A stretch of 64,000 nt of DNA from a virus, in IMG/VR virus record IMGVR_UViG_3300032893_000005, positions 64,001-128,000 of that record; one strand, written 5' to 3'. This document shows, in pieces, positions 1 through 64,000 of the stretch; positions within the stretch are counted from its first letter, which is position 1; every line of letters starts with the position of its first letter. The notes under the pieces are model-generated. The model made no database searches and had not been told where the DNA came from. It saw only the letters and a program-made list of their open reading frames with translations. Both the position numbers and the translations under genes were made by a program.

Positions 1-369
1 ACAATAAAGCCCGGCGTCTTCAAGGATGGACGGATTCTCTTTAAGCCACTTAGTGATCTCAAGGCCTGGATCGGCGATGTCTACGGCAGCACAGTCGGTC
101 ACAGTTTCTAAGTGCTTCGACTGCTTCGGAACCTTACTCTCGTCAAACACTCCGTCTAAGAACGGCTTCTGGTGGTTCGCAGCCTTTGCTCGGTAGATGT
201 CGAGGTGGTGCTCCCACGTCCTGACTCCGCTCGTGACAGTCATAGGCTTGTTCCAGGCCGTCCGAACCTTGTTGGCTCGATCGAGCAGGTCTTGCTCTTG
301 AGCCAGCTTGTCGGGGTCAAGCTCGCTAGCTTGTTTTTCATTTCCGATGATCTCTTGTAAACCTAGCAT
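1..369 (-). CDS. Peptidase M15-family (D-Ala-D-Ala/L-Ala-D-Glu peptidase) endolysin-like protein, 3' end outside window
   Basis: Not in ORF track. Hand translation from ATG at 369: MLGLQEII...NKVRTAWNKPMTVTSGVRT...QSKHLETVTDCAAVDIAD..., open to base 1. It has the M15A pattern VTSGxR...SxH...AVDI and a strong RBS AAAAGGAG upstream. Confidence 0.8.
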   Translation of the reverse strand, partial: MLGLQEIIGNEKQASELDPDKLAQEQDLLDRANKVRTAWNKPMTVTSGVRTWEHHLDIYRAKAANHQKPFLDGVFDESKVPKQSKHLETVTDCAAVDIADPGLEITKWLKENPSILEDAGLYC

Positions 370-436
370 TGTAGTTCTCCTTTTCGAGCTACATCTTAGC
401 ACACAGTCTCGGTTTGATACAAGGTTCACGAAAAAT

Positions 437-466
437 TTGCACTCCTGCGATGCGTCGCAGTAAGAT
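437..466 (+). promoter_or_regulatory. Sigma70-like promoter for the + arm with an operator-like palindrome in the spacer
   Basis: TTGCAC-N18-TAAGAT preceded by an A-tract; the spacer contains CTGCGA-tgcg-TCGCAG (445-460); lies in the divergent intergenic gap. Confidence 0.5.
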
Positions 467-472
467 CTAAGA

Positions 473-769
473 GTGGAGGTAATCATGGATAACCAAACCG
501 CTACTCAGATCGAATCGAAGCCGGGCATCATGTTGGCCGGTGAGTTTCCCCTTTCCCAGTCACCAACCGCCTACGTCATCAACCTTCACATGCGCAACAT
601 CATAGAGTGCTACGAGGTCGTCGAGAAGCGCCGCATACCTAAGAGCATCTACGAGCGCCACTTCGACAACTGGGTCGGCACGTTCGGCCTCGCGACCGTG
701 GAAGAAGCCCTTAATCTGATGGGCCGTGGCCTTGATGGTCGCAAGTTCAAGAAAGAGAAGGCTGCGTAA
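473..769 (+). CDS. Hypothetical protein (likely start ATG 485)
   Basis: GGAGG RBS, coupled to next ORF (TAATG). Confidence 0.7.
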   Translation: MEVIMDNQTATQIESKPGIMLAGEFPLSQSPTAYVINLHMRNIIECYEVVEKRRIPKSIYERHFDNWVGTFGLATVEEALNLMGRGLDGRKFKKEKAA

Positions 770-1155
770 TGGACGCAAACGAGGTCAGCAACATCTTAGG
801 GGTTAACGCAGGCGGTCTCAACATCAAGAAGATCCGCACGCTCGCTGGTCAGAACATCGAGTTCTTGACTGGGCGAAGGTTCTCGCTTGTCCAGTGGCTC
901 AAGAGCGTTGGTCGGCAGTACCCGTACCACGACGAGCCTCAAGACTACTACTGGGACTTCAGCCTAAGTCTGGGATACTACGAAGTTTATACGCCACGGT
1001 TCATGGAGTACGATGACTTCTACTACATGCTCGAGCTGGCTGTCACGACTACGACTAAGTACATGATCCTGTCTCGACACAGGGACTTCAGACATCCGAG
1101 GAAGGTCAGAGTTAGATACCAACAACCCAACTTCAAGTACGTGGAGGTACCATGA
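769..1155 (+). CDS. Hypothetical protein
   Basis: Translational coupling at both ends. Confidence 0.7.
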   Translation: MDANEVSNILGVNAGGLNIKKIRTLAGQNIEFLTGRRFSLVQWLKSVGRQYPYHDEPQDYYWDFSLSLGYYEVYTPRFMEYDDFYYMLELAVTTTTKYMILSRHRDFRHPRKVRVRYQQPNFKYVEVP

Positions 1156-1373
1156 AGACTAGAACGCCCGCAAATAATCGCAAGAACTTTCGTCGCGCCC
1201 GCGCAATCAAGCGCTTAGAGGCTCGACTTAAGCTCTCTGACTCGGAGATCTTTAAGATCGCCAAGTCGCTCAAGCCCGGAACAAACGACGGCATCGTCGA
1301 CTATCGTAAGAGGATGAACGACGAGCTGGAGCGTACGAAGAAGATTCAAATTACAAAGGGAGGAAACCTATGA
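1152..1373 (+). CDS. Small basic hypothetical protein
   Basis: ATGA overlaps, GGAGG RBS. Confidence 0.65.
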   Translation: MKTRTPANNRKNFRRARAIKRLEARLKLSDSEIFKIAKSLKPGTNDGIVDYRKRMNDELERTKKIQITKGGNL

Positions 1374-2077
1374 AAACAGTAACTTACCTATCACTTCTGA
1401 TCGCCATGATGATGCTGGCCGCTTGCGGTCGCATGGAGAGTACCGACTACGTGGCTGGACCACAGGGACCAACTGGTCCGCAAGGGCCTCAGGGACCTGC
1501 TGCACCCGCTCCGACGCCGAGCGCTATCCAGCAGATCGTCGACTCTGAGAACGCTTACCGCGCTACTCTGGGCGAAGCTCCGCTTACTCCGGGTCTATCG
1601 TGCCAGGTCGTTGCCGTAGCTTCCGGCACGTACCTGTCCAGCTCGAGTCCGGGATACACTGCCGCACAAGCGATCGTCACGACAGGACCGACGTACTCGT
1701 ACCTCTTGTCGACCTCGATCAACCAGGCTAACGTGGCGGGAACTGCAGGCAACAGCCTCATCGATCCTGAGATTCGTCCACTGTTCTTGAACAACAACTA
1801 CCGCATCGTGTGCACGGGCCAACTGGTAGTGGCAGAAGACGGATACTACGGGTTCTCAACGTCTTCTGACGACGGGTCGCTCCTGTACATCGACGGAACA
1901 CTGGTCGTAGACAACGACGGAGCCCACGGCATCCAGACCGTTTCAGGAACCAAGCTGCTCGAGGCTGCCGTCACGCACTCCTTCACCTTATACTACGCGG
2001 AGAGCGCTGGCGGTAACATAGCGATGGTCTTGAACATGGACGGTTCTGTCTTGACTGCAGACCACCTCTACCACTAA
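1370..2077 (+). CDS. Lipoprotein with short collagen-like repeat and C-terminal PA14 domain
   Basis: Lipobox LAAC; GPQGPTGPQGPQGP; PA14 signature GYYGFSTSSDDGSLLYIDGTLVVDNDGAHG. Confidence 0.85.
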   Translation: MKTVTYLSLLIAMMMLAACGRMESTDYVAGPQGPTGPQGPQGPAAPAPTPSAIQQIVDSENAYRATLGEAPLTPGLSCQVVAVASGTYLSSSSPGYTAAQAIVTTGPTYSYLLSTSINQANVAGTAGNSLIDPEIRPLFLNNNYRIVCTGQLVVAEDGYYGFSTSSDDGSLLYIDGTLVVDNDGAHGIQTVSGTKLLEAAVTHSFTLYYAESAGGNIAMVLNMDGSVLTADHLYH

Positions 2078-2087
2078 GATAAACTGT

Positions 2088-2110
2088 GGCCCCGCTTCGT
2101 CGGGGCTTTT
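2088..2110 (+). terminator. Rho-independent terminator
   Basis: GCCCCG-cttcgt-CGGGGC followed by TTTT just after the PA14 gene. Confidence 0.7.
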
Positions 2111-2130
2111 AATCTAGGAGGTACATTTTT

Positions 2131-2973
2131 ATGCAAGTTGATAAGTATGGACTCCCCATATCAGAGGGTGATGGCGGAGACTCCCTTCACCACTACTTCA
2201 CAGGCGAACTTCGACTTAGGCTTGCGATGAACCCTATCAAGTGGTCTCTGAAGGATCAAAGTCCTCAGTTGAAGAACGCCGTAGACGGCATCTCCAAGCT
2301 GTGCTCTACAGACGATGCCTTCAAGAACTTGGAAGTTCAGCCTGGCATATACATTCGCAATCCAGACCCAACTCAGTGGGTTTCCGATCCAAGAAACGTA
2401 TCGCGCGATCAGCTTACTGCCGTCATCGCGTTCTTATCTTACACGACCGACAAGGTTAGGCTATGGAACTTGCTCAAGGCCTGCCTGAAGCGCTACATGT
2501 TCGCGCAGAACATATACCCTAACTGGGTCGATCCGCGCACTCAAGCGGTAACGGCGAAGACTCCCGACTTCATCACGCCTGACTTATGGACTTTGTTTGC
2601 CAGAGGACTCCTCGGGGCATGGTCATGGCCGATCAACTTCTTCCTGGACCTCTTCATACTCCTGTCAGTGATCTTCAAGCTATGGGCACCTCTGTCAGTT
2701 GACGGAACCCTCACGTTTAGGTGGCCGGGGCCGGGCGATACCGATGATGACAACATGCACAACGTCTTGATGGTGTCGCAGTATCGATACCCGACCCCTC
2801 TGTCCTGGTTTGCTCGAAAACTGTTCAAGAAGTACCGTAAGCCAAACTTCGGTAACACCCAGATGGGAGAGAAGGACCCGATGATGGGCGCCCTCGTTTG
2901 GTACTACCGCGCAAGCATCGGCGAAGATCCTGAGTTCGCAGAGATTGCGCGACCGATCGTGGAGAGGTATTAG
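2131..2973 (+). CDS. Hypothetical protein with a hydrophobic (possible TM) segment
   Basis: 280 aa ORF, AGGAGG RBS, segment WPINFFLDLFILLSVIFKLW. Confidence 0.75.
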   Translation: MQVDKYGLPISEGDGGDSLHHYFTGELRLRLAMNPIKWSLKDQSPQLKNAVDGISKLCSTDDAFKNLEVQPGIYIRNPDPTQWVSDPRNVSRDQLTAVIAFLSYTTDKVRLWNLLKACLKRYMFAQNIYPNWVDPRTQAVTAKTPDFITPDLWTLFARGLLGAWSWPINFFLDLFILLSVIFKLWAPLSVDGTLTFRWPGPGDTDDDNMHNVLMVSQYRYPTPLSWFARKLFKKYRKPNFGNTQMGEKDPMMGALVWYYRASIGEDPEFAEIARPIVERY

Positions 2974-3438
2974 ATGTACCTTGAGCCTGCTTACTTAGCT
3001 GGAGTCCTTGACTCTGATGGTTCCATCTCCATAGTCAGGAGGAAGAAGCAGAAGACTATCAACGGCTTTCATTACAGAGCCGTGTTCCAGCTATCATGGA
3101 TCAAGAAAGATTTGACCATGGAAGTTTTGTCCGAGCTAGTTGTAAAATACGGAGGCAATCTTAATGAGATTGAAAGCAGGTGGAAGGGCCAGTTTCAATC
3201 TCATAACAGCGTCTTGAAGTATTCTCTTGAAGGTCACGGACTAGACCGCTTCTTGAGTGATGTACTTCCCTATGTTAAGTTGAAGAGAGAACAAGTATTC
3301 CTTGCTATAATGATGCGCACCAACAGGCGTGAGTGGCAGAGGATGAGGATCAGAACTAAGCCTGACTGGGCGTGGCAGAAGGAACACGACATCTATAAAA
3401 AATTTAAGGGGTTAAATACTAAAAATGGACACAATTAG
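2974..3438 (+). CDS. LAGLIDADG homing endonuclease (single motif, free-standing)
   Basis: N-terminal AYLAGVLDSDGSISI; FLxDVLPYVKLKREQ; AT-rich relative to neighbours. Confidence 0.85.
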   Translation: MYLEPAYLAGVLDSDGSISIVRRKKQKTINGFHYRAVFQLSWIKKDLTMEVLSELVVKYGGNLNEIESRWKGQFQSHNSVLKYSLEGHGLDRFLSDVLPYVKLKREQVFLAIMMRTNRREWQRMRIRTKPDWAWQKEHDIYKKFKGLNTKNGHN

Positions 3439-3715
3439 CATTTGTTTCGACGTGGACGGAACTTTGATTCATCAAGTAGGCGAGCGAGAAGATACGCCTA
3501 AGTACGAAAACATTGAACTCTTTCATCATTTCCAGCGTATTGGATGTGACATGTATATCTGGTCCGGAGGCGGCACAAGTTATGCTGAACGCTGGGCTGA
3601 GAAACTTGGTCTCAAAGCTAAAGTCGTTGCCAAGGGTAGCTTCAAGCCCGACATCGCTGTCGACGACATGGACGTAAACCTCGGCAAAGTAAACTTACGG
3701 GTGAGCGGTGGATAA
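3425..3715 (+). CDS. Minimal HAD-superfamily phosphatase
   Basis: Motif I FDVDGTL, motif II WSGGG, terminal PDIAVDD. Confidence 0.8.
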   Translation: MDTISICFDVDGTLIHQVGEREDTPKYENIELFHHFQRIGCDMYIWSGGGTSYAERWAEKLGLKAKVVAKGSFKPDIAVDDMDVNLGKVNLRVSGG

Positions 3716-5663
3716 CTTATCAACTGAGATCATAAAAGTTCAAAACCAGACCTTCTCGTTCAACCAGAAGTATCCGTTCCAGGTCGGCGAGCGAGAGAAG
3801 TTCACTGCCTTCGGTAACAAGAAGCGCTTGGTCATCATGTTCAGGGAGCCTTGGTACGTTCTTCCTAACGGCCAGTGGTACACCAGGACTGACGCATCAG
3901 GATTCTCGATAAGCAAGTCTAGGGTCAAGTCGGACGGCGCTGCGCTCAGTCAGCGCCTGATGCGCCACTCTGCAGAAGTCACGGGCGTATGCTTCGCGGT
4001 AGGCTGTGGCGTGCTCATGCGCGTCGGGAATGCCCATCACCCAGACGGCATCACGCAGAACTGGTGGGACCAAGATCCGTTCTCCCTCAAGTTCTGGAAC
4101 GAAGCATCACGCCGGAACATGGGCGAGGCCATCGAAGTACAGTTCAACCTCGGCGAGAGGAAGATCTGGGTCAAGAACCCGCTAGAGATCGAGCACTTCA
4201 TCTCCCGCAAGGAGAAGGGCGACAGCGACATCCAGCAACTCCTGGTTGAGTGGGGTATGTGGGCCGGGATGTGTGATTCGCAGCCCCAGTACGGCTCGTA
4301 CCGTAGAGAAGATGCCATATCTTACTCTGGCCTGTCTCGTCAGTTAGCTGGAGAAGCTCCAGCCGAGGACTCTGTTGTCAAGAACGACATGCGAATCTTG
4401 CACGTCATAAAGAAGGTCTTCTACCCCGGCGTCTCGCAGGTTCAGGGTAAGGCCGAGCACGGCGAGTGGGGAGCACAGGCTCTTCGCTACGTGGCTGACG
4501 TCTCAGACCTAAGGAAGCGGACCCTCTACAAGATCGCCAGCATTGGTTCCCTAGTCGAGAAGATAACTGGACGTCGTCCTAAGACGCTCGTAAATGCCTT
4601 CGGCGAGAATCTTCACACTGTCCTTGGTGACCCAGCCAGCAGTTACTCCTACGGGAGCCATAAGTCGGGCGTAATCGTCTACATCGATCAGTGGATCAAG
4701 CTCGCCAAAGATCTCATGGACGCCGAAGTACCAATGGAGTACATAGTCCAGATGATCCCATATTTCAAGACTTCGGTCAGCCGCGACGACATAGACTTCC
4801 GTGCGTTCTTCGTGGACATCGTCAAGGAGTTCGGACACGTCAAGGTTCTGGGATGGCTCGAGAGAGATCCCAGCTTGGAAGCTAATACTGTGCCTGCAGA
4901 CGGCGCTGCTGCCCTGGCGCAGGCCCTCGAAGCTGGCGTCTACGGAGGAAGATCCTCTACGCCGCTAGATCACTTAGTCGAAGCCTGTCGCATCTTAAGG
5001 GAGTCTCGCGACAAGCTGACCAAGGCTACTCCGCGACAGCTCAAGGTGTTTCCGAACGGCGTTCAGGCTAGGAGGTACTACAAGACGGCCAAGGAGTTCC
5101 ACGACGACGTGTCCAAGCAGGCTGGTCGGTTCGACGAGCTTGGTCAGTCCATCGTCATCAAGTGGGACGACCGCTGGAAGCACTTGCATGGTATCAGGGC
5201 GGGCGAACTGAGGCTCCTCCTCCCGCGCAGCACTGGAACGGTCACTCGCTGGGGTAAGATGCAGGGGCACTGCATCTCGTCTTACTCTCGAGGGATGCTG
5301 CCTAAGCGCGGCGCTGGAACTAGCATGCCCGCTGGGTACGGAGACTCAAGCCCCGACAAGGAGCGCACCATCCTCGGCGGTGTGTTCAAGGGAACTGAGC
5401 TTCTGTACTGCCTTCGCATAGAGCCTGGACAGCATCCACCCATCAAGCTATCGCGATCGCACGAAGCCCTAGGTGCGGACCCTGACGTAACCGCAAGGGA
5501 AGTTCTCGAAACGAGGCAGGACTTAGACTGGAGTCTCGAAGAGTTACGAGGGAAGCAGAACTGTAACCCGGAAAAGTTGCACGCCCAGCTCATATGTAGT
5601 ATGCTTGAGAAAGCTGGAGTTTACGCCGAGAAGTGGCGTGGATATAACAAACTGGAGGAGTAG
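3708..5663 (+). CDS. PcfJ-like domain protein
   Basis: C-terminal HDD...LLLP...WGKMQGHCISSY...ELRGKQN pattern typical of PcfJ domains. Confidence 0.7.
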   Translation: MDNLSTEIIKVQNQTFSFNQKYPFQVGEREKFTAFGNKKRLVIMFREPWYVLPNGQWYTRTDASGFSISKSRVKSDGAALSQRLMRHSAEVTGVCFAVGCGVLMRVGNAHHPDGITQNWWDQDPFSLKFWNEASRRNMGEAIEVQFNLGERKIWVKNPLEIEHFISRKEKGDSDIQQLLVEWGMWAGMCDSQPQYGSYRREDAISYSGLSRQLAGEAPAEDSVVKNDMRILHVIKKVFYPGVSQVQGKAEHGEWGAQALRYVADVSDLRKRTLYKIASIGSLVEKITGRRPKTLVNAFGENLHTVLGDPASSYSYGSHKSGVIVYIDQWIKLAKDLMDAEVPMEYIVQMIPYFKTSVSRDDIDFRAFFVDIVKEFGHVKVLGWLERDPSLEANTVPADGAAALAQALEAGVYGGRSSTPLDHLVEACRILRESRDKLTKATPRQLKVFPNGVQARRYYKTAKEFHDDVSKQAGRFDELGQSIVIKWDDRWKHLHGIRAGELRLLLPRSTGTVTRWGKMQGHCISSYSRGMLPKRGAGTSMPAGYGDSSPDKERTILGGVFKGTELLYCLRIEPGQHPPIKLSRSHEALGADPDVTAREVLETRQDLDWSLEELRGKQNCNPEKLHAQLICSMLEKAGVYAEKWRGYNKLEE

Positions 5664-6183
5664 CTTGGAAAAGATCGTTTTAACATCGCATATGTTGCTC
5701 TCAGGAGATGGCGGAGACGATGGCAGACGCCGTCGTCGTTCCCGCCCGAATCCGTACGACATCCACTACAATCAGGACCTTTACCCGAACCATGCTCGAC
5801 TTCTCCAGAACCGCTACAAGCACGTAAGAGAGCGCCTGTTCAAACGCGTAGGCGTGCAGGCTGGCATCGGCACCTACCTCAAGCTCACTGAGATGTGTGG
5901 CCGGTCGTTCGCCGAGCTTATCCGCCGAGACGAGAACTTCCGGTGGGCTCCGAACCGCGATTACCACCTTGGCTACAAGCGCAATCCGAAGTACCTCATG
6001 CGTGCCAAGGTTTGGGGAGAAGAAATCTTCTTGATCTACGACGCCTACGACATGATGGTCCTGACGGTGTTCGCCGACAGCGACGAGAACTTCCAAGACA
6101 GCTTCAACATCCACCCGGACACAGTTGAGACCCAGATCATCATCGACATGGACAAGCTCTACCCAAGGACAGGCAATGGCTAA
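5605..6183 (+). CDS. Hypothetical protein, possible RelE/DUF4258-like fold (true start likely near 5665-5692)
   Basis: HVRERLFKR helix and terminal FLIYD...VLTVF strands. Confidence 0.4.
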   Translation: MRKLEFTPRSGVDITNWRSSLEKIVLTSHMLLSGDGGDDGRRRRRSRPNPYDIHYNQDLYPNHARLLQNRYKHVRERLFKRVGVQAGIGTYLKLTEMCGRSFAELIRRDENFRWAPNRDYHLGYKRNPKYLMRAKVWGEEIFLIYDAYDMMVLTVFADSDENFQDSFNIHPDTVETQIIIDMDKLYPRTGNG

Positions 6184-6406
6184 GGGTATACTTTCCTTCA
6201 ACCTTCCAGAAGAAGAGAGTGAGTTCAAGACTGCCCAACAAGGCGGCGACTGCAAGTGTGCCCTGGAGTCGATCGCGAACGACATCTTCCGTAAGCGTCT
6301 GAAGTACGGAGAGTTCCCGGAAGACCAGCGTAAGCTGATACAGGAGATGAGCGATGAGTTCTGGGAGACTTTGAGACAGTATGGAATAGACCCGTATGAA
6401 CCTTAA
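6176..6406 (+). CDS. Conserved small phage protein
   Basis: Starts MAKGILSFNLPEEESEF, a frequent phage hypothetical N-terminus. Confidence 0.65.
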   Translation: MAKGILSFNLPEEESEFKTAQQGGDCKCALESIANDIFRKRLKYGEFPEDQRKLIQEMSDEFWETLRQYGIDPYEP

Positions 6407-6652
6407 GTTCGAGACAGACGACTACGAGACCGCCCATGCCCTGTGGAACACGATGTACCATAACTTTGGTCGCATCGGTCCGTTCAAGTGCGATGGTATG
6501 GCAGTCAGTCAGCAGCATAAGAAGATAGACATCTTCGCGCTCGAGCCTTCTGAGATCGTACCTCGGAAGTACCAGGTAGAGATCCACAACTTTCGATACA
6601 GTCCGATTACGTGGACTGAGCGTAAAAATAGGTTTAAGAAAAGGATGAAGAG

Positions 6653-7501
6653 ATGGATGTCGAAATTGCTTCGCTGACGTACCCAGGCTTCTCGAAGAAG
6701 TTCGTCGATAGCTTGAAGAACACCGGCTTCGCGGTCGTAACTGGTCATGAGATAGACCCGAGACAGCTCTCAGATGCGTACAAGCTCTGGGGCAAGTTCT
6801 TCGACCAGCCGCTCAAGAAGAAGATGGCGCTCCTTTACTCGAAGGAGACCCATGGCGGCTACTTCCCGATGAAGTCGGAGAAGGCAAAGGATGCGAAGGT
6901 CGGTGACCTGAAGGAGTTCTACCACTGGTATGACCACTTGGAGCATGGCGAGGATGACCTTAACTGCTCAACCTGGTCACTCCGATACGACTTGCTCAGT
7001 CTTGCCACGAACCTCTTAAACAAGATCGAGGATGAGCTGCGCCTGCGCAACGTGAAGATGAACTCGACTGAGGATCTCAGCAACATGATCTACGGAAGCA
7101 GGCAGACTCTGTTCAGGATCATACACTATCCACCGATCAAGGATGTCGAAGTCGAAGAAGGCGCTACTCGCGCTGCGGCTCACGAAGACATCAACCTGCT
7201 TACACTGCTTCCTGCTGCGACAAACTCGGGCTTGCAGGTTAAGGATTCGATGGGCGTCTGGCACGACATCCACGCAAACCCGGACATGATCATCGTGAAC
7301 GTCGGTGACATGCTGCAAGAGGTTACCGGCGGTTACCTCAAGAGCACGACCCACCGCGTGGTGGTCGACGTCAACTCGACCGCCGAGAGCCGATACTCTA
7401 TGCCCCTGTTCTTACATCCGCGCCCGGAAGTTCGCCTGAGCGATCGCTACACGGCCAAGGAGTACTTGGCTGAGCGCCTTAAGCAGTTAGGACTCGCCTG
7501 A
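6653..7501 (+). CDS. Isopenicillin-N-synthase-family 2OG-Fe(II) dioxygenase
   Basis: TGFAVV..H, DLKEFY, HYPP, HxD (HEDINLLTLL), VNVGDML, distal His (STTHRV), RxS (RYSMPLFLHP). Confidence 0.92.
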   Translation: MDVEIASLTYPGFSKKFVDSLKNTGFAVVTGHEIDPRQLSDAYKLWGKFFDQPLKKKMALLYSKETHGGYFPMKSEKAKDAKVGDLKEFYHWYDHLEHGEDDLNCSTWSLRYDLLSLATNLLNKIEDELRLRNVKMNSTEDLSNMIYGSRQTLFRIIHYPPIKDVEVEEGATRAAAHEDINLLTLLPAATNSGLQVKDSMGVWHDIHANPDMIIVNVGDMLQEVTGGYLKSTTHRVVVDVNSTAESRYSMPLFLHPRPEVRLSDRYTAKEYLAERLKQLGLA

Positions 7502-8571
7502 TGCGTACGTTGATCAAGGTCAAGTTTGGCTCTCACCTATATGGTACCAGTACGCCGGAGTCCGACCTGGACTTCAAGTCTGTGTTTGTTCCATCAGGCC
7601 GCGACATCTTACTCGGCAGATACCCTAAGACCAGCATCAACGAGTCGACCAAGAAGGACAACGACGTCAAGAACACGTCTTCTGACGTCGACAGCGAGGA
7701 CTTCTCCCTGAACGGGTTCATCCGGCTCTTATCTGAAGGTCAGACGGCAGCCTTGGAGATCCTGTTTGCTCCTGACGACATGATCGTCGAGATGGACCGT
7801 GAGTGGGCACTCTTTCGCGACAACGCTCATAGGCTAGTCCACAAAGACGTGACCGCGTTCTTCGGGTATGCTCGCCAGCAGGCCGCGAAGTACGGCCTAA
7901 AGGGGTCCAGGATCAGCGCTATCCGTCGCGTGATGGAGTACCTTGACCAGTTCAGCGAAGATACTAAGCTGCAAGTACTGTACGACGCTGAGAGCGTAGT
8001 TCCACGGGACAAAGGCCTAAGGTCTTTCGTAGAGAAGAACTCAGACTTGAAGCTCGACGAGAGCGAACCGTTGATAAAGTTCACGACGAACAACTACGTT
8101 CGCAACGGTCAGCAGTGCGAAGAGACGTACTTCGAAGTTTGTAACCGCAAGATCCCGCTCCACAACAACGTCAAGCATACGAAGCAGGTCTTCCAGCGCG
8201 TCTGGGACGAATACGGCAAGCGTGCACGTCAGGCTGAGACCAACGAAGGAGTCGACTGGAAGGCCTTGTCACATGCCGTCCGTGTTGGGAAGCAAGCTTT
8301 AGAGCTTCTGACTACCGGTAGAATCACGTTACCACGCCCGGAAGCCGCAACTCTCCTTGCGATCAAGAAAGGTGAGCTTCCTTACAAGGAAGTTGCCAGC
8401 CTAATCGAAAGCTTGCTTGAGGAACTCAAGATCGTTCAGAAGGAGTCTACGCTTCCAGCCAAGTTTGACTCTGCGCTGGGCGAAGACCTTCTACTTCACT
8501 TCTACGAGATGGCCGTCTTGGACGCCGGTGAAGCCGACCAGCTTGCAAACATGAGGAACGTGTACCCGTGA
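7501..8571 (+). CDS. Phage nucleotidyltransferase (Pol-beta superfamily)
   Basis: FGSHLYGTSTPESDLD motif; GYARQQAAKYGLKGSR; DWKALSHAVR. Confidence 0.88.
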   Translation: MRTLIKVKFGSHLYGTSTPESDLDFKSVFVPSGRDILLGRYPKTSINESTKKDNDVKNTSSDVDSEDFSLNGFIRLLSEGQTAALEILFAPDDMIVEMDREWALFRDNAHRLVHKDVTAFFGYARQQAAKYGLKGSRISAIRRVMEYLDQFSEDTKLQVLYDAESVVPRDKGLRSFVEKNSDLKLDESEPLIKFTTNNYVRNGQQCEETYFEVCNRKIPLHNNVKHTKQVFQRVWDEYGKRARQAETNEGVDWKALSHAVRVGKQALELLTTGRITLPRPEAATLLAIKKGELPYKEVASLIESLLEELKIVQKESTLPAKFDSALGEDLLLHFYEMAVLDAGEADQLANMRNVYP

Positions 8572-8723
8572 CCAAAGACGACGTCCGTTTTCTAATCTTG
8601 ATGATGGCGCTCGCGTTTGCGATCATGATGGTCGCTTGCACCAAGAAGACGACTAAGGTCGATGACTTTGGCATGTGCATGATCCCGCACACAGACGTGA
8701 AGCCGCCTGAGGAGATGATGTGA
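8568..8723 (+). CDS. Small lipoprotein (51 aa, not in ORF track)
   Basis: GTG start overlapping upstream stop; MTKDDVRFLILMMALAFAIMMVAC lipobox; fills the gap exactly. Confidence 0.7.
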   Translation: MTKDDVRFLILMMALAFAIMMVACTKKTTKVDDFGMCMIPHTDVKPPEEMM

Positions 8724-9313
8724 AGTACGTGATTTTTCTTGATATTGATGGTGTCCTTAACAGTCGCGGGTACTTCTACACCGACCTCAAGTACCGCGAG
8801 TACGAGAAGGCGATGCCGGACATGGCGCACCGCGTTGACACCAAGCGGTTCATGCGACTTAACCTGGACCCGTCTGCCGTCAGGAACCTAAGGTTCCTCC
8901 TTGAGAAGTTACCAGAAGACAAGGAGATCTGGATCTCCTCTAGCTGGGGAATGGCGTTCTCTCTGGCCGAGATCAAGTCTGCCTTGAAAGTTCGCGGCCT
9001 CGGAGAGTTCGTCAAGTACGTGAGAGACGTTACCCCGCGCAAGATGTCATCGTGGAGGTGTAACGAGATCGGGTGGGCTCTGGAAGAGGTCGCCGAGACG
9101 TACAAGGGACCTGTACGGTGGGTATCGATCGACGATAACCCGCCGCTCCCGCAGAACTACCTTGAAACCGTCATCTACCGCAACAAGATGTTCAAGGTCG
9201 AGTACAACCCCGAGTTCACGACTAGCAAGCAGAACGGCTTGACCTATACTGATACGCTCGATATACTGACCATGCTTGTTCCAGGATTCAAACCTAAGAT
9301 GGAGCCGTTATGA
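8720..9313 (+). CDS. HAD domain protein (Swiss-army-knife RNA-repair-like)
   Basis: IFLDIDGVLN, ISSSW, RCNEI, VSIDD, GLT. Confidence 0.85.
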   Translation: MKYVIFLDIDGVLNSRGYFYTDLKYREYEKAMPDMAHRVDTKRFMRLNLDPSAVRNLRFLLEKLPEDKEIWISSSWGMAFSLAEIKSALKVRGLGEFVKYVRDVTPRKMSSWRCNEIGWALEEVAETYKGPVRWVSIDDNPPLPQNYLETVIYRNKMFKVEYNPEFTTSKQNGLTYTDTLDILTMLVPGFKPKMEPL

Positions 9314-9564
9314 AGTACATCACTGCCTCAGAGCTTAACAAGGTTGAGCAGAAGCTGATCGATGACCCAGTAGAAGCGCTTGCCGTCGTTCGCATGGCGA
9401 AGGTCCGCTTCGGGTTCTGCAACACGTTCCTCGACTTCACGAGCGAGAAGATCGCGACTACTTCGTTTGACTTCCTGAAGTCCCTCGGCTTCAAGGTTCG
9501 CTACTACGCCGAAGGCGGTAAGAAGGCGTACCGGGCAACAAAGACGTTAGAAGTTCAGTGGTAA
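9310..9564 (+). CDS. Small hypothetical protein (paralogous family with 18161 and 21179)
   Basis: ITASE...LKSLGFKV...LEVQW. Confidence 0.65.
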   Translation: MKYITASELNKVEQKLIDDPVEALAVVRMAKVRFGFCNTFLDFTSEKIATTSFDFLKSLGFKVRYYAEGGKKAYRATKTLEVQW

Positions 9565-9843
9565 GGAGAATCATATGAAGCGCGGTTACGAGATTGGATC
9601 TGGCCGGGTGATCTACCAGATTACTCGCACGAAGACTGAAGACGGTAAGCTCATCATCACTGAGATGCCTGTGTTTCGCGGCAGCCCCGAGAAGCAGGCA
9701 CGCGGCATGATGAAGGCTCATACGCCCGCCGGTGCGCTGGCGATCGTCGACAAGCTCTTGTCGAAGGACACGTTCTGGCTCAACGTCCGAAACTACATCA
9801 TGAACCGAATCAAGGAAGCTGGCGAGAAGAAGGTATCGAATAA

Positions 9844-10587
9844 ATGAAGAAGTGGAGAAAGTGGACTTCAGAAGAAGTTTCTTTCTTAACTGAAAATTAT
9901 GGTAAGGTGACGACTCAAAGCATAGCATCTGCTCTTGGCAGATGCTGGAGTTCAACTTATGCCAAAGCCGTACTTCTTAAACTTACTAAGCCTAAAGCTC
10001 CTGTTCAGATAGGAGAAAAATTAGGTAGACTTCTTGTCTTGAAAGTTTCTGATAAAAAATCTACGTCTCATGCCTTATTTTTCACTTGTCAGTGTGATTG
10101 CGGGTCTATTGTTGATGTAAGGGCGGCGCAATTAAGGAACGGACGCACAAAATCTTGCGGTTGTTACACTGTCGAACAAACCCAAAGGGCGCTTAGGATG
10201 GCTCCAGGGCAGACTTCATATAGAAGCCTGGAGCGAAGAACTAAAGTGTCTGCACGAAAGAGGAACCTGGAATATAATTTAACTACAGAACAGTTCATGA
10301 GTTTGGTCTGCTTGAGCTGTCACTGGTGCGGTCAAGAACCGGCCCCGTACAATGTATATATGAAGCACGATGGCACCTTCAGGCCAACGAATAGTGTCAC
10401 TATTGGATGGGCTCGACAGCAAACAGTATTTGTGAACGGAATAGACAGAATAGACAGTAGCGTCGGATATACGATAGAAAACTGCGTACCGTGCTGTTCC
10501 ATGTGCAATTTAATGAAACTAGATTATAGCCCAGAGCAATTTTTGAATCAAGTTAAGAAGATCGCTGAACATAAAGGCATTGTATGA
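9844..10587 (+). CDS. HNH homing endonuclease
   Basis: KWTSEE helix repeat, GRLLV...CQCDCG...TKSCGC, CHWCG, NGIDRIDSSVGYTIENCVPCCSMCN; AT-rich. Confidence 0.88.
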   Translation: MKKWRKWTSEEVSFLTENYGKVTTQSIASALGRCWSSTYAKAVLLKLTKPKAPVQIGEKLGRLLVLKVSDKKSTSHALFFTCQCDCGSIVDVRAAQLRNGRTKSCGCYTVEQTQRALRMAPGQTSYRSLERRTKVSARKRNLEYNLTTEQFMSLVCLSCHWCGQEPAPYNVYMKHDGTFRPTNSVTIGWARQQTVFVNGIDRIDSSVGYTIENCVPCCSMCNLMKLDYSPEQFLNQVKKIAEHKGIV

Positions 10588-11141
10588 CCCATGTTATGAT
10601 AGACCTAGAAACATTCGGTAACTCGCCCGGCTGCGCCTTCGCCTCCCTTGGAGCCATAGAGTTTGACCCAGAGACCCGCAAGAAGGGGCGATCGCTGTAC
10701 CTCGTCATCAACAAGGCGAGCTGCGTCGCCAAGGGCCTCACTCTTGACCAAGACACAATCAACTGGTGGGCTACTCAGCCCGAGGAAGCCCGGTCTGTGC
10801 TTGCCAAGTCTGAGTCTGAGAAGGTCGGAGAAGACAACGTCACCCTAGAAGGCGCACTGATAGCTCTCACTTACTTCCTCAAGGAGTGTGGGGATAACGT
10901 GAAGGTGTTTAGCTGCGGGGCAGACTTCGATTTACCCCTCATGGTGTACGCCTTCAAAGCCTGCGGCCTAGAAGTGCCGTGGAAGTTCTGGAACAGCCGC
11001 TGCTTTCGTACCTGGAAGAGCCTGGCCCCATGGGTGAAGGCACCCGCCGGTGCCGTCGCACATAACGCCTTGCAAGACGCATCAGACCAAGTCGATCACC
11101 TCTTTGCCATTGCAACTAACCTGAGACTTAAGATAAGATAG
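10584..11141 (+). CDS. DEDD 3'-5' exo(ribo)nuclease, Rv2179c/DUF5051-like
   Basis: HVMIDLET, TINWW..Q, GADFD, PWKFWNSRCFRT, HNALQDA. Confidence 0.88.
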   Translation: MTHVMIDLETFGNSPGCAFASLGAIEFDPETRKKGRSLYLVINKASCVAKGLTLDQDTINWWATQPEEARSVLAKSESEKVGEDNVTLEGALIALTYFLKECGDNVKVFSCGADFDLPLMVYAFKACGLEVPWKFWNSRCFRTWKSLAPWVKAPAGAVAHNALQDASDQVDHLFAIATNLRLKIR

Positions 11142-11656
11142 TGTGTCAAACCTTGGAGGGTTTAATGAAGCTCAAGGCTGGTGATCGAGTATACTACGCT
11201 CGCAGGAGCTGGAGAGACCCCGAGCCCTCTACGGTCGTCAAGGCTACTGACAAACAGGTAGTCATCCAAGAGGACCCTGCACCGGATGATAGCTATCAGG
11301 GGACCAAGTGGACTATCAGGGGTAATGAGATAGATCATATATTCCACACGCTGCCTGAAGCATTCGAGCATCTTGCTCAGCAGGAAGACGCAGAAGCCGC
11401 GCGTGCCGAAGAGCGGGCCGCAGAGCACCGCAACAACGCGGCAGAGTTCAGGAGGAAAGCCCGTGAGCCGAAGACAAACTAACGTCTGGGACTTCTTGAC
11501 TAAGCTCTTGGATGCGATCACGACTGCTGGCGGAGCTATCCTGGGTACCATTGCCATGTTCTTAGTTGTCCTACTGTTCACACCGATCGGATGGATGGGC
11601 ATCATGATCATGGGCGTCCTGTACATGTTGTTCACGGGTGATCGTGGAACGTATCC

Positions 11657-12220
11657 ATGAGCAAAGATCTACTGGACAAGCTCCAGGAAGTCATGGAAGA
11701 GCTGTTCGTTCTCTGCGTCCAGTCGGGCGTCAGCGCTCCCGATCCAGTGCTTTACATGCCACGCCGGACAGTAGCGGAGCTGTACAAGTCAAGGCAGAGT
11801 AAGCAGAGCAGCATGCGACAGTTCGAGATGTTCAGCCAGCAGCCCATAGGAGATAGGGATACCCACTTCGACATGGAACTGAACTACGGCAGCCTTGGAT
11901 CTTGCAAGCTACGCATGTTGGAAGAGTGGAACTCGATCAAGCGCAATGATGCATGGGACCTCTTGGCCGTAACAAGCCAGTCCGTATCCTTTCTCCTATC
12001 GATGAAGGAGGCTATGAGGGCTCCTGCTGGCTTGCAAAGGATGGTTAACCCCGCTATCATAGACTACAAGGTTGAAGAGATCGTAAAGCAGTTTAAACGA
12101 ATCAAAGAAAGTATGGCAAATGATGAACAAGCTTATCCTGGTATTCAGCAGTATCCTGATTTCAGCAATGGCATCGGCGAAGGTGGTAGAGCTTTCGACC
12201 CCGGAGCAGCTCAAGACTGA
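11657..12220 (+). CDS. Hypothetical protein; N-terminus weakly resembles a capsid-protein segment
   Basis: Coupled ORF; helix-G-x-P-VLYMP-helix pattern. Confidence 0.6.
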   Translation: MSKDLLDKLQEVMEELFVLCVQSGVSAPDPVLYMPRRTVAELYKSRQSKQSSMRQFEMFSQQPIGDRDTHFDMELNYGSLGSCKLRMLEEWNSIKRNDAWDLLAVTSQSVSFLLSMKEAMRAPAGLQRMVNPAIIDYKVEEIVKQFKRIKESMANDEQAYPGIQQYPDFSNGIGEGGRAFDPGAAQD

Positions 12221-12527
12221 GCTTGCGAAGCCTGGACCTGGCATCGTCCTCCTCTACTCCGCACCGTGGTGTCCCGGATGTCAGTTGTTTCATCCGGTCT
12301 ACGAGAAGTTGTCTGAGAAGATGAAGCCGATCCGCTTCTACGACATCAACATAGACGTAACTGCTCCACTCAAGGAGCATGAAGGTATGGTGCCTTACAT
12401 CCCGACCGCCTTCGTCGGCCACAGCGAAGATCAGCTCCGCAACAGACCGTGCAGGATCTTGAACGATGACCGAGACTTCGACACTGTGAGAGAAGAGATC
12501 GAAGAGTGTCTGAGAAGTACTAAGTAG
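12120..12527 (+). CDS. Thioredoxin-family protein with Sec signal peptide
   Basis: MNKLILVFSSILISAMASA signal; APWCPGC active site; cis-Pro motif YIPT. Confidence 0.88.
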   Translation: MMNKLILVFSSILISAMASAKVVELSTPEQLKTELAKPGPGIVLLYSAPWCPGCQLFHPVYEKLSEKMKPIRFYDINIDVTAPLKEHEGMVPYIPTAFVGHSEDQLRNRPCRILNDDRDFDTVREEIEECLRSTK

Positions 12528-12822
12528 GAGGAGACATGGAAGCAGGAAAGATGGTTGGTTACAAGTTCTCGTTCGGCACTAAGAACGGCGTAATCACCAC
12601 GTCGGTAGACGAGCTTCGCAAGACTCTGTCGCAGTCACCGTACTTCGACAGCGTGGCCATGCGCCCAAACGCGTACGTGGGTGGGTACGACTCGCTGGAA
12701 GTCACCATGACCACGACGCATAACTCTCTCATCGAAGTCATCAACCTGCTCGACGAAGTCAAGGCGATGCTGTCCCTGGCCGACAAGGACTTACTGAGCT
12801 ACTCTGCCTTCATAATGGAGGA

Positions 12823-13248
12823 GTGATGCCTAACTCGATCACCGTTCATACTTCTAAAAGCCCTATCGACCCCTTAGCAGATGGAGTGAAGCTAGACGTC
12901 CTGGTCGCGACACACTTCATGGGCGAAGAAGTCTACGAGGAGCGCTGGGGAAAGCAGAAGCAGTACGGCGCCTTCAGCCTGGGGAAGCCTGACTACTACG
13001 ACAGCGCTGGCGAGATGATCCTGTTCAACCCGCTCCCCTCGTACTCGTACGACATGGCCGATGCGTGGAAGGTCGTCGAGAAGCTGCACGAAGTATCTGG
13101 CGTCTGCGGGTTCACTCTTATGTTCGACGACGACCAGTGGATCTGTAAGCTGGGATGGTCCAACGAAGGCGAAGCGTGTAACGGCATGGGAGTTGCCGAC
13201 ACTGCTCCACTGGCGATCTGCAGAGCAGCACTAGACGCGGTGAAGTGA
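12823..13248 (+). CDS. BC1872-like / phage ABA-sandwich domain protein
   Basis: LD.LVA..FMG, PSYSYDMADAWKVVEKL, TAPLAICRAAL. Confidence 0.75.
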   Translation: MMPNSITVHTSKSPIDPLADGVKLDVLVATHFMGEEVYEERWGKQKQYGAFSLGKPDYYDSAGEMILFNPLPSYSYDMADAWKVVEKLHEVSGVCGFTLMFDDDQWICKLGWSNEGEACNGMGVADTAPLAICRAALDAVK

Positions 13249-15329
13249 TGAAGAGGCTTGAGGGCGAGGTCAGGATAGAGGATGGACGCCTCTTGGTTGA
13301 CGCAGAGCCCCACGTCATGTCCAGACTTCGGCCAATCTTCGACAACGCGACCAACTGGTCCAACCGGGGCAAGTACACCCATCGTCCGATCACGTTCCCG
13401 TTCAACATGACTTCGGCCAAGGACATCCTCTGGATCATGCAGAGGTACAACCTGGCCTGCGATCCCCTGACAGCAAGCAAGATCCAAGAGAAGTCTGACG
13501 AGTATGACCGAGTACTCGAGTCTGTGGTCAACGCGGACAAGGATACGACGTACCGCGTTAGTCCAGAAGCCCTTCAGCTCGCTTTAAGCCTCAGAACCCA
13601 CCAAGTTACCTTCAAGAACGCCATCTGGCAGCTCAAGCGCATGCTCCTGTCCGACAAGATGGGCCTCGGGAAAACCCCGTCCGGCATCTCGATGCTTCAG
13701 GAGCCTGAGTCGCGCCCGGCGCTGATCGTGGTACCGCCGCACCTGTGCTCTCAGTGGGAGCGCGAGGTAAATCGGTTCCTACCCGGCGCCAGCACACACG
13801 TCATACGAGGCTTCAAGAACTACGAGCTGCCCCAAGTCGACGTCTTGATCACAGGATACAACCGGCTCCAGCCGTGGCAGGACACACTCCTGGCCGACAA
13901 GAGTCACTTCAAGACCCTGATAGGCGACGAGATCCAGGAACTGAGGCACACCGGCACCGGAAAGCGCGAGATCTTTCGCATCTTGTCAGAGCGCGTCAAG
14001 TTCTGCGCGGGTCTGAGCGGTACGCCGATCTACAACCACGGTGACGAGATCTGGAGTGTCCTGGACGCCATATCCCCTGAGTGCCTAGGAAGCCGCGACG
14101 AGTTCGTGGAAGAGTGGTGCGGCTGGTCCGGCGTAGTCCGGGAGCCTAGCGTCCTCAACCACTACCTGAAGACACGCGGTCTGATGATGCGGAGGACCCC
14201 GGAAGAAGTTGGGCTCCACTTCGGAGAAGCCTCGAAGCACGTCTACACGCTCGACGCCGACATGAAGCAGCTCGAAGCCGTCCAGAACGTCATGAAGATG
14301 CTGGCCTTGAGCGTGCTGAATGGCAACGTGAACGAGCAGAGCGAGTCTTCCCGCGAGTTCGACTGGAAGCTCCGTCACGCCACTGGAGTGGCTAAGGCTA
14401 GGCCTGTGGCCGAGTTCGTAAAGATGATCTGCGACCAGGGCGACAAGGTTCTCCTGGCCGGTTGGCACCGCGACGTCTACGACATCTGGATGAAGGAGCT
14501 GAAGGCCTACAATCCCGTCATGTACACCGGCACCGAGTCTCCCAAGGAGAAGGACAAGGCCGTCAAGGAGTTCGTCGAGGGGAATGCGAAGGTGTTCATC
14601 ATCAGTCTCAGGTCTGGATCTGGCCTCGATGGGCTTCAGAGAGCCTGCGCGACCGCTGTGTTCGGCGAGCTTGACTGGAGCCCACACGTAATGGATCAAG
14701 TCGTAGCCCGCCTTGACCGCGACGGCCAGACGAAGCACGTCCAGGCGTTCTACCTGACGATCGCCGACGGAGCCGACCCGTTCATGATCGAACTCGTAGC
14801 GAAGAAGCGTGACCAGCACGATGGCGTAGTGGAAGGCAAAGACAGCGCCGGTGAGATCTTGGCGTTCGACAGCGGCGGCAAGGAGCGAATCCGAGAGCTT
14901 GCGAAGTCGTACCTCAAGTCGATCGGCGAAGAGGCAGTAGAAGCTATCCAGGAAGTTGGCCTTCAGGCCGACGTAGCCAATGCCCTGAGGTCAGTCCGAG
15001 TCCCGGTAAACACCGAGGAAGAGATGCAGGCTGCACTCCACGACGTTCTTCCTAAGGTTCTGCCGCAAGACGTCAAGATCGAGCGCGAGGTCAAGATCTC
15101 GAAGCGAAGCCGCCTAGACTTCATGGTCACTCGCGGCGAAGAGCGCGTCGCTATCGAGTGTAAGATCGCATCGACCAAGCGGGCCGAGGTCTACCGGCAA
15201 GTTCGCAAGTACGTGGAAGAAGGCAAGGTCACGTCCGTGGTCTTGTTCGCGCCTTGGTTCGGGATACCAACTTTTAAGGTTGACGAGGTGGTCGTGACTG
15301 TGGTTGACACAGCGGCGGCGTCGCTGTAA
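13245..15329 (+). CDS. SNF2-family helicase with C-terminal PD-(D/E)XK nuclease-like domain
   Basis: DKMGLGKT, DEIQ, LSGTP, ELDWSP...QVVARLDRDGQ; C-terminal EREV...RLDF...IECK...QVRKY. Confidence 0.9.
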   Translation: MMKRLEGEVRIEDGRLLVDAEPHVMSRLRPIFDNATNWSNRGKYTHRPITFPFNMTSAKDILWIMQRYNLACDPLTASKIQEKSDEYDRVLESVVNADKDTTYRVSPEALQLALSLRTHQVTFKNAIWQLKRMLLSDKMGLGKTPSGISMLQEPESRPALIVVPPHLCSQWEREVNRFLPGASTHVIRGFKNYELPQVDVLITGYNRLQPWQDTLLADKSHFKTLIGDEIQELRHTGTGKREIFRILSERVKFCAGLSGTPIYNHGDEIWSVLDAISPECLGSRDEFVEEWCGWSGVVREPSVLNHYLKTRGLMMRRTPEEVGLHFGEASKHVYTLDADMKQLEAVQNVMKMLALSVLNGNVNEQSESSREFDWKLRHATGVAKARPVAEFVKMICDQGDKVLLAGWHRDVYDIWMKELKAYNPVMYTGTESPKEKDKAVKEFVEGNAKVFIISLRSGSGLDGLQRACATAVFGELDWSPHVMDQVVARLDRDGQTKHVQAFYLTIADGADPFMIELVAKKRDQHDGVVEGKDSAGEILAFDSGGKERIRELAKSYLKSIGEEAVEAIQEVGLQADVANALRSVRVPVNTEEEMQAALHDVLPKVLPQDVKIEREVKISKRSRLDFMVTRGEERVAIECKIASTKRAEVYRQVRKYVEEGKVTSVVLFAPWFGIPTFKVDEVVVTVVDTAAASL

Positions 15330-15338
15330 AATCTTCTC

Positions 15339-15827
15339 ATGTATTGGCAAACTCACGGTCACTGTAAAAACTATCACCGCTCAAGAACGTACAACGTCTG
15401 GCACAAGATGCGCCAGCGGTGCTTCAATCCCAAAGATCCCAAGTATCCTAACTATGGCGGCAGAGGTATAACTATTGACCCAAGATGGATGGTATTTGAA
15501 ACTTTCTTAGAAGATATGGGAGTGTGCCCCGACAAACACTCTATAGATCGTATCGATAATAATGCCAACTACTGTAAGGCAAACTGCAAGTGGTCCACTA
15601 ACAAAGAACAGTGCAATAATAGAAGATCTTGTAGATACCTAGAGTTCAACGGTAAGAAGATGACTCACCAACAATGGGCAGAATCTTTAGGTTTTAAGGA
15701 AGGATCTGCCATCGCGTTTAGGTTAAAATCTGGATGGACTATAGAAGAAGCACTCACAACTCGCAAAGGCCAATCGAGAACGTCTCGTTCTGAGACTTGC
15801 GTTGACACAATGTCACAGGCCCTGTAA
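15339..15827 (+). CDS. HNH homing endonuclease
   Basis: W..MRQRC, YGGRGI, FLEDMG, SIDRIDNN..Y...NCKW.T..EQ.NNRR; AT-rich. Confidence 0.9.
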   Translation: MYWQTHGHCKNYHRSRTYNVWHKMRQRCFNPKDPKYPNYGGRGITIDPRWMVFETFLEDMGVCPDKHSIDRIDNNANYCKANCKWSTNKEQCNNRRSCRYLEFNGKKMTHQQWAESLGFKEGSAIAFRLKSGWTIEEALTTRKGQSRTSRSETCVDTMSQAL

Positions 15828-15830
15828 TCT
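15802..15830 (+). promoter_or_regulatory. Sigma70-like early promoter
   Basis: TTGACA-N17-TAATCT, 28 nt before ATG 15859, which has a GGAGG RBS. Confidence 0.7.
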
Positions 15831-15858
15831 AACCTTGAAACTTTCTTGGAGGGAAGGC

Positions 15859-16161
15859 ATGAAGAAGGGGCAAGGTAACGACTTAGTCGGATGGACGGCC
15901 CGTGCGCTGCAAGACGTCAAGACGCACAACGGGTTCACGATCGTCAAAGACTCTAAGGTGAAGGTCGTAGACTATCTACACCTCGACAAGCACTACTGTG
16001 TCACCTTGATCGACTCGATCTGGGCGTCGTCGCTCATAGTGAGCGAGAACGACATGATGCTCTGCTTCGACTTTATCTCGTCCGGCCAGCCCGAACGAGT
16101 TCCTGTTCCAAAGTCACTAGCGAAGTGGTATAACGAAACCAAGAAGTACACGGGGTATTAA
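15859..16161 (+). CDS. Hypothetical protein
   Basis: ATG with RBS downstream of promoter. Confidence 0.65.
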   Translation: MKKGQGNDLVGWTARALQDVKTHNGFTIVKDSKVKVVDYLHLDKHYCVTLIDSIWASSLIVSENDMMLCFDFISSGQPERVPVPKSLAKWYNETKKYTGY

Positions 16162-16410
16162 GATGAAGAAACCGCAGCTATGGTTAGAAGAACAGCGATG
16201 GGGCGAGAAGGATGGTGTCCATACCATGCTGCGCATCTTTTATCCTGACGGATCGTCCGAGTACCTGAACTTAAACAAGTACTATGATAACGGCAACGTG
16301 CTATTCAACACAACTGGTGACTGGGAGCGGTCCCACGGTAACGACTGGAGCCCCGATGACTACGATGGTCAGTACGGCAACGATACTGAAGCACACTTCC
16401 TGGGGTACCT

Positions 16411-16791
16411 GTGAAGTACGTCGCAGTCGTCGTGAACATCAACGGCTCGATAGACTCACAAGGTGAGGTCATCATGGGAGACGTGACGTTTCCAGATCAT
16501 CCGGTGCAGTTCTTCCGTGACAGTGACATAGGTAAGAGTATCAGTGAAGGTGAACCTTTAGGCGTAGCCAAGCTTAGGAAGGAAGGTAACCAAGTCTTCG
16601 CGGACATCGATACCTTCAGTCCCATAGACATATCCGGCATGTACGCGGTTCCCACAGGATCGATAAAGACCAGGAGAGGGAACGTGATCACGGAGTGCAG
16701 CATATCAGGCATCATGTTGACCCCTTCCCCTGCCGACAAAAATCTGTTACCACTTACTAAAGTGGAGGATGACGATGGGCAAGCACGTTAG
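16411..16791 (+). CDS. Prohead-protease-like protein, catalytic residues apparently absent
   Basis: IDSQGEVI...PLG...G.IKTRRGNVITECSISGIMLTPSPAD follows the S78-like protease layout, but the expected His (xxxH) and GFSxG Ser motifs are missing. Confidence 0.55.
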   Translation: MKYVAVVVNINGSIDSQGEVIMGDVTFPDHPVQFFRDSDIGKSISEGEPLGVAKLRKEGNQVFADIDTFSPIDISGMYAVPTGSIKTRRGNVITECSISGIMLTPSPADKNLLPLTKVEDDDGQAR

Positions 16792-17113
16792 CTTCGGAAG
16801 CTCGAGTAGTGGCATCAAGGAACACGTCAAGGGACTCGTGACCTTCGAGTACTACCGCGACGGGAACCTGTTCTACAAGACAGAGTCAGGCCTTCGCTTC
16901 CCGGTGCCGGTCTCAGACATCGGCAACGCCACGTTCATGGCCTCAGACCGCGCCATGCTGTTCATGCGTTGGATCAGGCAGCACCTCGAGATCAACAAAG
17001 GCGTAGCAGTCATGGTCGACGTATCTATAAAGCCCAACGAGGCCAAGCTGGTCGATCCATCGAACCCGGCAAACTCTGTCCTCATCAAGAACATAGGAGA
17101 CGGCAATGGTTAG
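16769..17113 (+). CDS. Conserved phage hypothetical protein
   Basis: VTFEYYRDGNLFYKTESGLRFPVPVSDIGNATF...FMRWIRQH, a recurrent phage family. Confidence 0.7.
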   Translation: MTMGKHVSFGSSSSGIKEHVKGLVTFEYYRDGNLFYKTESGLRFPVPVSDIGNATFMASDRAMLFMRWIRQHLEINKGVAVMVDVSIKPNEAKLVDPSNPANSVLIKNIGDGNG

Positions 17114-17681
17114 GATAGGCAGGCCTCCTCACGTTTACCTGATCGAAGGCCATAATGACATGAGCCACTTTACTCCGAGCGAGTACGTGTGCAACGAGTT
17201 CGTATACGTCACCGACGAACTTTACATGAAGCTCCTCCAGTTCACGGACCCGACGCTCATCGAGGGAACGCAGACCGAGAAGGAAGAGATGAAGTCTGCC
17301 TTGGAGTCATCAGCGGTTAAGTCTCTCGGACCAGGTGAAAGTTCTGCTGATAACTTGATGACTTTCTTGTCCGGCACGTCGCTTGCGCAGCGCATCAAGC
17401 GCGCGATAGACATGAACCCTGGCAAGAGCATGCTCTGGCAGTTCAACGGACTTGGTCCGAACATGAAGGATCAGTACCGTCACGTAGTCGCTATGGGAGA
17501 CCCGAGCCTGCTGCACGTCTGGACTGACTTTGAAGCCTACGTCATCCTGCCCTTGCACCGCATGAGGGTTAAGGCACTGAACAGGATGATCCGCAGACGG
17601 CAGCAGCGTGAGATCGCAAGCTGGGAAGCGTACCTTAAAGAAGTCTACTCAAGGAGAGAAAATGAAACTGCTAACCCTTAG
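17106..17681 (+). CDS. Hypothetical protein
   Basis: 191 aa coupled ORF. Confidence 0.65.
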   Translation: MVRIGRPPHVYLIEGHNDMSHFTPSEYVCNEFVYVTDELYMKLLQFTDPTLIEGTQTEKEEMKSALESSAVKSLGPGESSADNLMTFLSGTSLAQRIKRAIDMNPGKSMLWQFNGLGPNMKDQYRHVVAMGDPSLLHVWTDFEAYVILPLHRMRVKALNRMIRRRQQREIASWEAYLKEVYSRRENETANP

Positions 17682-17886
17682 CCTGATTGCCATGTCGCTG
17701 GCGGCCTGCGCGAGCAAGCCTGTCAAGCAGGAGCCGTCTGAGTACGTGATCGGATGCGCCACTGGCATGTTCATGGTAGCGAAGATGAACAACAGCGTAA
17801 CCGAGGACAACCGAGAAGGACTAACTCAGTTATTTGCTCAGATCTGCATGTCACTTGAACACAGCTACCGGGAGAGGACCAAGTGA
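17662..17886 (+). CDS. Small lipoprotein
   Basis: AAGGAG RBS; MKLLTLSLIAMSLAAC lipobox; two more Cys. Confidence 0.75.
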   Translation: MKLLTLSLIAMSLAACASKPVKQEPSEYVIGCATGMFMVAKMNNSVTEDNREGLTQLFAQICMSLEHSYRERTK

Positions 17887-18164
17887 GGTTCAAGAGTAAG
17901 GTCGTCCACATCGACGCGAAGCAGTGGGACGGCGACTGGCGCGTGCTGTGCGACTGGGCATCGTCCATCAGCGTAGGCAGCGGTACCGGCTTGTCGTACA
18001 ACGGTAAGAGCTTGCAGATCCACACCCTGGAAGGTACCATGTCGGTCGGCATCGGTGATTGGGTGATTTGCGGAACCGAGGGCGAGTTTTATCCGTGCAA
18101 AAATACGGTCTTTCAACGTAAATACGAACCGGCCCCTGAGCCGGAGAGGAGTGGTGCAGTATGA
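17883..18164 (+). CDS. Conserved phage protein (TLEG...GDW...GEFYP family)
   Basis: IHTLEGTM...GDWVICGTEGEFYPCK..VF..KYE. Confidence 0.8.
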   Translation: MRFKSKVVHIDAKQWDGDWRVLCDWASSISVGSGTGLSYNGKSLQIHTLEGTMSVGIGDWVICGTEGEFYPCKNTVFQRKYEPAPEPERSGAV

Positions 18165-19856
18165 TTACATCGAACGGAACATTTGTACAGGTGGTGACGG
18201 CTGCAGAAGCTGCGGCTGCCTACAAAGCCAACCCGTACAACAAGATGGAGACGCTCAAGGCAGACCTCATGGACGGCATCACCCGCGCAATGCTCTGCGG
18301 TAGCCCTAGCTACTCGTACTTCGGGTACAGGAATAAGCTGGAGCAGCCTGTCATAGACTGGCTCGTCAGCCTGGGATACTTGGTGTGGCACCATAGTCCA
18401 TACGATGGCTCAGGTCGCAAGCAGTACACCTACAGCATCTACTGGGCATTCCCAGACGACGCAACGGTCGCACCGTTTGCCCCTGGCGAGCGATTCGACG
18501 AGGGCTACAGCGACGCGGAGAGTACGGTATGAAGAAGCTGTTTCGGTTTCAGTACGAGAAGTGCAGCGGCACTTGCTACCACCCGTCTCCAGAGTTCTTC
18601 GAGGAGCTTCGGTGCCTGGACAAGACAGTCCTGAAGCGCGTGGTGGATAAGGTAGTCGCATCGCACGACAGGGTGTGCAACGATCCAGAGATGCGATTCG
18701 GCGTAGACTACGACGAGAAGAGCAAGCACTACATCGCCAGCTTCGTTAACCACGGCAAGCTTGACTTGTTCACGTCCAGAGTGTTCATGGGAGCCGTCGA
18801 GGAGATGTGCGAGTTCATCCTGTCCGAGGTCCAAGGAGGTGCGTCTGGCGACTGCGAGTACGATCACACTACTGAAAAGTTGCACGAAGCCATCATGAGG
18901 GCCGTATGATCATCTCTCAGGTAATGCGTACGGTAGCGATCTTCGTATGGATACTGCTTGGCCTACACCTGATCGCCGTCGATCGTATCGCAGCGACCTG
19001 TACGCTGATCAGCGGTACTCTGTTCATGGCCGCTTTGATATACGACGAGGCTTCATCATGAAGAAGGAAGAACTGCAGAAGCACTTAGACTCTCTGCTAG
19101 AGAAGCGCCGCAAGATCTTGACCAGCAAGAGTGCGAAGCCGAGCGAGATCACCGACAAGTTAAACAAGGTCGCCAAGGAGATCGAGTCGACCAGAAACAA
19201 GATGGAGAAGTTATGAAACTGTACGCTACCAAGTTCCGAGAGAAGGGTGACAAGGAGTATAAGACTGTCCTGATCATGGCGAAGGACTTCGACGAGTATC
19301 GCGAGAAGTTCGCAGACTTCTTGAAGGTCGGCGAGTACGACGTCGACAAGCGTACCATATCATGGGCAGGAAACTCTGTTCCGTTCATGTCCGAGGGTAG
19401 AGCTGAAGTCCTGTGCACAAACTTGGACGAAGTGAACTAACATGAGGTACCTAGTCAAGCAGCCGGAGAAGTACAGGAAGGCGAAGTCTAAGAGCAAGCG
19501 CCTTAACCCGTCCTGGCACTTCGACACCGAGCAGGAAGCCAAGGCCTTCGCAGACTCCTTCAAGGAGTGCTGGGTCGACGTGTGGTTTGAGGGTAAGATC
19601 GTCCACAGCAACTACAGTAAGGCAGTGCCGGACTGGTTCAGGAAGATCAAGGAAGTAGCATGACGGAAGTCTACGAGCTTGAGTTCAGCCATCAGATAGA
19701 GCCTCAGAACTACGGCCTCTTCAAGAGCATCTTTCACGCAGAGCAGTACATGAAAGAGTACTTGAAGGGTGTAGACTTAACCAAGAAGACGTCGTATCAT
19801 GACGGTCAGACGATCATCTACGACGGTGATTATATCTTAAGACGGAGGATTGTGCG

Positions 19857-20462
19857 ATGAGTGACGAAGGATACGACGCAGGACCTTGGGACAAGGATCA
19901 TCCGGCTCCCACGAGCAGCCCAGCAACTGACGACATCAAGGACCAGCCGATAACGCTTAACGGCATGAAGCTGGCGGACGACGAGATCTTGGTCCTCAAC
20001 ATCCAAGGCCCAGACATCGACGCTGACATGATCCAGAACATCCGCACCTCCCTCCGCAGGGAGCTTGGCGAAGGCCGCGTGCTCATCCTTGGAAGCGACG
20101 ACGAGACGACAGTCCAGATGGCTACCATCAAGCAGCCGCCGTCCACTCTCGCGGTGAAGGTCTCAGGTGCTGAAATTTACAAGGCCGTCAAGAACTACAT
20201 CAAGTCGAACGAGGTCATCCACGCCAAGGTCAAGGAAGCCGTCGAGGAGACGATCAAGAAGGGCGCGGTGCAGAACCAGCTCGACCAGATCGTGAAGCAG
20301 CACTTCACCGGCTGGGGATCTGAGAAGAAGCTGACCGAACTCATGAAGCAGGTCATCAGCGACGACTTCAGGAAGCGCGTCGACGCCGAGATCGCAAGTG
20401 CCGTCGAGAAGGTGCTGGAGCGTGCGGTGTTCGTGATGCCTCCGAAGGACAAGCAGACGTGA
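19857..20462 (+). CDS. Hypothetical chimeric protein: portal-like segment plus helical C-terminus
   Basis: ILVLNIQGPDIDADMIQNIRTSL...RVLILGSDDE followed by a K/E-rich helical domain. Confidence 0.55.
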   Translation: MSDEGYDAGPWDKDHPAPTSSPATDDIKDQPITLNGMKLADDEILVLNIQGPDIDADMIQNIRTSLRRELGEGRVLILGSDDETTVQMATIKQPPSTLAVKVSGAEIYKAVKNYIKSNEVIHAKVKEAVEETIKKGAVQNQLDQIVKQHFTGWGSEKKLTELMKQVISDDFRKRVDAEIASAVEKVLERAVFVMPPKDKQT

Positions 20463-20689
20463 AGACCTTAGTCCTCCTGGCACTGTTCATCTCTGGCTGC
20501 TCGATCGAGATCGGGTCTAACACCAGCATCGAAGAGCAGATGCAGAACTACTGCAAGAAGTGCGGTGGAGTAAGCGCCGGGTTCGTGAACGACTACGGCC
20601 TCGAGCTTACCTGCGTCGATGGAACACACCTGTCGCAGAAGTACGTCGGCCTCAAGGGGACGAAGACCGTACTGGGGAGCTGCAAGTGA
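20459..20689 (+). CDS. Small Cys-rich lipoprotein
   Basis: MKTLVLLALFISGC lipobox; four more Cys. Confidence 0.72.
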   Translation: MKTLVLLALFISGCSIEIGSNTSIEEQMQNYCKKCGGVSAGFVNDYGLELTCVDGTHLSQKYVGLKGTKTVLGSCK

Positions 20690-22865
20690 TCGACTTCAAC
20701 AACTGCATCATGGAGTTCGAGGTTGGACACTACGCGATCGCCGAGGTCGGCGGTGTCCTGACGAAGTACAGGGCATACGAGATCTTAGAGCGACGTCCCG
20801 AAGAAAACCAGCTCCTACTGAGAGATGACAGTAAGGATTCTCCCGTAGAGTTCTGGGTCGACTCTCGATGTTTTCGATACTTCCCGTACAGCGCAGTCGT
20901 CTTCGCTGAGGGTGAGCATAAGACCATCGACGAGCTTCTGCACGAGATCGCCTACTCCTGGGACCACACCTACTGGCCATCGACACTACATAAGGACGAA
21001 GATGGCTTGTTCCACGTCAACAAGCTAACGATCAGCCCGTTCTGGACTGAGTACAAGGGTCAGTACGAGAAGGTCGCGCCGGGGCTCTACGAGTACCTGT
21101 GCCGCATATACGAGGTGATCGAGGAAGCCCGCGAGAAGTTCGGGAAGCCTAAGATGTTCGACGGGACGGAGGTTCAGGATGAGTAACTTTCTGCAGATGC
21201 TTAAGAAGGCCCGCAAAGACCTCATCGACGCAGGCATGAGCTACAGGGACGTGAGCGAGCTGATCACGAACGGCCAAGTCTCCTTCGACACTTCGCTAGA
21301 CGACCAAGCAGAGCAGATGAAGTGGAAGCTGAAGAAGCTTGGACTTAAGGTTGACATAACGACGACCGAGTCGAGTCACTACAACAGAGAGTCACACAAG
21401 ATGTGGGTCCGCCTGTGAAGACGGTTGACATCTACGAGCCTGGCGACAAGATCAGCCTCTACTCGTGCCCGCGCTGCGGTCGCAACGTCTACAACGAGGT
21501 GACAGGTGTCGACTGCTACGGAGCCAACGACATCACCACCTACATCAAGTGCCTAGGCTGTAACTTGCTCTACTGGTTCAGCTCGTTTACTGGCAGAACA
21601 AACACTAACGGGAACGATGCCGCATGAAAACTCTGAAGTACGTCTTAGGATCTGCTGCCATCCTCTACGCGATGGGGAGCCTAGTCATGCTAGTGTCTGG
21701 GCTTCAGGATAGTCAGTGGGGTCCGATGTTCTCAGACTGCAGGACTGACAAGAACCACCTTGAGCAGATCTTCTTACCGGCATACTCAGCCGGATGCTGG
21801 CTGGGGCACAAGTGAGCGCCGCAGACAAGAGGCACGCCAACCACGGAGAAGTATTCAGCGGGTCGATAATGATCCAGCAGGGCTACGCCATAGCCACGAT
21901 GAACACCTGCGCGATGTTCCAAGACCGTGGACTACACGGCTCATCAGGGGACGTCAACGGTAGAGCCATCATGATCAACAGGAGCAACTCTATAATGGGG
22001 TCGGAGGAAGCCTGGGAGAGGAACAAAGCTCTCTTGGAGTCCAACGATGACTAGGCAGCAGAAGATCAACTTGATCAAGGTCCTTCGATGTTCGCTCAAG
22101 TCAGAGAACATCACTGATTACTGTGACGGCGACGGAATAGGTTACTCCAGCACTGCAAGCTACTCCAGAGATGTAGCGGTGAAGCATAACGACGAGCTGA
22201 GGGCGTTCATAGCCATCTTGACTCGGGAAGTGAAGAAGAGTAAGATCTAGGTAGCTCTAGGAGGGACTTATGAGCGATCTGGCTGCATACCTTATCGGTT
22301 TCATCGGATTCTTGATCTTCGTCTACAAGATCATACGCGTTCTGACGCCTCAGAACGACCTCATGGACGCCATCGACACCTCCCTCCGCTTCGCTTACTG
22401 CGAACTCCGAGACGCTGAGGACGAGGTTGGCAAGCGCTTCTACATGAACCAGATTGAGACGCTCAACCGAGCACTCTCTGACGCCGCTCGAGGCGGTGTG
22501 CCGGAGGACTTCGCATGACCTGGGACAAGGCGCAACGCTTCTTCAACGGTGCGATCGTCGGCGCAGGCGCAGCCCTGATCATCGCCTTCGCTATCGGACA
22601 GGTAACTGCCTGGATGTTCTTCTGGTTCGGAACCTGGACCGGGCTAGCGATCGGAACTAAGATCGTCCGGTACTGGAGGAGTCGATGAAGACCACTAACC
22701 AGCCACTCATCCTACCAGCTCCGCGCAAGGAGAAGAACGGCGTCTTCTTTGACCCCTACAACTGGAAGTGCAACACCGACAACGGCAGGAAGAACTCCGC
22801 CGACTCACGCCGCAAGACGAAGTTCAAGCCACGAACGATCGCTGACGTCATCGCAGAGCGTGAGA

Positions 22866-23183
22866 ATGGCGAGCGATAACCACGTCCACATCTTCGTCAA
22901 GCCTTTCCAGATCTGGCCCTTCAAGAAGGTCTGGTATCGATCGCTCTGCGGTCGCGAGAAGTCAGAGTACCCGCACCTAGACCAGGCCGACCTGTCCTGC
23001 AAGCACTGCGCTGCTAGGCTCGAAGATCGCGGGGTCTGGAAGGAGTATCGCAGGTCCCAGATGAAGTTCTCAGCCCTCAAGTCTTTCAGAGAGGCTTTCG
23101 GCGAAGAGAAGTTTGAGAACAGGGCCTTCGCCCTTGAGAACCATGTCACCAGCCTCGACTACTTCACGGAGGATGAGGCATGA
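22866..23183 (+). CDS. Zinc-binding hypothetical protein (tandem paralog 1)
   Basis: H...SLCG...CKHC. Confidence 0.7.
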   Translation: MASDNHVHIFVKPFQIWPFKKVWYRSLCGREKSEYPHLDQADLSCKHCAARLEDRGVWKEYRRSQMKFSALKSFREAFGEEKFENRAFALENHVTSLDYFTEDEA

Positions 23184-23404
23184 CTCACATCTTCCTGATG
23201 CCATTTCGCATCTACCCGTCCAAGAAGATATGGTACAAGTCCTTGTGCGGCGCTGAGAAGTCCGAGTCTCAGCAGGTCGGTTACACCAACTGTCACGTGT
23301 GCGATCACCTCAAGGAGCACAACCAAGTGCACATCATCAGGGCTCAGTTTGACCAGCACGTCACGAGTGCTCCGGTCAGCTTCAGGGTTCCGGTGATAGG
23401 ATGA
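23180..23404 (+). CDS. Zinc-binding hypothetical protein (tandem paralog 2)
   Basis: H...SLCG...CHVC. Confidence 0.7.
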   Translation: MTHIFLMPFRIYPSKKIWYKSLCGAEKSESQQVGYTNCHVCDHLKEHNQVHIIRAQFDQHVTSAPVSFRVPVIG

Positions 23405-23868
23405 AGTGCGACTTCTGCGGAGGCACCGGCTTCCACCTGTCCCCTGACGTAGTAGAGCCGATCTTGATCCCCTGCACCAAGAAGGGCTGCAAGGCTGGCA
23501 AGAAGCCGCCGAAGCCGCCTAAGAAGACCACCACGATGAGCGGCGTCAAGTACGAGTGGGTCGTGATCGAGTGGCACGGCCCGGCGGGATGGGAAGTTGT
23601 GTCGAAGAAGACTGGCGACTTCAAAGAACACATGGCCCAAGTTGCCGAGCGTCGAAAGAACTCACCGCCTGGTCACGTTAAGTCAATCCATGTCTGCTGG
23701 CTCGACGACGTCAGGAACTGGGATGGTCCAGAAGATGTAGTTCTGTCTCTGCACGATCGTCTCGAAGTGAAACACTTCAAGAAGTTTTTGGAGCTTAAGG
23801 AAAAGTATGGTATGGAAGTACTTGAGAAGCGCCCTTACTGGCGCAAATACTTAGGACTGGAGGACTAA

Positions 23869-24315
23869 ATGGACAACTATCAGCAAGAGCGTGCTAAGGA
23901 AGCTGGTCGGATGATCGGCTTCACCGTCGGTGGAACGATCTCGTTCGTGATCCTGCTCCTGTTCTACATGATCGGCTGCCCGCAGTACAACGTGTACCAG
24001 CAGCGCATGGAAGGTGAAGCGCAGCTCGCTCACGCCGAGTACTCGAAGAAGGTTCAGGTCCAAGACGCCCTCGGTAAGCTCGAGGCTTCAAAGTCTCTGG
24101 CCGAAGTCGAGGTCACCCGCGCTGGCGGCGTGGCCCGAGCAAACAACATCATCGGCGACTCGCTCAAGAACAACGAAGCCTACCTCCGCTGGCTCTACAT
24201 CGAGGGCTTGAAGGAGAAGCAGGGCACTGAGGTCATCTACGTGCCGACGGAAGCCGGTCTTCCTATCCTCGAGGCTGGTAAGCGCGTGATGAAGCTCCAA
24301 GAGGAGAAGAAGTAA
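23869..24315 (+). CDS. Membrane-anchored coiled-coil protein related to SPFH/band-7 C-terminal region
   Basis: TM helix; PQYNVYQQRMEGEAQLA...ANNIIGDSLKNNEAYLRWLYI...VIYVPTEAGLPILEA. Confidence 0.75.
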   Translation: MDNYQQERAKEAGRMIGFTVGGTISFVILLLFYMIGCPQYNVYQQRMEGEAQLAHAEYSKKVQVQDALGKLEASKSLAEVEVTRAGGVARANNIIGDSLKNNEAYLRWLYIEGLKEKQGTEVIYVPTEAGLPILEAGKRVMKLQEEKK

Positions 24316-24673
24316 TGACCACCCGGAAGCAGTTTGAAGAAGCAGTCGAAGTAATCCAAGCAGCGCTCCGAGAGAAGCTGGTGATCGATGACCTCTATCA
24401 GCCCACAGGAGTGGACCAGGTTTACATCAACAGTCACACTGCTTGCCCCATAAATTACAGCAGCGACATCGACTTCGGTGGATGGACCGTCTGCGATAGC
24501 CGCAAGCTGTGCATTCGCACGGAAGCTGATGTTCTGAAAGAGCAGCTCGATCAAGCTGAGAAAGAACATAAGGAAAACTTGAGCAAAGTATCTACGGCAA
24601 ACATCCTGTCATCTCACTCTGCTACCAAGGTGGAAGAGCTGAAGATGAAGCTCGCTCAGCTCGGGAAGTATCC

Positions 24674-25039
24674 ATGAACCGTCGTGGCTTCATCCGTGGC
24701 ATGCTTGCGGCAGCAGCGCTCGCCGCTGTTCCGTTCAAGTGGGCGTTCAAGCAGACGTCCAAGGTCTTCACTGGCGCAAGGGCTAGGATCTTCATTAACG
24801 GTAAGTTAATCGCTTACACAGGCGAAGTTACCGTATCCTACGATCCCAAAGATTTATCCATGCATACTATTGGACAGTACAAACCTGAAGAAGTTAATCT
24901 AGGACCAGTTGAGTTCACTGCTACTGTCACGCGTGTAGTAAAGGGTTCTGAGTGGGACAAGCTCATGAGCCTTTCTGACGAAGACCGCGAAGCTCTCTTG
25001 AACGAGAATCCGCCAGTTCGTCGCGAGGACATCACATGA
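24674..25039 (+). CDS. Twin-arginine signal fused to a tail-tube-like domain
   Basis: MNRRGFI + hydrophobic stretch; VFTGARARIFINGKLIAYTGEVTV aligns with LVTGASSKVVVNGKVVGFATNVTI of 47314-47754. Confidence 0.72.
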   Translation: MNRRGFIRGMLAAAALAAVPFKWAFKQTSKVFTGARARIFINGKLIAYTGEVTVSYDPKDLSMHTIGQYKPEEVNLGPVEFTATVTRVVKGSEWDKLMSLSDEDREALLNENPPVRREDIT

Positions 25040-25486
25040 GTCAGCATGACCTTGGCATCATATACGAGAACGAAGTCGCAACTGTGCAAGAGTTCGAGAT
25101 CGAGAACAAGCCGTACGGCTGCCACTCTGAGTACGTCGTCAAGCACAAGACCTTGCCGTGCGTTCCTAAGTGGTTCAACGAGCAAGACGGTTGGGACGCT
25201 CGCAAGAAGGCGATAGCCTACTGCGACAACTACGATAGGCAGATGGTCATATGAAGAAGCCTAAGATCTTAGTCGGATTCTTCAACCAGGCTGGAGGCTT
25301 CACGAAGGGAAGCGTAACGGCTTCGTCCATGACTGACGTCATCATAGAGAAGTGGGCTTACGACAAGCTCGTCGTTGGCCTCAGAGAGCTTCACAAGGAG
25401 CTTATCCTCTCTCCAGACGACGGTATCCGCCCGATAGTAGTTGCCAAGGTAGTGAAGACTCTGCTTGAGGAAGTTGGGGAGAAGCC

Positions 25487-25816
25487 GTGACTAACGGAAG
25501 CTGGATCGGCGTAGACCTTGACGGGACGCTCGCCCACTACGATGGCTGGAAGGGTCCTGAGCATATCGGTGAACCTGTTCCTATAATGATGGCCCGCGTT
25601 AAAACTTGGCTTGCTCAAGGCCGTCGTGTTAAGATCATGACAGCTCGAGCTAGTGATCCCGCACAGGTCGTCCACGTCAAAAAGTGGCTGGTCAAGCATG
25701 TCGGGATCGAGCTTGAGGTTACGAACGTAAAGGACTTCCAGATGGTTGAGCTTTGGGACGATCGGGCAGTGCAAGTGATCCCGAACACAGGCCGAAGAGT
25801 GGACGGTATGCCATGA
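25487..25816 (+). CDS. HAD-superfamily phosphatase (PNKP-like)
   Basis: WIGVDLDGTLA, IMTAR, VTNVKD...LWDDRAV. Confidence 0.85.
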   Translation: MTNGSWIGVDLDGTLAHYDGWKGPEHIGEPVPIMMARVKTWLAQGRRVKIMTARASDPAQVVHVKKWLVKHVGIELEVTNVKDFQMVELWDDRAVQVIPNTGRRVDGMP

Positions 25817-26167
25817 ACACGATCGACATCGTGAGCATGCACGTAGAAGTCCTCGAGATCGCCGAGCAGGTAAGGAATGCTCCTGCTGGCGTTAGCCTCG
25901 ACCTACTTGATGCCCGCCTAGAGGCCATGAAGAGAAAGCTCCTGGCTGACATAGACGAGCGCTTAGAAGAGATTGCGCGAGAGGAGATGGGCTGATGGAG
26001 ACCTACACGACTGAGCCGTTACAGATCCCAGACAACGCCATGAGGCACCTAAGGACGATGTACCCCGGCCACTTCGACGATCAGGAGATCGTTGAGAAGT
26101 TTGTGACTGAGTGCATAATGAAGTTGCTCGATCCCCAGGAAGAGATCAACAAGTTGGAGGAAACCCC

Positions 26168-26353
26168 GTGAAGTACCTTATCCTTGCCCTTGTCCTGATG
26201 GCTGGATGCTCGAAGGGGCCGGACCCGATCGAAGTCTGCCGCGACTACTGCACTGGTTACCTTGACACCATAGTAAGGATCGGGACCGAGCGCAGCGACA
26301 ACCTTTACCACTGCCGCTGCAGCAACAGCGGGAAGAGGAACGGCGATGAGTAA
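26168..26353 (+). CDS. Small Cys-rich lipoprotein
   Basis: GGAGG RBS, GTG start, KYLILALVLMAGC lipobox; CxxxC and CxC. Confidence 0.7.
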   Translation: MKYLILALVLMAGCSKGPDPIEVCRDYCTGYLDTIVRIGTERSDNLYHCRCSNSGKRNGDE

Positions 26354-28012
26354 GGTTAAGATGACCGTAGCCAAGCTGAAGACGATCAAGGAGATGCGGG
26401 ACCTAGCCCTCAAGCGCTTCAACAAGCTGGACGCGCAGCTCCGTAAGGCCTGCACGCATCCCAAGCGCATGTGCTACACTACCGAGAGCTACCATACCGA
26501 TACCCTTGGGAACAACGGATACGGTGAGTACCAAGACCACTGCGGCTGCTGCGAAGCTTATCTTGGAGAGTCTTATAGAGCTGACGACCGTCGCTACGGT
26601 GGTACCATGAACGAGCCAAACTACGAACTGAGAGAGGACTAACGTGAGGTACCTGGTCAAGATAACCTTGCCTGACGGCGAGCAGGTCGAAGGTCAAGTA
26701 GTCCATCCCGACGGCCCGGACGGGCCAAAGCCTAAGGATCTTCGGCAGGCTCGCGAGATCGCTAAGAACATGCAGTGGCTGGACCAGAATGACGGTGAGT
26801 CTGTCAACGTCGTGAACAAGAAGAAGATAAAGGTGTGGGAAGCATGAGATCGATAGACTTCGGAGAATATGGACAGGGCGCTCGCTGGGTAACGCTGGAG
26901 CAGGCTGACGAGGCCAGAGAACTTCGACTAAGCTGTCAAAGCGGCATAGGTCAAGTATTCATGCACAAGGAGTACGGCGACATCATCATAGCGTGGCCTG
27001 TGAGCTTTGACTCGCACTACCAGCCCGGCCAACCCACCAAGCACACTATCCATTACAAGATCGAGGGTGAACATTCACCTGGTTCCTACTACGCCGACAT
27101 GAGGGGTAATCCGTTCCTGTACAACTTCGAGTACCTAGGGGAGTTCGGAGACATGCATGAAGATTAACGCTGGGTTCGAGCAGAAGGATAAGACGCGCAT
27201 AGTCTGGATCATTGACCAGAACCTCAACGTAGTGAGGGTTCGCGCCAGGTACAGAGCTGCGTTCTCGAGCTGGTCGTACACGTCCGTCGACGGTAAGTCA
27301 GGCGGTTCCCACCTGTTCCCGTACTATCCGACCGTCGGCATGGGACGTCGCTCCTACTACGGAGACGGCCCGCACTACACGACTCGCAGCGAAGCCGTCG
27401 AAGACCTGCGCCCCATCGTACTGAAGGTCATGCGAGAACTCAGGAAGAGCATGCGAAAGGCCTTGAACTCACAGCTCGAAGAGTTGCGGAGTAAGCTCTG
27501 ATGGAGACCGTGGAGGAACTCAAGGCTGAGGTCAGTCGCTTATCCACCGAACTGCTCGAGTGGGAGACTTCCTACACGGTAAAGCGCTTCAACAAGAGCA
27601 TCGCCCAGTCGATCCAGGACCTCGTGATGACGATCGGCTATCGCCACGATCCGAAGCAGTTTAAGATCATGCTGCCCCAGACTGTCATAGACATCTTCAA
27701 CGAAGAGCGCGACGAGTTCAACGACCGCGATACGAAGGTTACCTGGGACGCAGAGACTAGATCTCTGCAGCGCTTTCCTGTTAAGATAAGGAAAAACTTC
27801 CTAGAGTACATGGGAGTCGAAGTGGAGCTGGTGCCTTATGAGTAGGGAAGATATGATCGACGACCTAATAACGGCTGACGTTAAAGAGATCGTAGACGCT
27901 GTCAAAGCAGGCAACGAGTACACGCCAGGCGACATCCGCCACATCCTCGCTTACGGTCGTGGGTACGATACCTGGACCGACGAGGAAGTCTTGAAAGAGT
28001 GGAAGGAACGGC

Positions 28013-28531
28013 ATGAGTGACGAGATGTTCTCAAACTTTGGCTCTGACCAGTCTGCGGTCCTTGACACAAGCGCTGTCCTGACTCAGGAGATCATCGAAG
28101 AGGCCGCGCAGCGTTGCCTGGACAACTTTGGCCAGTACGATCCGCCTTACATGGTCAGTCCTGAGACCTACGCCCACCTTGAGCTGCACCATAACCCCGT
28201 CTTCTACGACATCGTAGTCGAAGCGTACGTCACGCACCGTGGCCGGGTATCCAAGCGCCGGTTTAAGAACATCCTAAAGATGCGCAAGAAGCTCTTCGCA
28301 AAGATCATGATGGAGCACCTGTCCAACGAGAACGCCCATACCGTAGGCCGCCAGATCTACATGGCGATGGGAGCCAAGGCTGCGTGCGAGGAACTCGAGA
28401 AGTACCAGGACTCACCGGCCAAGGAAGCGGCACTCGCCCTGGTTACCTCCAAGGACCCTATCCGCTTCACGACAGACCACGTCCCTACCGGCTTCAAGCT
28501 CTACCGAGGCGAAGATGGTACAGACACCTAA
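28013..28531 (+). CDS. Hypothetical protein with capsid-like N-terminal segment
   Basis: VLTQEIIEEAAQRCLDNFG...YMVSP. Confidence 0.55.
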   Translation: MSDEMFSNFGSDQSAVLDTSAVLTQEIIEEAAQRCLDNFGQYDPPYMVSPETYAHLELHHNPVFYDIVVEAYVTHRGRVSKRRFKNILKMRKKLFAKIMMEHLSNENAHTVGRQIYMAMGAKAACEELEKYQDSPAKEAALALVTSKDPIRFTTDHVPTGFKLYRGEDGTDT

Positions 28532-28830
28532 GGCCCAGACGTTCGAGCAGCAGGTCGAGGAGTTCTACTACTCCGTCATCGGAAGCCCGTACACACCCGG
28601 CATAGAGGACAGCGTGATGAACATGCTTATCTTCTGGCAAAGATGCTACGACTCTGGTACTATCACCCATCAGCAGTTCGAACTGGCGAAGCCTTACGGT
28701 TTTAAGCTAATAAAGGCCATAAGGAATGTAGCGCACCGAGGATATGCCGGTCAGATAGAAGAAGCCGTGTGGATAGATGCACCGAACTACGATGCGAAGT
28801 TTAAGTACAGAACATAAAAGGAGAACTAAC

Positions 28831-30039
28831 ATGAAGACCAAGAACCAAGAAGATAAGCCTGCGACCCCAGTCCCATCGCTGCTGACGTACTCTGCACTGA
28901 AGCGTCAGACACGCCTGACGGATGAAGAGATGATGCTCATCGTCCGTAAGTACTTTGCCTGCGAAGGATTCTTGAGCGAGAAGACTGAGGCTGCAATTAA
29001 CAGCCCTCTGTTTAACGACTATAACTTCAAGTCAAGACTCTTCATCGAAATACTTAAAGTCGAGGCTTCGTCTATGAAGCTGTACAATAGTGAGGACATA
29101 TACGACTACATGGTCGACACCAAGCTCATCAACAAGAGCGCAGAGTCCCGGCTTGCTGTCATAAGCACCGTGAGTAACCTCGTGAACGACGGCAAGCTTC
29201 GCGGCCTAGACTACGCACTCGTGAACTTCGACAACGGCAAGCGAGAGAGTAGGCTCTACCGCTTCGAAGACGTGCAAGGCCGGATCATCAAGAAGTTGCT
29301 CAAGCATGTGACCGTGAAGTCGCACCGCGTGGTGAAGGCTGAGCCCGTGATCAAGGCTGGCGAAGGGAAGAAGACCATCATCAGGAAGAGTACTACGGTT
29401 ACCCAGCCAACTTCGAAGGAAGTGTCCGAGCTTAAGGCTCAGCTCGCGTCTGCCAACGAAACGATCGTGCGCATGACTGCGGAGAACGAGTCTCTGAAGG
29501 AAGAGCTGAGGACGCTCAGGAACTTGGAGCGGAGCAGTATCCAGAAGATCTTGGAAGCTACGACCAGCATCGAGGAGAAGCTGTCCAAGTCCGCGCCGCA
29601 GCCGACGCCAAGACCAACCGCAGAAGTCGCCCAGCCCTTGCCCATAGACCAAGTTTTGGACATACCCGTATCGATCACCGATGCTCGGCTGACGACGCCA
29701 GACAACCACCTGTGCCTGGTGCTACTCAACTACCTAACGCGGACGAGGGGTCCGTACACCACCAAGGTTGAGACCTTGAACTTGTGGGAAAAGTGGCTCG
29801 ACGACGCCACTGACGGAAACCTCCTGCCGGGCCAGATGTACTGCGTAGTTCACAACTACGTCCTCGGTGTCTTGAACAACTACACGTTCCTGCAGTCTCA
29901 GTTCTCCAACCTGTACGACACTACCAAGACGTACCTGACGGCGAACGCTGAGGGTAAGAAGAACTACGTGAACTTGCTTGGGCAGTGGCAGGCAAACACC
30001 AACCGTACCGTTCCAGTTACTGGTAACATCGTCGTATGA
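28831..30039 (+). CDS. Coiled-coil protein, possible DNA-binding regulator
   Basis: AAAAGGAG RBS; central heptad region EVSELKAQL...EELRTLRNLE; Pro-rich linker. Confidence 0.7.
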   Translation: MKTKNQEDKPATPVPSLLTYSALKRQTRLTDEEMMLIVRKYFACEGFLSEKTEAAINSPLFNDYNFKSRLFIEILKVEASSMKLYNSEDIYDYMVDTKLINKSAESRLAVISTVSNLVNDGKLRGLDYALVNFDNGKRESRLYRFEDVQGRIIKKLLKHVTVKSHRVVKAEPVIKAGEGKKTIIRKSTTVTQPTSKEVSELKAQLASANETIVRMTAENESLKEELRTLRNLERSSIQKILEATTSIEEKLSKSAPQPTPRPTAEVAQPLPIDQVLDIPVSITDARLTTPDNHLCLVLLNYLTRTRGPYTTKVETLNLWEKWLDDATDGNLLPGQMYCVVHNYVLGVLNNYTFLQSQFSNLYDTTKTYLTANAEGKKNYVNLLGQWQANTNRTVPVTGNIVV

Positions 30040-30948
30040 ACAAGGGCGACGTCGTCAACCTCACAGAAGACTTCGAGTACCTGGGCGTCGGGCGCACGAG
30101 CCTCGGCGTCATAGTGAGCATAGCAGACACCGATGTAGAGGTGAAGTTCGTCGGTCGTCGTGGTACGATCATATGTCAACTGGATGAGTTAAAGGTGGTG
30201 CAAGATGGAGAAGAACGTAATGGCTAAGGTGTACGTAATTGCGTACCTGATCTTACTGGGAACGCTGCTCGGCTTCGTGGCAGGCGGCATCGTCCAGAAG
30301 CACGAGATGAAGCCGATCGTACTGCACGACTTCAACGTGGGCCGGAACCAGGGCTTCGTGATCGGCTGCCAGTTCGCAGCCTCGAGCATGCGCGGGGTCG
30401 ATCCAGGTGATCCGTTAGTTGAGATGTACAAGGAGTGGTGCACGAAGAACGCGATGGCCTTCAGCAAGATGGCGGATAAATGAAGATGATCAACGAGGTC
30501 AGGATAAAGGCTCCCATGCGCCAGGTGATCGAGGTTCCAGACGCTCGGTACGACCGCGAGTGGAAGACCTACTTCTTGCCGATCACCGTCACGGAAGAGC
30601 ATCCTAAGGACAGTAATCCCATATCAGAGCTTGTCACGATCTGCCTCAACGACAAGGCAGACGCAGAGAGGCTCATCAGCCTGATCAGGAAGGCGACGAG
30701 GAAGATCAAGTGAGCGAGTACGGCTATCACTACAACGTGATTCAGACCAACGGCGAAGGCTGGCACGTCCTGACCTTGATGGAGGACTACCAGCAGCATG
30801 GGTATGAGTCGTTCGGAACGATGGTCGACGCGAAGACTGGCGTCCTCTGCATACTGATGCGCAAGCCGATGACCGCCGAAGAAGCTAGGCAGAAGCGCAT
30901 GAAGTGGGCCATTGACCAAGAGCGTCGTGAGAAGAAGGCTAGGTCAAA

Positions 30949-31602
30949 GTGAAGGTCTCGTTCGACGAGAAGATCAACCTGCTGCACGTCACTTACCCGA
31001 CCCAGGTCGAGCTGGCTCAGGCACTCGCTCGCTTCCAGGAACACTACGAGAACCCAGAACTTCGCGGCAAGGTCTTTACCCTAGGAGAACTCCGCGAGTG
31101 GTACACCAATTTCCACGGAGCTTGGACGTACTACGTGGACTGGAGCGGTTTTAACTTCCCATCGCACGTCCTCGAATACTTCAAGGACGGATCGTTTGAT
31201 CCCCTGACTGCACTGGAAGAGGAGTTCCTGGAAGCCGTCCGCTACCGGCGCGGCAAGTTCTACATCATCGGAACCTACGATGGCGACGACTCCACGGTCA
31301 AGCACGAGAAGCTGCACGCACTCTGGTACTCAAACGAGGCCTACAAGGAAGAAGTGCAGAAGTACTTCTCGATATGCTTTCACCTGAGCCCGCTGGCCGC
31401 TCACCTCCGCAAGAAGGGCTACCACGAAGAAGTCATCGAGGATGAGATGCAGGCGTACCTTGGAGCTTCGCACGAGTACCTGCAGGACCAAGGGCTGATC
31501 ACGACGAACTGCGACATGAGCCCAGAAGCTCACTTATTTACTCACGCCTTGAAGATCGAAGAGATCGCTAACAAGTACCTGGAAGCGCAGAGGGGAAGAT
31601 AA
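30949..31602 (+). CDS. Conserved protein with HExxH (zincin-like) motif
   Basis: RFQEHYE.P, DWSGFNFP, YIIG...KHEKLHALWY, DEMQAY. Confidence 0.7.
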   Translation: MKVSFDEKINLLHVTYPTQVELAQALARFQEHYENPELRGKVFTLGELREWYTNFHGAWTYYVDWSGFNFPSHVLEYFKDGSFDPLTALEEEFLEAVRYRRGKFYIIGTYDGDDSTVKHEKLHALWYSNEAYKEEVQKYFSICFHLSPLAAHLRKKGYHEEVIEDEMQAYLGASHEYLQDQGLITTNCDMSPEAHLFTHALKIEEIANKYLEAQRGR

Positions 31603-32067
31603 GTGAACGGCAGCCTACTCCACTTCGAGAAGACGGACAAGGTCGTCGTTCACTACGCGAAGCTCAACTCCGTGGACCTGGGGGTCGAATTCTTCACGAT
31701 GATCATGAGGCCGATCGCGTTCGCGACGCCAAGCCACGAGTACGTGAGGGTAGGTTACCAGGAGATGATGGCTGATCCGCGCGGGGCCTTGGGATGCCTG
31801 AAGCGGGCCGTGCTGAAGCGCTACGTGGGCATGCTGAACGCATCTGTCAACTCTTCAGACGAAGAGAGGCTGATGCAGGAGGCTGGCTTAGGATGGATGT
31901 GGGAGATCAACGACGTCGAGCTTGTCGAGTGTCGCCTGCTTGTCCCGAAGATGCCTGTCTACGACGTGCCGCACGCTCTGCTCGTCTCTCACGTAGCCGA
32001 TGCTCACGTCCTTCCTCATCCAGAAGGTTATGCACCGCCACTCGCATTCCAAGAACTGCAGCAATAA
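31603..32067 (+). CDS. Hypothetical protein, last gene of + arm
   Basis: GTG directly after upstream stop; converges on the - arm. Confidence 0.6.
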   Translation: MNGSLLHFEKTDKVVVHYAKLNSVDLGVEFFTMIMRPIAFATPSHEYVRVGYQEMMADPRGALGCLKRAVLKRYVGMLNASVNSSDEERLMQEAGLGWMWEINDVELVECRLLVPKMPVYDVPHALLVSHVADAHVLPHPEGYAPPLAFQELQQ

Positions 32068-32097
32068 CCAGACAACCAACAGGGATGAGCGGACCCA

Positions 32098-32280
32098 TCA
32101 GTTCTGCCCCTGCTTCTTCTTGAGTTCCTTAGCCCGCTTGCGAGCCTTGGCCTCTTCGCCGACCTTGTAGCTGAAGCCGCAGGTCGGACACTTCTTGTAG
32201 AACGAGTTCGTAGGGTGTCCTAGGACGTAGGAGAAGCACACCGGGCAGTGCTGGATGGGAGCGTCGCTTGAGTCTTCCAT
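32098..32280 (-). CDS. Small zinc-ribbon protein
   Basis: CPVC...CPTCG; likely ATG at 32280. Confidence 0.65.
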   Translation of the reverse strand: MEDSSDAPIQHCPVCFSYVLGHPTNSFYKKCPTCGFSYKVGEEAKARKRAKELKKKQGQN

Positions 32281-32287
32281 GAAGATC

Positions 32288-33010
32288 TTATAGGTCGATG
32301 AGCGGAGTATTAGACCAGGCAGCGATCGGTACTCGATACTGGCCAGACTCAATCTGACCTGTAGCAAACGGAGAGGCGTTACCGTTCATGGGCGTACCGT
32401 TCAAGGTGTTGGCAGTGTTGAAGTACAGGTTGGATGTGGTTTGTCCAGGGAGAGCGACGAGGCGAGTCTCGCCCACGTTACTGTTGTTCAAGCACGTTCC
32501 CAAGAACAGTGTTCCAGAAGGGATCAGGGTTGAGTCGACCAGGATGTTCGTAGGCAGAGGAAGAAGTGCTATAGCAGAAGAAACGGTACCGGTGGTGAAG
32601 CGGTAGTCGCAGGTGATGTTCTTCCCGTCGCGGTTGTAGTAGAAGTTAGCCCCAGTGAGAGTGCCTAGACCGCCGCCAGCCGTGCCTTGAAACAGGAGGG
32701 TTGTCTCTGTGCGTGGTAAGCCTACGATCGTGACGAACGATCCGAACGCTCCGCTGCTGTCAGCCAGGAAAGCCCCAACCAGGAGTGCACCAGAGTTCGA
32801 TCCTCGAAACGTACTGGAGACGCTAGAGCTGACTTGTAGAGCACCGTTCAAGAGGTAGACGTAGTACATGGTTCCAGCAGTCAAGCTTGGAACTGCGACG
32901 GTCAGCGTAAATCCAGCTACGGTAGCAGATATGATGCCGGAGCCCTGTGACAGACTGCTTGGCAGAACGTACGTAAGTCCGGGGGTTGTGAAGAGGTTGG
33001 TAGCTGGCAT
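32288..33010 (-). CDS. Virion fibre/receptor-binding accessory protein
   Basis: G/S/T-rich beta protein; end of fibre operon. Confidence 0.6.
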   Translation of the reverse strand: MPATNLFTTPGLTYVLPSSLSQGSGIISATVAGFTLTVAVPSLTAGTMYYVYLLNGALQVSSSVSSTFRGSNSGALLVGAFLADSSGAFGSFVTIVGLPRTETTLLFQGTAGGGLGTLTGANFYYNRDGKNITCDYRFTTGTVSSAIALLPLPTNILVDSTLIPSGTLFLGTCLNNSNVGETRLVALPGQTTSNLYFNTANTLNGTPMNGNASPFATGQIESGQYRVPIAAWSNTPLIDL

Positions 33011-33011
33011 G

Positions 33012-33356
33012 TTACTGTCCCATCAGCGCGTTGATCTCGTCGTCGGTCAAGCCCAGCGCCTTGAGCTTTGATAGACCGGAAGCCTTGGCCTTGGCCTGAG
33101 CGTTGGCGACGTCAGCTCTGCGATCCTCTGCGGACTGGTAGTTCTTGTACTCAGCCGACTTCTTGTTGATCTTGTTCCAGTAGCTGACGACCGCACTGCG
33201 GACGTCTTGACCGGGCTCATCAGTGAAGTGAACCTGGAACTGTGAGTTCGCAGAGCATCCGCAGTACTTGTCGCCCGCGTTCTTGGCGAGCCAAGCGTGG
33301 ACGAGGTTCATGTCTACTTTGAAGGCTTTCCAATCAAGGTTGATGTCGATGGTCAT
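33012..33356 (-). CDS. Putative fibre-associated/assembly protein
   Basis: C-terminal KASGLSKLKALGLTDDEINAL motif commonly found next to fibre genes. Confidence 0.55.
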   Translation of the reverse strand: MTIDINLDWKAFKVDMNLVHAWLAKNAGDKYCGCSANSQFQVHFTDEPGQDVRSAVVSYWNKINKKSAEYKNYQSAEDRRADVANAQAKAKASGLSKLKALGLTDDEINALMGQ

Positions 33357-33357
33357 G

Positions 33358-35994
33358 TTACCTCTCCCTCACGGTGAGTATGCGAGCGCCGATGTTGCCT
33401 GTACTCGTGTTTACAAACCAGTACAGGTCTACCTTGTGATAGCCAGGGGCAACCTGAACGATGAAACTGTCAGTAATGGTAGAACCGGCTGTTCCCACCG
33501 CACTAGCCTTAGAGTTACCCACCGCAACACCGTCTACGTAAACTTGGAGGTTAACTGAGTCTCCAGCACCACCGCTGTTGGAGACGACGGCGGAGTAGCT
33601 TATGTCTAACGGTCCCCCGTTCGTCTTGATGGTGCATGATAGGTCGGGAACAGGGATTGCTGTAGTAGACGTCGTGGTCGGCGTTGCCGTGACTCCAACT
33701 GCCTGCGACCACGCCTTCACTGCAGGCAAAGCATCCTTGACCGGAGTTGACTTTCGGTTATCGCTGATCGAGTTAGATCCAATGTTCAGGGTGTTCTGGA
33801 GATCCGCGTAGACGTTCGGCTTGTACGAGTGGATCGGAACGATGAGTTGGATGTCCGGGAAGAAGAAGCTTCCAGTTCCAGCACTCCTCTGGATGGTGAT
33901 CGTGTGGATGCCTAAGCTTAGTCCAGAGATCGAGATGCGACCGGGGATCAGTCCAGTTGCAGTAGTGGTGGTGTACGTTCCACCACCGCCGTTGCTCATG
34001 TTCTGAAGGGCAGTTGCGGTAGCATACAGACTTCCGTCAACGGAGACCTGAACGCTGAACGTGCCTCCGACGGAGTTTTCTACGGTTAATACTGCCCCAG
34101 TACCGAAGAAAGTGTACGATGCTGGTTGGCTGTTGTTGGTGGAAGTACTCGTGTCCCATCCAGAGGGGTACGTGGTGCTCGACTGTATCGTCCAGTTGGC
34201 ACCCGTGTAGACAAACTCTCTGGCAATGCTCTTGTACAGTGTTCCCTGAGCTAAGATGAGAGCACCGTTCGCAGTGTTGTCTGTGAGTGCAGAAGTGCTG
34301 AAGTTTGCCATCACGTTGTAGTCAGCAATCTCCACGGTTCCAGAAGGAAGCGAAGGCTTCTTGGGCTGGTAAACCATGAACTTGACTATGCCGCCTAAAC
34401 CGCTGGTAACAGCAGTCAGGGTGAGCTTAAACGTGTGGCTGCCGTAGGGCAGTCCAGACACGACCTTTACGATCTGTGTTCCACTAGTCGGCAAGGTGAT
34501 GGCAGCCGCAGTGCTACCGTCGATTGCGTAGGTAAAGCTTGCTCCCACTAACGAAGACGCGGTGTACTGTATGTCAAGGCCAGTGCCGACGAACGTCAGG
34601 ATATGGCTCTGCGATGAAGCGCTGTGCCCTAGCGCATCATAGCCGTTGATGGCTGAAAAGTTACAACCAGTCGACGATAACGTGGTCGTACCGTCGTCCA
34701 AGGTAAATGCGGCAACTTGGCTACCCGACACTCTGCTGAAGTCGTCAGTGCGGCCTGCACCAAACTCACGCGGGAAGTATGTTTTAGCAACTTCTTCGTT
34801 CGTGTGGTCCGCAGATGTCAAGAGTGCAGAAGAGGTGTTGACTGCCTGCCACGCACTTCCGATAGACCCGTCACCGTTCTGGTAGACCAGGACTCGTCCG
34901 CCTCTGGTGCCGGTAGCGATAGCGTTGTACGCGAACGTAGACTGAGCAGAAGTGGTGTACTTCTTCCCTTGAACGTACCCAACACCAGGGCTAACCGTGA
35001 TGTTCGATGACTCGTTCAAGAACTCAAAGCCCTGAACCCCGATCTGGACTGCGGACGTGAAGTTGATCTTTACGGTGTGAATGCCGAGGGTAAGGCCGGA
35101 GACCGCCTTGATGATCCCGTCCGATGCGTAGTTCCTTCCAGAGAGCACGTTTGAGAACGAGCTGCTCCAGATGTTAGCCCCAGCGGCACCGCCGTCGGTC
35201 GCAACGGTGATGGTCGCTGCCGCACTGCCGATCGCAAACAGGCAGTTCAGGCCAGTCCCGTAGAAGGTAACTTCGATGTAGTCAGAGCCAGAAGTTGACG
35301 GTAAGATGTAGAGGCCGGAAGTAGTAGCTCCGCTGTTCGTCCAGTTACCGACGAACCTTACTTGTCCGAAGGTATCGTTGATTAAGCCAGAGACCGTCTC
35401 CCCGTTTGGACCATACTCGTTTTGAATCTGAAAGATCGACTGAGAAGGTATGCGTTCAACGCCCATCCTCGCCTTCAAGTTCTGGGAAAGGTCAGCCATC
35501 GAAGCGCGGTTGGTTATGGTCGAGTAGAACGTGCCAGCAGCCGGAGTTCCGGTAGTGGTAGTGGCGGTTATCGTACTGTCAGTCTGACTGACGAAGCCCT
35601 GGAAGCCAGACGCCATCTCAGCATAGAGCTGAGTGAACCGGTTGTCGGTCAGGAACTCAGACTCCTTCTTCAAGCCCAGCTTGTAAGCGAGGATGTTCAG
35701 GTTAGCGGGCAAGTTGTAGTTGAGCGTAACCTGCGAAGAGGTGTTGTCAGAGGCGATGCTGGTGAAGGTGTAGTCGTTCGACGAGCCGAGCGTGAGAAGC
35801 TTGCCATCTACGTACAGCAAGAACTGGTCAGTCAGGGACTGGTCGATGCTGAAGGTCATGTTGATGACGTTCTGGTTAGCGGTCGACGTCGCCGTGTACT
35901 TCGAGAGGACCGGTTGGATCGGCGAGTACGGGAGGTCGTTGGTCGTCGTCCGCTTGACCGTGCCTTTGGGATTTAGTACTTGTGATGCTGGCAT
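33358..35994 (-). CDS. Fibre protein with three repeated carbohydrate-binding-like beta-sandwiches
   Basis: Three copies of TFxGTG...DG...SGLxxGxHT. Confidence 0.7.
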   Translation of the reverse strand: MPASQVLNPKGTVKRTTTNDLPYSPIQPVLSKYTATSTANQNVINMTFSIDQSLTDQFLLYVDGKLLTLGSSNDYTFTSIASDNTSSQVTLNYNLPANLNILAYKLGLKKESEFLTDNRFTQLYAEMASGFQGFVSQTDSTITATTTTGTPAAGTFYSTITNRASMADLSQNLKARMGVERIPSQSIFQIQNEYGPNGETVSGLINDTFGQVRFVGNWTNSGATTSGLYILPSTSGSDYIEVTFYGTGLNCLFAIGSAAATITVATDGGAAGANIWSSSFSNVLSGRNYASDGIIKAVSGLTLGIHTVKINFTSAVQIGVQGFEFLNESSNITVSPGVGYVQGKKYTTSAQSTFAYNAIATGTRGGRVLVYQNGDGSIGSAWQAVNTSSALLTSADHTNEEVAKTYFPREFGAGRTDDFSRVSGSQVAAFTLDDGTTTLSSTGCNFSAINGYDALGHSASSQSHILTFVGTGLDIQYTASSLVGASFTYAIDGSTAAAITLPTSGTQIVKVVSGLPYGSHTFKLTLTAVTSGLGGIVKFMVYQPKKPSLPSGTVEIADYNVMANFSTSALTDNTANGALILAQGTLYKSIAREFVYTGANWTIQSSTTYPSGWDTSTSTNNSQPASYTFFGTGAVLTVENSVGGTFSVQVSVDGSLYATATALQNMSNGGGGTYTTTTATGLIPGRISISGLSLGIHTITIQRSAGTGSFFFPDIQLIVPIHSYKPNVYADLQNTLNIGSNSISDNRKSTPVKDALPAVKAWSQAVGVTATPTTTSTTAIPVPDLSCTIKTNGGPLDISYSAVVSNSGGAGDSVNLQVYVDGVAVGNSKASAVGTAGSTITDSFIVQVAPGYHKVDLYWFVNTSTGNIGARILTVRER

Positions 35995-36004
35995 GTCTTA
36001 TCCT

Positions 36005-37120
36005 TTATAGTCCGCAGTCAACTGTCCAGTGAGCGGTATAGAAGTGTCCGGCAGTAAGAACAGCACCGCCCTCTATCGTCACGTAGTTCTCTCCCCAGTT
36101 GAAGTTGGTGGGAGTGATCGACGTATCGCTGGAAGAGTTGTTGTCGTGAACCTTGCCAGCGGTACCAGTAGTGTCCGAGTAGAACTGCACCAGAGTGTAT
36201 GTTCCAGGAAGGCGCTTAGGTACCTTGAACCAGGCCTTACCACCGTCACTCATCGTTTGAGTATCGGTAGCGATGTTGCGGTAACATCCATTTTCGTTGG
36301 CGGTGCCAGGAGCAACTCCTTGCGGATAGCTCTTCTCGTAGTAGCGCTGACACAGCGCAAGCTCTTGCTGGATGCTTCTGCCGTTGCGAGCAAACCCAGT
36401 CGCCGAGAAGCCCAAGGGTCCTTCGACGATCGAGAACTGAGCAATCTGGAAAGTTGCGCTGCTGGTAGCCATCCAGTTCGTGGCAGAAGAAGCAACTACG
36501 TAGCTGCCAGCCTGCCAAGAGTTGAGGGTAGAAGTCGCGTACGTGGTTCCGGCATAACTTCCTATGTCGACGTACAGTGCGTTCGTGTTGTCGAAGTTCC
36601 ACGTGCCAACAGTGTCCATCTGGACTGAGATAGAAATAAACTGCCACGTACTGGCTCCGTTGATGGTAAACGTAGTGACGTAGCTTCTGTTGGTAGACCC
36701 ATTTCTAAGAGCGAACGAGTAAGTTCCAGTTACGGAAGCTTGAGCCCAGAACCCAAAGGTCACTGTTTTTTGATGGATCTTCTCAAAGTCTAGCCCTTCC
36801 ATTCGGTACTGACAAACCTCTACGTAGTCCGAGGCTGCGAAGGATGCTATCCCCGTAACCATCGTTGCCAGTAAGCTGTACGTACTCTGAAATCCTGACT
36901 GGGCTACGGTAGGTATCGTAGCAGACCTAGCTATCGAGTAGTTCTTAACAGTTGATCCTCCAGAATCGTAGGTGAACATGTCGGCGGCATATCCAGAAGT
37001 TGTGGTCGCAGTGTTGACCGTCGTGGTGCTACCCTCGACGCGCTGCCAGAAGTCGAAGGCACCGTTGATCGCCAGGTTCCTGATCTCAGATGGTGTATGT
37101 GCGCCTATGATCTTACTCAT
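36005..37120 (-). CDS. Tail/head fibre protein
   Basis: RNLAINGAFDFWQR ... ELALCQRYYEKSY fibre motifs. Confidence 0.78.
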   Translation of the reverse strand: MSKIIGAHTPSEIRNLAINGAFDFWQRVEGSTTTVNTATTTSGYAADMFTYDSGGSTVKNYSIARSATIPTVAQSGFQSTYSLLATMVTGIASFAASDYVEVCQYRMEGLDFEKIHQKTVTFGFWAQASVTGTYSFALRNGSTNRSYVTTFTINGASTWQFISISVQMDTVGTWNFDNTNALYVDIGSYAGTTYATSTLNSWQAGSYVVASSATNWMATSSATFQIAQFSIVEGPLGFSATGFARNGRSIQQELALCQRYYEKSYPQGVAPGTANENGCYRNIATDTQTMSDGGKAWFKVPKRLPGTYTLVQFYSDTTGTAGKVHDNNSSSDTSITPTNFNWGENYVTIEGGAVLTAGHFYTAHWTVDCGL

Positions 37121-37128
37121 GTTTCACC

Positions 37129-39750
37129 TTAAATCTCCGCGTCCGCAGTCCAATGGATTTTATACGCAGTTTGCGCCGCTGGCGTGACGGAAGTACCAAT
37201 AGTTACACTACCTAGTCCCACTGTCAATATAGATGATGCTATTGAAGCGCTGTTTGTACTAGTTTCCCAGGATGCTCCACCCGAGACAGGATTGATACCG
37301 GTAACTGTCGGTGAAGCTCTCTTCTCTGCCTTGAAGCCAACTGACACTAATAGACCACCGGTAACATTTGTACCGATTGACCACCAACTTGCTGTATCTA
37401 CGACTGTACCTGGAGCTGTTCCAATGTCATAACTCTTCTCGTAGTAGCGCTGACAGAGAGCAACTTCTTCACCAAAGTACCGTCCAGCTCTGGCAAATGT
37501 CATGGCAGTAGCGCCGATGTTGACTTCAGCTTGTTCAACCACGAACCCGTTGTTGAGCGCGTACAAGTTGCCGCTTGATACTCCAGTGATACGAACCCTG
37601 ATGCCTATCACGCCGCTCGCCGTTGGAGTGTTACCGCTGTTCTGGTTGAGCAGAGAAGCGAGCGTGAAGCCTGACGAGTTGACGGTGACAAGCTGCTCAG
37701 TTCCGAAGAACAAGGTCGGCTTGATCTCAGAAGTGGCGTAGGCGAACTGGATACCGACCTGGTTCACGTTGCCGAGAGCCTTGACGTACATGCTGGCCGA
37801 GATGCTCTGGTTTATGAGGTCGATCGACATCGGGTTCTCTATCACCTGGTAAAGCTCGGTCACGTTCGCTTGCGAAGCTGTCGGGGCGGTCGTGATCTGA
37901 ACAGAGCATCCATACTTGGAACCGGGCAAGGTGCCTGTAACTTGTGACATCGTGATGACGCCAGAAGTTCCGAGGCCGTTCTTCACGTACCATCGATCGG
38001 CTGCGACGTAGGACGAGCTGCCGTTTGCGATCGTAGCCGAAGTCTGACGCTGCCACAGGTCGAAGGCGCCGTTGATCAAGTAGTTCTTGAGGCCGTTGGT
38101 CTGAAGCTGAGTGATAGCGGTCGAGTTCTGACTCGATACGTCAACGACCTGAACACGGTAGACGATCATGAAGTCAAGTGCCAGTGAGCTGTAATCCTTG
38201 TCGAGCTGGATGATGGTCGAGCTGACCTCAGTGTAGTAACCGTCAGAGGTCGGGACAGAACCAGCGACGTAGCGCGGGAGCATCTGACCGTTGACGTAGA
38301 CGTCGAGGATGCCGTAAGCGTTTCCTGAGTTCACGCCGATCGGGTACTGAAGACCGCCGGTCAAGGCGATCTGTGTCTTACCACCTACGACGGACAAGGT
38401 GCAGTTGATGGGAGAAGTCGAGCTGTTAGTTACACCGTAAGCAGACCAGAGGGTAGCGCCTGAGGCAGAGCCCAGAGCCTTCTGCATGAAGGCTTCGTAG
38501 TTGAGCAAGTTGACGAAGCCGGTGCCAGAAGACCTTGCCGAGAAGAAGCGGAGGTAGAGGCTCGTTCCCGAAGTCGGGGCCACGTCGCTCTGCATCTGGT
38601 CGGTCGTGTTCGTAGTGCGAGTCTGGAGGGTCATCCAGTTCGTGTTGTCGGTTGATCCTACGTAAGCGCAGAACGGAGCAACGTCGGGCGTCCAGAGGTT
38701 TGATCCAGAGGCCGCGTTGTCCTCGTAGTCCACCATGATCTCGGAGAACGCAGTAGAGCCGAAGGAGGCAGAGATCGCTGCGGCAGTCGAGTTCGCGTTG
38801 TAGTTGTAGATGTCAACCGTGTGGACGCACTGCGACACGCAGCAAGCCACAGCGCTCGGGTTAGAGGCAAAGGCCGACTCGATCGTGAAGGGGGTTCCCG
38901 CACCACCGTCGGAGTTGATCGATCCGATGACCGTGATCTTCCTGACCTCGCCAGTCACCAAGTTGATGACGACGTCACCAGCAGCGACCGTGAAGGCAGG
39001 TCCTGATCCACCGCTGATGTGCATGGTAACAGAAGTGTTGGCGGTTATCGTGCGCGATGCGTCGTAGTTGATCGTGTACATCTGCTTCGCGGCGTTGTAC
39101 GAAGCGTTGGTGAAGCCAGTGTTCGCGTTGACGGCAGATACGGAGTTGGTCGGGCCTTCGGTGAAGGGCTCGATGAACACGGCACGGAACTGGAGGGTGT
39201 CCAGGTCGGAGCCAGAACCACTGGTACCGGAGCCTCCGCCTTGACCAAGGCGAAGCGTCTGACCAGCGTTCTGGGCGAAGCCGTTGCGCCAGTACAAGCG
39301 CTGGGTTCCGTCAGCAGCGTCTACGCGCTTGGCGATCAGGAAGACTTCCTGGTTCGCGTTGACCGCAGCAGACAGCGCAGAGCCGTTGGTGACGATCGAG
39401 AGCGTTGCGGTTCCAGCCGTGCGGTTTAGGACCGCGACGAGCATGTCGCCGGAGTTCGTGAAGTTCTGGGAAGAAGAACCGAGGCTAATGACCTGGGGTA
39501 CAGCGCCAGAGATCTTCTGGTTGACTGTGATCTTGAGGTTGTCAGTGAACTGGACCTGAGTGCCGGTGAACGTGATGGTACCGCCGTCTGTCAGGAGGAT
39601 GTTTCGATCCTCGAACAGCTTGCCCATCTCTCCGTCTATGTTAGAGAGGAGGGTGTCGACGCCGGTGTTCGCCGCGTTGCCGATCATGGACGGAGTACTT
39701 CTCAGTATACTCTGCCTGATGTCCTGATTCGTTGTTCCTGGTCCTGGCAT
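37129..39750 (-). CDS. Long fibre protein
   Basis: C-terminal third paralogous to 36005-37120 (KNYLINGAFDLWQR, EVALCQRYYEKSY). Confidence 0.78.
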   Translation of the reverse strand: MPGPGTTNQDIRQSILRSTPSMIGNAANTGVDTLLSNIDGEMGKLFEDRNILLTDGGTITFTGTQVQFTDNLKITVNQKISGAVPQVISLGSSSQNFTNSGDMLVAVLNRTAGTATLSIVTNGSALSAAVNANQEVFLIAKRVDAADGTQRLYWRNGFAQNAGQTLRLGQGGGSGTSGSGSDLDTLQFRAVFIEPFTEGPTNSVSAVNANTGFTNASYNAAKQMYTINYDASRTITANTSVTMHISGGSGPAFTVAAGDVVINLVTGEVRKITVIGSINSDGGAGTPFTIESAFASNPSAVACCVSQCVHTVDIYNYNANSTAAAISASFGSTAFSEIMVDYEDNAASGSNLWTPDVAPFCAYVGSTDNTNWMTLQTRTTNTTDQMQSDVAPTSGTSLYLRFFSARSSGTGFVNLLNYEAFMQKALGSASGATLWSAYGVTNSSTSPINCTLSVVGGKTQIALTGGLQYPIGVNSGNAYGILDVYVNGQMLPRYVAGSVPTSDGYYTEVSSTIIQLDKDYSSLALDFMIVYRVQVVDVSSQNSTAITQLQTNGLKNYLINGAFDLWQRQTSATIANGSSSYVAADRWYVKNGLGTSGVITMSQVTGTLPGSKYGCSVQITTAPTASQANVTELYQVIENPMSIDLINQSISASMYVKALGNVNQVGIQFAYATSEIKPTLFFGTEQLVTVNSSGFTLASLLNQNSGNTPTASGVIGIRVRITGVSSGNLYALNNGFVVEQAEVNIGATAMTFARAGRYFGEEVALCQRYYEKSYDIGTAPGTVVDTASWWSIGTNVTGGLLVSVGFKAEKRASPTVTGINPVSGGASWETSTNSASIASSILTVGLGSVTIGTSVTPAAQTAYKIHWTADAEI

Positions 39751-39760
39751 GTTTTCCTCT

Positions 39761-40063
39761 TTACGGTGACCTGTCGACTCGGAAGTCTACCAAGTCTCCG
39801 ACTACTAAGTTGAACGTGAACGTGACTTGCGTCTTGGTGCCTGATCCCACGTAGTTGTAGTCAGCGCTGGGTTCTAGGCGTTGGCCGTTGAAGTAGACCT
39901 GAAGCTCAGCTCCCACGTAAGATCCGCTTGCTGGGAGAGTGACTGCGGTACCCGAAGTGATCGGCGATGCGACCGTGTACCGCTGGTCGTAGACTGGCAC
40001 GTAGACGTTAGCCGCCTGGGACCTAGGAAACCCGTTTACTAGGGCTAGAAAGGTCCCTGACAT
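39761..40063 (-). CDS. Small structural adaptor protein
   Basis: LQVYFNGQRL...DY...NLVVGD domain also present in neighbouring fibres. Confidence 0.65.
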   Translation of the reverse strand: MSGTFLALVNGFPRSQAANVYVPVYDQRYTVASPITSGTAVTLPASGSYVGAELQVYFNGQRLEPSADYNYVGSGTKTQVTFTFNLVVGDLVDFRVDRSP

Positions 40064-42453
40064 TAGTTGACTCCAACAGGCACCGCATCCACGTCAACGA
40101 CGTTCGTAGACTTCACTATGCCGAGGCGAGTGATCGCTTGGCCAGTAGTCGACGGTGCAGTGTTACTCCAAGCACCTGCGGCCTGAAGGAAGAACGGCTT
40201 GCCCTGGTCGTTGGTAGCGAACGCAGTGTCGCTCGAGCCGAGGGTAAGAAGTCCCTTACGAACGACCGTGATGCTGTTACCAGCAGACACGGAGGTCGGG
40301 TTGTTGAACAGACCGATGACGTAGAACTCGTCGTAGGTTGAAGTGTCGATGTCGGCAGCGTACACCCGGCCAGCAGTCTCGCCGTTCTGAACGATGGCTC
40401 TGCGGATTGCGTACGTCGTATTCGCGCTGAACGATTGACCGGCCACTTCGGTAGTGACCCAGGCGGGAGCGTTCTGAACGGCAGCGGCTGAACCGTTACC
40501 GCCCGTGATGGTGAGCTGGTCGAAGACGTTGGTGTTGACCTTGGCAGCAGTAACCGCGTTGTTGACGAGGTCAGTCGACTGGATGCTGTTCGAGAGGTTC
40601 AACTTCGAGTACGCGATCGCAGCCGAGGCGTTGATGTCCGCGTTCACGATCGAGTTGCTCAAGCTCAGCTTGCTGTAGGCGATCGCGGCAGAAGGACTGA
40701 CGTCGGAGTTGACGATAGAACCGGCAAGGCTTAACTTGCTGTAGGCGATCGCGGCAGAAGGACTGATGTCCGCGTTCACGATGCTGGCAGACAGGTTCAA
40801 CTTGCTGTAGGCGATCGCAGCCGAGGCGCTGACCTGGGTATTCGTGATACCGCCAGCCTTGACCTCGAGGTTGTTGCCGCTGAAGTCGATCGTGGTGCCG
40901 TCGACGTTTACGTTCAGCGTGTTACCGCTGTAGGACAGACCGTTACCGGCCAAGATCTTGGAAGGACCTGAGAAGTCAACCCACGAGAGGGTAGACGACA
41001 CGTAGGTGTACGAAGATCCGTAGTGCTGAGAGCCAGGCGCGTTGACGTTGAACGCCCAGTTGTTTGCAGGCGAAGCGAACGTGTAGGCGTAAGAGCCAGG
41101 CGTTGCGTTCGTGACGGTCGCGATCGTGTTGTGGTGACCTGCGAAGCTGCCGCCAAGCTGCGCCGTGAAGGACGAGTACGTGATCGTAGAGTCGCCCGTG
41201 CCGCTGGACTTGGTGATAGTGCCGCTTGCCGGAGGATAACCGTTGCTCGTCGCAACTAGCGTTGTACCGCCAGCGATCGTGCTCTGGACGATGAAGGCGT
41301 AGCCGTTAGAGTCGAGGTAGATAGCGCCAGCAGTTGCGTTCGCAGCCGTGACCGTGAACGTGAATACTTCGGGAGTGTCGATGGACACACCGAAGCGGTC
41401 GCCGACCTGCATGGCAGTCTGAGTTCCAGAGCCAAGGGGTAAGCCGTTCGAGATGTCGATCCAGTTCGCACCGTCCCACCACACGACGTGACCAGCAAAG
41501 CCGGACCAAGCGCCCGTAGGCGATGCTCCGATGACGTAGGTCAAGCTGTAGATCGGCGATCCGGGAGGAGCGCTTAGGCTGTCGTCGGTGATGTCTGGGT
41601 CTCTGACTGGGTTCTGCCACAGGAGGCCTGTGCTCGCAGAGGTCAACTGACCGTAGTTCACCGCGTCGTTCGGGTTCGTACCGTTCGCGAGGCCAGTGAT
41701 CTTGTTGCTGTTCAGGTTGAAGTTGCCGGTAGCGGGTACTGTGCCGTCGGCCAAGAACAAGTTGCCTGACAAGATACCAGAAGCCTGGACGTAGCCAGAA
41801 GCACTCTGGATCAAGACGTCGTTGGTTGAACCACCGAGGGTAGCCAACTTCGTGTAGGCGATGGCCGCAGAGGGAGATACGTCAGAGTTGACGATCGAGC
41901 CTGAGAGGTTCAGCTTGCTGTAGGCGATTGCCGCGCCAGCCGCGATGTTCGAGTTCGTCAGGTTCCCGAGGTCGACGTCGGCGTCGGGCATCGTGATCGT
42001 GCGAGTGTGGCCGGTCGTGATGCCAGCAGCACTGAACGCGATCTTCTTGGTCGTGTCAGACACGTTCTCGATTCGGAAGACCGAGTCGAGGGGAGTAAGG
42101 ATCGCGCCTAGGGCAGAGTCGATGCCAAGCAAAGCACCTTTGACGGTCGCAGCAGTAGGTGTGAAGTTCAGGTAGTTGTCGTAGTCACCGATAAGGCGTG
42201 AGCCGTCGGTACCGTTGGTCGCAGCAGACAGGGAGCTGGTGCGGGTATAGACCGTGTCGTGCGTGTGGTAGGACGTGTTGACGTCGGTACCGTTCTGGAG
42301 GCTGACAAGGCGGTCTAATATAGTCTTGGTGAGTTCAGTGTTGGATACACCACCGCCTACCTTGACGGACAGCGTCACAAGCGTGTTGGCGCTTATGTCT
42401 ATGCCCCTTGTTGCGGCTCCTACTAACCTGGCTAGTACGCTAATGTCTGACAT
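40063..42453 (-). CDS. Fibre/head-spike-like protein with 21-aa repeats, DUF2793-like and cement-like domains
   Basis: Six AAIAY(S/T)KL repeats; PPGSP...YVIGASPTGAWSG...WDGANW; C-terminal G.PFFL..AG..SNTAP...RLG. Confidence 0.7.
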   Translation of the reverse strand: MSDISVLARLVGAATRGIDISANTLVTLSVKVGGGVSNTELTKTILDRLVSLQNGTDVNTSYHTHDTVYTRTSSLSAATNGTDGSRLIGDYDNYLNFTPTAATVKGALLGIDSALGAILTPLDSVFRIENVSDTTKKIAFSAAGITTGHTRTITMPDADVDLGNLTNSNIAAGAAIAYSKLNLSGSIVNSDVSPSAAIAYTKLATLGGSTNDVLIQSASGYVQASGILSGNLFLADGTVPATGNFNLNSNKITGLANGTNPNDAVNYGQLTSASTGLLWQNPVRDPDITDDSLSAPPGSPIYSLTYVIGASPTGAWSGFAGHVVWWDGANWIDISNGLPLGSGTQTAMQVGDRFGVSIDTPEVFTFTVTAANATAGAIYLDSNGYAFIVQSTIAGGTTLVATSNGYPPASGTITKSSGTGDSTITYSSFTAQLGGSFAGHHNTIATVTNATPGSYAYTFASPANNWAFNVNAPGSQHYGSSYTYVSSTLSWVDFSGPSKILAGNGLSYSGNTLNVNVDGTTIDFSGNNLEVKAGGITNTQVSASAAIAYSKLNLSASIVNADISPSAAIAYSKLSLAGSIVNSDVSPSAAIAYSKLSLSNSIVNADINASAAIAYSKLNLSNSIQSTDLVNNAVTAAKVNTNVFDQLTITGGNGSAAAVQNAPAWVTTEVAGQSFSANTTYAIRRAIVQNGETAGRVYAADIDTSTYDEFYVIGLFNNPTSVSAGNSITVVRKGLLTLGSSDTAFATNDQGKPFFLQAAGAWSNTAPSTTGQAITRLGIVKSTNVVDVDAVPVGVN
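40581..40850 (-). repeat. Degenerate 63-bp tandem repeat (4 copies; 2 more at about 41845-41960)
   Basis: Recurrent ttgctgtaggcgatcgc(a/g)gc units encoding SIVNxDxxxSAAIAYSKLxLx. Confidence 0.85.
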
Positions 42454-42487
42454 CTTCTCGTTTTCCTACTTAAAAAATGATGGGAAG

Positions 42488-42751
42488 TTAGGCGGGTGTT
42501 ACCTTCTGATTAAGATCTTGACCTAACTTACTGTCTTTGTTATCTTTTTCACTATCCTCAACCTCGCAGAAGTCGACGTTGAAGTTCGCGAGCTTCCAGC
42601 CGTAGGGCTTCAGGACCTTGTTGGCCTCAGCGTGGGCCTTCTTCAGGATGGCGTTCACCTGGTTACCCAGTTCTTCAGCCATCCTCATGCGCTCGCTGAC
42701 TCCCATGCTTGCTAGTGGACGGGCGTTTTCTTTTACTAAGCGCTTACTCAT
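42488..42751 (-). CDS. Small hypothetical protein
   Basis: ORF with RBS inside structural operon. Confidence 0.6.
   Translation of the reverse strand: MSKRLVKENARPLASMGVSERMRMAEELGNQVNAILKKAHAEANKVLKPYGWKLANFNVDFCEVEDSEKDNKDSKLGQDLNQKVTPA
42508..42520 (-). promoter_or_regulatory. Putative late promoter motif AGATCTTAATC
   Basis: Same 11-mer at 46730 and 56602, each 45-55 nt before a - strand start. Confidence 0.6.
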
Positions 42752-42762
42752 GTGGCCCTTTC

Positions 42763-43212
42763 TTATAGTTGACCGATGATCGCGATGGCGACCAAGAGGT
42801 CAAGCTGCGAAGGTGTGGTCTCGTTCTTAACTATGAAGCCGACTCGGACAACCCAGTCGCCTTCCACGAATCCGTCAACCCCGATGTCAGGCTTGTCGTT
42901 GGTGAGCCCACCGGAGAGCGATACGAACACCGCGTCACCGGGCGAGAACATGCCGACGTTGTAGATCGTGCCGCTCGCGATGATCGTACCCTGGCTTCCG
43001 TTACCCACAGTGGCGACCGTGAGGCCAGCCAAGGATAGGACGTCAGCTTCCAGTGTAGGATTTATAGTAGCCATGCCTGTAGCTGTAATCTTTACAGGCA
43101 AGGCAGCACCGATCGCAGACCCCGTGTTGTTGGTCGAGGTCTTGGTGATCGACTGCGCCTGCACTGGTATGCCGAAGCTCTGGGAAGAGTAGCTCATTAG
43201 TTGATCCACCAT
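42763..43212 (-). CDS. Capsid-cement/decoration-like structural protein
   Basis: AGL...V.NG..GTI..SG...PGDAVFVS..GGLT..KP...VVRVG; resembles the C-terminus of 40063-42453. Confidence 0.55.
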   Translation of the reverse strand: MVDQLMSYSSQSFGIPVQAQSITKTSTNNTGSAIGAALPVKITATGMATINPTLEADVLSLAGLTVATVGNGSQGTIIASGTIYNVGMFSPGDAVFVSLSGGLTNDKPDIGVDGFVEGDWVVRVGFIVKNETTPSQLDLLVAIAIIGQL

Positions 43213-46200
43213 TGTACCCCATCGCTCGACACGTCGATCGAGTCGCCTGGGTTCGTGAGTACCTTGGTCATCGCGAAGTCGATGTTGTCGGCTCCAGACA
43301 CTGTGACGGTGTTAGCTGACATATCCTTCTTCTTGATCGTGAACCTTACGCCAGTCGCACTGCTCGCAGAAGGCAGCGAGATGATGATCGAGGCAGAAGA
43401 TGCGTCAGCGAGCACGAAGTCGTCGACTCCTAGGGAGATCGTGTGATTCGCGCTGTAAGTCGTGAAGCTTCTGTTGTTCGAGATGCCTGCCAAGAACACG
43501 CCGCGAGTCTGCTTGCGGTAAGCGCCTAGGCCTACGTCGTAGATGAGCAGGTAGTTCGAGTTGTTCGCGACCGAGTCAGTCGGCAGGTGGACGAAGTCGT
43601 CGTCGGGAGCACCGCCGCCAGTTCCAGGACCGCCAGGCATCCTGATCTTGAAGTCGAGGACGTCGCCAACGACTAAGTTCTGGTTGATCTGGATGGTAGT
43701 CGACTGAGCACCGAACACTCCAACCTCAGTCCAGCCGCCGGTCACAGAGTCTACGTTGGTGAGCGGCAGGAACTGACCGTTGAGGAACAGGTCAAGCCAA
43801 CCTTTACCGACGGTGTAGTACTGCGTTGCGTTAGAGTTTCGAGAGTTGAGCGGCAAGGTGATGTTCGTGCCGGACGTTATCGGTCCGTTGATCTGGTTGT
43901 TGCCAGAAGCACCGCTCGTGACCAACAGCAGAGACTCGTCGTACGCGGGGTTCGACAAGGTCGTGAAGATGCTGTTGATGTTACCAGCACAGATCGAGAT
44001 CGCGATGGTCAGCGAGTCAGCGCTCGAGAACGTGTAAGGGCTTCCAGCCTGAGGGAAGATGGTGTAAGGCGGAGAGGTGTCGGACTCTGACTCAGAGCCG
44101 ATGAACTTCAGGATGTTGAGCAGCGTCGGATCGTCGATCTGAGCTGAGTCGCCCTGCTCGAGTACGCCGTTACCACCACGCAGTCTTAGGTAGATGCGAG
44201 GAGTCGCAGTGACAGAACCGTCGCCCGCTATGCCGCCGCCAGTCTCAGAGTAGACCTGGTAGTACGTCGTGTAGTTTGCGCTTGCGTAGCTCACGCCGCC
44301 GTTGGTAGTTGCGACCGAGTAACCGGCAGACTGAGGAGGAGTTCCGGTACTCTTCAGACGCGCAGCGTTGAAGCTGTCCGCCGTCGTACCCTTGATCATC
44401 CACACGTAGTTTCCAGCAGAGAGGCTCGGGTAGCCAGCGCCGGTGAACGTGAAGTCGATGTCTGCCAAGTTGGTGATGGCGGTCGCAGCTACTACGTCAG
44501 AAGACGCGAGCACGGAGCCAGTGGGCACGTTGCCCGAGGCTGCGTACACGTCGATGTACACGTTGCCGGTCGGAGTTCCCATGGGGTTACCGCCGACGAC
44601 CGTGATCTTACCTAAGTTGATGCCAGCGCCGAGCGAGAAGTTGTTACCCTGCCAGTCCTGAGTCGTGATCGATCCAGTGTCGAAGCCGCTAGATGGAGCA
44701 GGAGTAGCGCCGGTCAAGCCGTCTGCGACGAGAGTATAGGCCGGTGATCCGCCGGAGACGTCGGGGCCAGGGTTGTAGACCGTGAAGGTCTTAGAGCCCG
44801 TGACCGCCTGGATGTCGTACTTGCCGTCGAAGCTCGAGTCGTTGGCGCCCGCGATCGTGATCGCCTGTCCTACGACGAGGTTGTGGTTCAAAACTGTCTT
44901 AACAGTCGCGTAGTTGCTCGCCCGAGACAGACCGCCGTTCGCAGGCGTGTCGATCATGAGGGTCGTGAACGCGTTGTCGTCGCGCTTCGCTAACCAGTAA
45001 GTATCCCCTGACACTGGTACTGCCGTGGGATCAGCAGCGGTGACCGTGCCGTAAGTTCCCTGACAGCGAAGTGCCTTGCCAGTAACGGTCGTGCCGATGT
45101 AGTTGGACGCGAGGGTGATCGTGCTGCCGGACACCATGCTGACCTTGGCGTAGGCCGCGATGTTGTCAGCCGCGTACTTGACCCAGTCGCCAGCGCTGAT
45201 GCCGCTTATGGTGTTCGCAGCAGTTATCGTGTTGGTGCCGTTGGTGAAGGAGAACGTGTTCGATGACTGGAAGTCTTGGTCGCGGACGAGGCTGACGTAG
45301 CAAACCTGACCGTCGTTGAGTTCGACGCTCCCCTGAGTGATAGTGTAAGTCAGCGGGCCGAAGATCGACCTGACGAGGACGTTTGAGGTCCACTCGAGCA
45401 AGCCTGCAGTGGCTGGATCATGTACGAATGCGCCAGAGCCAGTGATGACTGAGAACTCAGCGTTGAACGCGAGGTTTGCGACGCTGGCACCAGGGATCAG
45501 CGAAGATCCGTTGACGTACCAGAGGGAGCCGCCTGACAGGTTCAGGATACGGCTCATCACCATGTCCATCCAGTCCTTGAACTTCAGGAGGTTGAAGTCA
45601 CCGTTCTGGAAGGGGTCTGGCTGGCCGTTGGCCGTGACGATGAGAGGATTCTCAGCAGTTAATGACGCAGTGTAGTAAGGGTTCGGAGCAGCTCCACCTT
45701 GTCCTAGACGGAATGGCGAGTACTTGGCGTTCTCGATGCTGATCGCAGCGCCTGAGCTGTTGACGCCCACGATCGCAAGCGGCATGTTGGTGCCGAAGCC
45801 TGAGGTGTTGATGACGATCTGGTACTCGAGCACGAGCCCAAGCGGGACGTTCTTCGTGAACTCAACCTTGGCGTCGACGTCCCAGAAGCTGACCAGGTCG
45901 TTGGTCGAGGGATCAGTCGCGCGGAGTAACTGGACAGATACGTAGTTGGTAGCCCCTGAGGTGAAGGAGCCGACGACGTTCGGGTTCGTCGCGTTCAGGA
46001 TCTCGTTCGGGGTTCCAGCGGGAACTGTGAGGTAGGAGCCATCGGCCTGGCCAGGCATCCATATGACGCTGTCCGACACAGACACTTGGATGGTCGATGC
46101 CTGAGCGTTGATGTAGTTCGCCGCGTTCGGTATGTAGAATCCCCTAAGGGTGTAGGGCGAAGTACCGATGAAGCCGGACAGTAAGGCCCTGAAGTCGAAG

Positions 46201-46283
46201 ATGTTTCCATCCTCGATCATCTTGAGGTGAGGGACGTCTACGCGCTGAGCCTGAAGCCAGTTAAACCGCTGTGTATTTGCCAT
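43197..46283 (-). CDS. Large baseplate/fibre-attachment protein
   Basis: 1028 aa G/S/T/N-rich mosaic; N-terminal QRVDVPHL; adaptor domain LDLFLNGQ; C-terminal ISLPSA...G.RFTIKK domain. Confidence 0.7.
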   Translation of the reverse strand: MANTQRFNWLQAQRVDVPHLKMIEDGNIFDFRALLSGFIGTSPYTLRGFYIPNAANYINAQASTIQVSVSDSVIWMPGQADGSYLTVPAGTPNEILNATNPNVVGSFTSGATNYVSVQLLRATDPSTNDLVSFWDVDAKVEFTKNVPLGLVLEYQIVINTSGFGTNMPLAIVGVNSSGAAISIENAKYSPFRLGQGGAAPNPYYTASLTAENPLIVTANGQPDPFQNGDFNLLKFKDWMDMVMSRILNLSGGSLWYVNGSSLIPGASVANLAFNAEFSVITGSGAFVHDPATAGLLEWTSNVLVRSIFGPLTYTITQGSVELNDGQVCYVSLVRDQDFQSSNTFSFTNGTNTITAANTISGISAGDWVKYAADNIAAYAKVSMVSGSTITLASNYIGTTVTGKALRCQGTYGTVTAADPTAVPVSGDTYWLAKRDDNAFTTLMIDTPANGGLSRASNYATVKTVLNHNLVVGQAITIAGANDSSFDGKYDIQAVTGSKTFTVYNPGPDVSGGSPAYTLVADGLTGATPAPSSGFDTGSITTQDWQGNNFSLGAGINLGKITVVGGNPMGTPTGNVYIDVYAASGNVPTGSVLASSDVVAATAITNLADIDFTFTGAGYPSLSAGNYVWMIKGTTADSFNAARLKSTGTPPQSAGYSVATTNGGVSYASANYTTYYQVYSETGGGIAGDGSVTATPRIYLRLRGGNGVLEQGDSAQIDDPTLLNILKFIGSESESDTSPPYTIFPQAGSPYTFSSADSLTIAISICAGNINSIFTTLSNPAYDESLLLVTSGASGNNQINGPITSGTNITLPLNSRNSNATQYYTVGKGWLDLFLNGQFLPLTNVDSVTGGWTEVGVFGAQSTTIQINQNLVVGDVLDFKIRMPGGPGTGGGAPDDDFVHLPTDSVANNSNYLLIYDVGLGAYRKQTRGVFLAGISNNRSFTTYSANHTISLGVDDFVLADASSASIIISLPSASSATGVRFTIKKKDMSANTVTVSGADNIDFAMTKVLTNPGDSIDVSSDGVQWWIN

Positions 46284-46682
46284 TTAGATCTGCCTTCCAA
46301 GCCACTTGATGGGATCTCTGATGGACTCGTTCTGTTCTGGAGTTTGCCACGCAGAGACGCAGTAGTTGACCGGTTGAACACCGCCGACGACGCCAGGCAA
46401 AGCTTCTACGTTGGTGCCACAAGTGACCTTGAACGGTTCCATGCCCGGAGGTAAGTCGCCGACGTAAGGTGCTGGGTAGCCGGGCCACGGTTGGACTGCA
46501 GGAGTGACGATGATGTTCGGGTGAAGGATCGTAGGAGGAATATACGGTGCCACGTAGGGAACTTGTACGGGCTGGGCCAACACTTCTGCCTTAAGCTTGA
46601 GGGCTTCGATGATCTGTTTCTGTATGTTAACCAGGTCTTTGAGAGCCTGGACCTCTTGCTCGAGGGCTTCTTCGCGGGTCAT
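46284..46682 (-). CDS. Pro-rich hypothetical protein with N-terminal coiled coil
   Basis: Directly coupled to 46283; downstream of late motif. Confidence 0.6.
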   Translation of the reverse strand: MTREEALEQEVQALKDLVNIQKQIIEALKLKAEVLAQPVQVPYVAPYIPPTILHPNIIVTPAVQPWPGYPAPYVGDLPPGMEPFKVTCGTNVEALPGVVGGVQPVNYCVSAWQTPEQNESIRDPIKWLGRQI

Positions 46683-46709
46683 CGTTTCACCTTAGATTGG
46701 CAGGACTGC

Positions 46710-46862
46710 CTAGGACTGGGTGTCCTCAGGATTAAGATCTTGAGCTAACCGGCTGATTTGCTTGTCTTTCTTTCGATCGTATTTGGTCTCATCACCGTGA
46801 TTTTTGTTCGGCGGTAGCTTGAGGCGCATGCTGGGCTTCTGGACCTTCTTAGGCTTTCGCAT
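46710..46862 (-). CDS. Small basic protein (50 aa, not in ORF track)
   Basis: MRKPKKVQKPSMRLKLPPNKNHGDETKYDRKKDKQISRLAQDLNPEDTQS; overlaps the EndoVII stop. Confidence 0.55.
   Translation of the reverse strand: MRKPKKVQKPSMRLKLPPNKNHGDETKYDRKKDKQISRLAQDLNPEDTQS
46730..46742 (-). promoter_or_regulatory. Putative late promoter motif AGATCTTAATC
   Basis: 13-bp identity with 42508-42520. Confidence 0.6.
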
Positions 46863-47301
46863 TGAGGTAGTCCAGGACGCTGTGAACAACTTCGGGTCGA
46901 TCTTCGAGATGGCCCAGTATGATGTTGCAGCTAAAGCAGATCAGACCGCGCACTCTGCCGGTCTTGTGGCAGTGATCAACCGTCAAGTTCTTGATCTTGC
47001 CTGTTTGAGGATAAACGGCAGTCTCCGGGTTCGTGCATATCTTACAGACCCCGTCTTGCTCGGCAAGCATCTGATTATATTGATCAAGTGTTATACCGTA
47101 CTTATGCTTAAGCATGCGATTCTTGGCTTCAAGCGGATTTCTCGCCCTTGTAGCTCGTTGATAGCCCCGCTGCTTTGCCCGTCTGTCTGGGTTGTTAAGA
47201 CGTGAAGCATCGTAACATGCCTGACAAAGACCCTTACCGATATGTTTTCTATCGGGATGACAAGTGGGATGTTCGTAAGTGGGTGGTCTACCAATTCTCA
47301 T
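46849..47301 (-). CDS. Endonuclease VII-family (His-Me) endonuclease
   Basis: KYGITLDQY..MLAEQDGVCKIC...VDHCHKTGRVRGLICFSCN..LG. Confidence 0.9.
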   Translation of the reverse strand: MRIGRPPTYEHPTCHPDRKHIGKGLCQACYDASRLNNPDRRAKQRGYQRATRARNPLEAKNRMLKHKYGITLDQYNQMLAEQDGVCKICTNPETAVYPQTGKIKNLTVDHCHKTGRVRGLICFSCNIILGHLEDRPEVVHSVLDYLNAKA

Positions 47302-47313
47302 ACAATTACTTTA

Positions 47314-47754
47314 TCATGCTTTGGCGTCCGAGACCTCATTATAGTAGAAGAGACCTTGGAAGCTCGCGCTGAAGGTGTTCACGCCTTTGACGCTAGTTGT
47401 TATACTGTCCTTGTCGAAGATCACGCCGACCACGCGGGCGTAGGTCGTGTTGAGCTTGCGGTCGATCAGCTCGATCACGCAGTACTTCTGGTTGAGGAGG
47501 TCTTGGAGAGTCGAGGCATTGATGATGCCGAAGCCTGCGGGTCCACCGATGTCGCGGACCTGAAAGCCAGCCATGGTGCCGGTGACGGAGTAGGGGCCAG
47601 TCGTCGCGATCTCCTGAGGAGGAAGAACGTCGATGCCGTAGATGGCCTTGACACCCTGAGAGCGGTTGATGGTGACGTTGGTCGCAAAGCCCACCACCTT
47701 GCCGTTGACCACGACCTTTGATGATGCGCCTGTGACTAAAGATTGCTGTGACAT
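47314..47754 (-). CDS. Tail tube-like protein
   Basis: 146 aa beta-rich; TGA..KV.VNGKVVGFATNV...I.GI....PQEI pattern of myophage tube proteins; context. Confidence 0.7.
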   Translation of the reverse strand: MSQQSLVTGASSKVVVNGKVVGFATNVTINRSQGVKAIYGIDVLPPQEIATTGPYSVTGTMAGFQVRDIGGPAGFGIINASTLQDLLNQKYCVIELIDRKLNTTYARVVGVIFDKDSITTSVKGVNTFSASFQGLFYYNEVSDAKA

Positions 47755-47780
47755 AAGTTACTCGCTGTAATTGTCCTAAA

Positions 47781-47910
47781 AGACTACTTTAATGGTCTAA
47801 AACTGGGTTAACTGCTCTTCTTAGACTACTTAAGTGGTCTAAGTATTGGGACAAAAAATGTCCCGATTGTGTCCCGATTGTCGCATAATTGCGACAAACG
47901 ATGTCGCAAT
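47781..47910. repeat. Non-coding cluster of nested palindromes and direct repeats
   Basis: Two AGACTACTT..TGGTCTAA quasi-palindromes, GGGACA/TGTCCC stem, 2x TGTCCCGATTG, three alternating TGTCGCA/TGCGACA arms. Confidence 0.85.
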
Positions 47911-47912
47911 AC

Positions 47913-48134
47913 TCACTCCTTGAACTCCACTTCGCTGTTCACGATCGTCAAGTGCACTTTACACCCGACGAGCTGAAGGTACGAAGGGTTGACGCTGAGC
48001 CGCTCGAGGGAGTTACCGATGCAGGTCCACATGCCGGGTCCGAAGGGGATCGTGATGCGATGCGTCCTACACTTTGGGCAGTCGAACTGGAGCCTTTGCG
48101 GTATCCACTTCGGGTTCAAGCTCTGCAACTTCAC
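47913..48134 (-). CDS. DUF6527-like Cys/His protein
   Basis: FDCPKC...W...G.SLERLSVNPS....GC..H..I..SEV; GTG start with AAGGAG. Confidence 0.6.
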   Translation of the reverse strand: MKLQSLNPKWIPQRLQFDCPKCRTHRITIPFGPGMWTCIGNSLERLSVNPSYLQLVGCKVHLTIVNSEVEFKE

Positions 48135-48923
48135 GCCGGATCTCCTTCTTCGCTGCCATGCGGACCGATCCTTCGATCGCACGCTTCCACTTGCCGAACG
48201 GCTTGATGTCGAGGCTCATGTACACGTCTTGCCACTTCTTCTTATACGCCTTCACTACCGTCTCCTGGCTGCTTGCCTGGCTGCGACGACGAAGCTGAGG
48301 GGAACGACTGGCTTCCAGTTCTTCCACGCTTCGGCGATCTCTCTTGCGGTTGGGACTTTCTTAGGTGGTACCTTCGCACCGTTTCCTTGATCACCCACTC
48401 GTACTTCTCCTGGTCCGTGCCGTTCTCTGGGTAAGGGATGGGCGTATCGTCACTCATCTTAGACGTTTTACTTACTTTGTCTAGGATGAGAGCACAACTT
48501 TACAGGTTCACTGGGCTGCTTAAGCATCCATTCAAGAACTCTTGTGACAGCCTCGTACTCACCCTTCATGAACTCTTCCCATTCTTTGTTAGCTTCGATC
48601 ATGATCTCGTCAGAGGTTCGTGCTTTCTCGGTTGACTCTTCCATCCTGGCTCCTTATAGTGAGTTTACTCCAGTTTACCAATTTTTCCCTATAAGTGCCA
48701 GTCTTAGGACTTTGTTTGCTTTCGTAAGTGCTCGCGCTGGCAGTGGTCAGTGCAGTAGGCGAAGAACGCTGTGCTCGAGAACTCATGGCCGCAGTTTGGG
48801 CACTTGAAGTTAAAGAACTGCGACTCGTCGATCGGTTCCAGCTTGATCGGCTGAGGCTTGATGCGTCGCGGCTTAACTGATCTCACCTTACCCATGATCC
48901 CCTGACTCCACTATTGTAAGGAG

Positions 48924-50519
48924 CTAAGTCGCGTCTCCAGCATAGACGTCCACTATGTTGTTCATGCCTGGCCCCTTGGGATAGACAACGATTATGTTGA
49001 CAAAAATCCCTGCTGCGGCGATCGACTGAGCCAGAGCTTCTGCCTCGATGCGGCCTTGCACAGTTCCAGTCAGGTAAGTCGGGTAGTCAGTGCCATCCGT
49101 TGCCGGGCTGTAGGGCTTGGTGGTTCTAACTAGCGAGACGTCCGGGTTGGCGTGCGTCCTCTTCATGACGTATGACGCATCGAGTAACAGCGTACCGTTT
49201 GACGGGCGACCGAGGTACTTGATCGGGCCTTCCTGATTACTGGTGCCGAAGTCCAAGATGATGTTGCCTGGGCTGTCCGGGAACTGCGCGGTGCTTCCTG
49301 ATGCTGACACGACGGTGTAAGGCTGACCAGCTTCCAGCGTCTGGTTGAGCGTGCACGACACGTTGCCGATGGTAACCCCTGAGGTAGGGTCGAAGCAGTA
49401 AGCACCGATGAACGTGTCAGGCCCACCGGTCTCATGGACGTGCCAACCGCCGATGAGCTGCCGCTTGATGATCTGCGTCGTCGCCGGGATGTAGATCACG
49501 ATCTCGTACGGGTTCACCTCGTAGAGCGTCGCGAACCTTGAGAGGTTGTTAAGTGTGGTGCGCCTGGGAAAGTAGAAGCGGATGTCGTTAGCACTCCCCT
49601 GACTTATGACAGAGGTAGTCTGGATCAGAGGGTTGACGATCTCGAAGTAGCCGCTTCCCACCACGTCAGGGTTGACCTTGGTGATGGTGAACGTACCAGC
49701 CTGGATGCTCGTGAACGGTGGGTTCTGGATGACAGCGTAGTCGCCAGCGAAGATGTTCTGTAAGGTCGGGTCAGGGCCAGAAGTCCAGGTGTAGCGGATG
49801 AAGCCGCCGTTGACCGTGATGGTCCACTGAGTTCCAGCAGCCTGAGTCGTAGGCCTGATCTGAGGAAACCTGAACACGTTCTGGGCTAGTCCCCCGAGTA
49901 CTGTGATGGAGGAGCGTGGACCGCGTGTACCGCTGAAGAGCTGGACGTAGTTTAAGCCAGCGCTCGAGTCGAGGTAGTCTTGAGCTGTGAGGCTTGAGCC
50001 TTGTTGCAATGCAGCGCGAGCGATCACCGTCGACACTTCGACAGCAGTCGCCTGTGAGATGTCTTGGAAGTCAGCCGCGTTGAACACGACGGACACCGGT
50101 GCAGCGTCAGCGTCAGTCTGGACCAGGAAGTCCATGCCGTCCTGGAGGAAGAAAGGCTCGGCCTGAGTTGACAGCACGTTTGCGTGCACTGCGTCAGCCC
50201 CGTAGAACAGCTCGAGCACTTGAAGGAAGATGTTGGAGACCGTCTTCGAGTTGTTGATCGAGATCGCGAGGTTACGATAGGAGTCATCATCGATGCCTAC
50301 GCCTGCCGGACGCTCTACGCCGATCGCGGACGTAAGCTTATCCAGGAAGCCCTGCTCTGCAGTCCATATGATCATGTTCTGCTTGGCAGCGGCAACGGTA
50401 GCCACGTTGATGTCGTCGACCGCTGCGGTTGCCTGAAGCATCGCGTTCGTGAACTTACCCTTGATGTCTCCGCGCAGGAACTGGCGAAGACGCTGGAACG
50501 AAGTCTGGTTATCAGCCAT
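48924..50519 (-). CDS. Baseplate wedge protein (gpI/gp48-like N-terminus)
   Basis: TA...FLDKL....GVERP...DDDSYR motif; follows baseplate J. Confidence 0.72.
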   Translation of the reverse strand: MADNQTSFQRLRQFLRGDIKGKFTNAMLQATAAVDDINVATVAAAKQNMIIWTAEQGFLDKLTSAIGVERPAGVGIDDDSYRNLAISINNSKTVSNIFLQVLELFYGADAVHANVLSTQAEPFFLQDGMDFLVQTDADAAPVSVVFNAADFQDISQATAVEVSTVIARAALQQGSSLTAQDYLDSSAGLNYVQLFSGTRGPRSSITVLGGLAQNVFRFPQIRPTTQAAGTQWTITVNGGFIRYTWTSGPDPTLQNIFAGDYAVIQNPPFTSIQAGTFTITKVNPDVVGSGYFEIVNPLIQTTSVISQGSANDIRFYFPRRTTLNNLSRFATLYEVNPYEIVIYIPATTQIIKRQLIGGWHVHETGGPDTFIGAYCFDPTSGVTIGNVSCTLNQTLEAGQPYTVVSASGSTAQFPDSPGNIILDFGTSNQEGPIKYLGRPSNGTLLLDASYVMKRTHANPDVSLVRTTKPYSPATDGTDYPTYLTGTVQGRIEAEALAQSIAAAGIFVNIIVVYPKGPGMNNIVDVYAGDAT

Positions 50520-51019
50520 TCTTTCTCTCTGAAGCCCTTAGGCGCTCGATCCTGTGCTTGCGGTTACAGATCCGGTAGTAGCGGTGCCAGAAGCTCGCCT
50601 GGAAGAAGTCGTCGTCGTAGCTGAGCTTGACCTTGTCTTCCTCTAGGTCTGCCTTGTACTCAACCTCGGACACTGGGTAGTTGTTTCGGTTGACGTCGTC
50701 GTGGTGGTTGTTGAACATGGCGTAGCCGAGGTTGACGCCCTGCGTCCCGTTCATCCAGTTATCAGCGTTGGACAGCCTTCTGTTGATGCCCATCAGTCGT
50801 GCTCGTAAGTTCCGGTCCCGTAGTTCATCTCGTACTCCGTAGCGTTGTACTCGACCGCTATGTGCAGGTTATCAACTTCCCAGCACTTTCTGCCAGCCTC
50901 GAGGCCGTAGCCGTTCATGCATACCTCGTCGAGCGTGCCGATCATGTTGAACTTACCGAGGTGCTTGCTGAGAAGCGGGTGTCCTTGCAGGTGAAGTGAT
51001 GAGTTTACGTTGCCTGACT

Positions 51020-54000
51020 TCACGAAGCAAGGCTCACGATCACGTCCGTGCTGAGGCTCAGGACGATCGGCTTCTCGTTCGGCTGGCTGATGATCTGGTC
51101 GTTGGTCGCGTTGTAGGTCGGGCTCGAGATACTGACGGCCTGGACACCAGCGATCGACTGGGCAGCAGAGACGATCTGCGAGAATACCACGGGATCACCA
51201 GCACCAAGGCTGTTGATGTAGGAGGCCACTGCGGTCTGAACTCTGTTACGCACCACGGCAAACGGAGTACCAGTCTTGTTGCGGATGACGATGCTGACCT
51301 GGATTCTCTTCTTGAGCGCCGAGTCGATCTCGATGTAGGAGCCAGCCGCTGCGACGCCGGGGTAAGTGATCGGGTCAGAAGCCTGACCACGGATGACTTG
51401 ACCCACTGCGTTGATTAGGCCGCCGTAGTGCTGGTACGAGTCCGCGCCGACCGCCACGTTGGTGTTGAAGGCAAGCTTGCTGACTGCGCTGATGCTGGAC
51501 GCGCCCGAGCTGTTGATCTTGTTGAAGAGGTCGATGCCCTCCACCACGATGTCTGCGTAGTTCACGTTGATCGGTGACTGCGCGACGTTTGCGATCTTCG
51601 CGTACTGGGTGAACGGGAACTCCTCGATCACGGTCACGTTCACGAAGTCAGCGCCCAGGGTGTTGGTAGTGACAGAGTTCTTGCTGAGCGTGGGCGTAGA
51701 GATCGCGATCTGAGTGTCAGAGCTGATGCCGGTGACCAGGTACTCACCCTTGCGAGTCTCGACGGGAACGCTCGAGTCATCGAGTAAGCTCGTTCCGAGA
51801 GAGAACGTGTCGCCAGGACGCACTGAGTCATAACTTATGACGTGGATGTCTGAGGCGCCTGTCAGGATGTAGTCGCCGACCATCGCCGACGGATTCTCGA
51901 AGTAGATGGTGCTTGAGCCGAAGGTGTTGACGACCAGGAACTCGCCAGCGTTGCCGAACGTGAAGACGCCGGAGAACACTGCGCGATCGCCCTTGTAGAG
52001 TCGCTTGAGGACTGTGCCGGACGCGGCTGCTGATACAACGTCAGGAGAACCAGACTGTAAGTACTGGAACGCCGTGGTGCTCGAGGCCATAGCACGGAAC
52101 TTACCGTTGAAGCTCGAGTCGTCAGAACTCACTTCGATCGTGGTGAAGCTGTTGACGGGGACGTTGTGCGCTGCGCTAAGAGTGATGGTAGACACACTCG
52201 AGGTGCGCTGCTTGTTAGTGACCGTCATGGTCTTCGAGAAGTTAGGAGCCGTGCCGAGGCCAGTCCAGGAAGCTGCGATGAACTTGCCCTGCTTCTCGAG
52301 CCTGATCTGAGTCGTGTTGTCAGAGTCGTGGTAGCGCTGAGTCTGGAACCATCCAGTCTGCTCGAGGTTACCGGTGTTGGAGTTCGAGATGCTGATCTGT
52401 GCAGTACCGAGGCTGGGGTTAACGCCCATGAAGCTGATCTCAGTTCCAGCACTGAAGCCTAAGTCTTTGGTAAGCTGGACGCCGTTCTGGATCTTCACCC
52501 ACTGGCCAGCCACGAAGCCGCGCATGGCAGCCTTCGGGATCGCGAACTTGGTGTAGGACGTTGACACGACGCTTCCAGAATCCTGCACAGCCCCTGAGAT
52601 GGAGTTGGCAGTACCGCCGGAGACCTCGACTGCGCCAGAGGAGCCGAAGAGTTCAGAGTAGAACTGGACAGCGCCTGCGTTGTCGCAGACCCCAGCCTGA
52701 GCGAGCGAGCTTAGACCGGTGACAGCGAACACGTTTACGTACCTGGAGAGCTGGTCAGCGTCGGTCGGGATCAAGTAGAAGTCTTCGCCGACGAGCTGAG
52801 AGCCGCTGATGGCGAGCGGAGTCTTAAGCGAGAAGTAGTTCACCGGCACCGAGACAGTGCCGATGTTGCTCACGTCTACCCAGTTCTCGCCGTCTGCCAA
52901 ACCAATGAACGCCTCAGAGCCCAGGCTATCGTCGAGGGTAGAGGTGGTGATGTTGCCAGCACCAGACTCCAACTGAGAGAGTGAGATGTAAGAAGCAAGG
53001 TTCGCGGTTACGTACGTCGCCGTTGTGAGTGCCGTATCCCCTGACAAAGGGAAGAACTGGAGCGACGATGCGCTTGACAGAGTGCGTCCGGTTTCCAGCG
53101 TGCCGCCGTACTTGGTGATCTCGAAGTAGACGTTGGTGATCGCGGTTATCTTGTAGGAACCCTGATTGTTCGCGCTGAAGGTGGAGGCTGAGCTGATCGC
53201 AACGACGTCGCCGACCACTATGCTCGCAGACAAGAAGTTAGGGGCAGTGCCGATCGTGTTGTAGGTGTAACGCCATGTGTTACCGATCGGGTTGGTCACG
53301 TCGAACTGAGTGGTAGCATCCCAAGTGCCGCCGGTGCGCAGAGCCCCTGATGACAAGTAGAGCTGGACGCTGGTGTTTAGGTCGTTAGTGATCGCGGACG
53401 ACATCGGAGTGCTGGCCGCGTTCGGGTAGAAGAAGCCGACCTGCACCTGGTTACCGCTGGGACCGTAAGTGGCCGCGCGTACCAGCATCTTGTTGTTGGC
53501 GCCAGCAGGGTCAAGGACTGTTCTGGCCCTGAAGTGGACCTTGAAGTCGTTGAAGACGAAGTTGTTGCCGAAGCTTGCCGGGAAGTTCGAGGTAGGACCG
53601 AGGTCAGTGTCGTACGCGTTGAAGCTGTTTGCGCCGGTAGACGCGTAGACAGTTCCATGACGCCCCATGTTAATGTTGAACGTCTTGTTGACCGTGTCCT
53701 TGTCGAAGATGCTGACCAGGTTGTCCTGGTAGCTGAAGTTGTAGCCCGACGCCACGTAGTAGCGATCGTTCTGGATGATGTCATCCATCTTAGGAGAGTT
53801 ACGCAGTGTGACAGAAGTTCCGGTGATGAGTTCAAGCCGCTGCTTCAGTCCCCTGTTCGAGCTGATGAGCCCGTTGTAGGGATCAAGCCACTTGAAGACC
53901 TTGTTCGGGTTAACCCCTAAGGTAGCAAGGTTCTGGTTGGTGATCGCGTTGGTGTAAGGAGTCGTTGCGTCGCCTGTCGCGATGCTGTCGTGGATGAACT

Positions 54001-56557
54001 CGATGAAGGTCTCGTCCGGGTTCGAGTCTAGGAAGGCAGTGTGAGATACGCCGCTCTGCGACAAAGTTCCGGCAACAAACCCCAGACTGGAAGCAGAGCT
54101 GTTGTAGCCTGCCATGTACAGGTAGCCGAGGTTAGAGTCGTACGTGTCGGTAGAGATGCGTACGGTGTTCCCAGCGACTGCGGCAGCGAATCCCCCAATT
54201 AGAGTAGAGGTGATGCTGTTCGCAAGCGAGCTTATGGTCTGAAGCCCCGAAGGTAGTAAGACCTGCTGCATGTCGCCAGCAGACCGCGCGAAGAACAGGT
54301 CGCTTACGCCGCCTAGGGTCTTTGACTCGGCCACGCCGCTGGTAGACCGGCGTACGTCGAAGTAGTTCGCGGCAGTGGCATCCACGCGCCAGTAGCCTAC
54401 GTTGGTAGCGGAGAAGCCAGCGTTCTCGGGCACGACGACCCAGTCACCTACGTTCACGTTGACGAAGGCGTTCGCGACGCTCGAGGTGTAGCGCCAGATG
54501 TTCGTCGTGGGGTTCGATACCGTGATGGTTGATCCGCCCGTGGAGCCATGCGTCACAGCCTGAGCAGAGCCATCGACGATGAGCCATATCTTAGGATTAG
54601 GGCTGACGGACAGGTTGATCGATCCGCCGGTGATGACTGCAGAATCGAGGAAAGCCCGAGTGCTGGTAGACCCAGCCGTGAAGACGTCACCCTTAGTCGC
54701 AGGCGTTACAAGCTCGATCTGACCGGTTGAGCGGTTGAGCGCGTAGTCGCTTGCCTTGCCGTCTTCTGACACGCCGAGGGCAAACATGAGGCCAGATGCG
54801 ACTAGGGTACCGCCGGTGATCGCGATGCTCGCGACGTTGCTTGCTCCCTTGTTAGAGCTTACCTGGAGAGATCCGAGTCCGCTGTCTGCGAACGTGGCTC
54901 CTGCGATCTTAGTGTTGAGGACGGACGCCCATGCGAGGAGCGAGTTGTTGGCGTTTACGGTAGCGTAGCCGTACGGGATGAAGTCAGAGTCGTTGACGGT
55001 TGCAGTCTGACTGATGCCGTCGACTTCGACGATGAGCGTCATACCACTCGTTATGCTTGGTGACCAGGCGCTCTGAAGGTTCGAGAATACGGTGGGGACC
55101 ACGCCGTCCTTTATCAGGAGCTTCTCGTTCTTGTAGAGGCGGAGGGTGTAGGTAAGCGTGGTCGGGAAGCCCAGGAACTGGTTGGCGTCTATTCCGGAGA
55201 TCGGCGCAGTAACCTGGATGTCCTCGTTCACGAAGTCTTTGGCAAAGAGCGTTATGAACGCGTCGTTCATGAACGAGCGAGCGCTGAAGAGCAGAGTGCT
55301 GTTCGCGTTGATGGAGTTGACTACCTCGAAGGTGTCAGCCGCGTTCGGAGTTGCGAAGTCGCTGTCTGCGAACTGGTGCTGACTTAGGACACCACCGACT
55401 AAGACGCTAAGTGTCATTCCACCGGTGATGGCGAACGGAGTCTGAAGCGTCGAGATGACGATGGCCTTGGTGAGGTCCTGGTACTGGAGCTGGAGGTACT
55501 TCTCGCCGCCGTTAGCATCGTCGATGATGGACTCAAACCCCTGACCCGAGAAGATCGGCTCGTACCCTGCACCGTTGTCGATGAAGAGAGTGCCAGGCTC
55601 GTTGCGGTTGGCGGGCTGCCTGAACTTAGCGGACGTGACCGTTTGCTGGTCATCGCTCGAGGTGATGTCGATCGCGGAGTTCTCGACGGCCAAGGTCGTA
55701 GCCTTGGTCTTCGTGGCTGCCGTCTTCTTGATGAGGTCACGGTAGTCGTCGTCGGCCATCGTGTCCCGGCCAGAGGTGAATCCGATCGGGTTAGTGGCAG
55801 TGGCGTTTGGAAACGGTGCGTTACCAAATCCCACCACGGCAGCAGCGGGTACGTTGCTCGTCGATCCAGGCGTAGTGGCCACGACGGGAACGTCAGATAA
55901 CTGCTGCTCTCCGTCAAGGAGCGTGACTGATGCCAGAGTCCTGAACGTGGTAGCGGGGCTCGTGAGAGTTGCCTGTGTCTGGACGATGGAGCCGGACTGG
56001 ACAACCCTGTTGCCGCCCTGCGCCAAGATGACGGTCTCGCCGAGGTTGTGGTTCTTTGCTGTGACGGTTGACAAGGTGATCTGGAAGTAGGAGCCCACCG
56101 GCGTGATCGCAGTGTAGGCGATCGGACCTTCTAAGTTGTTGGTTCCACGACCGATGTAGATCGAGCCTTGCTGCGGGAAGGCTGAGCCGTCGGCCACGTT
56201 GACGTACTGAGAGCCAGCCGGAGGTGCTGGGGTTCCCTGGTAGACCTTGGTCGCGACCTTGACGAAGCTCGCCTGAGAGATCGTGACGGTACCGTTGGAC
56301 GGCCTTGCTTGTGGTCTGGGAACTCCCTGTCCGTTGCCGTAGTTGTCGAGGTCTGAGCCCGACAGGTTGTCGATGTCGACTGAGGCCAAGGCAGTCATGA
56401 TGTCGCCCTGGATCTTGAAGTCGTTCAGGACCGCAGTCTCGGCAAAGGAGCGCCCGGCGCTTCCTACGGCGAGGTCGTTCGTTCCCGACTTGGTTACCCA
56501 AGTGCGGATGAACGTGTTAAGCATGGACGTGAATGACGTTTGTGTCGGTACTGCCAT
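51020..56557 (-). CDS. Giant baseplate J/gp47-family wedge protein
   Basis: N-terminal DL.VGS..R...E, GSDLD..G...GV.R..A....G.VT, GRDT..DDDYR; C-terminal V.SYINSLGAGDPV.FSQIV...QSIAGV. Confidence 0.88.
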   Translation of the reverse strand: MAVPTQTSFTSMLNTFIRTWVTKSGTNDLAVGSAGRSFAETAVLNDFKIQGDIMTALASVDIDNLSGSDLDNYGNGQGVPRPQARPSNGTVTISQASFVKVATKVYQGTPAPPAGSQYVNVADGSAFPQQGSIYIGRGTNNLEGPIAYTAITPVGSYFQITLSTVTAKNHNLGETVILAQGGNRVVQSGSIVQTQATLTSPATTFRTLASVTLLDGEQQLSDVPVVATTPGSTSNVPAAAVVGFGNAPFPNATATNPIGFTSGRDTMADDDYRDLIKKTAATKTKATTLAVENSAIDITSSDDQQTVTSAKFRQPANRNEPGTLFIDNGAGYEPIFSGQGFESIIDDANGGEKYLQLQYQDLTKAIVISTLQTPFAITGGMTLSVLVGGVLSQHQFADSDFATPNAADTFEVVNSINANSTLLFSARSFMNDAFITLFAKDFVNEDIQVTAPISGIDANQFLGFPTTLTYTLRLYKNEKLLIKDGVVPTVFSNLQSAWSPSITSGMTLIVEVDGISQTATVNDSDFIPYGYATVNANNSLLAWASVLNTKIAGATFADSGLGSLQVSSNKGASNVASIAITGGTLVASGLMFALGVSEDGKASDYALNRSTGQIELVTPATKGDVFTAGSTSTRAFLDSAVITGGSINLSVSPNPKIWLIVDGSAQAVTHGSTGGSTITVSNPTTNIWRYTSSVANAFVNVNVGDWVVVPENAGFSATNVGYWRVDATAANYFDVRRSTSGVAESKTLGGVSDLFFARSAGDMQQVLLPSGLQTISSLANSITSTLIGGFAAAVAGNTVRISTDTYDSNLGYLYMAGYNSSASSLGFVAGTLSQSGVSHTAFLDSNPDETFIEFIHDSIATGDATTPYTNAITNQNLATLGVNPNKVFKWLDPYNGLISSNRGLKQRLELITGTSVTLRNSPKMDDIIQNDRYYVASGYNFSYQDNLVSIFDKDTVNKTFNINMGRHGTVYASTGANSFNAYDTDLGPTSNFPASFGNNFVFNDFKVHFRARTVLDPAGANNKMLVRAATYGPSGNQVQVGFFYPNAASTPMSSAITNDLNTSVQLYLSSGALRTGGTWDATTQFDVTNPIGNTWRYTYNTIGTAPNFLSASIVVGDVVAISSASTFSANNQGSYKITAITNVYFEITKYGGTLETGRTLSSASSLQFFPLSGDTALTTATYVTANLASYISLSQLESGAGNITTSTLDDSLGSEAFIGLADGENWVDVSNIGTVSVPVNYFSLKTPLAISGSQLVGEDFYLIPTDADQLSRYVNVFAVTGLSSLAQAGVCDNAGAVQFYSELFGSSGAVEVSGGTANSISGAVQDSGSVVSTSYTKFAIPKAAMRGFVAGQWVKIQNGVQLTKDLGFSAGTEISFMGVNPSLGTAQISISNSNTGNLEQTGWFQTQRYHDSDNTTQIRLEKQGKFIAASWTGLGTAPNFSKTMTVTNKQRTSSVSTITLSAAHNVPVNSFTTIEVSSDDSSFNGKFRAMASSTTAFQYLQSGSPDVVSAAASGTVLKRLYKGDRAVFSGVFTFGNAGEFLVVNTFGSSTIYFENPSAMVGDYILTGASDIHVISYDSVRPGDTFSLGTSLLDDSSVPVETRKGEYLVTGISSDTQIAISTPTLSKNSVTTNTLGADFVNVTVIEEFPFTQYAKIANVAQSPINVNYADIVVEGIDLFNKINSSGASSISAVSKLAFNTNVAVGADSYQHYGGLINAVGQVIRGQASDPITYPGVAAAGSYIEIDSALKKRIQVSIVIRNKTGTPFAVVRNRVQTAVASYINSLGAGDPVVFSQIVSAAQSIAGVQAVSISSPTYNATNDQIISQPNEKPIVLSLSTDVIVSLAS

Positions 56558-56601
56558 CTTTACCTTAGGGTGACCAGAGAGGGTCGAGGTGAGTATCTCA
56601 T

Positions 56602-56612
56602 GATTAAGATCT
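56602..56612 (-). promoter_or_regulatory. Putative late promoter motif AGATCTTAATC
   Basis: In the 80-bp intergenic gap, 45 nt upstream of the baseplate J start. Confidence 0.65.
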
Positions 56613-56637
56613 GGGTTTAACTATATGATCTTACTAG

Positions 56638-59136
56638 TTAAGTCTCGAGGTCAAACGACAGGGGAAGCTCGGTGCCGGTCGAGGCCACAGGGACCACGAG
56701 CGAGATGTTGAGCGCGTCTTCGTCCTCAACTACCTGGATCGACTTAACTCCAGTATACCGCTCGTCTTTCTTGAAGGCGTCCACGATCCGGTTCCTGATG
56801 TCAGTCACCGATACGTCAGCGATCGAGTCGCCCACCTCCGGCTTAGCACCGTATTGAGGATGCAGAATGACCCCGCCGACGGCTGCCGTAAGCTTGAGCT
56901 TCGCGGCTTGAATCAGGTTCGCCTTCCCGAAGGCAAGGTTCCACGTACCGTCGGCTGTAACCGCGAGGTCGTTGTTCTGGTCCAGGAGCAGGTCGATCTT
57001 CGAGAGCTTGATCAGTGCCGGGTCTTCGTTTATGAACGGAAGCGGCTTAGTCACGGTGTTGTCGATGGTAGAAGGTGCGTCCACGGGGATGTAGAGCATC
57101 TTCTGCGAGTTCACGGTGTTGGGCAGGAAAGCCTTCATGAAGGCATGCTCGTTCACAGTGAAGTCTCCGAGCGTATCGTCTCCGTCCACGGTGATGAGCC
57201 AGTTGGTCGACGAGATCTCCTGGATGATCTTGATCTTCCTCGTCTGGATAGGCTGAGTGTCAGAACCGATCATGATGATCTGCTCGTTGAACAGGTTCTC
57301 GGTGGTGCTCACGTTGAACTGGTTTCCGTCGCCGTTGCTCAGGAAGCTGTAGGTGAACCCATCCTCGTCTATGTAAGGAGGTGAGAGGTTGTTGACCGAG
57401 ACGATCTCGATCCATCGCGTTGCGTCACCAAGGTACTGCTGAGCGATCCGCTCGAGCGATACCTTGAACGGGCAGGGGATGGCGATCTTCGACTGCGGAG
57501 TCGTGAAGTCGATGCCTGACGCTGCGGTCGTCTCTGCGTAGAAGTTGATGAGCGCAGATACGCCGCTCTGCTGGTTAGCCGTCGATACTGGGCCAAAGGT
57601 GTTGCTGGAGAGTAAGGAATACATGCCGCTCTGACTTGACTGTAAAGCATACATTATAGGCCAGATCGGGCTGTCGTCGCCCTGCGAGATCGCAGTCGGC
57701 TCGAGCGCAGTCACCGTTGCCTGGAGCTGGTTGATCAGGTTGTTGATGTCGTTGTTGGTGATCGATAGTGCGTTGAGCTTAGCTGTCGCGACTGCGTCCT
57801 GCTGGGACTTCGTGAGCTGGAGCGAGTCAGTTGAGATCGAGTCGGTGAAGTCGACGTTGGTCAAGACCGAGTCGGTCGTGGCCACTTCCACGTTGAAGCT
57901 GCCCTGGGCCTGGGTGGACTGAGTTGAGGCCGAAGTGTTGGTCGCGGACTTGAACTGTCCCTGGAGGTTAGGAGGTATCTGGTCGAACAGGTCGTTTGCC
58001 TGCCTGATCACGTTCTGCTGGAACGACGACTGGATCTGAGACGGAAGGTCGGCTATGGTCGCCGGGATCGAGATCGCCTCCTTAAGCGCCAGGATGACGT
58101 TGTTCATCGGACCTATGACGTTCACGTCGATGTCAGTCTTGATGGCGGTTACCACGTCCTTGGCCTTCTGGATGAGCCCGCGAGCGTTCCTCAAGGTGTT
58201 GAGGACGGCCTGGTAGTCTCCTATGTTGTTCACCAACGACTGAGAGCCAGCAGACGGACCGTCGCTGGCCGAGTCAAACTGGATCTGATCCTTTGGAACT
58301 GCTCCCCAGGCAATCCCTTGGAACGTGTAGAGGTACTCGAGCGGAGAAGACGCCGAGCGCTTCACGTTGAACATCTGAGGAGTGACGAGGTACGTCATCT
58401 TGTCCTTAGACATCTGGAACGCAAGGCGATACTGACCGCCGTCGGGCCGCTTCTTCATGTCAGCGTAGAGTTCGAGGAAGGACCTGATCAAGTGGTACTG
58501 GTAGTAGCCAGAAGTGATCACTTCTTCGCTCGGGAGTTGATTGCCGCCGCTTGCCGTGATGTTTGAGCCAGCGATCGCACGGAAGGATGAGGCTACGTTG
58601 TTGACCGCTGCGATGGTTCCGGCGAAGACCGTACCGATCAAGCTGTGGTCGGGAGAAGTCTGGGAGAAACTAGGTCTTCGTATGAAGACTCCGGTAGACG
58701 CAGTGAACGAGATGTTCCGAAGAGGGGCAGCGTTGTTCTCTTCCAAGATGCCGCGTGAAGTGACTGTAACGGTGGACGCGAAAGGGGTCGACACGTTCAA
58801 GTCCTGTGGGGTAATTGGCAATACTACTTCAAGCCCCGAATACTTCACGTACTTCCCACCTTGAAGACTTAATATAATGAAGCTGTACGGAAAGACCCTG
58901 TTCCAATCCTCGGGCTGTATGTATTCTAAACGCAGACCCCTCGACATCAACTGAGTGGCAGTTGACAGCGCTCGGGTATTCTGTTGGAAGTTTTCTATCG
59001 CTATGCTTAAGTCTACTACGCTAGACTGACTGTTGGACTGAGAGAGCTGAAACGGATTAACGGCGTCCAGGCCGTTCTTCTCGATCGCGTCTACTACGCT
59101 GTCCTTGATGCCGTTTAGTGAGTCAAGTATTCCCAT
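56638..59136 (-). CDS. Multidomain baseplate protein: tube-initiator-like + LysM-like + gp25-like
   Basis: LPITPQDL N-terminus; SLERIAQQYLGDATRWIEI..VNNL (LysM-like); DL...G.ANL.QA..KL...G..ILHPQYG (gp25/W). Confidence 0.75.
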   Translation of the reverse strand: MGILDSLNGIKDSVVDAIEKNGLDAVNPFQLSQSNSQSSVVDLSIAIENFQQNTRALSTATQLMSRGLRLEYIQPEDWNRVFPYSFIILSLQGGKYVKYSGLEVVLPITPQDLNVSTPFASTVTVTSRGILEENNAAPLRNISFTASTGVFIRRPSFSQTSPDHSLIGTVFAGTIAAVNNVASSFRAIAGSNITASGGNQLPSEEVITSGYYQYHLIRSFLELYADMKKRPDGGQYRLAFQMSKDKMTYLVTPQMFNVKRSASSPLEYLYTFQGIAWGAVPKDQIQFDSASDGPSAGSQSLVNNIGDYQAVLNTLRNARGLIQKAKDVVTAIKTDIDVNVIGPMNNVILALKEAISIPATIADLPSQIQSSFQQNVIRQANDLFDQIPPNLQGQFKSATNTSASTQSTQAQGSFNVEVATTDSVLTNVDFTDSISTDSLQLTKSQQDAVATAKLNALSITNNDINNLINQLQATVTALEPTAISQGDDSPIWPIMYALQSSQSGMYSLLSSNTFGPVSTANQQSGVSALINFYAETTAASGIDFTTPQSKIAIPCPFKVSLERIAQQYLGDATRWIEIVSVNNLSPPYIDEDGFTYSFLSNGDGNQFNVSTTENLFNEQIIMIGSDTQPIQTRKIKIIQEISSTNWLITVDGDDTLGDFTVNEHAFMKAFLPNTVNSQKMLYIPVDAPSTIDNTVTKPLPFINEDPALIKLSKIDLLLDQNNDLAVTADGTWNLAFGKANLIQAAKLKLTAAVGGVILHPQYGAKPEVGDSIADVSVTDIRNRIVDAFKKDERYTGVKSIQVVEDEDALNISLVVPVASTGTELPLSFDLET

Positions 59137-59144
59137 TGTTCACC

Positions 59145-60563
59145 TTATAGTGTCTTAAATACTCTGGCCTTGTCAGCGAGAGTGTATGTAGCTGGTATCG
59201 CAACTGTGACCTGAACCTGAGTCGTTCCCATGAACGCAACTATCGTAGTTGATAGTTCTGGCTGGGTCTCAGAGACGGCGGTCAGAACGTCACCGGGATT
59301 CAGCCCAGTCTGATCAGTGACGTGTATGATGTTTGATCCGTCGTTGAACGTCAGCGCCTTCGTCAAGAAGTAGCTATCGTACTGTCCCTTGATCGAGGTG
59401 TTATCATTCAAGAACTGCTGCACGCCTCCCTGGTTAGCGGTAGCATCGTAGTACCTGCGTAAGCTGCCAGTCGCCCTGTTGATGCGAAAGTTCAACCACT
59501 GGTACCTGATGTAGTACGGGTTCGTCATGTCGACCGCGCTGAAGGTTGAGCCTGACTGAGACAGGGCGTTGCTTCCGGTGAACGACGATGAGCCCAAGGC
59601 CGTGTTGATCTGAGTTATGCGCGTAGGCAAGTACGAGTTTCGAGTGGTGATCAAGCTCTGGATAGGAGCGAGTCCTCCCGACGTGTAACTAGGTGATGCC
59701 AGCCATGCAGCTAGCACAGTGTGGGCCGAGTTCGCGTTCGTCAGGGCTGTGGCGTTCTGCGTAGCGTAAGGCGAGCGTGTGTCGTTCTGTGTGCCCAGTG
59801 CAGTTACCTGACTAGATACTTCAGTCTGCCAGTACGTGATGTTCGCCAGGATCTGAGCCTGAAGCGTGGCCGAAGTGTTTGACACGGTACCACTTGTGAT
59901 GGCGGTCGGTGACGGTATGACGCTGCTCACTGTTATGGACACGTTGACGGTCGAAGCCGTGATCGTGTACACGCCGACGTTTGAGCCGTTCGTGATCGTG
60001 ACCATCTGTCCGTTGCTTAGGCCGGTGGTAGAAGCCATCGTCAAGACGAGGCCTGTCACTACTCCAGCAGGAACCGTAGTTGTGGTAGGCAAGCTCGCTG
60101 TTCCGAAGGACCCAGCAAGGTAGTAAGTGATTAGTGTAGATAGCCCCGATATGACATTCTGCTCATGTAAGACGTCAGTACTTGACGGAAAGAACCTGCC
60201 GCGTACCTCGTTGTTCGTGAAAGATCCGTCTTGGATGAGAGGTAGGGTGAGGGCGTAAGCTGGTGCCGGAGTAGTAGGGTAGAACGGAGCGACGTTCGGC
60301 GTCTGAGCCGCAGTCGTAAGGTCAGAAGGACTGTAAGTAGCAGCGACCTGACCATCGATGGCCCGAGCTTCGTTCTCATATGACTGAACCTGTGCGTTGT
60401 AGAAGTCATAAAATTTTTGATTGGATTGGTCAACCTGTAAAAGCATAGCTTGCTGAGTAGTGAACGCGTTGGACGAAGCTTGGTACGCCTGGTTCTCTAA
60501 AACGATGTTCAAGCTTCTTCGCGTAATTGCCAAACGATCAGCGGCGGTAAATACTATACTCAT
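59145..60563 (-). CDS. Virion structural protein (likely start ATG 60563)
   Basis: T/S/N-rich, in structural operon, start overlaps endonuclease stop. Confidence 0.65.
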   Translation of the reverse strand: MSIVFTAADRLAITRRSLNIVLENQAYQASSNAFTTQQAMLLQVDQSNQKFYDFYNAQVQSYENEARAIDGQVAATYSPSDLTTAAQTPNVAPFYPTTPAPAYALTLPLIQDGSFTNNEVRGRFFPSSTDVLHEQNVISGLSTLITYYLAGSFGTASLPTTTTVPAGVVTGLVLTMASTTGLSNGQMVTITNGSNVGVYTITASTVNVSITVSSVIPSPTAITSGTVSNTSATLQAQILANITYWQTEVSSQVTALGTQNDTRSPYATQNATALTNANSAHTVLAAWLASPSYTSGGLAPIQSLITTRNSYLPTRITQINTALGSSSFTGSNALSQSGSTFSAVDMTNPYYIRYQWLNFRINRATGSLRRYYDATANQGGVQQFLNDNTSIKGQYDSYFLTKALTFNDGSNIIHVTDQTGLNPGDVLTAVSETQPELSTTIVAFMGTTQVQVTVAIPATYTLADKARVFKTL

Positions 60564-61363
60564 AGTATCCTCAGTTCTTTTAATTTGGATAGGTTCCACA
60601 ACTCAGAATTGGGATGTTCGGCATGAAACCAATCCCACTTTACTTTAGAATGCGGTCGCATGTATCCTTTGATTTCAACCCATAAATCTTGATCAGGCAA
60701 ATAGAGATCTGGAATATAATGCGTGCCCAGGGAAGTCTGAAAACTTTTAGGCTGCCATTCAAAAAATATCTGTTTTTGATTCAAGAAAAGTACCACCGCT
60801 AACTCATATGAACCAGTACAGACAAGCTCTTGTCCCGTCTTCCAATGTCTTTCAATATAAGATTTATTGCTCGACCTCATAGCTTTCTGGGCCGTTACGG
60901 GATTACATAAAGCGTGCGGGTATCCTGTTTTCTTGATAAATGTGTTTTTACGATTCTCAGAACGTCTCTTGTAATGATTGGCTTTACCGGAAAAAACATG
61001 TTTAGGAATGGCCCAGAATTCGCCATATACGTCATCAATAAAACGTGCTTTCTGTTCAGTAAATGTATAAGTACTAACATCTAGAGATATATGCCGAGGT
61101 ATGCGACTGAGTACTTCTGCCAAACCTAGAGGCTTTTGAGGCTTCAAACTTGCGATTTTATGTGCGGTGTGTCGCGATCCTTGCTCGTACACAGAGGTTG
61201 GAGTAGTCCAAAAAATTCCATATTTTTTATCTATAAATTGAGCTTGTTTTTTATATCCACAGTAAGTTTCTTCAACGAGAACCACTTCGTCACCGTGAAC
61301 ATCTCTAAGACGTTTCTTAAATAATTCAACCGTGATAGGTTTTGTAGAATGATTCTTTTTCAT
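60560..61363 (-). CDS. Free-standing PD-(D/E)XK homing-type endonuclease with duplicated N-terminal domain
   Basis: Two Y...K..A.FID..YG.FW..P repeats; GSYE...YIPDLYL...WVEIKG; strongly AT-rich. Confidence 0.82.
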   Translation of the reverse strand: MKKNHSTKPITVELFKKRLRDVHGDEVVLVEETYCGYKKQAQFIDKKYGIFWTTPTSVYEQGSRHTAHKIASLKPQKPLGLAEVLSRIPRHISLDVSTYTFTEQKARFIDDVYGEFWAIPKHVFSGKANHYKRRSENRKNTFIKKTGYPHALCNPVTAQKAMRSSNKSYIERHWKTGQELVCTGSYELAVVLFLNQKQIFFEWQPKSFQTSLGTHYIPDLYLPDQDLWVEIKGYMRPHSKVKWDWFHAEHPNSELWNLSKLKELRIL

Positions 61364-61365
61364 TT

Positions 61366-62454
61366 TTAAGTTCCTACCAATACACTACTAGAACCTGTCA
61401 AAATGGTTGATATAACTGGAAAACCCAAGTTCCCAACGCCCTGACACATGCTCACGCCTACAGCCGCACAGGGCGCAGTGCCAGCGCCAATCATGTTGAT
61501 GGTGCCCATTAACTGAGCCTGTCCACCTGCCTGAATCTGTACGTTACCGCCTGCCTGAACCATCACGTTGCCGCCAGCCTTTACCTGCCAGTTGGATGCG
61601 ACCTTGGTATTAAGGTTGGCTCCGGCATCGTGCGTCATATCCTTAGCAGACTTCAACGTCGCTGCGGCGCCAGACTCCAAGTTCATGTCTTTGCCAGACT
61701 TAACGCTCGTCGCCTCGGTAGAGTTCGAGTTCACGTCCTTGCCAGCAGACATGGAGATTGACTTGGCTTCCTTATCTATCGTAACGCTCTCGCTGCCGTT
61801 CGTCCAGACCATGTTCTTTGCGACGCGGTCCAGCGTGATCGACTGCTTCTCGTTGTCAGAGATGCTGGCCCGACCATCCTTGTCTATCTTGATGACGGTG
61901 CCTGCTGCAGCTTCGTTGAGCTTCTTACCTTCTTGGTCGATCGTCGAGTTGAAGGTGATGGTGTATGCACCGTCCTTGTCGATCAGTACGTTGAGGCCGT
62001 TGAACTGGTTCTCCCAGAACTGACCCCTGTCTTGCGAAGGCTTGTTCTTGAGTGACTTCTTGCCGCCGACGATCAATGCTCGACCAGAGACTGAGGTGCC
62101 GTCTATGCAGAGTAAAGTAACTGTGGCGCCGCCAACAGGGACACCGTTTTCATCTAGCTTCTCAGCAGGCTGAAGGGTGAAGTCGTTGAAGTTGTTAACT
62201 GTTCCGAACATGTCGCTAACTTGGCAGTTTCTATACACCTGAAAGTTAGCACCAGATCTCATATCTCTTATAGCCACAAACACATCGTACTCGATGAAGT
62301 TCCCAGATAGATTGGCTGGATCTTCAGGGTAGTAGATCTTGAGAACCGTCCCCTGCTTGAAAGACACATCGAAAGAATAAATACTCTCCGCTGATGGTAA
62401 GGGGTCTTGACTTAAGTTTGAAGGTAGAACGCTACCGTCACCGAGCTTTGCCAT
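61366..62454 (-). CDS. Baseplate central spike (gpV/gp5-like)
   Basis: OB-fold-like N-terminus and beta-helix repeats (SAGKD, KSGKD, AGGNV). Confidence 0.75.
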   Translation of the reverse strand: MAKLGDGSVLPSNLSQDPLPSAESIYSFDVSFKQGTVLKIYYPEDPANLSGNFIEYDVFVAIRDMRSGANFQVYRNCQVSDMFGTVNNFNDFTLQPAEKLDENGVPVGGATVTLLCIDGTSVSGRALIVGGKKSLKNKPSQDRGQFWENQFNGLNVLIDKDGAYTITFNSTIDQEGKKLNEAAAGTVIKIDKDGRASISDNEKQSITLDRVAKNMVWTNGSESVTIDKEAKSISMSAGKDVNSNSTEATSVKSGKDMNLESGAAATLKSAKDMTHDAGANLNTKVASNWQVKAGGNVMVQAGGNVQIQAGGQAQLMGTINMIGAGTAPCAAVGVSMCQGVGNLGFPVISTILTGSSSVLVGT

Positions 62455-64000
62455 CTATGCTATCCCATCGTTTCCAGTTATGCCCATATTTTTTTGAATG
62501 GCATCTACCTTCTCAGCCAACTGCTCACCTAACTTAGGGTTGGCTGGCGTCTGATCAGGAAGTATGTCTGGATCTAAGTGAGTTGATCTCCCCTCAGCAG
62601 ACGATGCGATCATCTTCTCATTCGCGTAGATCTCTTCGTCTGTGATGCTCGGTAAGTGATCACCTTTTAGCTTAGCCCGAGTATGAACGCCATTCGTGAT
62701 GAGGCTTCCGTCTTTGTTGATGCCGTGACTGAGGCCAAGGATGGTGATGAAGCTCTTCTTACCATCAGGCGTTACCTGGTACTGATGGTCAACGCTCTCG
62801 ATGTGGAACAGCTTGCCGTCCATCTCGAAGTTGTCGCCGATGGCGATCGGTGGTTGAACACCAGCAAGAACGACCGAACCGTTCTGCTTGTAGTGGCCGT
62901 TCAGCCAGAAGTCTGCGACCAGGTTCTTCCAGTTAACGACGTCCGTCAGGGCCGTGTGATCCTTGCTGACGTCGGCGGTGCTCATAGCGAAGTGACTTCG
63001 TAGTCCGTTGCGAGCAATGTCGAGCGCATCTACGTAGATGTTATTGTTGTTGTACTGGTTGGCACGATCCCCAACTGGACTATTCTGACGCTCAAGGTTT
63101 GCCGGTTTACATATGAAAAAGTTGAAGCGTGATGAGTCAGACATCCCAAGGTTGTAGGAGATCAAAGGATATGTCTTACTCAGCCTCCACCTAGGAACAC
63201 TTATAAACGGTGTGTAAGCTGTGAAGTTGCCCCCGCCGTTAGCGTCTAGTAAGTTAGGGTTGTTACTGAAAACGATCTGTCGCAGAACCAAGGTCGGCAT
63301 TATACGTCCATTTTTCACTGAAGTTCTGAGCGTGCAGTACATCTCATTCAACGTAGGGTTTGAGTGTGCCTCCAAGAGAGACCATATGGTCTTGTTGTTG
63401 TAGTTATCCGGTGGGATTATGTAAGTTCCAGGGGCAGGATCGTTCAAGACTACTTGATTCTGTGTACCGCCATCGTAGTTTACAGGAATAAATTGCTTGT
63501 ATCCTGGCTGATTGCCATATTTTTGAAGGCCAATCATCAAGTGGAGCATGTCTGAATACTTGTTTCCAGCGGCATCTTCTTGTCGAGTGGTCGGCAGGCC
63601 AAGAGTGGTAAGTATAGGCGCAGGTATCAGCATAGATGCGTTTGGTGATATAACTTGTCCTCCAACAGCCTTAAATTCTTGTCCTGGACCTTTTCCCATG
63701 AACACGTTGATGAACAGCTTGATGATCTCTGATATGTTATTTGTTTCTTTCGCTTTATCGTTAGGGAAGATCGTCGTCCACATACTGTTCATCTGATGCA
63801 ACAGCCTCTGTAGATCTCCAGGTGTACCGTTGCCAGACACGCTAGAAAGCAGTGGATTCTGGAACACATATGTTCCGAACTCAGAGAATGACTTCATGCT
63901 GACTGCGAACCGGAACTGCTTCTTGCCGTCCGCGTTCGTGTTGAGTGTCTCGCGTATGGAGTTGATGCGACCGACGAACTTGAGGCCAGAGTTGAAGTCG
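62455..64000 (-). CDS. Baseplate hub-like protein, 5' end outside window
   Basis: Frame stays open from 63897 to the window edge (DFNSGLKFVGRINSIRE...); NEMY, GSV.L.G...PI.IGD...FHIESVDH hub-like motifs; upstream of spike. Confidence 0.7.
   Translation of the reverse strand, partial: DFNSGLKFVGRINSIRETLNTNADGKKQFRFAVSMKSFSEFGTYVFQNPLLSSVSGNGTPGDLQRLLHQMNSMWTTIFPNDKAKETNNISEIIKLFINVFMGKGPGQEFKAVGGQVISPNASMLIPAPILTTLGLPTTRQEDAAGNKYSDMLHLMIGLQKYGNQPGYKQFIPVNYDGGTQNQVVLNDPAPGTYIIPPDNYNNKTIWSLLEAHSNPTLNEMYCTLRTSVKNGRIMPTLVLRQIVFSNNPNLLDANGGGNFTAYTPFISVPRWRLSKTYPLISYNLGMSDSSRFNFFICKPANLERQNSPVGDRANQYNNNNIYVDALDIARNGLRSHFAMSTADVSKDHTALTDVVNWKNLVADFWLNGHYKQNGSVVLAGVQPPIAIGDNFEMDGKLFHIESVDHQYQVTPDGKKSFITILGLSHGINKDGSLITNGVHTRAKLKGDHLPSITDEEIYANEKMIASSAEGRSTHLDPDILPDQTPANPKLGEQLAEKVDAIQKNMGITGNDGIA

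What the first reader, a model, noticed from the sequence alone, without database searches (positions are those of the whole stretch)
11657..32067. Possible virion-protein decoy set: early-arm ORFs built from fragments of tube, protease, portal and capsid proteins
Seen: far from the structural operon, on the opposite strand and among early genes, several small ORFs carry short segments patterned like essential virion proteins and joined to unrelated sequence. These are tail tube (24674, aligns to 47314 in this window), prohead protease without catalytic residues (16411), portal clip region (19857) and major capsid (28013, 31603; weaker 11657, 27501). Established: these protein classes are known triggers of bacterial immunity (DSR2-tail tube, Avs4-portal, CapRel and Lit-major capsid, some CBASS-prohead protease). 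Inference: the phage expresses non-assembling mimics early to occupy or mask structural-protein sensors, or to poison assembly of co-infecting relatives. Apart from the tube match, the resemblances rest on my recall of family patterns and need testing.
Basis: partly seen in the sequence, partly recalled or inferred. Interest (0 to 1): 0.85.

Follow-up and report, generated by a model that had tools for sequence, protein, structure and literature searches.

The report
Virion-part mimics among phage accessory genes
A 154-kb wetland phage related to Myxococcus phage Mx1 carries, among its small non-structural genes, at least four real genes that copy a short piece or the fold of its own capsid, portal, tail-tube and head-protease proteins; the same copied pieces recur in related phages, so they look selected, but what they bind is unknown.

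Summary
Three of the seven named ORFs are confirmed:
- 24674: N-terminal ~60 aa of the tail tube behind a Tat-like leader (profile E 1e-7 to 6e-9, hhalign 94-97%).
- 28013: its first 50 aa match a conserved segment of the major capsid protein (59-sequence profile E 3e-9).
- 16411: confident model with the capsid-protease fold, and no conserved His or Ser in its family.

ORF 19857 is inconclusive. ORFs 11657, 27501 and 31603 gave no match to any virion protein.

Shuffled and reversed decoy sets gave nothing below E 0.05 for these profiles. None of the roughly 50 profiles for other protein families gave a comparable segment hit.

The same modules recur in related metagenomic phages, fused to different sequences. 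This argues for selection, not debris.

Function is untested. I favour competitive binding by mimicry, most likely against incoming or co-infecting related phages. The Tat-like leader on the tube mimic points to the periplasm. The immune-sensor decoy idea remains open at about 20%.

The parts
16411..16791 (+). 126-aa stand-alone protein with the capsid-maturation-protease (assemblin/prohead protease) fold and no conserved catalytic His or Ser. It belongs to a family of 112-148-aa proteins.
   Evidence: phmmer found 22 family members, aligned as A1. AF2 pLDDT 89.6. Structural matches: VZV protease Z 8.2 and T4 gp21 Z 7.2; BFVD prohead proteases at E 1e-5 to 1e-4. Weak profile-profile link to the phage's own protease, aa 81-110 against 143-172, E 5.5e-4. 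Family present in G007 and in 4 of 16 further relatives. Best coding frame is the annotated one.
23180..23404 (+). 74-aa protein whose last 29 residues (nt 23315-23401) copy a conserved portal motif ending in R-x-P-V-I-G. The motif lies at or next to the portal clip domain.
   Evidence: Portal profiles E 1e-3 and 6.9e-4 with 82 sequences. hhalign 83%. A 67-aa ORF in relative G006 ends in the same motif, pairwise E 8.8e-7, while its N-terminal part differs. Position: the motif ends 6 residues before the residue that aligns with phage 812 Lys334, which PMC12886913 assigns to the clip. GGAGGA lies upstream of the ATG.
24674..25039 (+). 121-aa protein in three parts. A twin-arginine-type leader covers aa 1-25 (nt 24674-24748). 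A tail-tube N-terminal module covers aa 28-90 (nt 24755-24943). An acidic variable tail follows. The C-terminal ~60 residues of a real tube are absent.
   Evidence: PHROG 3776 E 7e-5. Tube profile E 5.6e-9. hhalign 94-97%. Pfam TAT_signal 20.1 bits against a cut-off of 22.7. TIGR01409 is passed by homolog P0003 (17.9 against 16.7), while the window's protein scores 14.6. Homologs P0003 and P0004 are 51% identical, with leader and first strands near-invariant. No out-of-frame continuation of the tube similarity.
28013..28531 (+). 172-aa protein whose first ~53 residues (nt 28016-28171) copy a conserved major-capsid-protein segment (MCP ~191-242). The remainder is unrelated, basic and probably helical.
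   Evidence: E 3.1e-9; 95%. The whole protein is an ORFan in 5.8 billion proteins. The module recurs in small ORFs of G005 (114 aa), G013 (90 aa) and G016 (128 aa, at the C-terminus). It is 43-54% identical to MCPs of other lineages but 38% to the phage's own.
19857..20462 (+). 201-aa protein, probably starting at Met37.
   Evidence: hhalign to portal 318-365: 3.6% for the single sequence and 5.9% for the two-sequence profile. No hit with the 82-sequence portal profile. One homolog, P0029, begins at Met37. The Atlas model has low confidence.
47314..47754 (-). 146-aa tail-tube paralog in the baseplate module. It is the reference for the tube match, not part of the mimic set.
   Evidence: PHROG 985 E 8.5e-6. 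28% identical to the sheath-adjacent tube at genome 147462-147929. Orthologs occur in Mx1 and other relatives.

Best explanation
SHOWN
- The + strand accessory arm encodes at least four small proteins built around copied parts of virion-morphogenesis proteins.
- These are a dead prohead-protease fold (16411), a portal clip-region motif (23180), the N-terminal strands of the tail tube behind a Tat-like leader (24674), and a conserved capsid-protein segment (28013).
- The copied parts behave as modules. In related phages the same modules sit at the N-terminus, middle or C-terminus of otherwise unrelated small proteins.

INFERRED MECHANISM
- Each module keeps one binding surface of its parent protein but cannot assemble. 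The protein therefore acts as a competitive binder of whatever that surface normally contacts.
- The most likely targets are the entry and assembly machinery of incoming or co-infecting related phages (superinfection exclusion or inter-phage interference).
- The tube mimic would be exported or anchored facing the periplasm. There it would engage the tip or channel of an incoming contracted tail, as T4 Spackle engages the incoming tail lysozyme.
- The portal-clip, capsid and protease mimics would act in the cytoplasm on terminase or adaptor docking, capsomer contacts and protease substrates.

The confidence given is for the inferred mechanism. That the modules themselves are real I hold at about 0.9 for 24674, 28013 and 16411, and about 0.75 for 23180.
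For: Reality of the matches
- Searches support the sequence matches, with decoy controls.
- Searches support the protease fold.

Specificity
- I ran 55 family profiles covering replication, tail, baseplate and head genes.
- Among the hits that rose above the decoy range, only the MCP, portal and tube ones were genuine segment matches to small ORFs.

Selection rather than decay
- All ORFs score best in their annotated frame.
- No out-of-frame remnants flank the matches.
- The leader and first tube strands are near-invariant across three phages at 51% overall identity.
- The portal motif is the conserved part of the 74-aa and 67-aa pair.
- The MCP module recurs in four different protein contexts.
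- The protease-fold family has 22 clusters and occurs in 6 of the related genomes searched.

Periplasmic reading of the tube mimic
- RR motif with a moderately hydrophobic stretch, KD 1.9-2.1.
- TAT models score near or above threshold.

Portal clip
- The clip is the portal part exposed outside the capsid, where the adaptor binds (PMC12886913).

From my own knowledge, not tested here
- T4 Spackle and Imm are early, envelope-located exclusion proteins.
- Satellites use virion-like proteins to interfere with their helper phage.
Against: - No binding, localisation, timing or phenotype data exist. The phage is known only from wetland metagenomes.
- The G006 tube-like homolog lacks the leader, so export is not universal.
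- The window's own leader scores just under both curated TAT cut-offs, and no clear signal-peptidase site is visible.
- Fragments of a beta-sandwich or of the capsid A-domain need not fold or bind on their own. AF2 could not model 24674 (pLDDT 41).
- Mimics of the phage's own proteins would be expected to disturb its own assembly too.
- The 23180 match is short (29 aa), and the segment hits in L012 and L013 are marginal to moderate (E 1.5e-3 to 6e-6).
- Mx1, the only cultured relative, has no such ORFs.
Confidence: 0.35

Rival explanations
1. Immune-sensor decoys. The copied surfaces are those that host pattern-recognition defences read on capsid, portal, tube and protease proteins. The early-made fragments would occupy the sensors without letting them oligomerise or fire.
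For: The four parent proteins are among the virion proteins reported as defence triggers. A 2026 preprint reports Avs proteins recognising the conserved core folds of MCP, tail tube and other virion proteins (10.64898/2026.01.04.697583). The modules match the most conserved segments of their parents and are closer to the clade consensus than to the phage's own MCP. That is what mimicry of a conserved epitope would give. The genes lie in a hypervariable accessory arm, where anti-defence genes usually sit.
Against: No precedent turned up in the literature search. From my own knowledge, fragments of triggers (for example the T4 Gol peptide with Lit) activate rather than block the defence. The Avs sensors in the preprint read extended core folds, not 30-50-aa pieces. 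The tube mimic's export leader takes it away from cytoplasmic sensors. The host and its defences are unknown.
Confidence: 0.2
2. Reused scraps. Illegitimate recombination or homing-endonuclease traffic dropped short in-frame pieces of conserved virion genes into the accessory arm. The resulting ORFs now do something unrelated to mimicry, or nothing.
For: The arm is highly mosaic, and few of its genes are shared even with relatives whose MCP is 70% identical. EndoVII- and HNH-type homing genes sit next to structural genes. 28013 as a whole is an ORFan. Profiles detect conserved motifs best, which biases detection toward them.
Against: Random capture should sample replication and tail genes as well, yet about 50 such profiles gave no comparable hit. 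Random capture would also rarely be in frame. The copied part is the conserved part of each small-protein family while the rest varies. The non-matching parts have no nuclease signature.
Confidence: 0.2
3. Helpers or passengers of the phage's own virion. The modules serve as tags or adaptors that deliver the small proteins into the prohead or onto portal or tail. Alternatively they time the phage's own assembly, for example by holding protease or capsid subunits inactive until late.
For: This phage does share motifs between head proteins. Protease aa 221-251 is 61% identical to MCP aa 2-32. Small ORFs in relatives carry that same MCP N-terminal motif (G007_92_361 E 1.6e-6, L013_10049 E 1.5e-3), like a capsid-targeting sequence. 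Stand-alone protease-fold proteins occur in several cultured phages.
Against: The modules in this window are internal pieces (MCP 191-242, portal 329-355), not terminal targeting peptides. The genes lie on the strand and arm of the replication genes, far from the head and tail modules. An export leader makes no sense for a virion passenger.
Confidence: 0.13
4. Chance resemblance.
For: The matches are short. Pairwise BLAST E-values are only 1e-3 in an all-against-all setting.
Against: E-values improve as the profiles deepen: 28013 goes from 5e-7 to 3e-9 and 23180 from 1e-3 to 7e-4. Nine decoy sets gave nothing below 0.05. The modules are found independently in other genomes.
Confidence: 0.02

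Closest known systems
T4 Spackle (gp61.3) and Imm, and other superinfection-exclusion proteins such as HK97 gp15 and TP-J34 Ltp (own knowledge)
   Same: These are small phage proteins made before lysis and located in the envelope. They act on a component of an incoming tail or on DNA entry. The 24674 protein has a leader that would place a tail-derived module in or facing the periplasm.
   Different: None of those proteins is built from a piece of a virion protein. Here neither export nor exclusion has been shown, and three of the four mimics have no leader.
Satellite interference proteins: P4 Sid, SaPI CpmB and Ppi, PICI Rpp, PLE TcaP (own knowledge)
   Same: They bind a phage's morphogenesis proteins through surfaces that resemble or complement virion proteins, and so redirect or block assembly.
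   Different: Those are encoded by satellites against a helper phage and are full domains. Here a lytic-type 154-kb phage carries 30-60-aa modules of proteins like its own.
DSAD1, the phage inhibitor of DSR2 that competes with the tail-tube trigger (own knowledge)
   Same: It is an accessory phage protein that counteracts a sensor of a virion protein.
   Different: As far as I know DSAD1 is not a tube homolog. No sensor is known for this phage's host.
Prohead maturation proteases: T4 gp21 (PDB 5jbl), HK97-type S78, herpesvirus assemblins
   Same: The 16411 model shares their beta-barrel core (Z 5.2-8.2, about 104 residues aligned; BFVD E to 1e-5).
   Different: It is about 60% of the size, has no conserved His or Ser, has no Pfam or PHROG membership, and lies outside the head module. 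Its nearest structural neighbours are uncharacterised 120-139-aa proteins of Microbacterium phages Cressida and Tyrumbra and Vibrio phage River4.
T4 internal proteins with a capsid-targeting sequence, such as IPI* (own knowledge)
   Same: Short shared peptide motifs direct small accessory proteins to the prohead. Related phages have small ORFs starting with the MCP N-terminal motif that the protease also carries.
   Different: The modules in this window come from internal segments of MCP and portal, not N-terminal targeting peptides.

Membership tests
Prohead maturation protease (assemblin fold; T4 gp21 / HK97 S78 type) | Beta-barrel protease core fold | tested here: met
   AF2 pLDDT 89.6. The top four PDB matches are all capsid proteases, Z 8.2-5.2, clearly above the next hit at 4.5. 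38 BFVD hits at E<=1e-3, many annotated as prohead protease.
Prohead maturation protease (assemblin fold; T4 gp21 / HK97 S78 type) | Conserved catalytic His and Ser | tested here: not met
   The 19-sequence alignment A1 has only G51, A53, G83 and D109 invariant, with no conserved His or Ser column. Residue-by-residue superposition on a solved protease was not available.
Prohead maturation protease (assemblin fold; T4 gp21 / HK97 S78 type) | Sequence-family membership and position in the head module next to scaffold and MCP | tested here: not met
   No Pfam, PHROG or NCBIfam hit for it or its 18 relatives. The phage's real protease is at genome 17064-18014. 16411 lies about 63 kb away on the other strand.
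Contractile-tail tube protein (PHROG 985 type) | N-terminal strand motif of the tube | tested here: met
   24674 aa 28-85 against tube profile positions 3-58, E 5.6e-9. Family against family 96.8%.
Contractile-tail tube protein (PHROG 985 type) | Complete ~150-aa tube domain able to form rings | tested here: not met
   The alignment stops at about tube residue 95. The C-terminal ~60 residues are absent from all four family members, and nothing continues in another frame.
Tat-exported proteins | Twin-arginine leader recognised by curated models | tested here: inconclusive
   Pfam TAT_signal 20.1 against cut-off 22.7. TIGR01409 gives 14.6 for the window's protein and 17.9 for P0003, against cut-off 16.7. 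N-R-R-x-F-I motif plus a 13-aa stretch of KD about 2. The G006 homolog has no leader. No obvious A-x-A cleavage site.
HK97-fold major capsid protein | Full capsid-protein fold | tested here: not met
   Only aa 2-53 of 28013 match (MCP 191-242). The remaining 120 aa match nothing. From my recollection of the HK97 sequence, the segment is the strand-helix-strand around A-domain helix alpha5. This was not tested.
Portal protein | Wing-stem-clip-crown architecture | tested here: not met
   Only 29 aa of the 74-aa 23180 product match. The position at the clip was derived from the alignment to the phage 812 portal and from Lys334, which PMC12886913 places in the clip.
Anti-defence decoy of virion-protein sensors (hypothetical class) | Binds a sensor of the parent protein without activating it | not testable with these tools
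   The host and its defences are unknown. No such class appeared in the literature searched.
Superinfection-exclusion proteins | Early expression, envelope location, block of infection by related phages | not testable with these tools
   Only gene position and the leader bear on this. No RNA run holds the sequence.

The most novel reading that the evidence does not exclude
This phage clade keeps a toolkit of trigger mimics. These would be minimal copies of the exact capsid, portal-clip, tube and protease surfaces that bacterial pattern-recognition defences (Avs, CapRel, DSR2, CBASS-type sensors) read. Made before the real virion proteins, they would blind those sensors. That would be a counter-defence principle not yet described, and the modules would map the epitopes that immunity recognises.
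Probability: 0.2. Interest if true: 0.92.

Novelty: new variant of a known kind. Interest (0 to 1): 0.68.

Why it matters
Small accessory genes of large phages are mostly unexplained. Here a subset can be read: they are built from recognisable, conserved pieces of the virion machinery and recur as movable modules across a clade of soil and wetland phages.

If they act by mimicry, there are two possible pay-offs. Either they reveal a way for phages to exclude or sabotage relatives using copies of their own parts, or they are the first trigger-mimic inhibitors of virion-sensing immunity. Either way the modules point to which 30-60-residue surfaces of capsid, portal and tube proteins matter for binding.

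The approach is cheap and can be applied to any phage group. It consists of scanning accessory ORFs with deep profiles of the same clade's virion proteins, alongside decoy controls.

Tried and rejected
- Megablast of the region against 50,697 phage records: no match.
- tblastn of 16411 against the same records: no match.
- Pfam, PHROGs and NCBIfam on the seven ORFs: only the tube and TAT hits.
- AF2 of 24674 with a 6-row alignment: pLDDT 41, unusable, so no fold search was run.
- Complex prediction of the sheath-adjacent tube with 24674 aa 26-121: no verdict. This counts neither for nor against binding.
- Sequencing runs: no RNA holder is listed. Three wetland DNA runs hold the stretch or part of it. 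The contigs of the other two runs that lie on it are essentially identical to it (one differing letter), so no dN/dS could be computed.
- Sigma-70 promoter and terminator scan of 13-32.5 kb: no more sites than in shuffles.
- ESM Atlas: 19857 has a low-confidence model with no meaningful neighbour. 31603 has no model.
- Contexts of two 16411 homologs: contigs under 1 kb, uninformative.
- 19857 against a scaffold-like protein (E 4e-3): the alignment is low-complexity Ala/Ser/Pro/Asp, so I discounted it.
- Mx1 small ORFs: no virion-segment hits.
- IMG/VR relatives G001-G004 lack the accessory arm, so no orthologs could be compared there.
- Idea that the matches are decayed whole-gene copies: rejected, because no similarity continues in other frames.
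- Paper search for Avs4, portal and clip together: nothing.
- tRNA and Rfam scans of the window: nothing.


Full report
CONTEXT

The window is bases 64001-128000 of a single 154,091-bp phage contig. It is known only from wetland metagenomes.

The major capsid protein (MCP) is 51% identical to that of Myxococcus phage Mx1 and about 26% to SPO1-group MCPs. It also matches SPO1 Gp6.1 and the phage 812 MCP among solved structures.

PHROG scans place the morphogenesis genes outside the window:
- MCP at genome 14003-15391.
- Prohead protease at 17064-18014.
- Portal at 21200-23281.
- Large terminase at 24571-26439.

There are two tube-like paralogs. One lies next to the 935-aa sheath at 147462-147929. 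The other is in the window's baseplate module at 47314-47754.

The finding's region is the distal part of a + strand arm running from about genome 32 to 96 kb. That arm begins with replication genes and continues as dozens of tightly packed small ORFs. 'Early' is an inference from this layout only. A promoter scan showed nothing above chance, and no RNA data exist.

TESTING THE SEVEN ORFS

Sequence libraries gave one real signal. ORF 24674 matches PHROG 3776 (7e-5), which the tube paralog 47314 also matches, and it carries a TAT-signal hit just under threshold.

I then compared all candidates with the phage's own MCP, protease, portal, tubes, sheath and scaffold-like protein, using Smith-Waterman scores with 300 shuffles each. 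Only two pairs stood out:
- 24674 against the tubes (z 12.3 and 9.1).
- 28013 against the MCP (z 7.5, p 4e-5).

An all-against-all BLASTP of every ORF of 45 aa or more recovered the same two pairs.

PROFILES AND CONTROLS

I built profiles of MCP, portal, protease and tube from the phage plus IMG/VR relatives and Mx1. I then built 55 family profiles covering all genes conserved among these genomes. These were searched, with all HMMER filters off, against 444 ORFs of the window's accessory arm and of two metagenomic contigs that carry a 24674 homolog.

Real homologs aside, the hits below E 0.005 were:

| Profile | Target ORF | E-value |
|---|---|---|
| Tube | 24674 family | 1e-7 |
| MCP 193-242 | 28013 | 1.5e-6 |
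| Portal 263-289 | 78-aa ORF of L012 | 2e-4 |
| MCP 24-48 | 94-aa ORF of L013 | 1.9e-3 |
| Portal 345-373 | 23180 | 2.9e-3 |
| Scaffold-like protein | 19857 (low-complexity, discounted) | 4.3e-3 |

None of the roughly 50 replication, tail, baseplate or other profiles produced a hit of this kind. Reversed and shuffled versions of the target set never went below 0.0097.

Deeper profiles made the real hits stronger:
- With 82 portals, 23180 reached 6.9e-4 and the L012 ORF 6e-6.
- With 59 MCPs, 28013 reached 3.1e-9.

Against these deep profiles, nine decoy sets gave nothing below 0.05.

hhalign gave 94% for 24674 against tube, 95% for 28013 against MCP and 83% for 23180 against portal. Every other candidate-family pair scored 3.6% or less.

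ORFs 11657, 27501 and 31603 therefore have no support. ORF 19857 aligns weakly to the same portal region as 23180 (3.6%, or 5.9% with its one homolog), and I leave it as inconclusive.

THE PROTEASE CLAIM

ORF 16411 has no sequence-family hit. An exhaustive phmmer search nevertheless found a family of 112-148-aa proteins.

With that alignment AF2 gave a confident all-beta model (pLDDT 89.6). A Foldseek-independent comparison with 48,161 PDB chains ranked four capsid proteases first: VZV, T4 gp21, HCMV and KSHV, at Z 8.2 to 5.2. The next fold scored 4.5.

Against viral predicted structures there were 38 hits at E<=1e-3. They include many annotated prohead proteases and protease-MCP fusions, with small uncharacterised proteins of cultured phages at the top.

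The family alignment has no conserved His or Ser. A weak profile-profile link to the phage's own protease exists (E 5.5e-4).

ANATOMY OF THE MATCHES

All eight ORFs examined score best in their annotated frame under a codon model trained on the phage's long genes. Purine-rich ribosome-binding-like stretches precede the starts of 19857, 23180, 24674 and 28013.

The similarity is confined to 29-60 residues, and nothing continues in other frames. These are therefore not decayed gene copies.

- 24674 covers tube residues 1 to about 95 and lacks the last ~60. Its leader (N-R-R-x-F-I plus a 13-residue hydrophobic stretch) and first strands are nearly invariant in two metagenomic homologs that are only 51% identical overall. 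One of those homologs passes the TIGR01409 cut-off.
- 23180 ends exactly with the portal motif. Aligned to the phage 812 portal, the motif stops six residues before Lys334, which the structure paper assigns to the clip domain. The clip is the part outside the capsid that inserts into the adaptor (PMC12886913).
- The 28013 segment corresponds, by my recollection of the HK97 sequence, to the strand-helix-strand around A-domain helix alpha5. I did not test this.

RECURRENCE IN RELATIVES

Relatives with 63-70% identical MCPs mostly break or differ in this arm. I fetched four larger relatives in full and searched sixteen more.

- G006 has a 67-aa ORF ending in the same portal motif as 23180 (pairwise E 8.8e-7) with a different N-terminal half. 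It also has a leaderless 100-aa tube-N-terminus protein 5.5 kb downstream.
- The MCP module recurs in three contexts: in the middle of a 114-aa ORF (G005), at the N-terminus of a 90-aa ORF sharing 28013's own variant residues (G013), and at the C-terminus of a 128-aa ORF (G016).
- The dead-protease family is present in G007 and in 4 of 16 further genomes.
- The first 60 residues of 28013 hit the MCP in all 16 of those genomes, at up to 49% identity. Identity reaches 54% in the wider set, against 38% to its own MCP. The module is therefore old or travels between lineages, and is not a recent self-duplication.
- Mx1 itself has none of these ORFs.

INTERPRETATION

Recurrence, conservation of the copied part against a variable remainder, and restriction to MCP, portal, tube and protease together argue that the copied surfaces are what selection keeps. 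The simplest function for a non-assembling copy of an interface is competitive binding.

I cannot tell from sequence which partner is targeted. I put interference with incoming or co-infecting relatives first, at about 0.35. My reasons:
- The best-conserved member carries an export-type leader.
- Envelope-located exclusion proteins that act on incoming tails are established biology (T4 Spackle).
- A decoy for cytoplasmic sensors should not be exported.

The remaining readings, with my estimates:
- Sensor decoy, about 0.2. It remains viable for the three leaderless members and would be the more novel outcome.
- Reuse of recombination scraps without mimicry, about 0.2.
- Roles in the phage's own assembly or packaging, about 0.13. 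A shared MCP N-terminus motif on the protease and on small ORFs of relatives shows that this clade does use short shared motifs among head proteins.

LIMITS

- The 23180 match and the hits in L012, L013 and G010 are short.
- The phage's host is unknown.
- There are no expression, localisation or binding data.
- Structure prediction failed for 24674, and the single co-fold attempt gave no verdict.

Noticed in passing
L001:17064-18014 (-) and L001:14003-15391 (-), outside the window: The prohead protease carries, at aa 221-251, a segment 61% identical to the MCP N-terminus (aa 2-32; E 5.7e-6). The same cross-match appears in relatives. Small ORFs in relatives begin with this MCP N-terminal motif (G007_92_361 E 1.6e-6, L013_10049 E 1.5e-3). 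It may be a prohead-targeting or cleavage motif.
   Followed up: partly
window 47755-48923: A 1.17-kb stretch between the tube paralog and the 531-aa gene has no ORF longer than 133 aa on either strand. It has no tRNA and no Rfam match. GC is 0.51.
   Followed up: partly
window 46849-47301 (-); genome 63496-63924 (+); L001:7553-8119 (-): Endonuclease VII / HNH-type genes are scattered next to structural and other genes (PHROG 2914 E 8e-34). Two of them are 35% identical paralogs. They are probably homing endonucleases.
   Followed up: no
genome 147462-150754 (L006) versus window 33358-63897: The sheath and its tube lie about 20 kb away from the baseplate and fibre module that holds the second tube paralog. 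Tail genes are therefore split into at least two blocks, as in Mx1.
   Followed up: no
window 19857-20462: The only homolog (P0029, 165 aa, 50% identical) starts at Met37 of this ORF. The residues before Met37 are Ala/Ser/Pro/Asp-rich, so the true start may be 19965. However, GGAGG lies upstream of the first ATG.
   Followed up: partly
window 1-32100 versus relatives G001-G009: This arm is a hypervariable mosaic. Only about 17 of 71 ORFs have any homolog in four near-complete relatives, in shuffled order, and several IMG/VR contigs end at its borders. The SNF2-type helicase at 13245-15329 is the best-conserved gene (62-65% identity).
   Followed up: partly
window 23180-23404: Ahead of the portal motif, the 74-aa product has Cys and His residues spaced C-x17-C-x2-C-x-H. 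This could be a small zinc-binding site. The G006 counterpart does not share it.
   Followed up: no
L012:13233-13469 and L013:10049-10333 (metagenomic contigs carrying 24674 homologs): Small ORFs within 1-3 kb downstream of the tube-mimic gene carry other virion motifs: portal wing-stem junction 252-279 (E 6e-6) and MCP 27-50 (E 1.5e-3). This suggests such genes cluster.
   Followed up: partly

Follow-up and report, generated by a model that had tools for sequence, protein, structure and literature searches.

An ORF of 121 aa at positions 24674-25039 (plus strand) of the window, by which we mean the whole 64,000-nucleotide stretch of phage DNA analysed here, very probably encodes a Tat-type (twin-arginine) leader joined to a truncated tail-tube domain. 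The protein is a new combination of two known parts, rare and conserved. Among the functions considered for it, the one we favour, with a probability of roughly 0.35, is that of an envelope-targeted tube mimic that would interfere with the tails of incoming phages. In the literature searched, no phage protein combining a leader with a tube fragment was found, nor any virion-protein fragment sent to the envelope, and to our knowledge phage-encoded Tat substrates are hardly known.

Gene position and the twin-arginine leader

The source record is 154,091 bp long, with a CheckV completeness of 94%, and the window corresponds to its bases 64001-128000. No close GenBank phage was identified for this 154-kb genome, and its sheath shares 37% identity with the sheath of Myxococcus phage Mx1. 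Small early-type ORFs are densely packed in the left half of the window (1-32 kb, plus strand), and among their products are an SNF2 helicase, a 2OG-Fe(II) oxygenase and an RlaP-like nucleotidyltransferase; the right half (minus strand) is occupied by the baseplate and fibre module. The 121-aa gene lies within the early small-ORF block, on the strand opposite to the tail module and not beside the sheath gene. Its position and translation are as first quoted in the initial annotation, and its ATG is the earliest start available in frame after the preceding stop. Since this start overlaps the upstream stop (ATGA) and the stop of the gene overlaps the ATG of the next ORF, the gene sits in a translationally coupled array.

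Several small genes of the same block were also recorded. One gene upstream, at 23869-24315 (plus strand), is a membrane-anchored protein of 148 aa that matches phrog_11227 ('protease') with an E-value of 2.8e-48; about 90 nt of its gene are 76-78% identical to 'protease' or 'membrane protease subunit' genes of Klebsiella jumbo phages of ~300 kb. Small ORFs with lipobox-like motifs or single hydrophobic helices occur at 1370-2077, 8568-8723 and 26111-26353 (plus strand), as well as at 22270-22688. Judging from such membrane and lipoprotein candidates, the early block seems rich in envelope-directed proteins. Finally, an ORF of 109-124 aa at 25487-25816 (plus strand) is shared with a second phage (L007 3923-4297), the two copies being 63% identical (BLASTP E 2e-46). 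Pfam assigns no family to this product, which is encoded by the sole nearby gene conserved along with the 121-aa gene.

The N-terminus of the 121-aa protein had been read as a twin-arginine motif, and this reading is borne out. The leader extends over residues 1-27 (24674-24754, plus strand) and consists of M-N-R-R-G-F-I-R, 13 uncharged residues and a basic stretch, with a helix predicted from residue 3 to 27. Its motif, N-R-R-G-F-I-R at residues 2-8 with the RR pair at residues 3-4, conforms to the S/T-R-R-x-F-L-K-like pattern. The core of 13 uncharged, Ala/Gly-rich residues ends with V-P-F, has a mean Kyte-Doolittle value of 1.95 and is followed by a Lys-rich stretch, in agreement with the rule, from TATFIND, that a Tat h-region comprises about 13 or more uncharged residues. 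The protein scores 20.1 bits (E 5.7e-4) against Pfam TAT_signal (PF10518), for which the curated cut-off is 22.7, and 14.6 bits against TIGR01409, for which it is 16.7. When the whole 154-kb genome was scanned in six frames with PF10518, a single site was detected, which is this leader, at 23.3 bits and E 1.7e-5, a match that takes in one codon ahead of the ATG. A regular-expression scan of all genome ORFs revealed no second credible Tat candidate, the records of two relatives contained no Tat-tagged protein besides the family member, and no TatA gene was found in the phage genome. The profile of the family also gave a weak match to chain 9e04_H, the signal peptide of CueO.

The likeness to bacterial Tat signals, such as those of E. 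coli CueO and SufI or those described by PF10518 and TIGR01409, lies in the RR pair followed by F and I, the mildly hydrophobic Ala/Gly core, the Pro near the end of this core and the basic residues after it. In contrast to these signals, the leader is encoded by a phage, its n-region is very short, no clear AxA stands at the usual place, and its scores fall slightly short of the curated thresholds; its cargo is a virion-protein fragment and not a cofactor enzyme. Downstream of the hydrophobic core, the 2-4 Lys/Arg make for a heavier basic stretch than is typical of Tat signals. As for cleavage, a conserved A-x-A|A falls within the hydrophobic core, a [TV]-W-[TAS] site past the Pro occurs in most homologs and is absent from the 121-aa query, and no clear, conserved AxA stands at the usual leader position. 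Overall, the leader probably targets the 121-aa protein to the envelope.

The tube-derived region and its parentage

The tube-homologous core spans residues 28-74 (24755-24895, plus strand), corresponds to tube strands 1-4 and carries the T-G-A-R-A...N-G-K and G-x-Y-x-P-x-E motifs of the tube family. In residues 75-121 (24896-25036, plus strand), a low-confidence alignment points to what is probably a fifth strand and the single helix of the tube, followed by an acidic tail, and homology to tubes probably reaches residue ~100.

Two full-length tube-fold proteins, of 146 and 155 aa, are encoded by the genome, and the families of both carry precomputed Pfam PF26461. The 146-aa paralog (47314-47754, minus strand; PF26461, phrog_985) belongs to the baseplate/fibre module, is not adjacent to the sheath, and may be a tube initiator or a distal tube protein. 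Immediately downstream of it, inside the structural module, is an endonuclease VII gene (46849-47301, minus strand; PF02945, E 3e-25), which may be a homing-type insertion. The 155-aa protein (G000:C1:147462-147929, minus strand) is encoded outside the window, directly after the 490-aa tail sheath (147947-149419, minus strand; phrog_279), the joint span 147462-149419 being equivalent to L003 1237-3194. Because of this position, the 155-aa protein is likely the tube proper. Its AlphaFold2 model (pLDDT 62) gave the tail tube of phage 812 as the best Foldseek match (E 1.3e-5), followed by pyocin R2, monocin, Hcp, GTA and DSR2-bound tubes.

The near-gapless alignment to the 146-aa paralog on which the initial annotation was founded was recovered by BLASTP, with residues 33-85 of the 121-aa protein facing residues 8-61 of the paralog (15/54 identical, one gap, E 0.21). 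It also withstood shuffling: the Smith-Waterman score of the pair was 75, compared with 26.1 +/- 4.4 for shuffled sequences, and none of 2000 shuffles reached 75 (z = 11). At the profile-profile level, the small family matched the 146-aa paralog with a probability of 95.4% (E 1.7e-8), and hhalign against the 155-aa tube family reached 98.4% (E 5.6e-15; residues 28-74 versus 4-50), the homology of the small family to tubes being confident over 47-56 columns only. Both the 121-aa and the 146-aa proteins matched phrog_3776 in register (E 7e-5 for the 121-aa core). The small-family profile further matched the solved tube of phage 812 (PDB 8Q01, 8q01_A), with residues 28-89 facing residues 6-68 (E 0.0015), and showed a weak match to PBSX XkdM.

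That the C-terminal half of the fold is missing, as had been proposed, was equally confirmed, since hhalign, including under relaxed settings, found in the 121-aa protein no counterpart of tube residues ~90-134, which form three long C-terminal strands in the 155-aa tube model. The complete tube fold (~140-155 aa with long C-terminal strands) does not occur in the small family. By sequence, the product derives from the Phi812-type tail tubes; since both this fold and a location in the tail module are lacking, annotation as a tail tube protein is not appropriate. Compared with its homolog in Staphylococcus phage 812/K (PDB 8Q01; PHROG 985; PF26461), which is related to residues 28-89 of the small-family profile, the fragment is restricted to the N-terminal half, bears an export-type leader and is encoded outside the tail module; alone, it is unable to complete the beta-sandwich of the tube wall. 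Duplicated tube folds are likewise represented by the T4 tube initiators gp48 and gp54 and the terminator gp3, which start or cap the tube via tube-tube interfaces. These T4 proteins, however, are cytoplasmic parts of the virion with a full-length fold and have their genes within tail modules, whereas the 121-aa protein is truncated, leader-tagged and encoded among early genes.

Structure prediction was less informative than profile comparison. With an alignment of 11 sequences, AlphaFold2 modelled the 121-aa protein with a mean pLDDT of 60 and a pTM of 0.27, moderate confidence being limited to the leader helix, the first hairpin and two C-terminal helices; the elements predicted after the core were E87-89, H91-98 and H102-111. 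A Foldseek search of this model against the PDB gave no match below E 2.5, and an ESM Atlas look-up of the 121-aa protein returned weak leads to tail-tube clusters (scores 0.80, TM 0.33-0.41). Prediction of a complex between residues 28-121 and the 155-aa tube, both supplied as alignments and run without controls, scored 0.00, a value with no bearing either way. Given this low-quality monomer model (pLDDT 60), it is possible that the fragment does not fold by itself. The Tat system normally rejects unfolded cargo.

A tree of the shared region grouped 10 of the 11 small proteins in a single clade (96/97 support), which neighbours the sheath-adjacent tubes and is distant from the clade of the 146-aa paralog. 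The remaining protein, P0013, formed a long branch with one true tube, a placement that may be an artefact or may reflect a second origin. As judged from this sequence tree, and from the profile alignment, which is better with the 155-aa than with the 146-aa family, the closest parent of the 121-aa gene is the lineage of the sheath-adjacent 155-aa tube and not the 146-aa paralog. The kinship with 47314-47754 put forward in the initial annotation is thus real in terms of significant homology, but it does not designate the nearest parent.

A conserved accessory family and the age of the fusion

Homologs were collected by an exhaustive HMMER search over 1.8 billion representatives, together with a word-indexed search and a scan of viral contigs. 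About 12 were obtained, with sizes of 97-121 aa including the leader and 29-57% identity to the query; both parts occur together in these proteins, and the contigs or phages that encode them have GC contents of 44-57%. The motif R-R-x-F-[ILVM] is retained in 11 of the 12 proteins, at residues 3-7 or, in one case, 6-10, and conservation within the family is 90% or more at positions R3, R4, F6, P20, T33, G34 and G43. The hydrophobic cores of the homologs comprise 11-21 uncharged residues followed by 2-4 Lys/Arg. Their sequence is variable and their character constant, and the leader therefore has the signature of a working targeting signal. Matches to TAT_signal at E<0.01 were obtained for 4 of 11 family members and matches to TIGR01409 at E<0.05 for 5 of 11, P0002 being the sole member above the curated cut-off of the latter, with a score of 17.9. 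The exception to the motif is P0012 (L010 385-687), which has a hydrophobic N-terminus without RR. A frameshift masking the RR pair in P0012 was considered and rejected, as no upstream frame contains one.

All copies are found in arrays of small early-type ORFs and never in tail modules. Two homologous loci lie near the same landmarks as the 121-aa gene, either the SNF2 helicase or the 109-124-aa ORF. The existence of a conserved operon partner was rejected because immediate neighbours differ between loci. One relative whose genome is 96% complete, and which has the same tube family, possesses neither the gene nor any TAT_signal match, indicating that the gene is accessory. No family member was detected by tblastn among GenBank phages, pattern scans of GTDB genomes found neither the small protein nor the tube, and a metagenome scan recovered one locus only, which was already among the known homologs. 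The carriers are a clade of large uncultured contractile-tailed phages (~145-155 kb) that are distantly related to Myxococcus phage Mx1.

This distribution bears on the age of the fusion. A GC content of 64% at 24681-24760 and of 38% at 24791-24900 had been counted by hand, and computation gave 63.75% and 38.2%, respectively, for a genome mean of 54%. Among pairs of segments taken at the same spacing along the genome, 0.16% show a contrast this large. The conclusion initially drawn from it, that of a recent chimera, has nevertheless to be abandoned: the same fusion, with both its parts, is present in ~12 diverged homologs without the GC contrast, and 10 of the 11 proteins in the tree form one clade. 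The GC difference between leader and domain is 0.19 in 24674-25039 and <=0.06 in four homologs, and DNA alignment with three homologs revealed no near-identical segment pointing to recent exchange. The fusion is considered old because it is common to proteins with identities down to ~30%, on contigs of 44-57% GC. The dip to 38% GC at 24791-24900, inside the tube-like part, is real, absent in homologs and not explained by the available alignments.

Possible roles at the host envelope

The gene very probably arose when the phage duplicated its own tail-tube gene long ago; the copy retained only the N-terminal half, with strands 1-5 and probably the helix, and gained a twin-arginine leader. According to the scenario that we favour, this leader would direct the fragment to the host Tat translocase, which presupposes a host with a periplasm and a Tat system, and the fragment would end up either soluble in the periplasm or at the inner membrane, on its periplasmic side. 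It may stay anchored, because there is no clear, conserved AxA at the usual position. Export would have two consequences: an incomplete and potentially poisonous tube subunit would be withheld from the phage's own cytoplasmic tail assembly, and the fragment would be put where the tube tip and the tape-measure protein of a second infecting phage emerge. There, a tube mimic with an unsatisfied beta-sheet edge could attach to the distal ring of the tube or to the tape-measure protein and so prevent DNA entry, and the outcome would be superinfection exclusion against kin phages with the same tube. Several observations speak against this proposal, namely leader scores just below both curated cut-offs, the P0012 protein without RR, the heavy basic stretch and the poor monomer model.

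A comparable site of action is documented in T4: Imm prevents superinfection through binding to the tape-measure protein, whose membrane helix is held at the inner membrane by gp48, a distal tube-fold protein (bioRxiv 10.64898/2026.03.06.709160). Like Imm, the 121-aa protein is small, non-structural and, by prediction, envelope-located, and both would act at the inner membrane, at the site of the tube tip and of the tape-measure protein. The two proteins differ in that they have no sequence or fold relation, and in that Imm is a membrane protein of the Sec/YidC type and not a mimic of a virion protein.

An alternative that we regard as unlikely, though not negligible, is that the fragment acts as a decoy for a tube-sensing host defence. 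Displaying the best-conserved surface of the tube, at its N-terminus, it would bind the sensor, DSR2-like or another pattern receptor, early in infection, and the leader would park the sensor complex at the membrane or translocase, or export it by hitch-hiking, so that the sensor would be unavailable once the real tube appears. Tail tubes are established triggers of DSR2 (PMC10981675, PMC11087589). The location of the gene in the early/accessory block, the retention in the fragment of the invariant motifs of the tube family and the presence of tube-DSR2 complexes among the fold matches of the parent 155-aa tube are in keeping with such a decoy. However, a fragment that activated the sensor rather than blocking it would harm the phage, and none of the anti-DSR2 proteins known to us is a tube mimic, which counts against this alternative.

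It is more doubtful still that the N-terminus is no export signal and represents a hydrophobic helix with basic flanks that keeps the protein on the cytoplasmic side of the membrane or mediates protein contacts, the fragment then acting on tail assembly inside the cell. A tether of this kind would be consistent with the 2-4 Lys/Arg C-terminal to the hydrophobic core, with the lack of RR in P0012 and with the scores of the query below the curated cut-offs. Yet no part of the leader is better conserved than R-R-x-F-[ILVM], which is shared by 11 of 12 proteins, and the leader is the only such site in the genome. Moreover, a half-tube left in the cytoplasm would risk poisoning the phage's own tail assembly.

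With a slightly lower probability, the protein could be a periplasmic sensor or regulator of the phage's late functions, either an antiholin-like product that, as T4 RI, senses the tails of superinfecting kin and delays lysis, or a regulator of envelope remodelling. The N-terminal signal and small domain of ~70 aa recall the size and layout of RI, a protein of ~100 aa with an N-terminal signal (PMC8385771), and small membrane proteins are encoded nearby, at 22270-22688 and 23869-24315. On the other hand, no holin or endolysin was found beside the gene, the neighbours are not conserved between homologous loci, and there is no sequence similarity to RI. Least probable of all is a jamming of the Tat pathway for host take-over, by which the leader, on a poorly folding domain, would occupy the TatBC receptor or its proofreading step and lower the export of host Tat substrates, among them cell-wall amidases and redox enzymes: the strong conservation of the leader motif but not of cleavage sites, and a cargo predicted to fold poorly, would suit it, but it does not account for a conserved tube-fragment cargo whose tube motifs are kept under selection, and no precedent was found in the literature searched.

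If the favoured function is correct, with the exported protein binding the tails or tape-measure proteins of incoming phages, it would constitute a new form of superinfection exclusion, in which specificity is built in through homology to the target; the removal of a tube sensor would instead amount to a new anti-defence principle. More tentatively, Tat-type leaders on fragments of a phage's own virion proteins might form a recurrent, undescribed accessory class of structural mimics that are exported or parked at the translocase. Such relocated mimics, if they exist, would be directed at rival phages in the envelope or at host sensors that recognise conserved virion proteins, and the 121-aa gene would then exemplify a new strategy of counter-defence or exclusion that works by relocating a mimic. 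As the family is small and conserved, with a simple two-part design, these possibilities are directly amenable to experimental testing.

A further duplication may concern the tail fibres. Two adjacent tail-fibre genes in the right half of the window (36005-37120 and 37129-39750, minus strand) have a C-terminal domain in common (phrog_4492, E ~1e-33 each), which suggests a duplicated or alternative receptor-binding tip.
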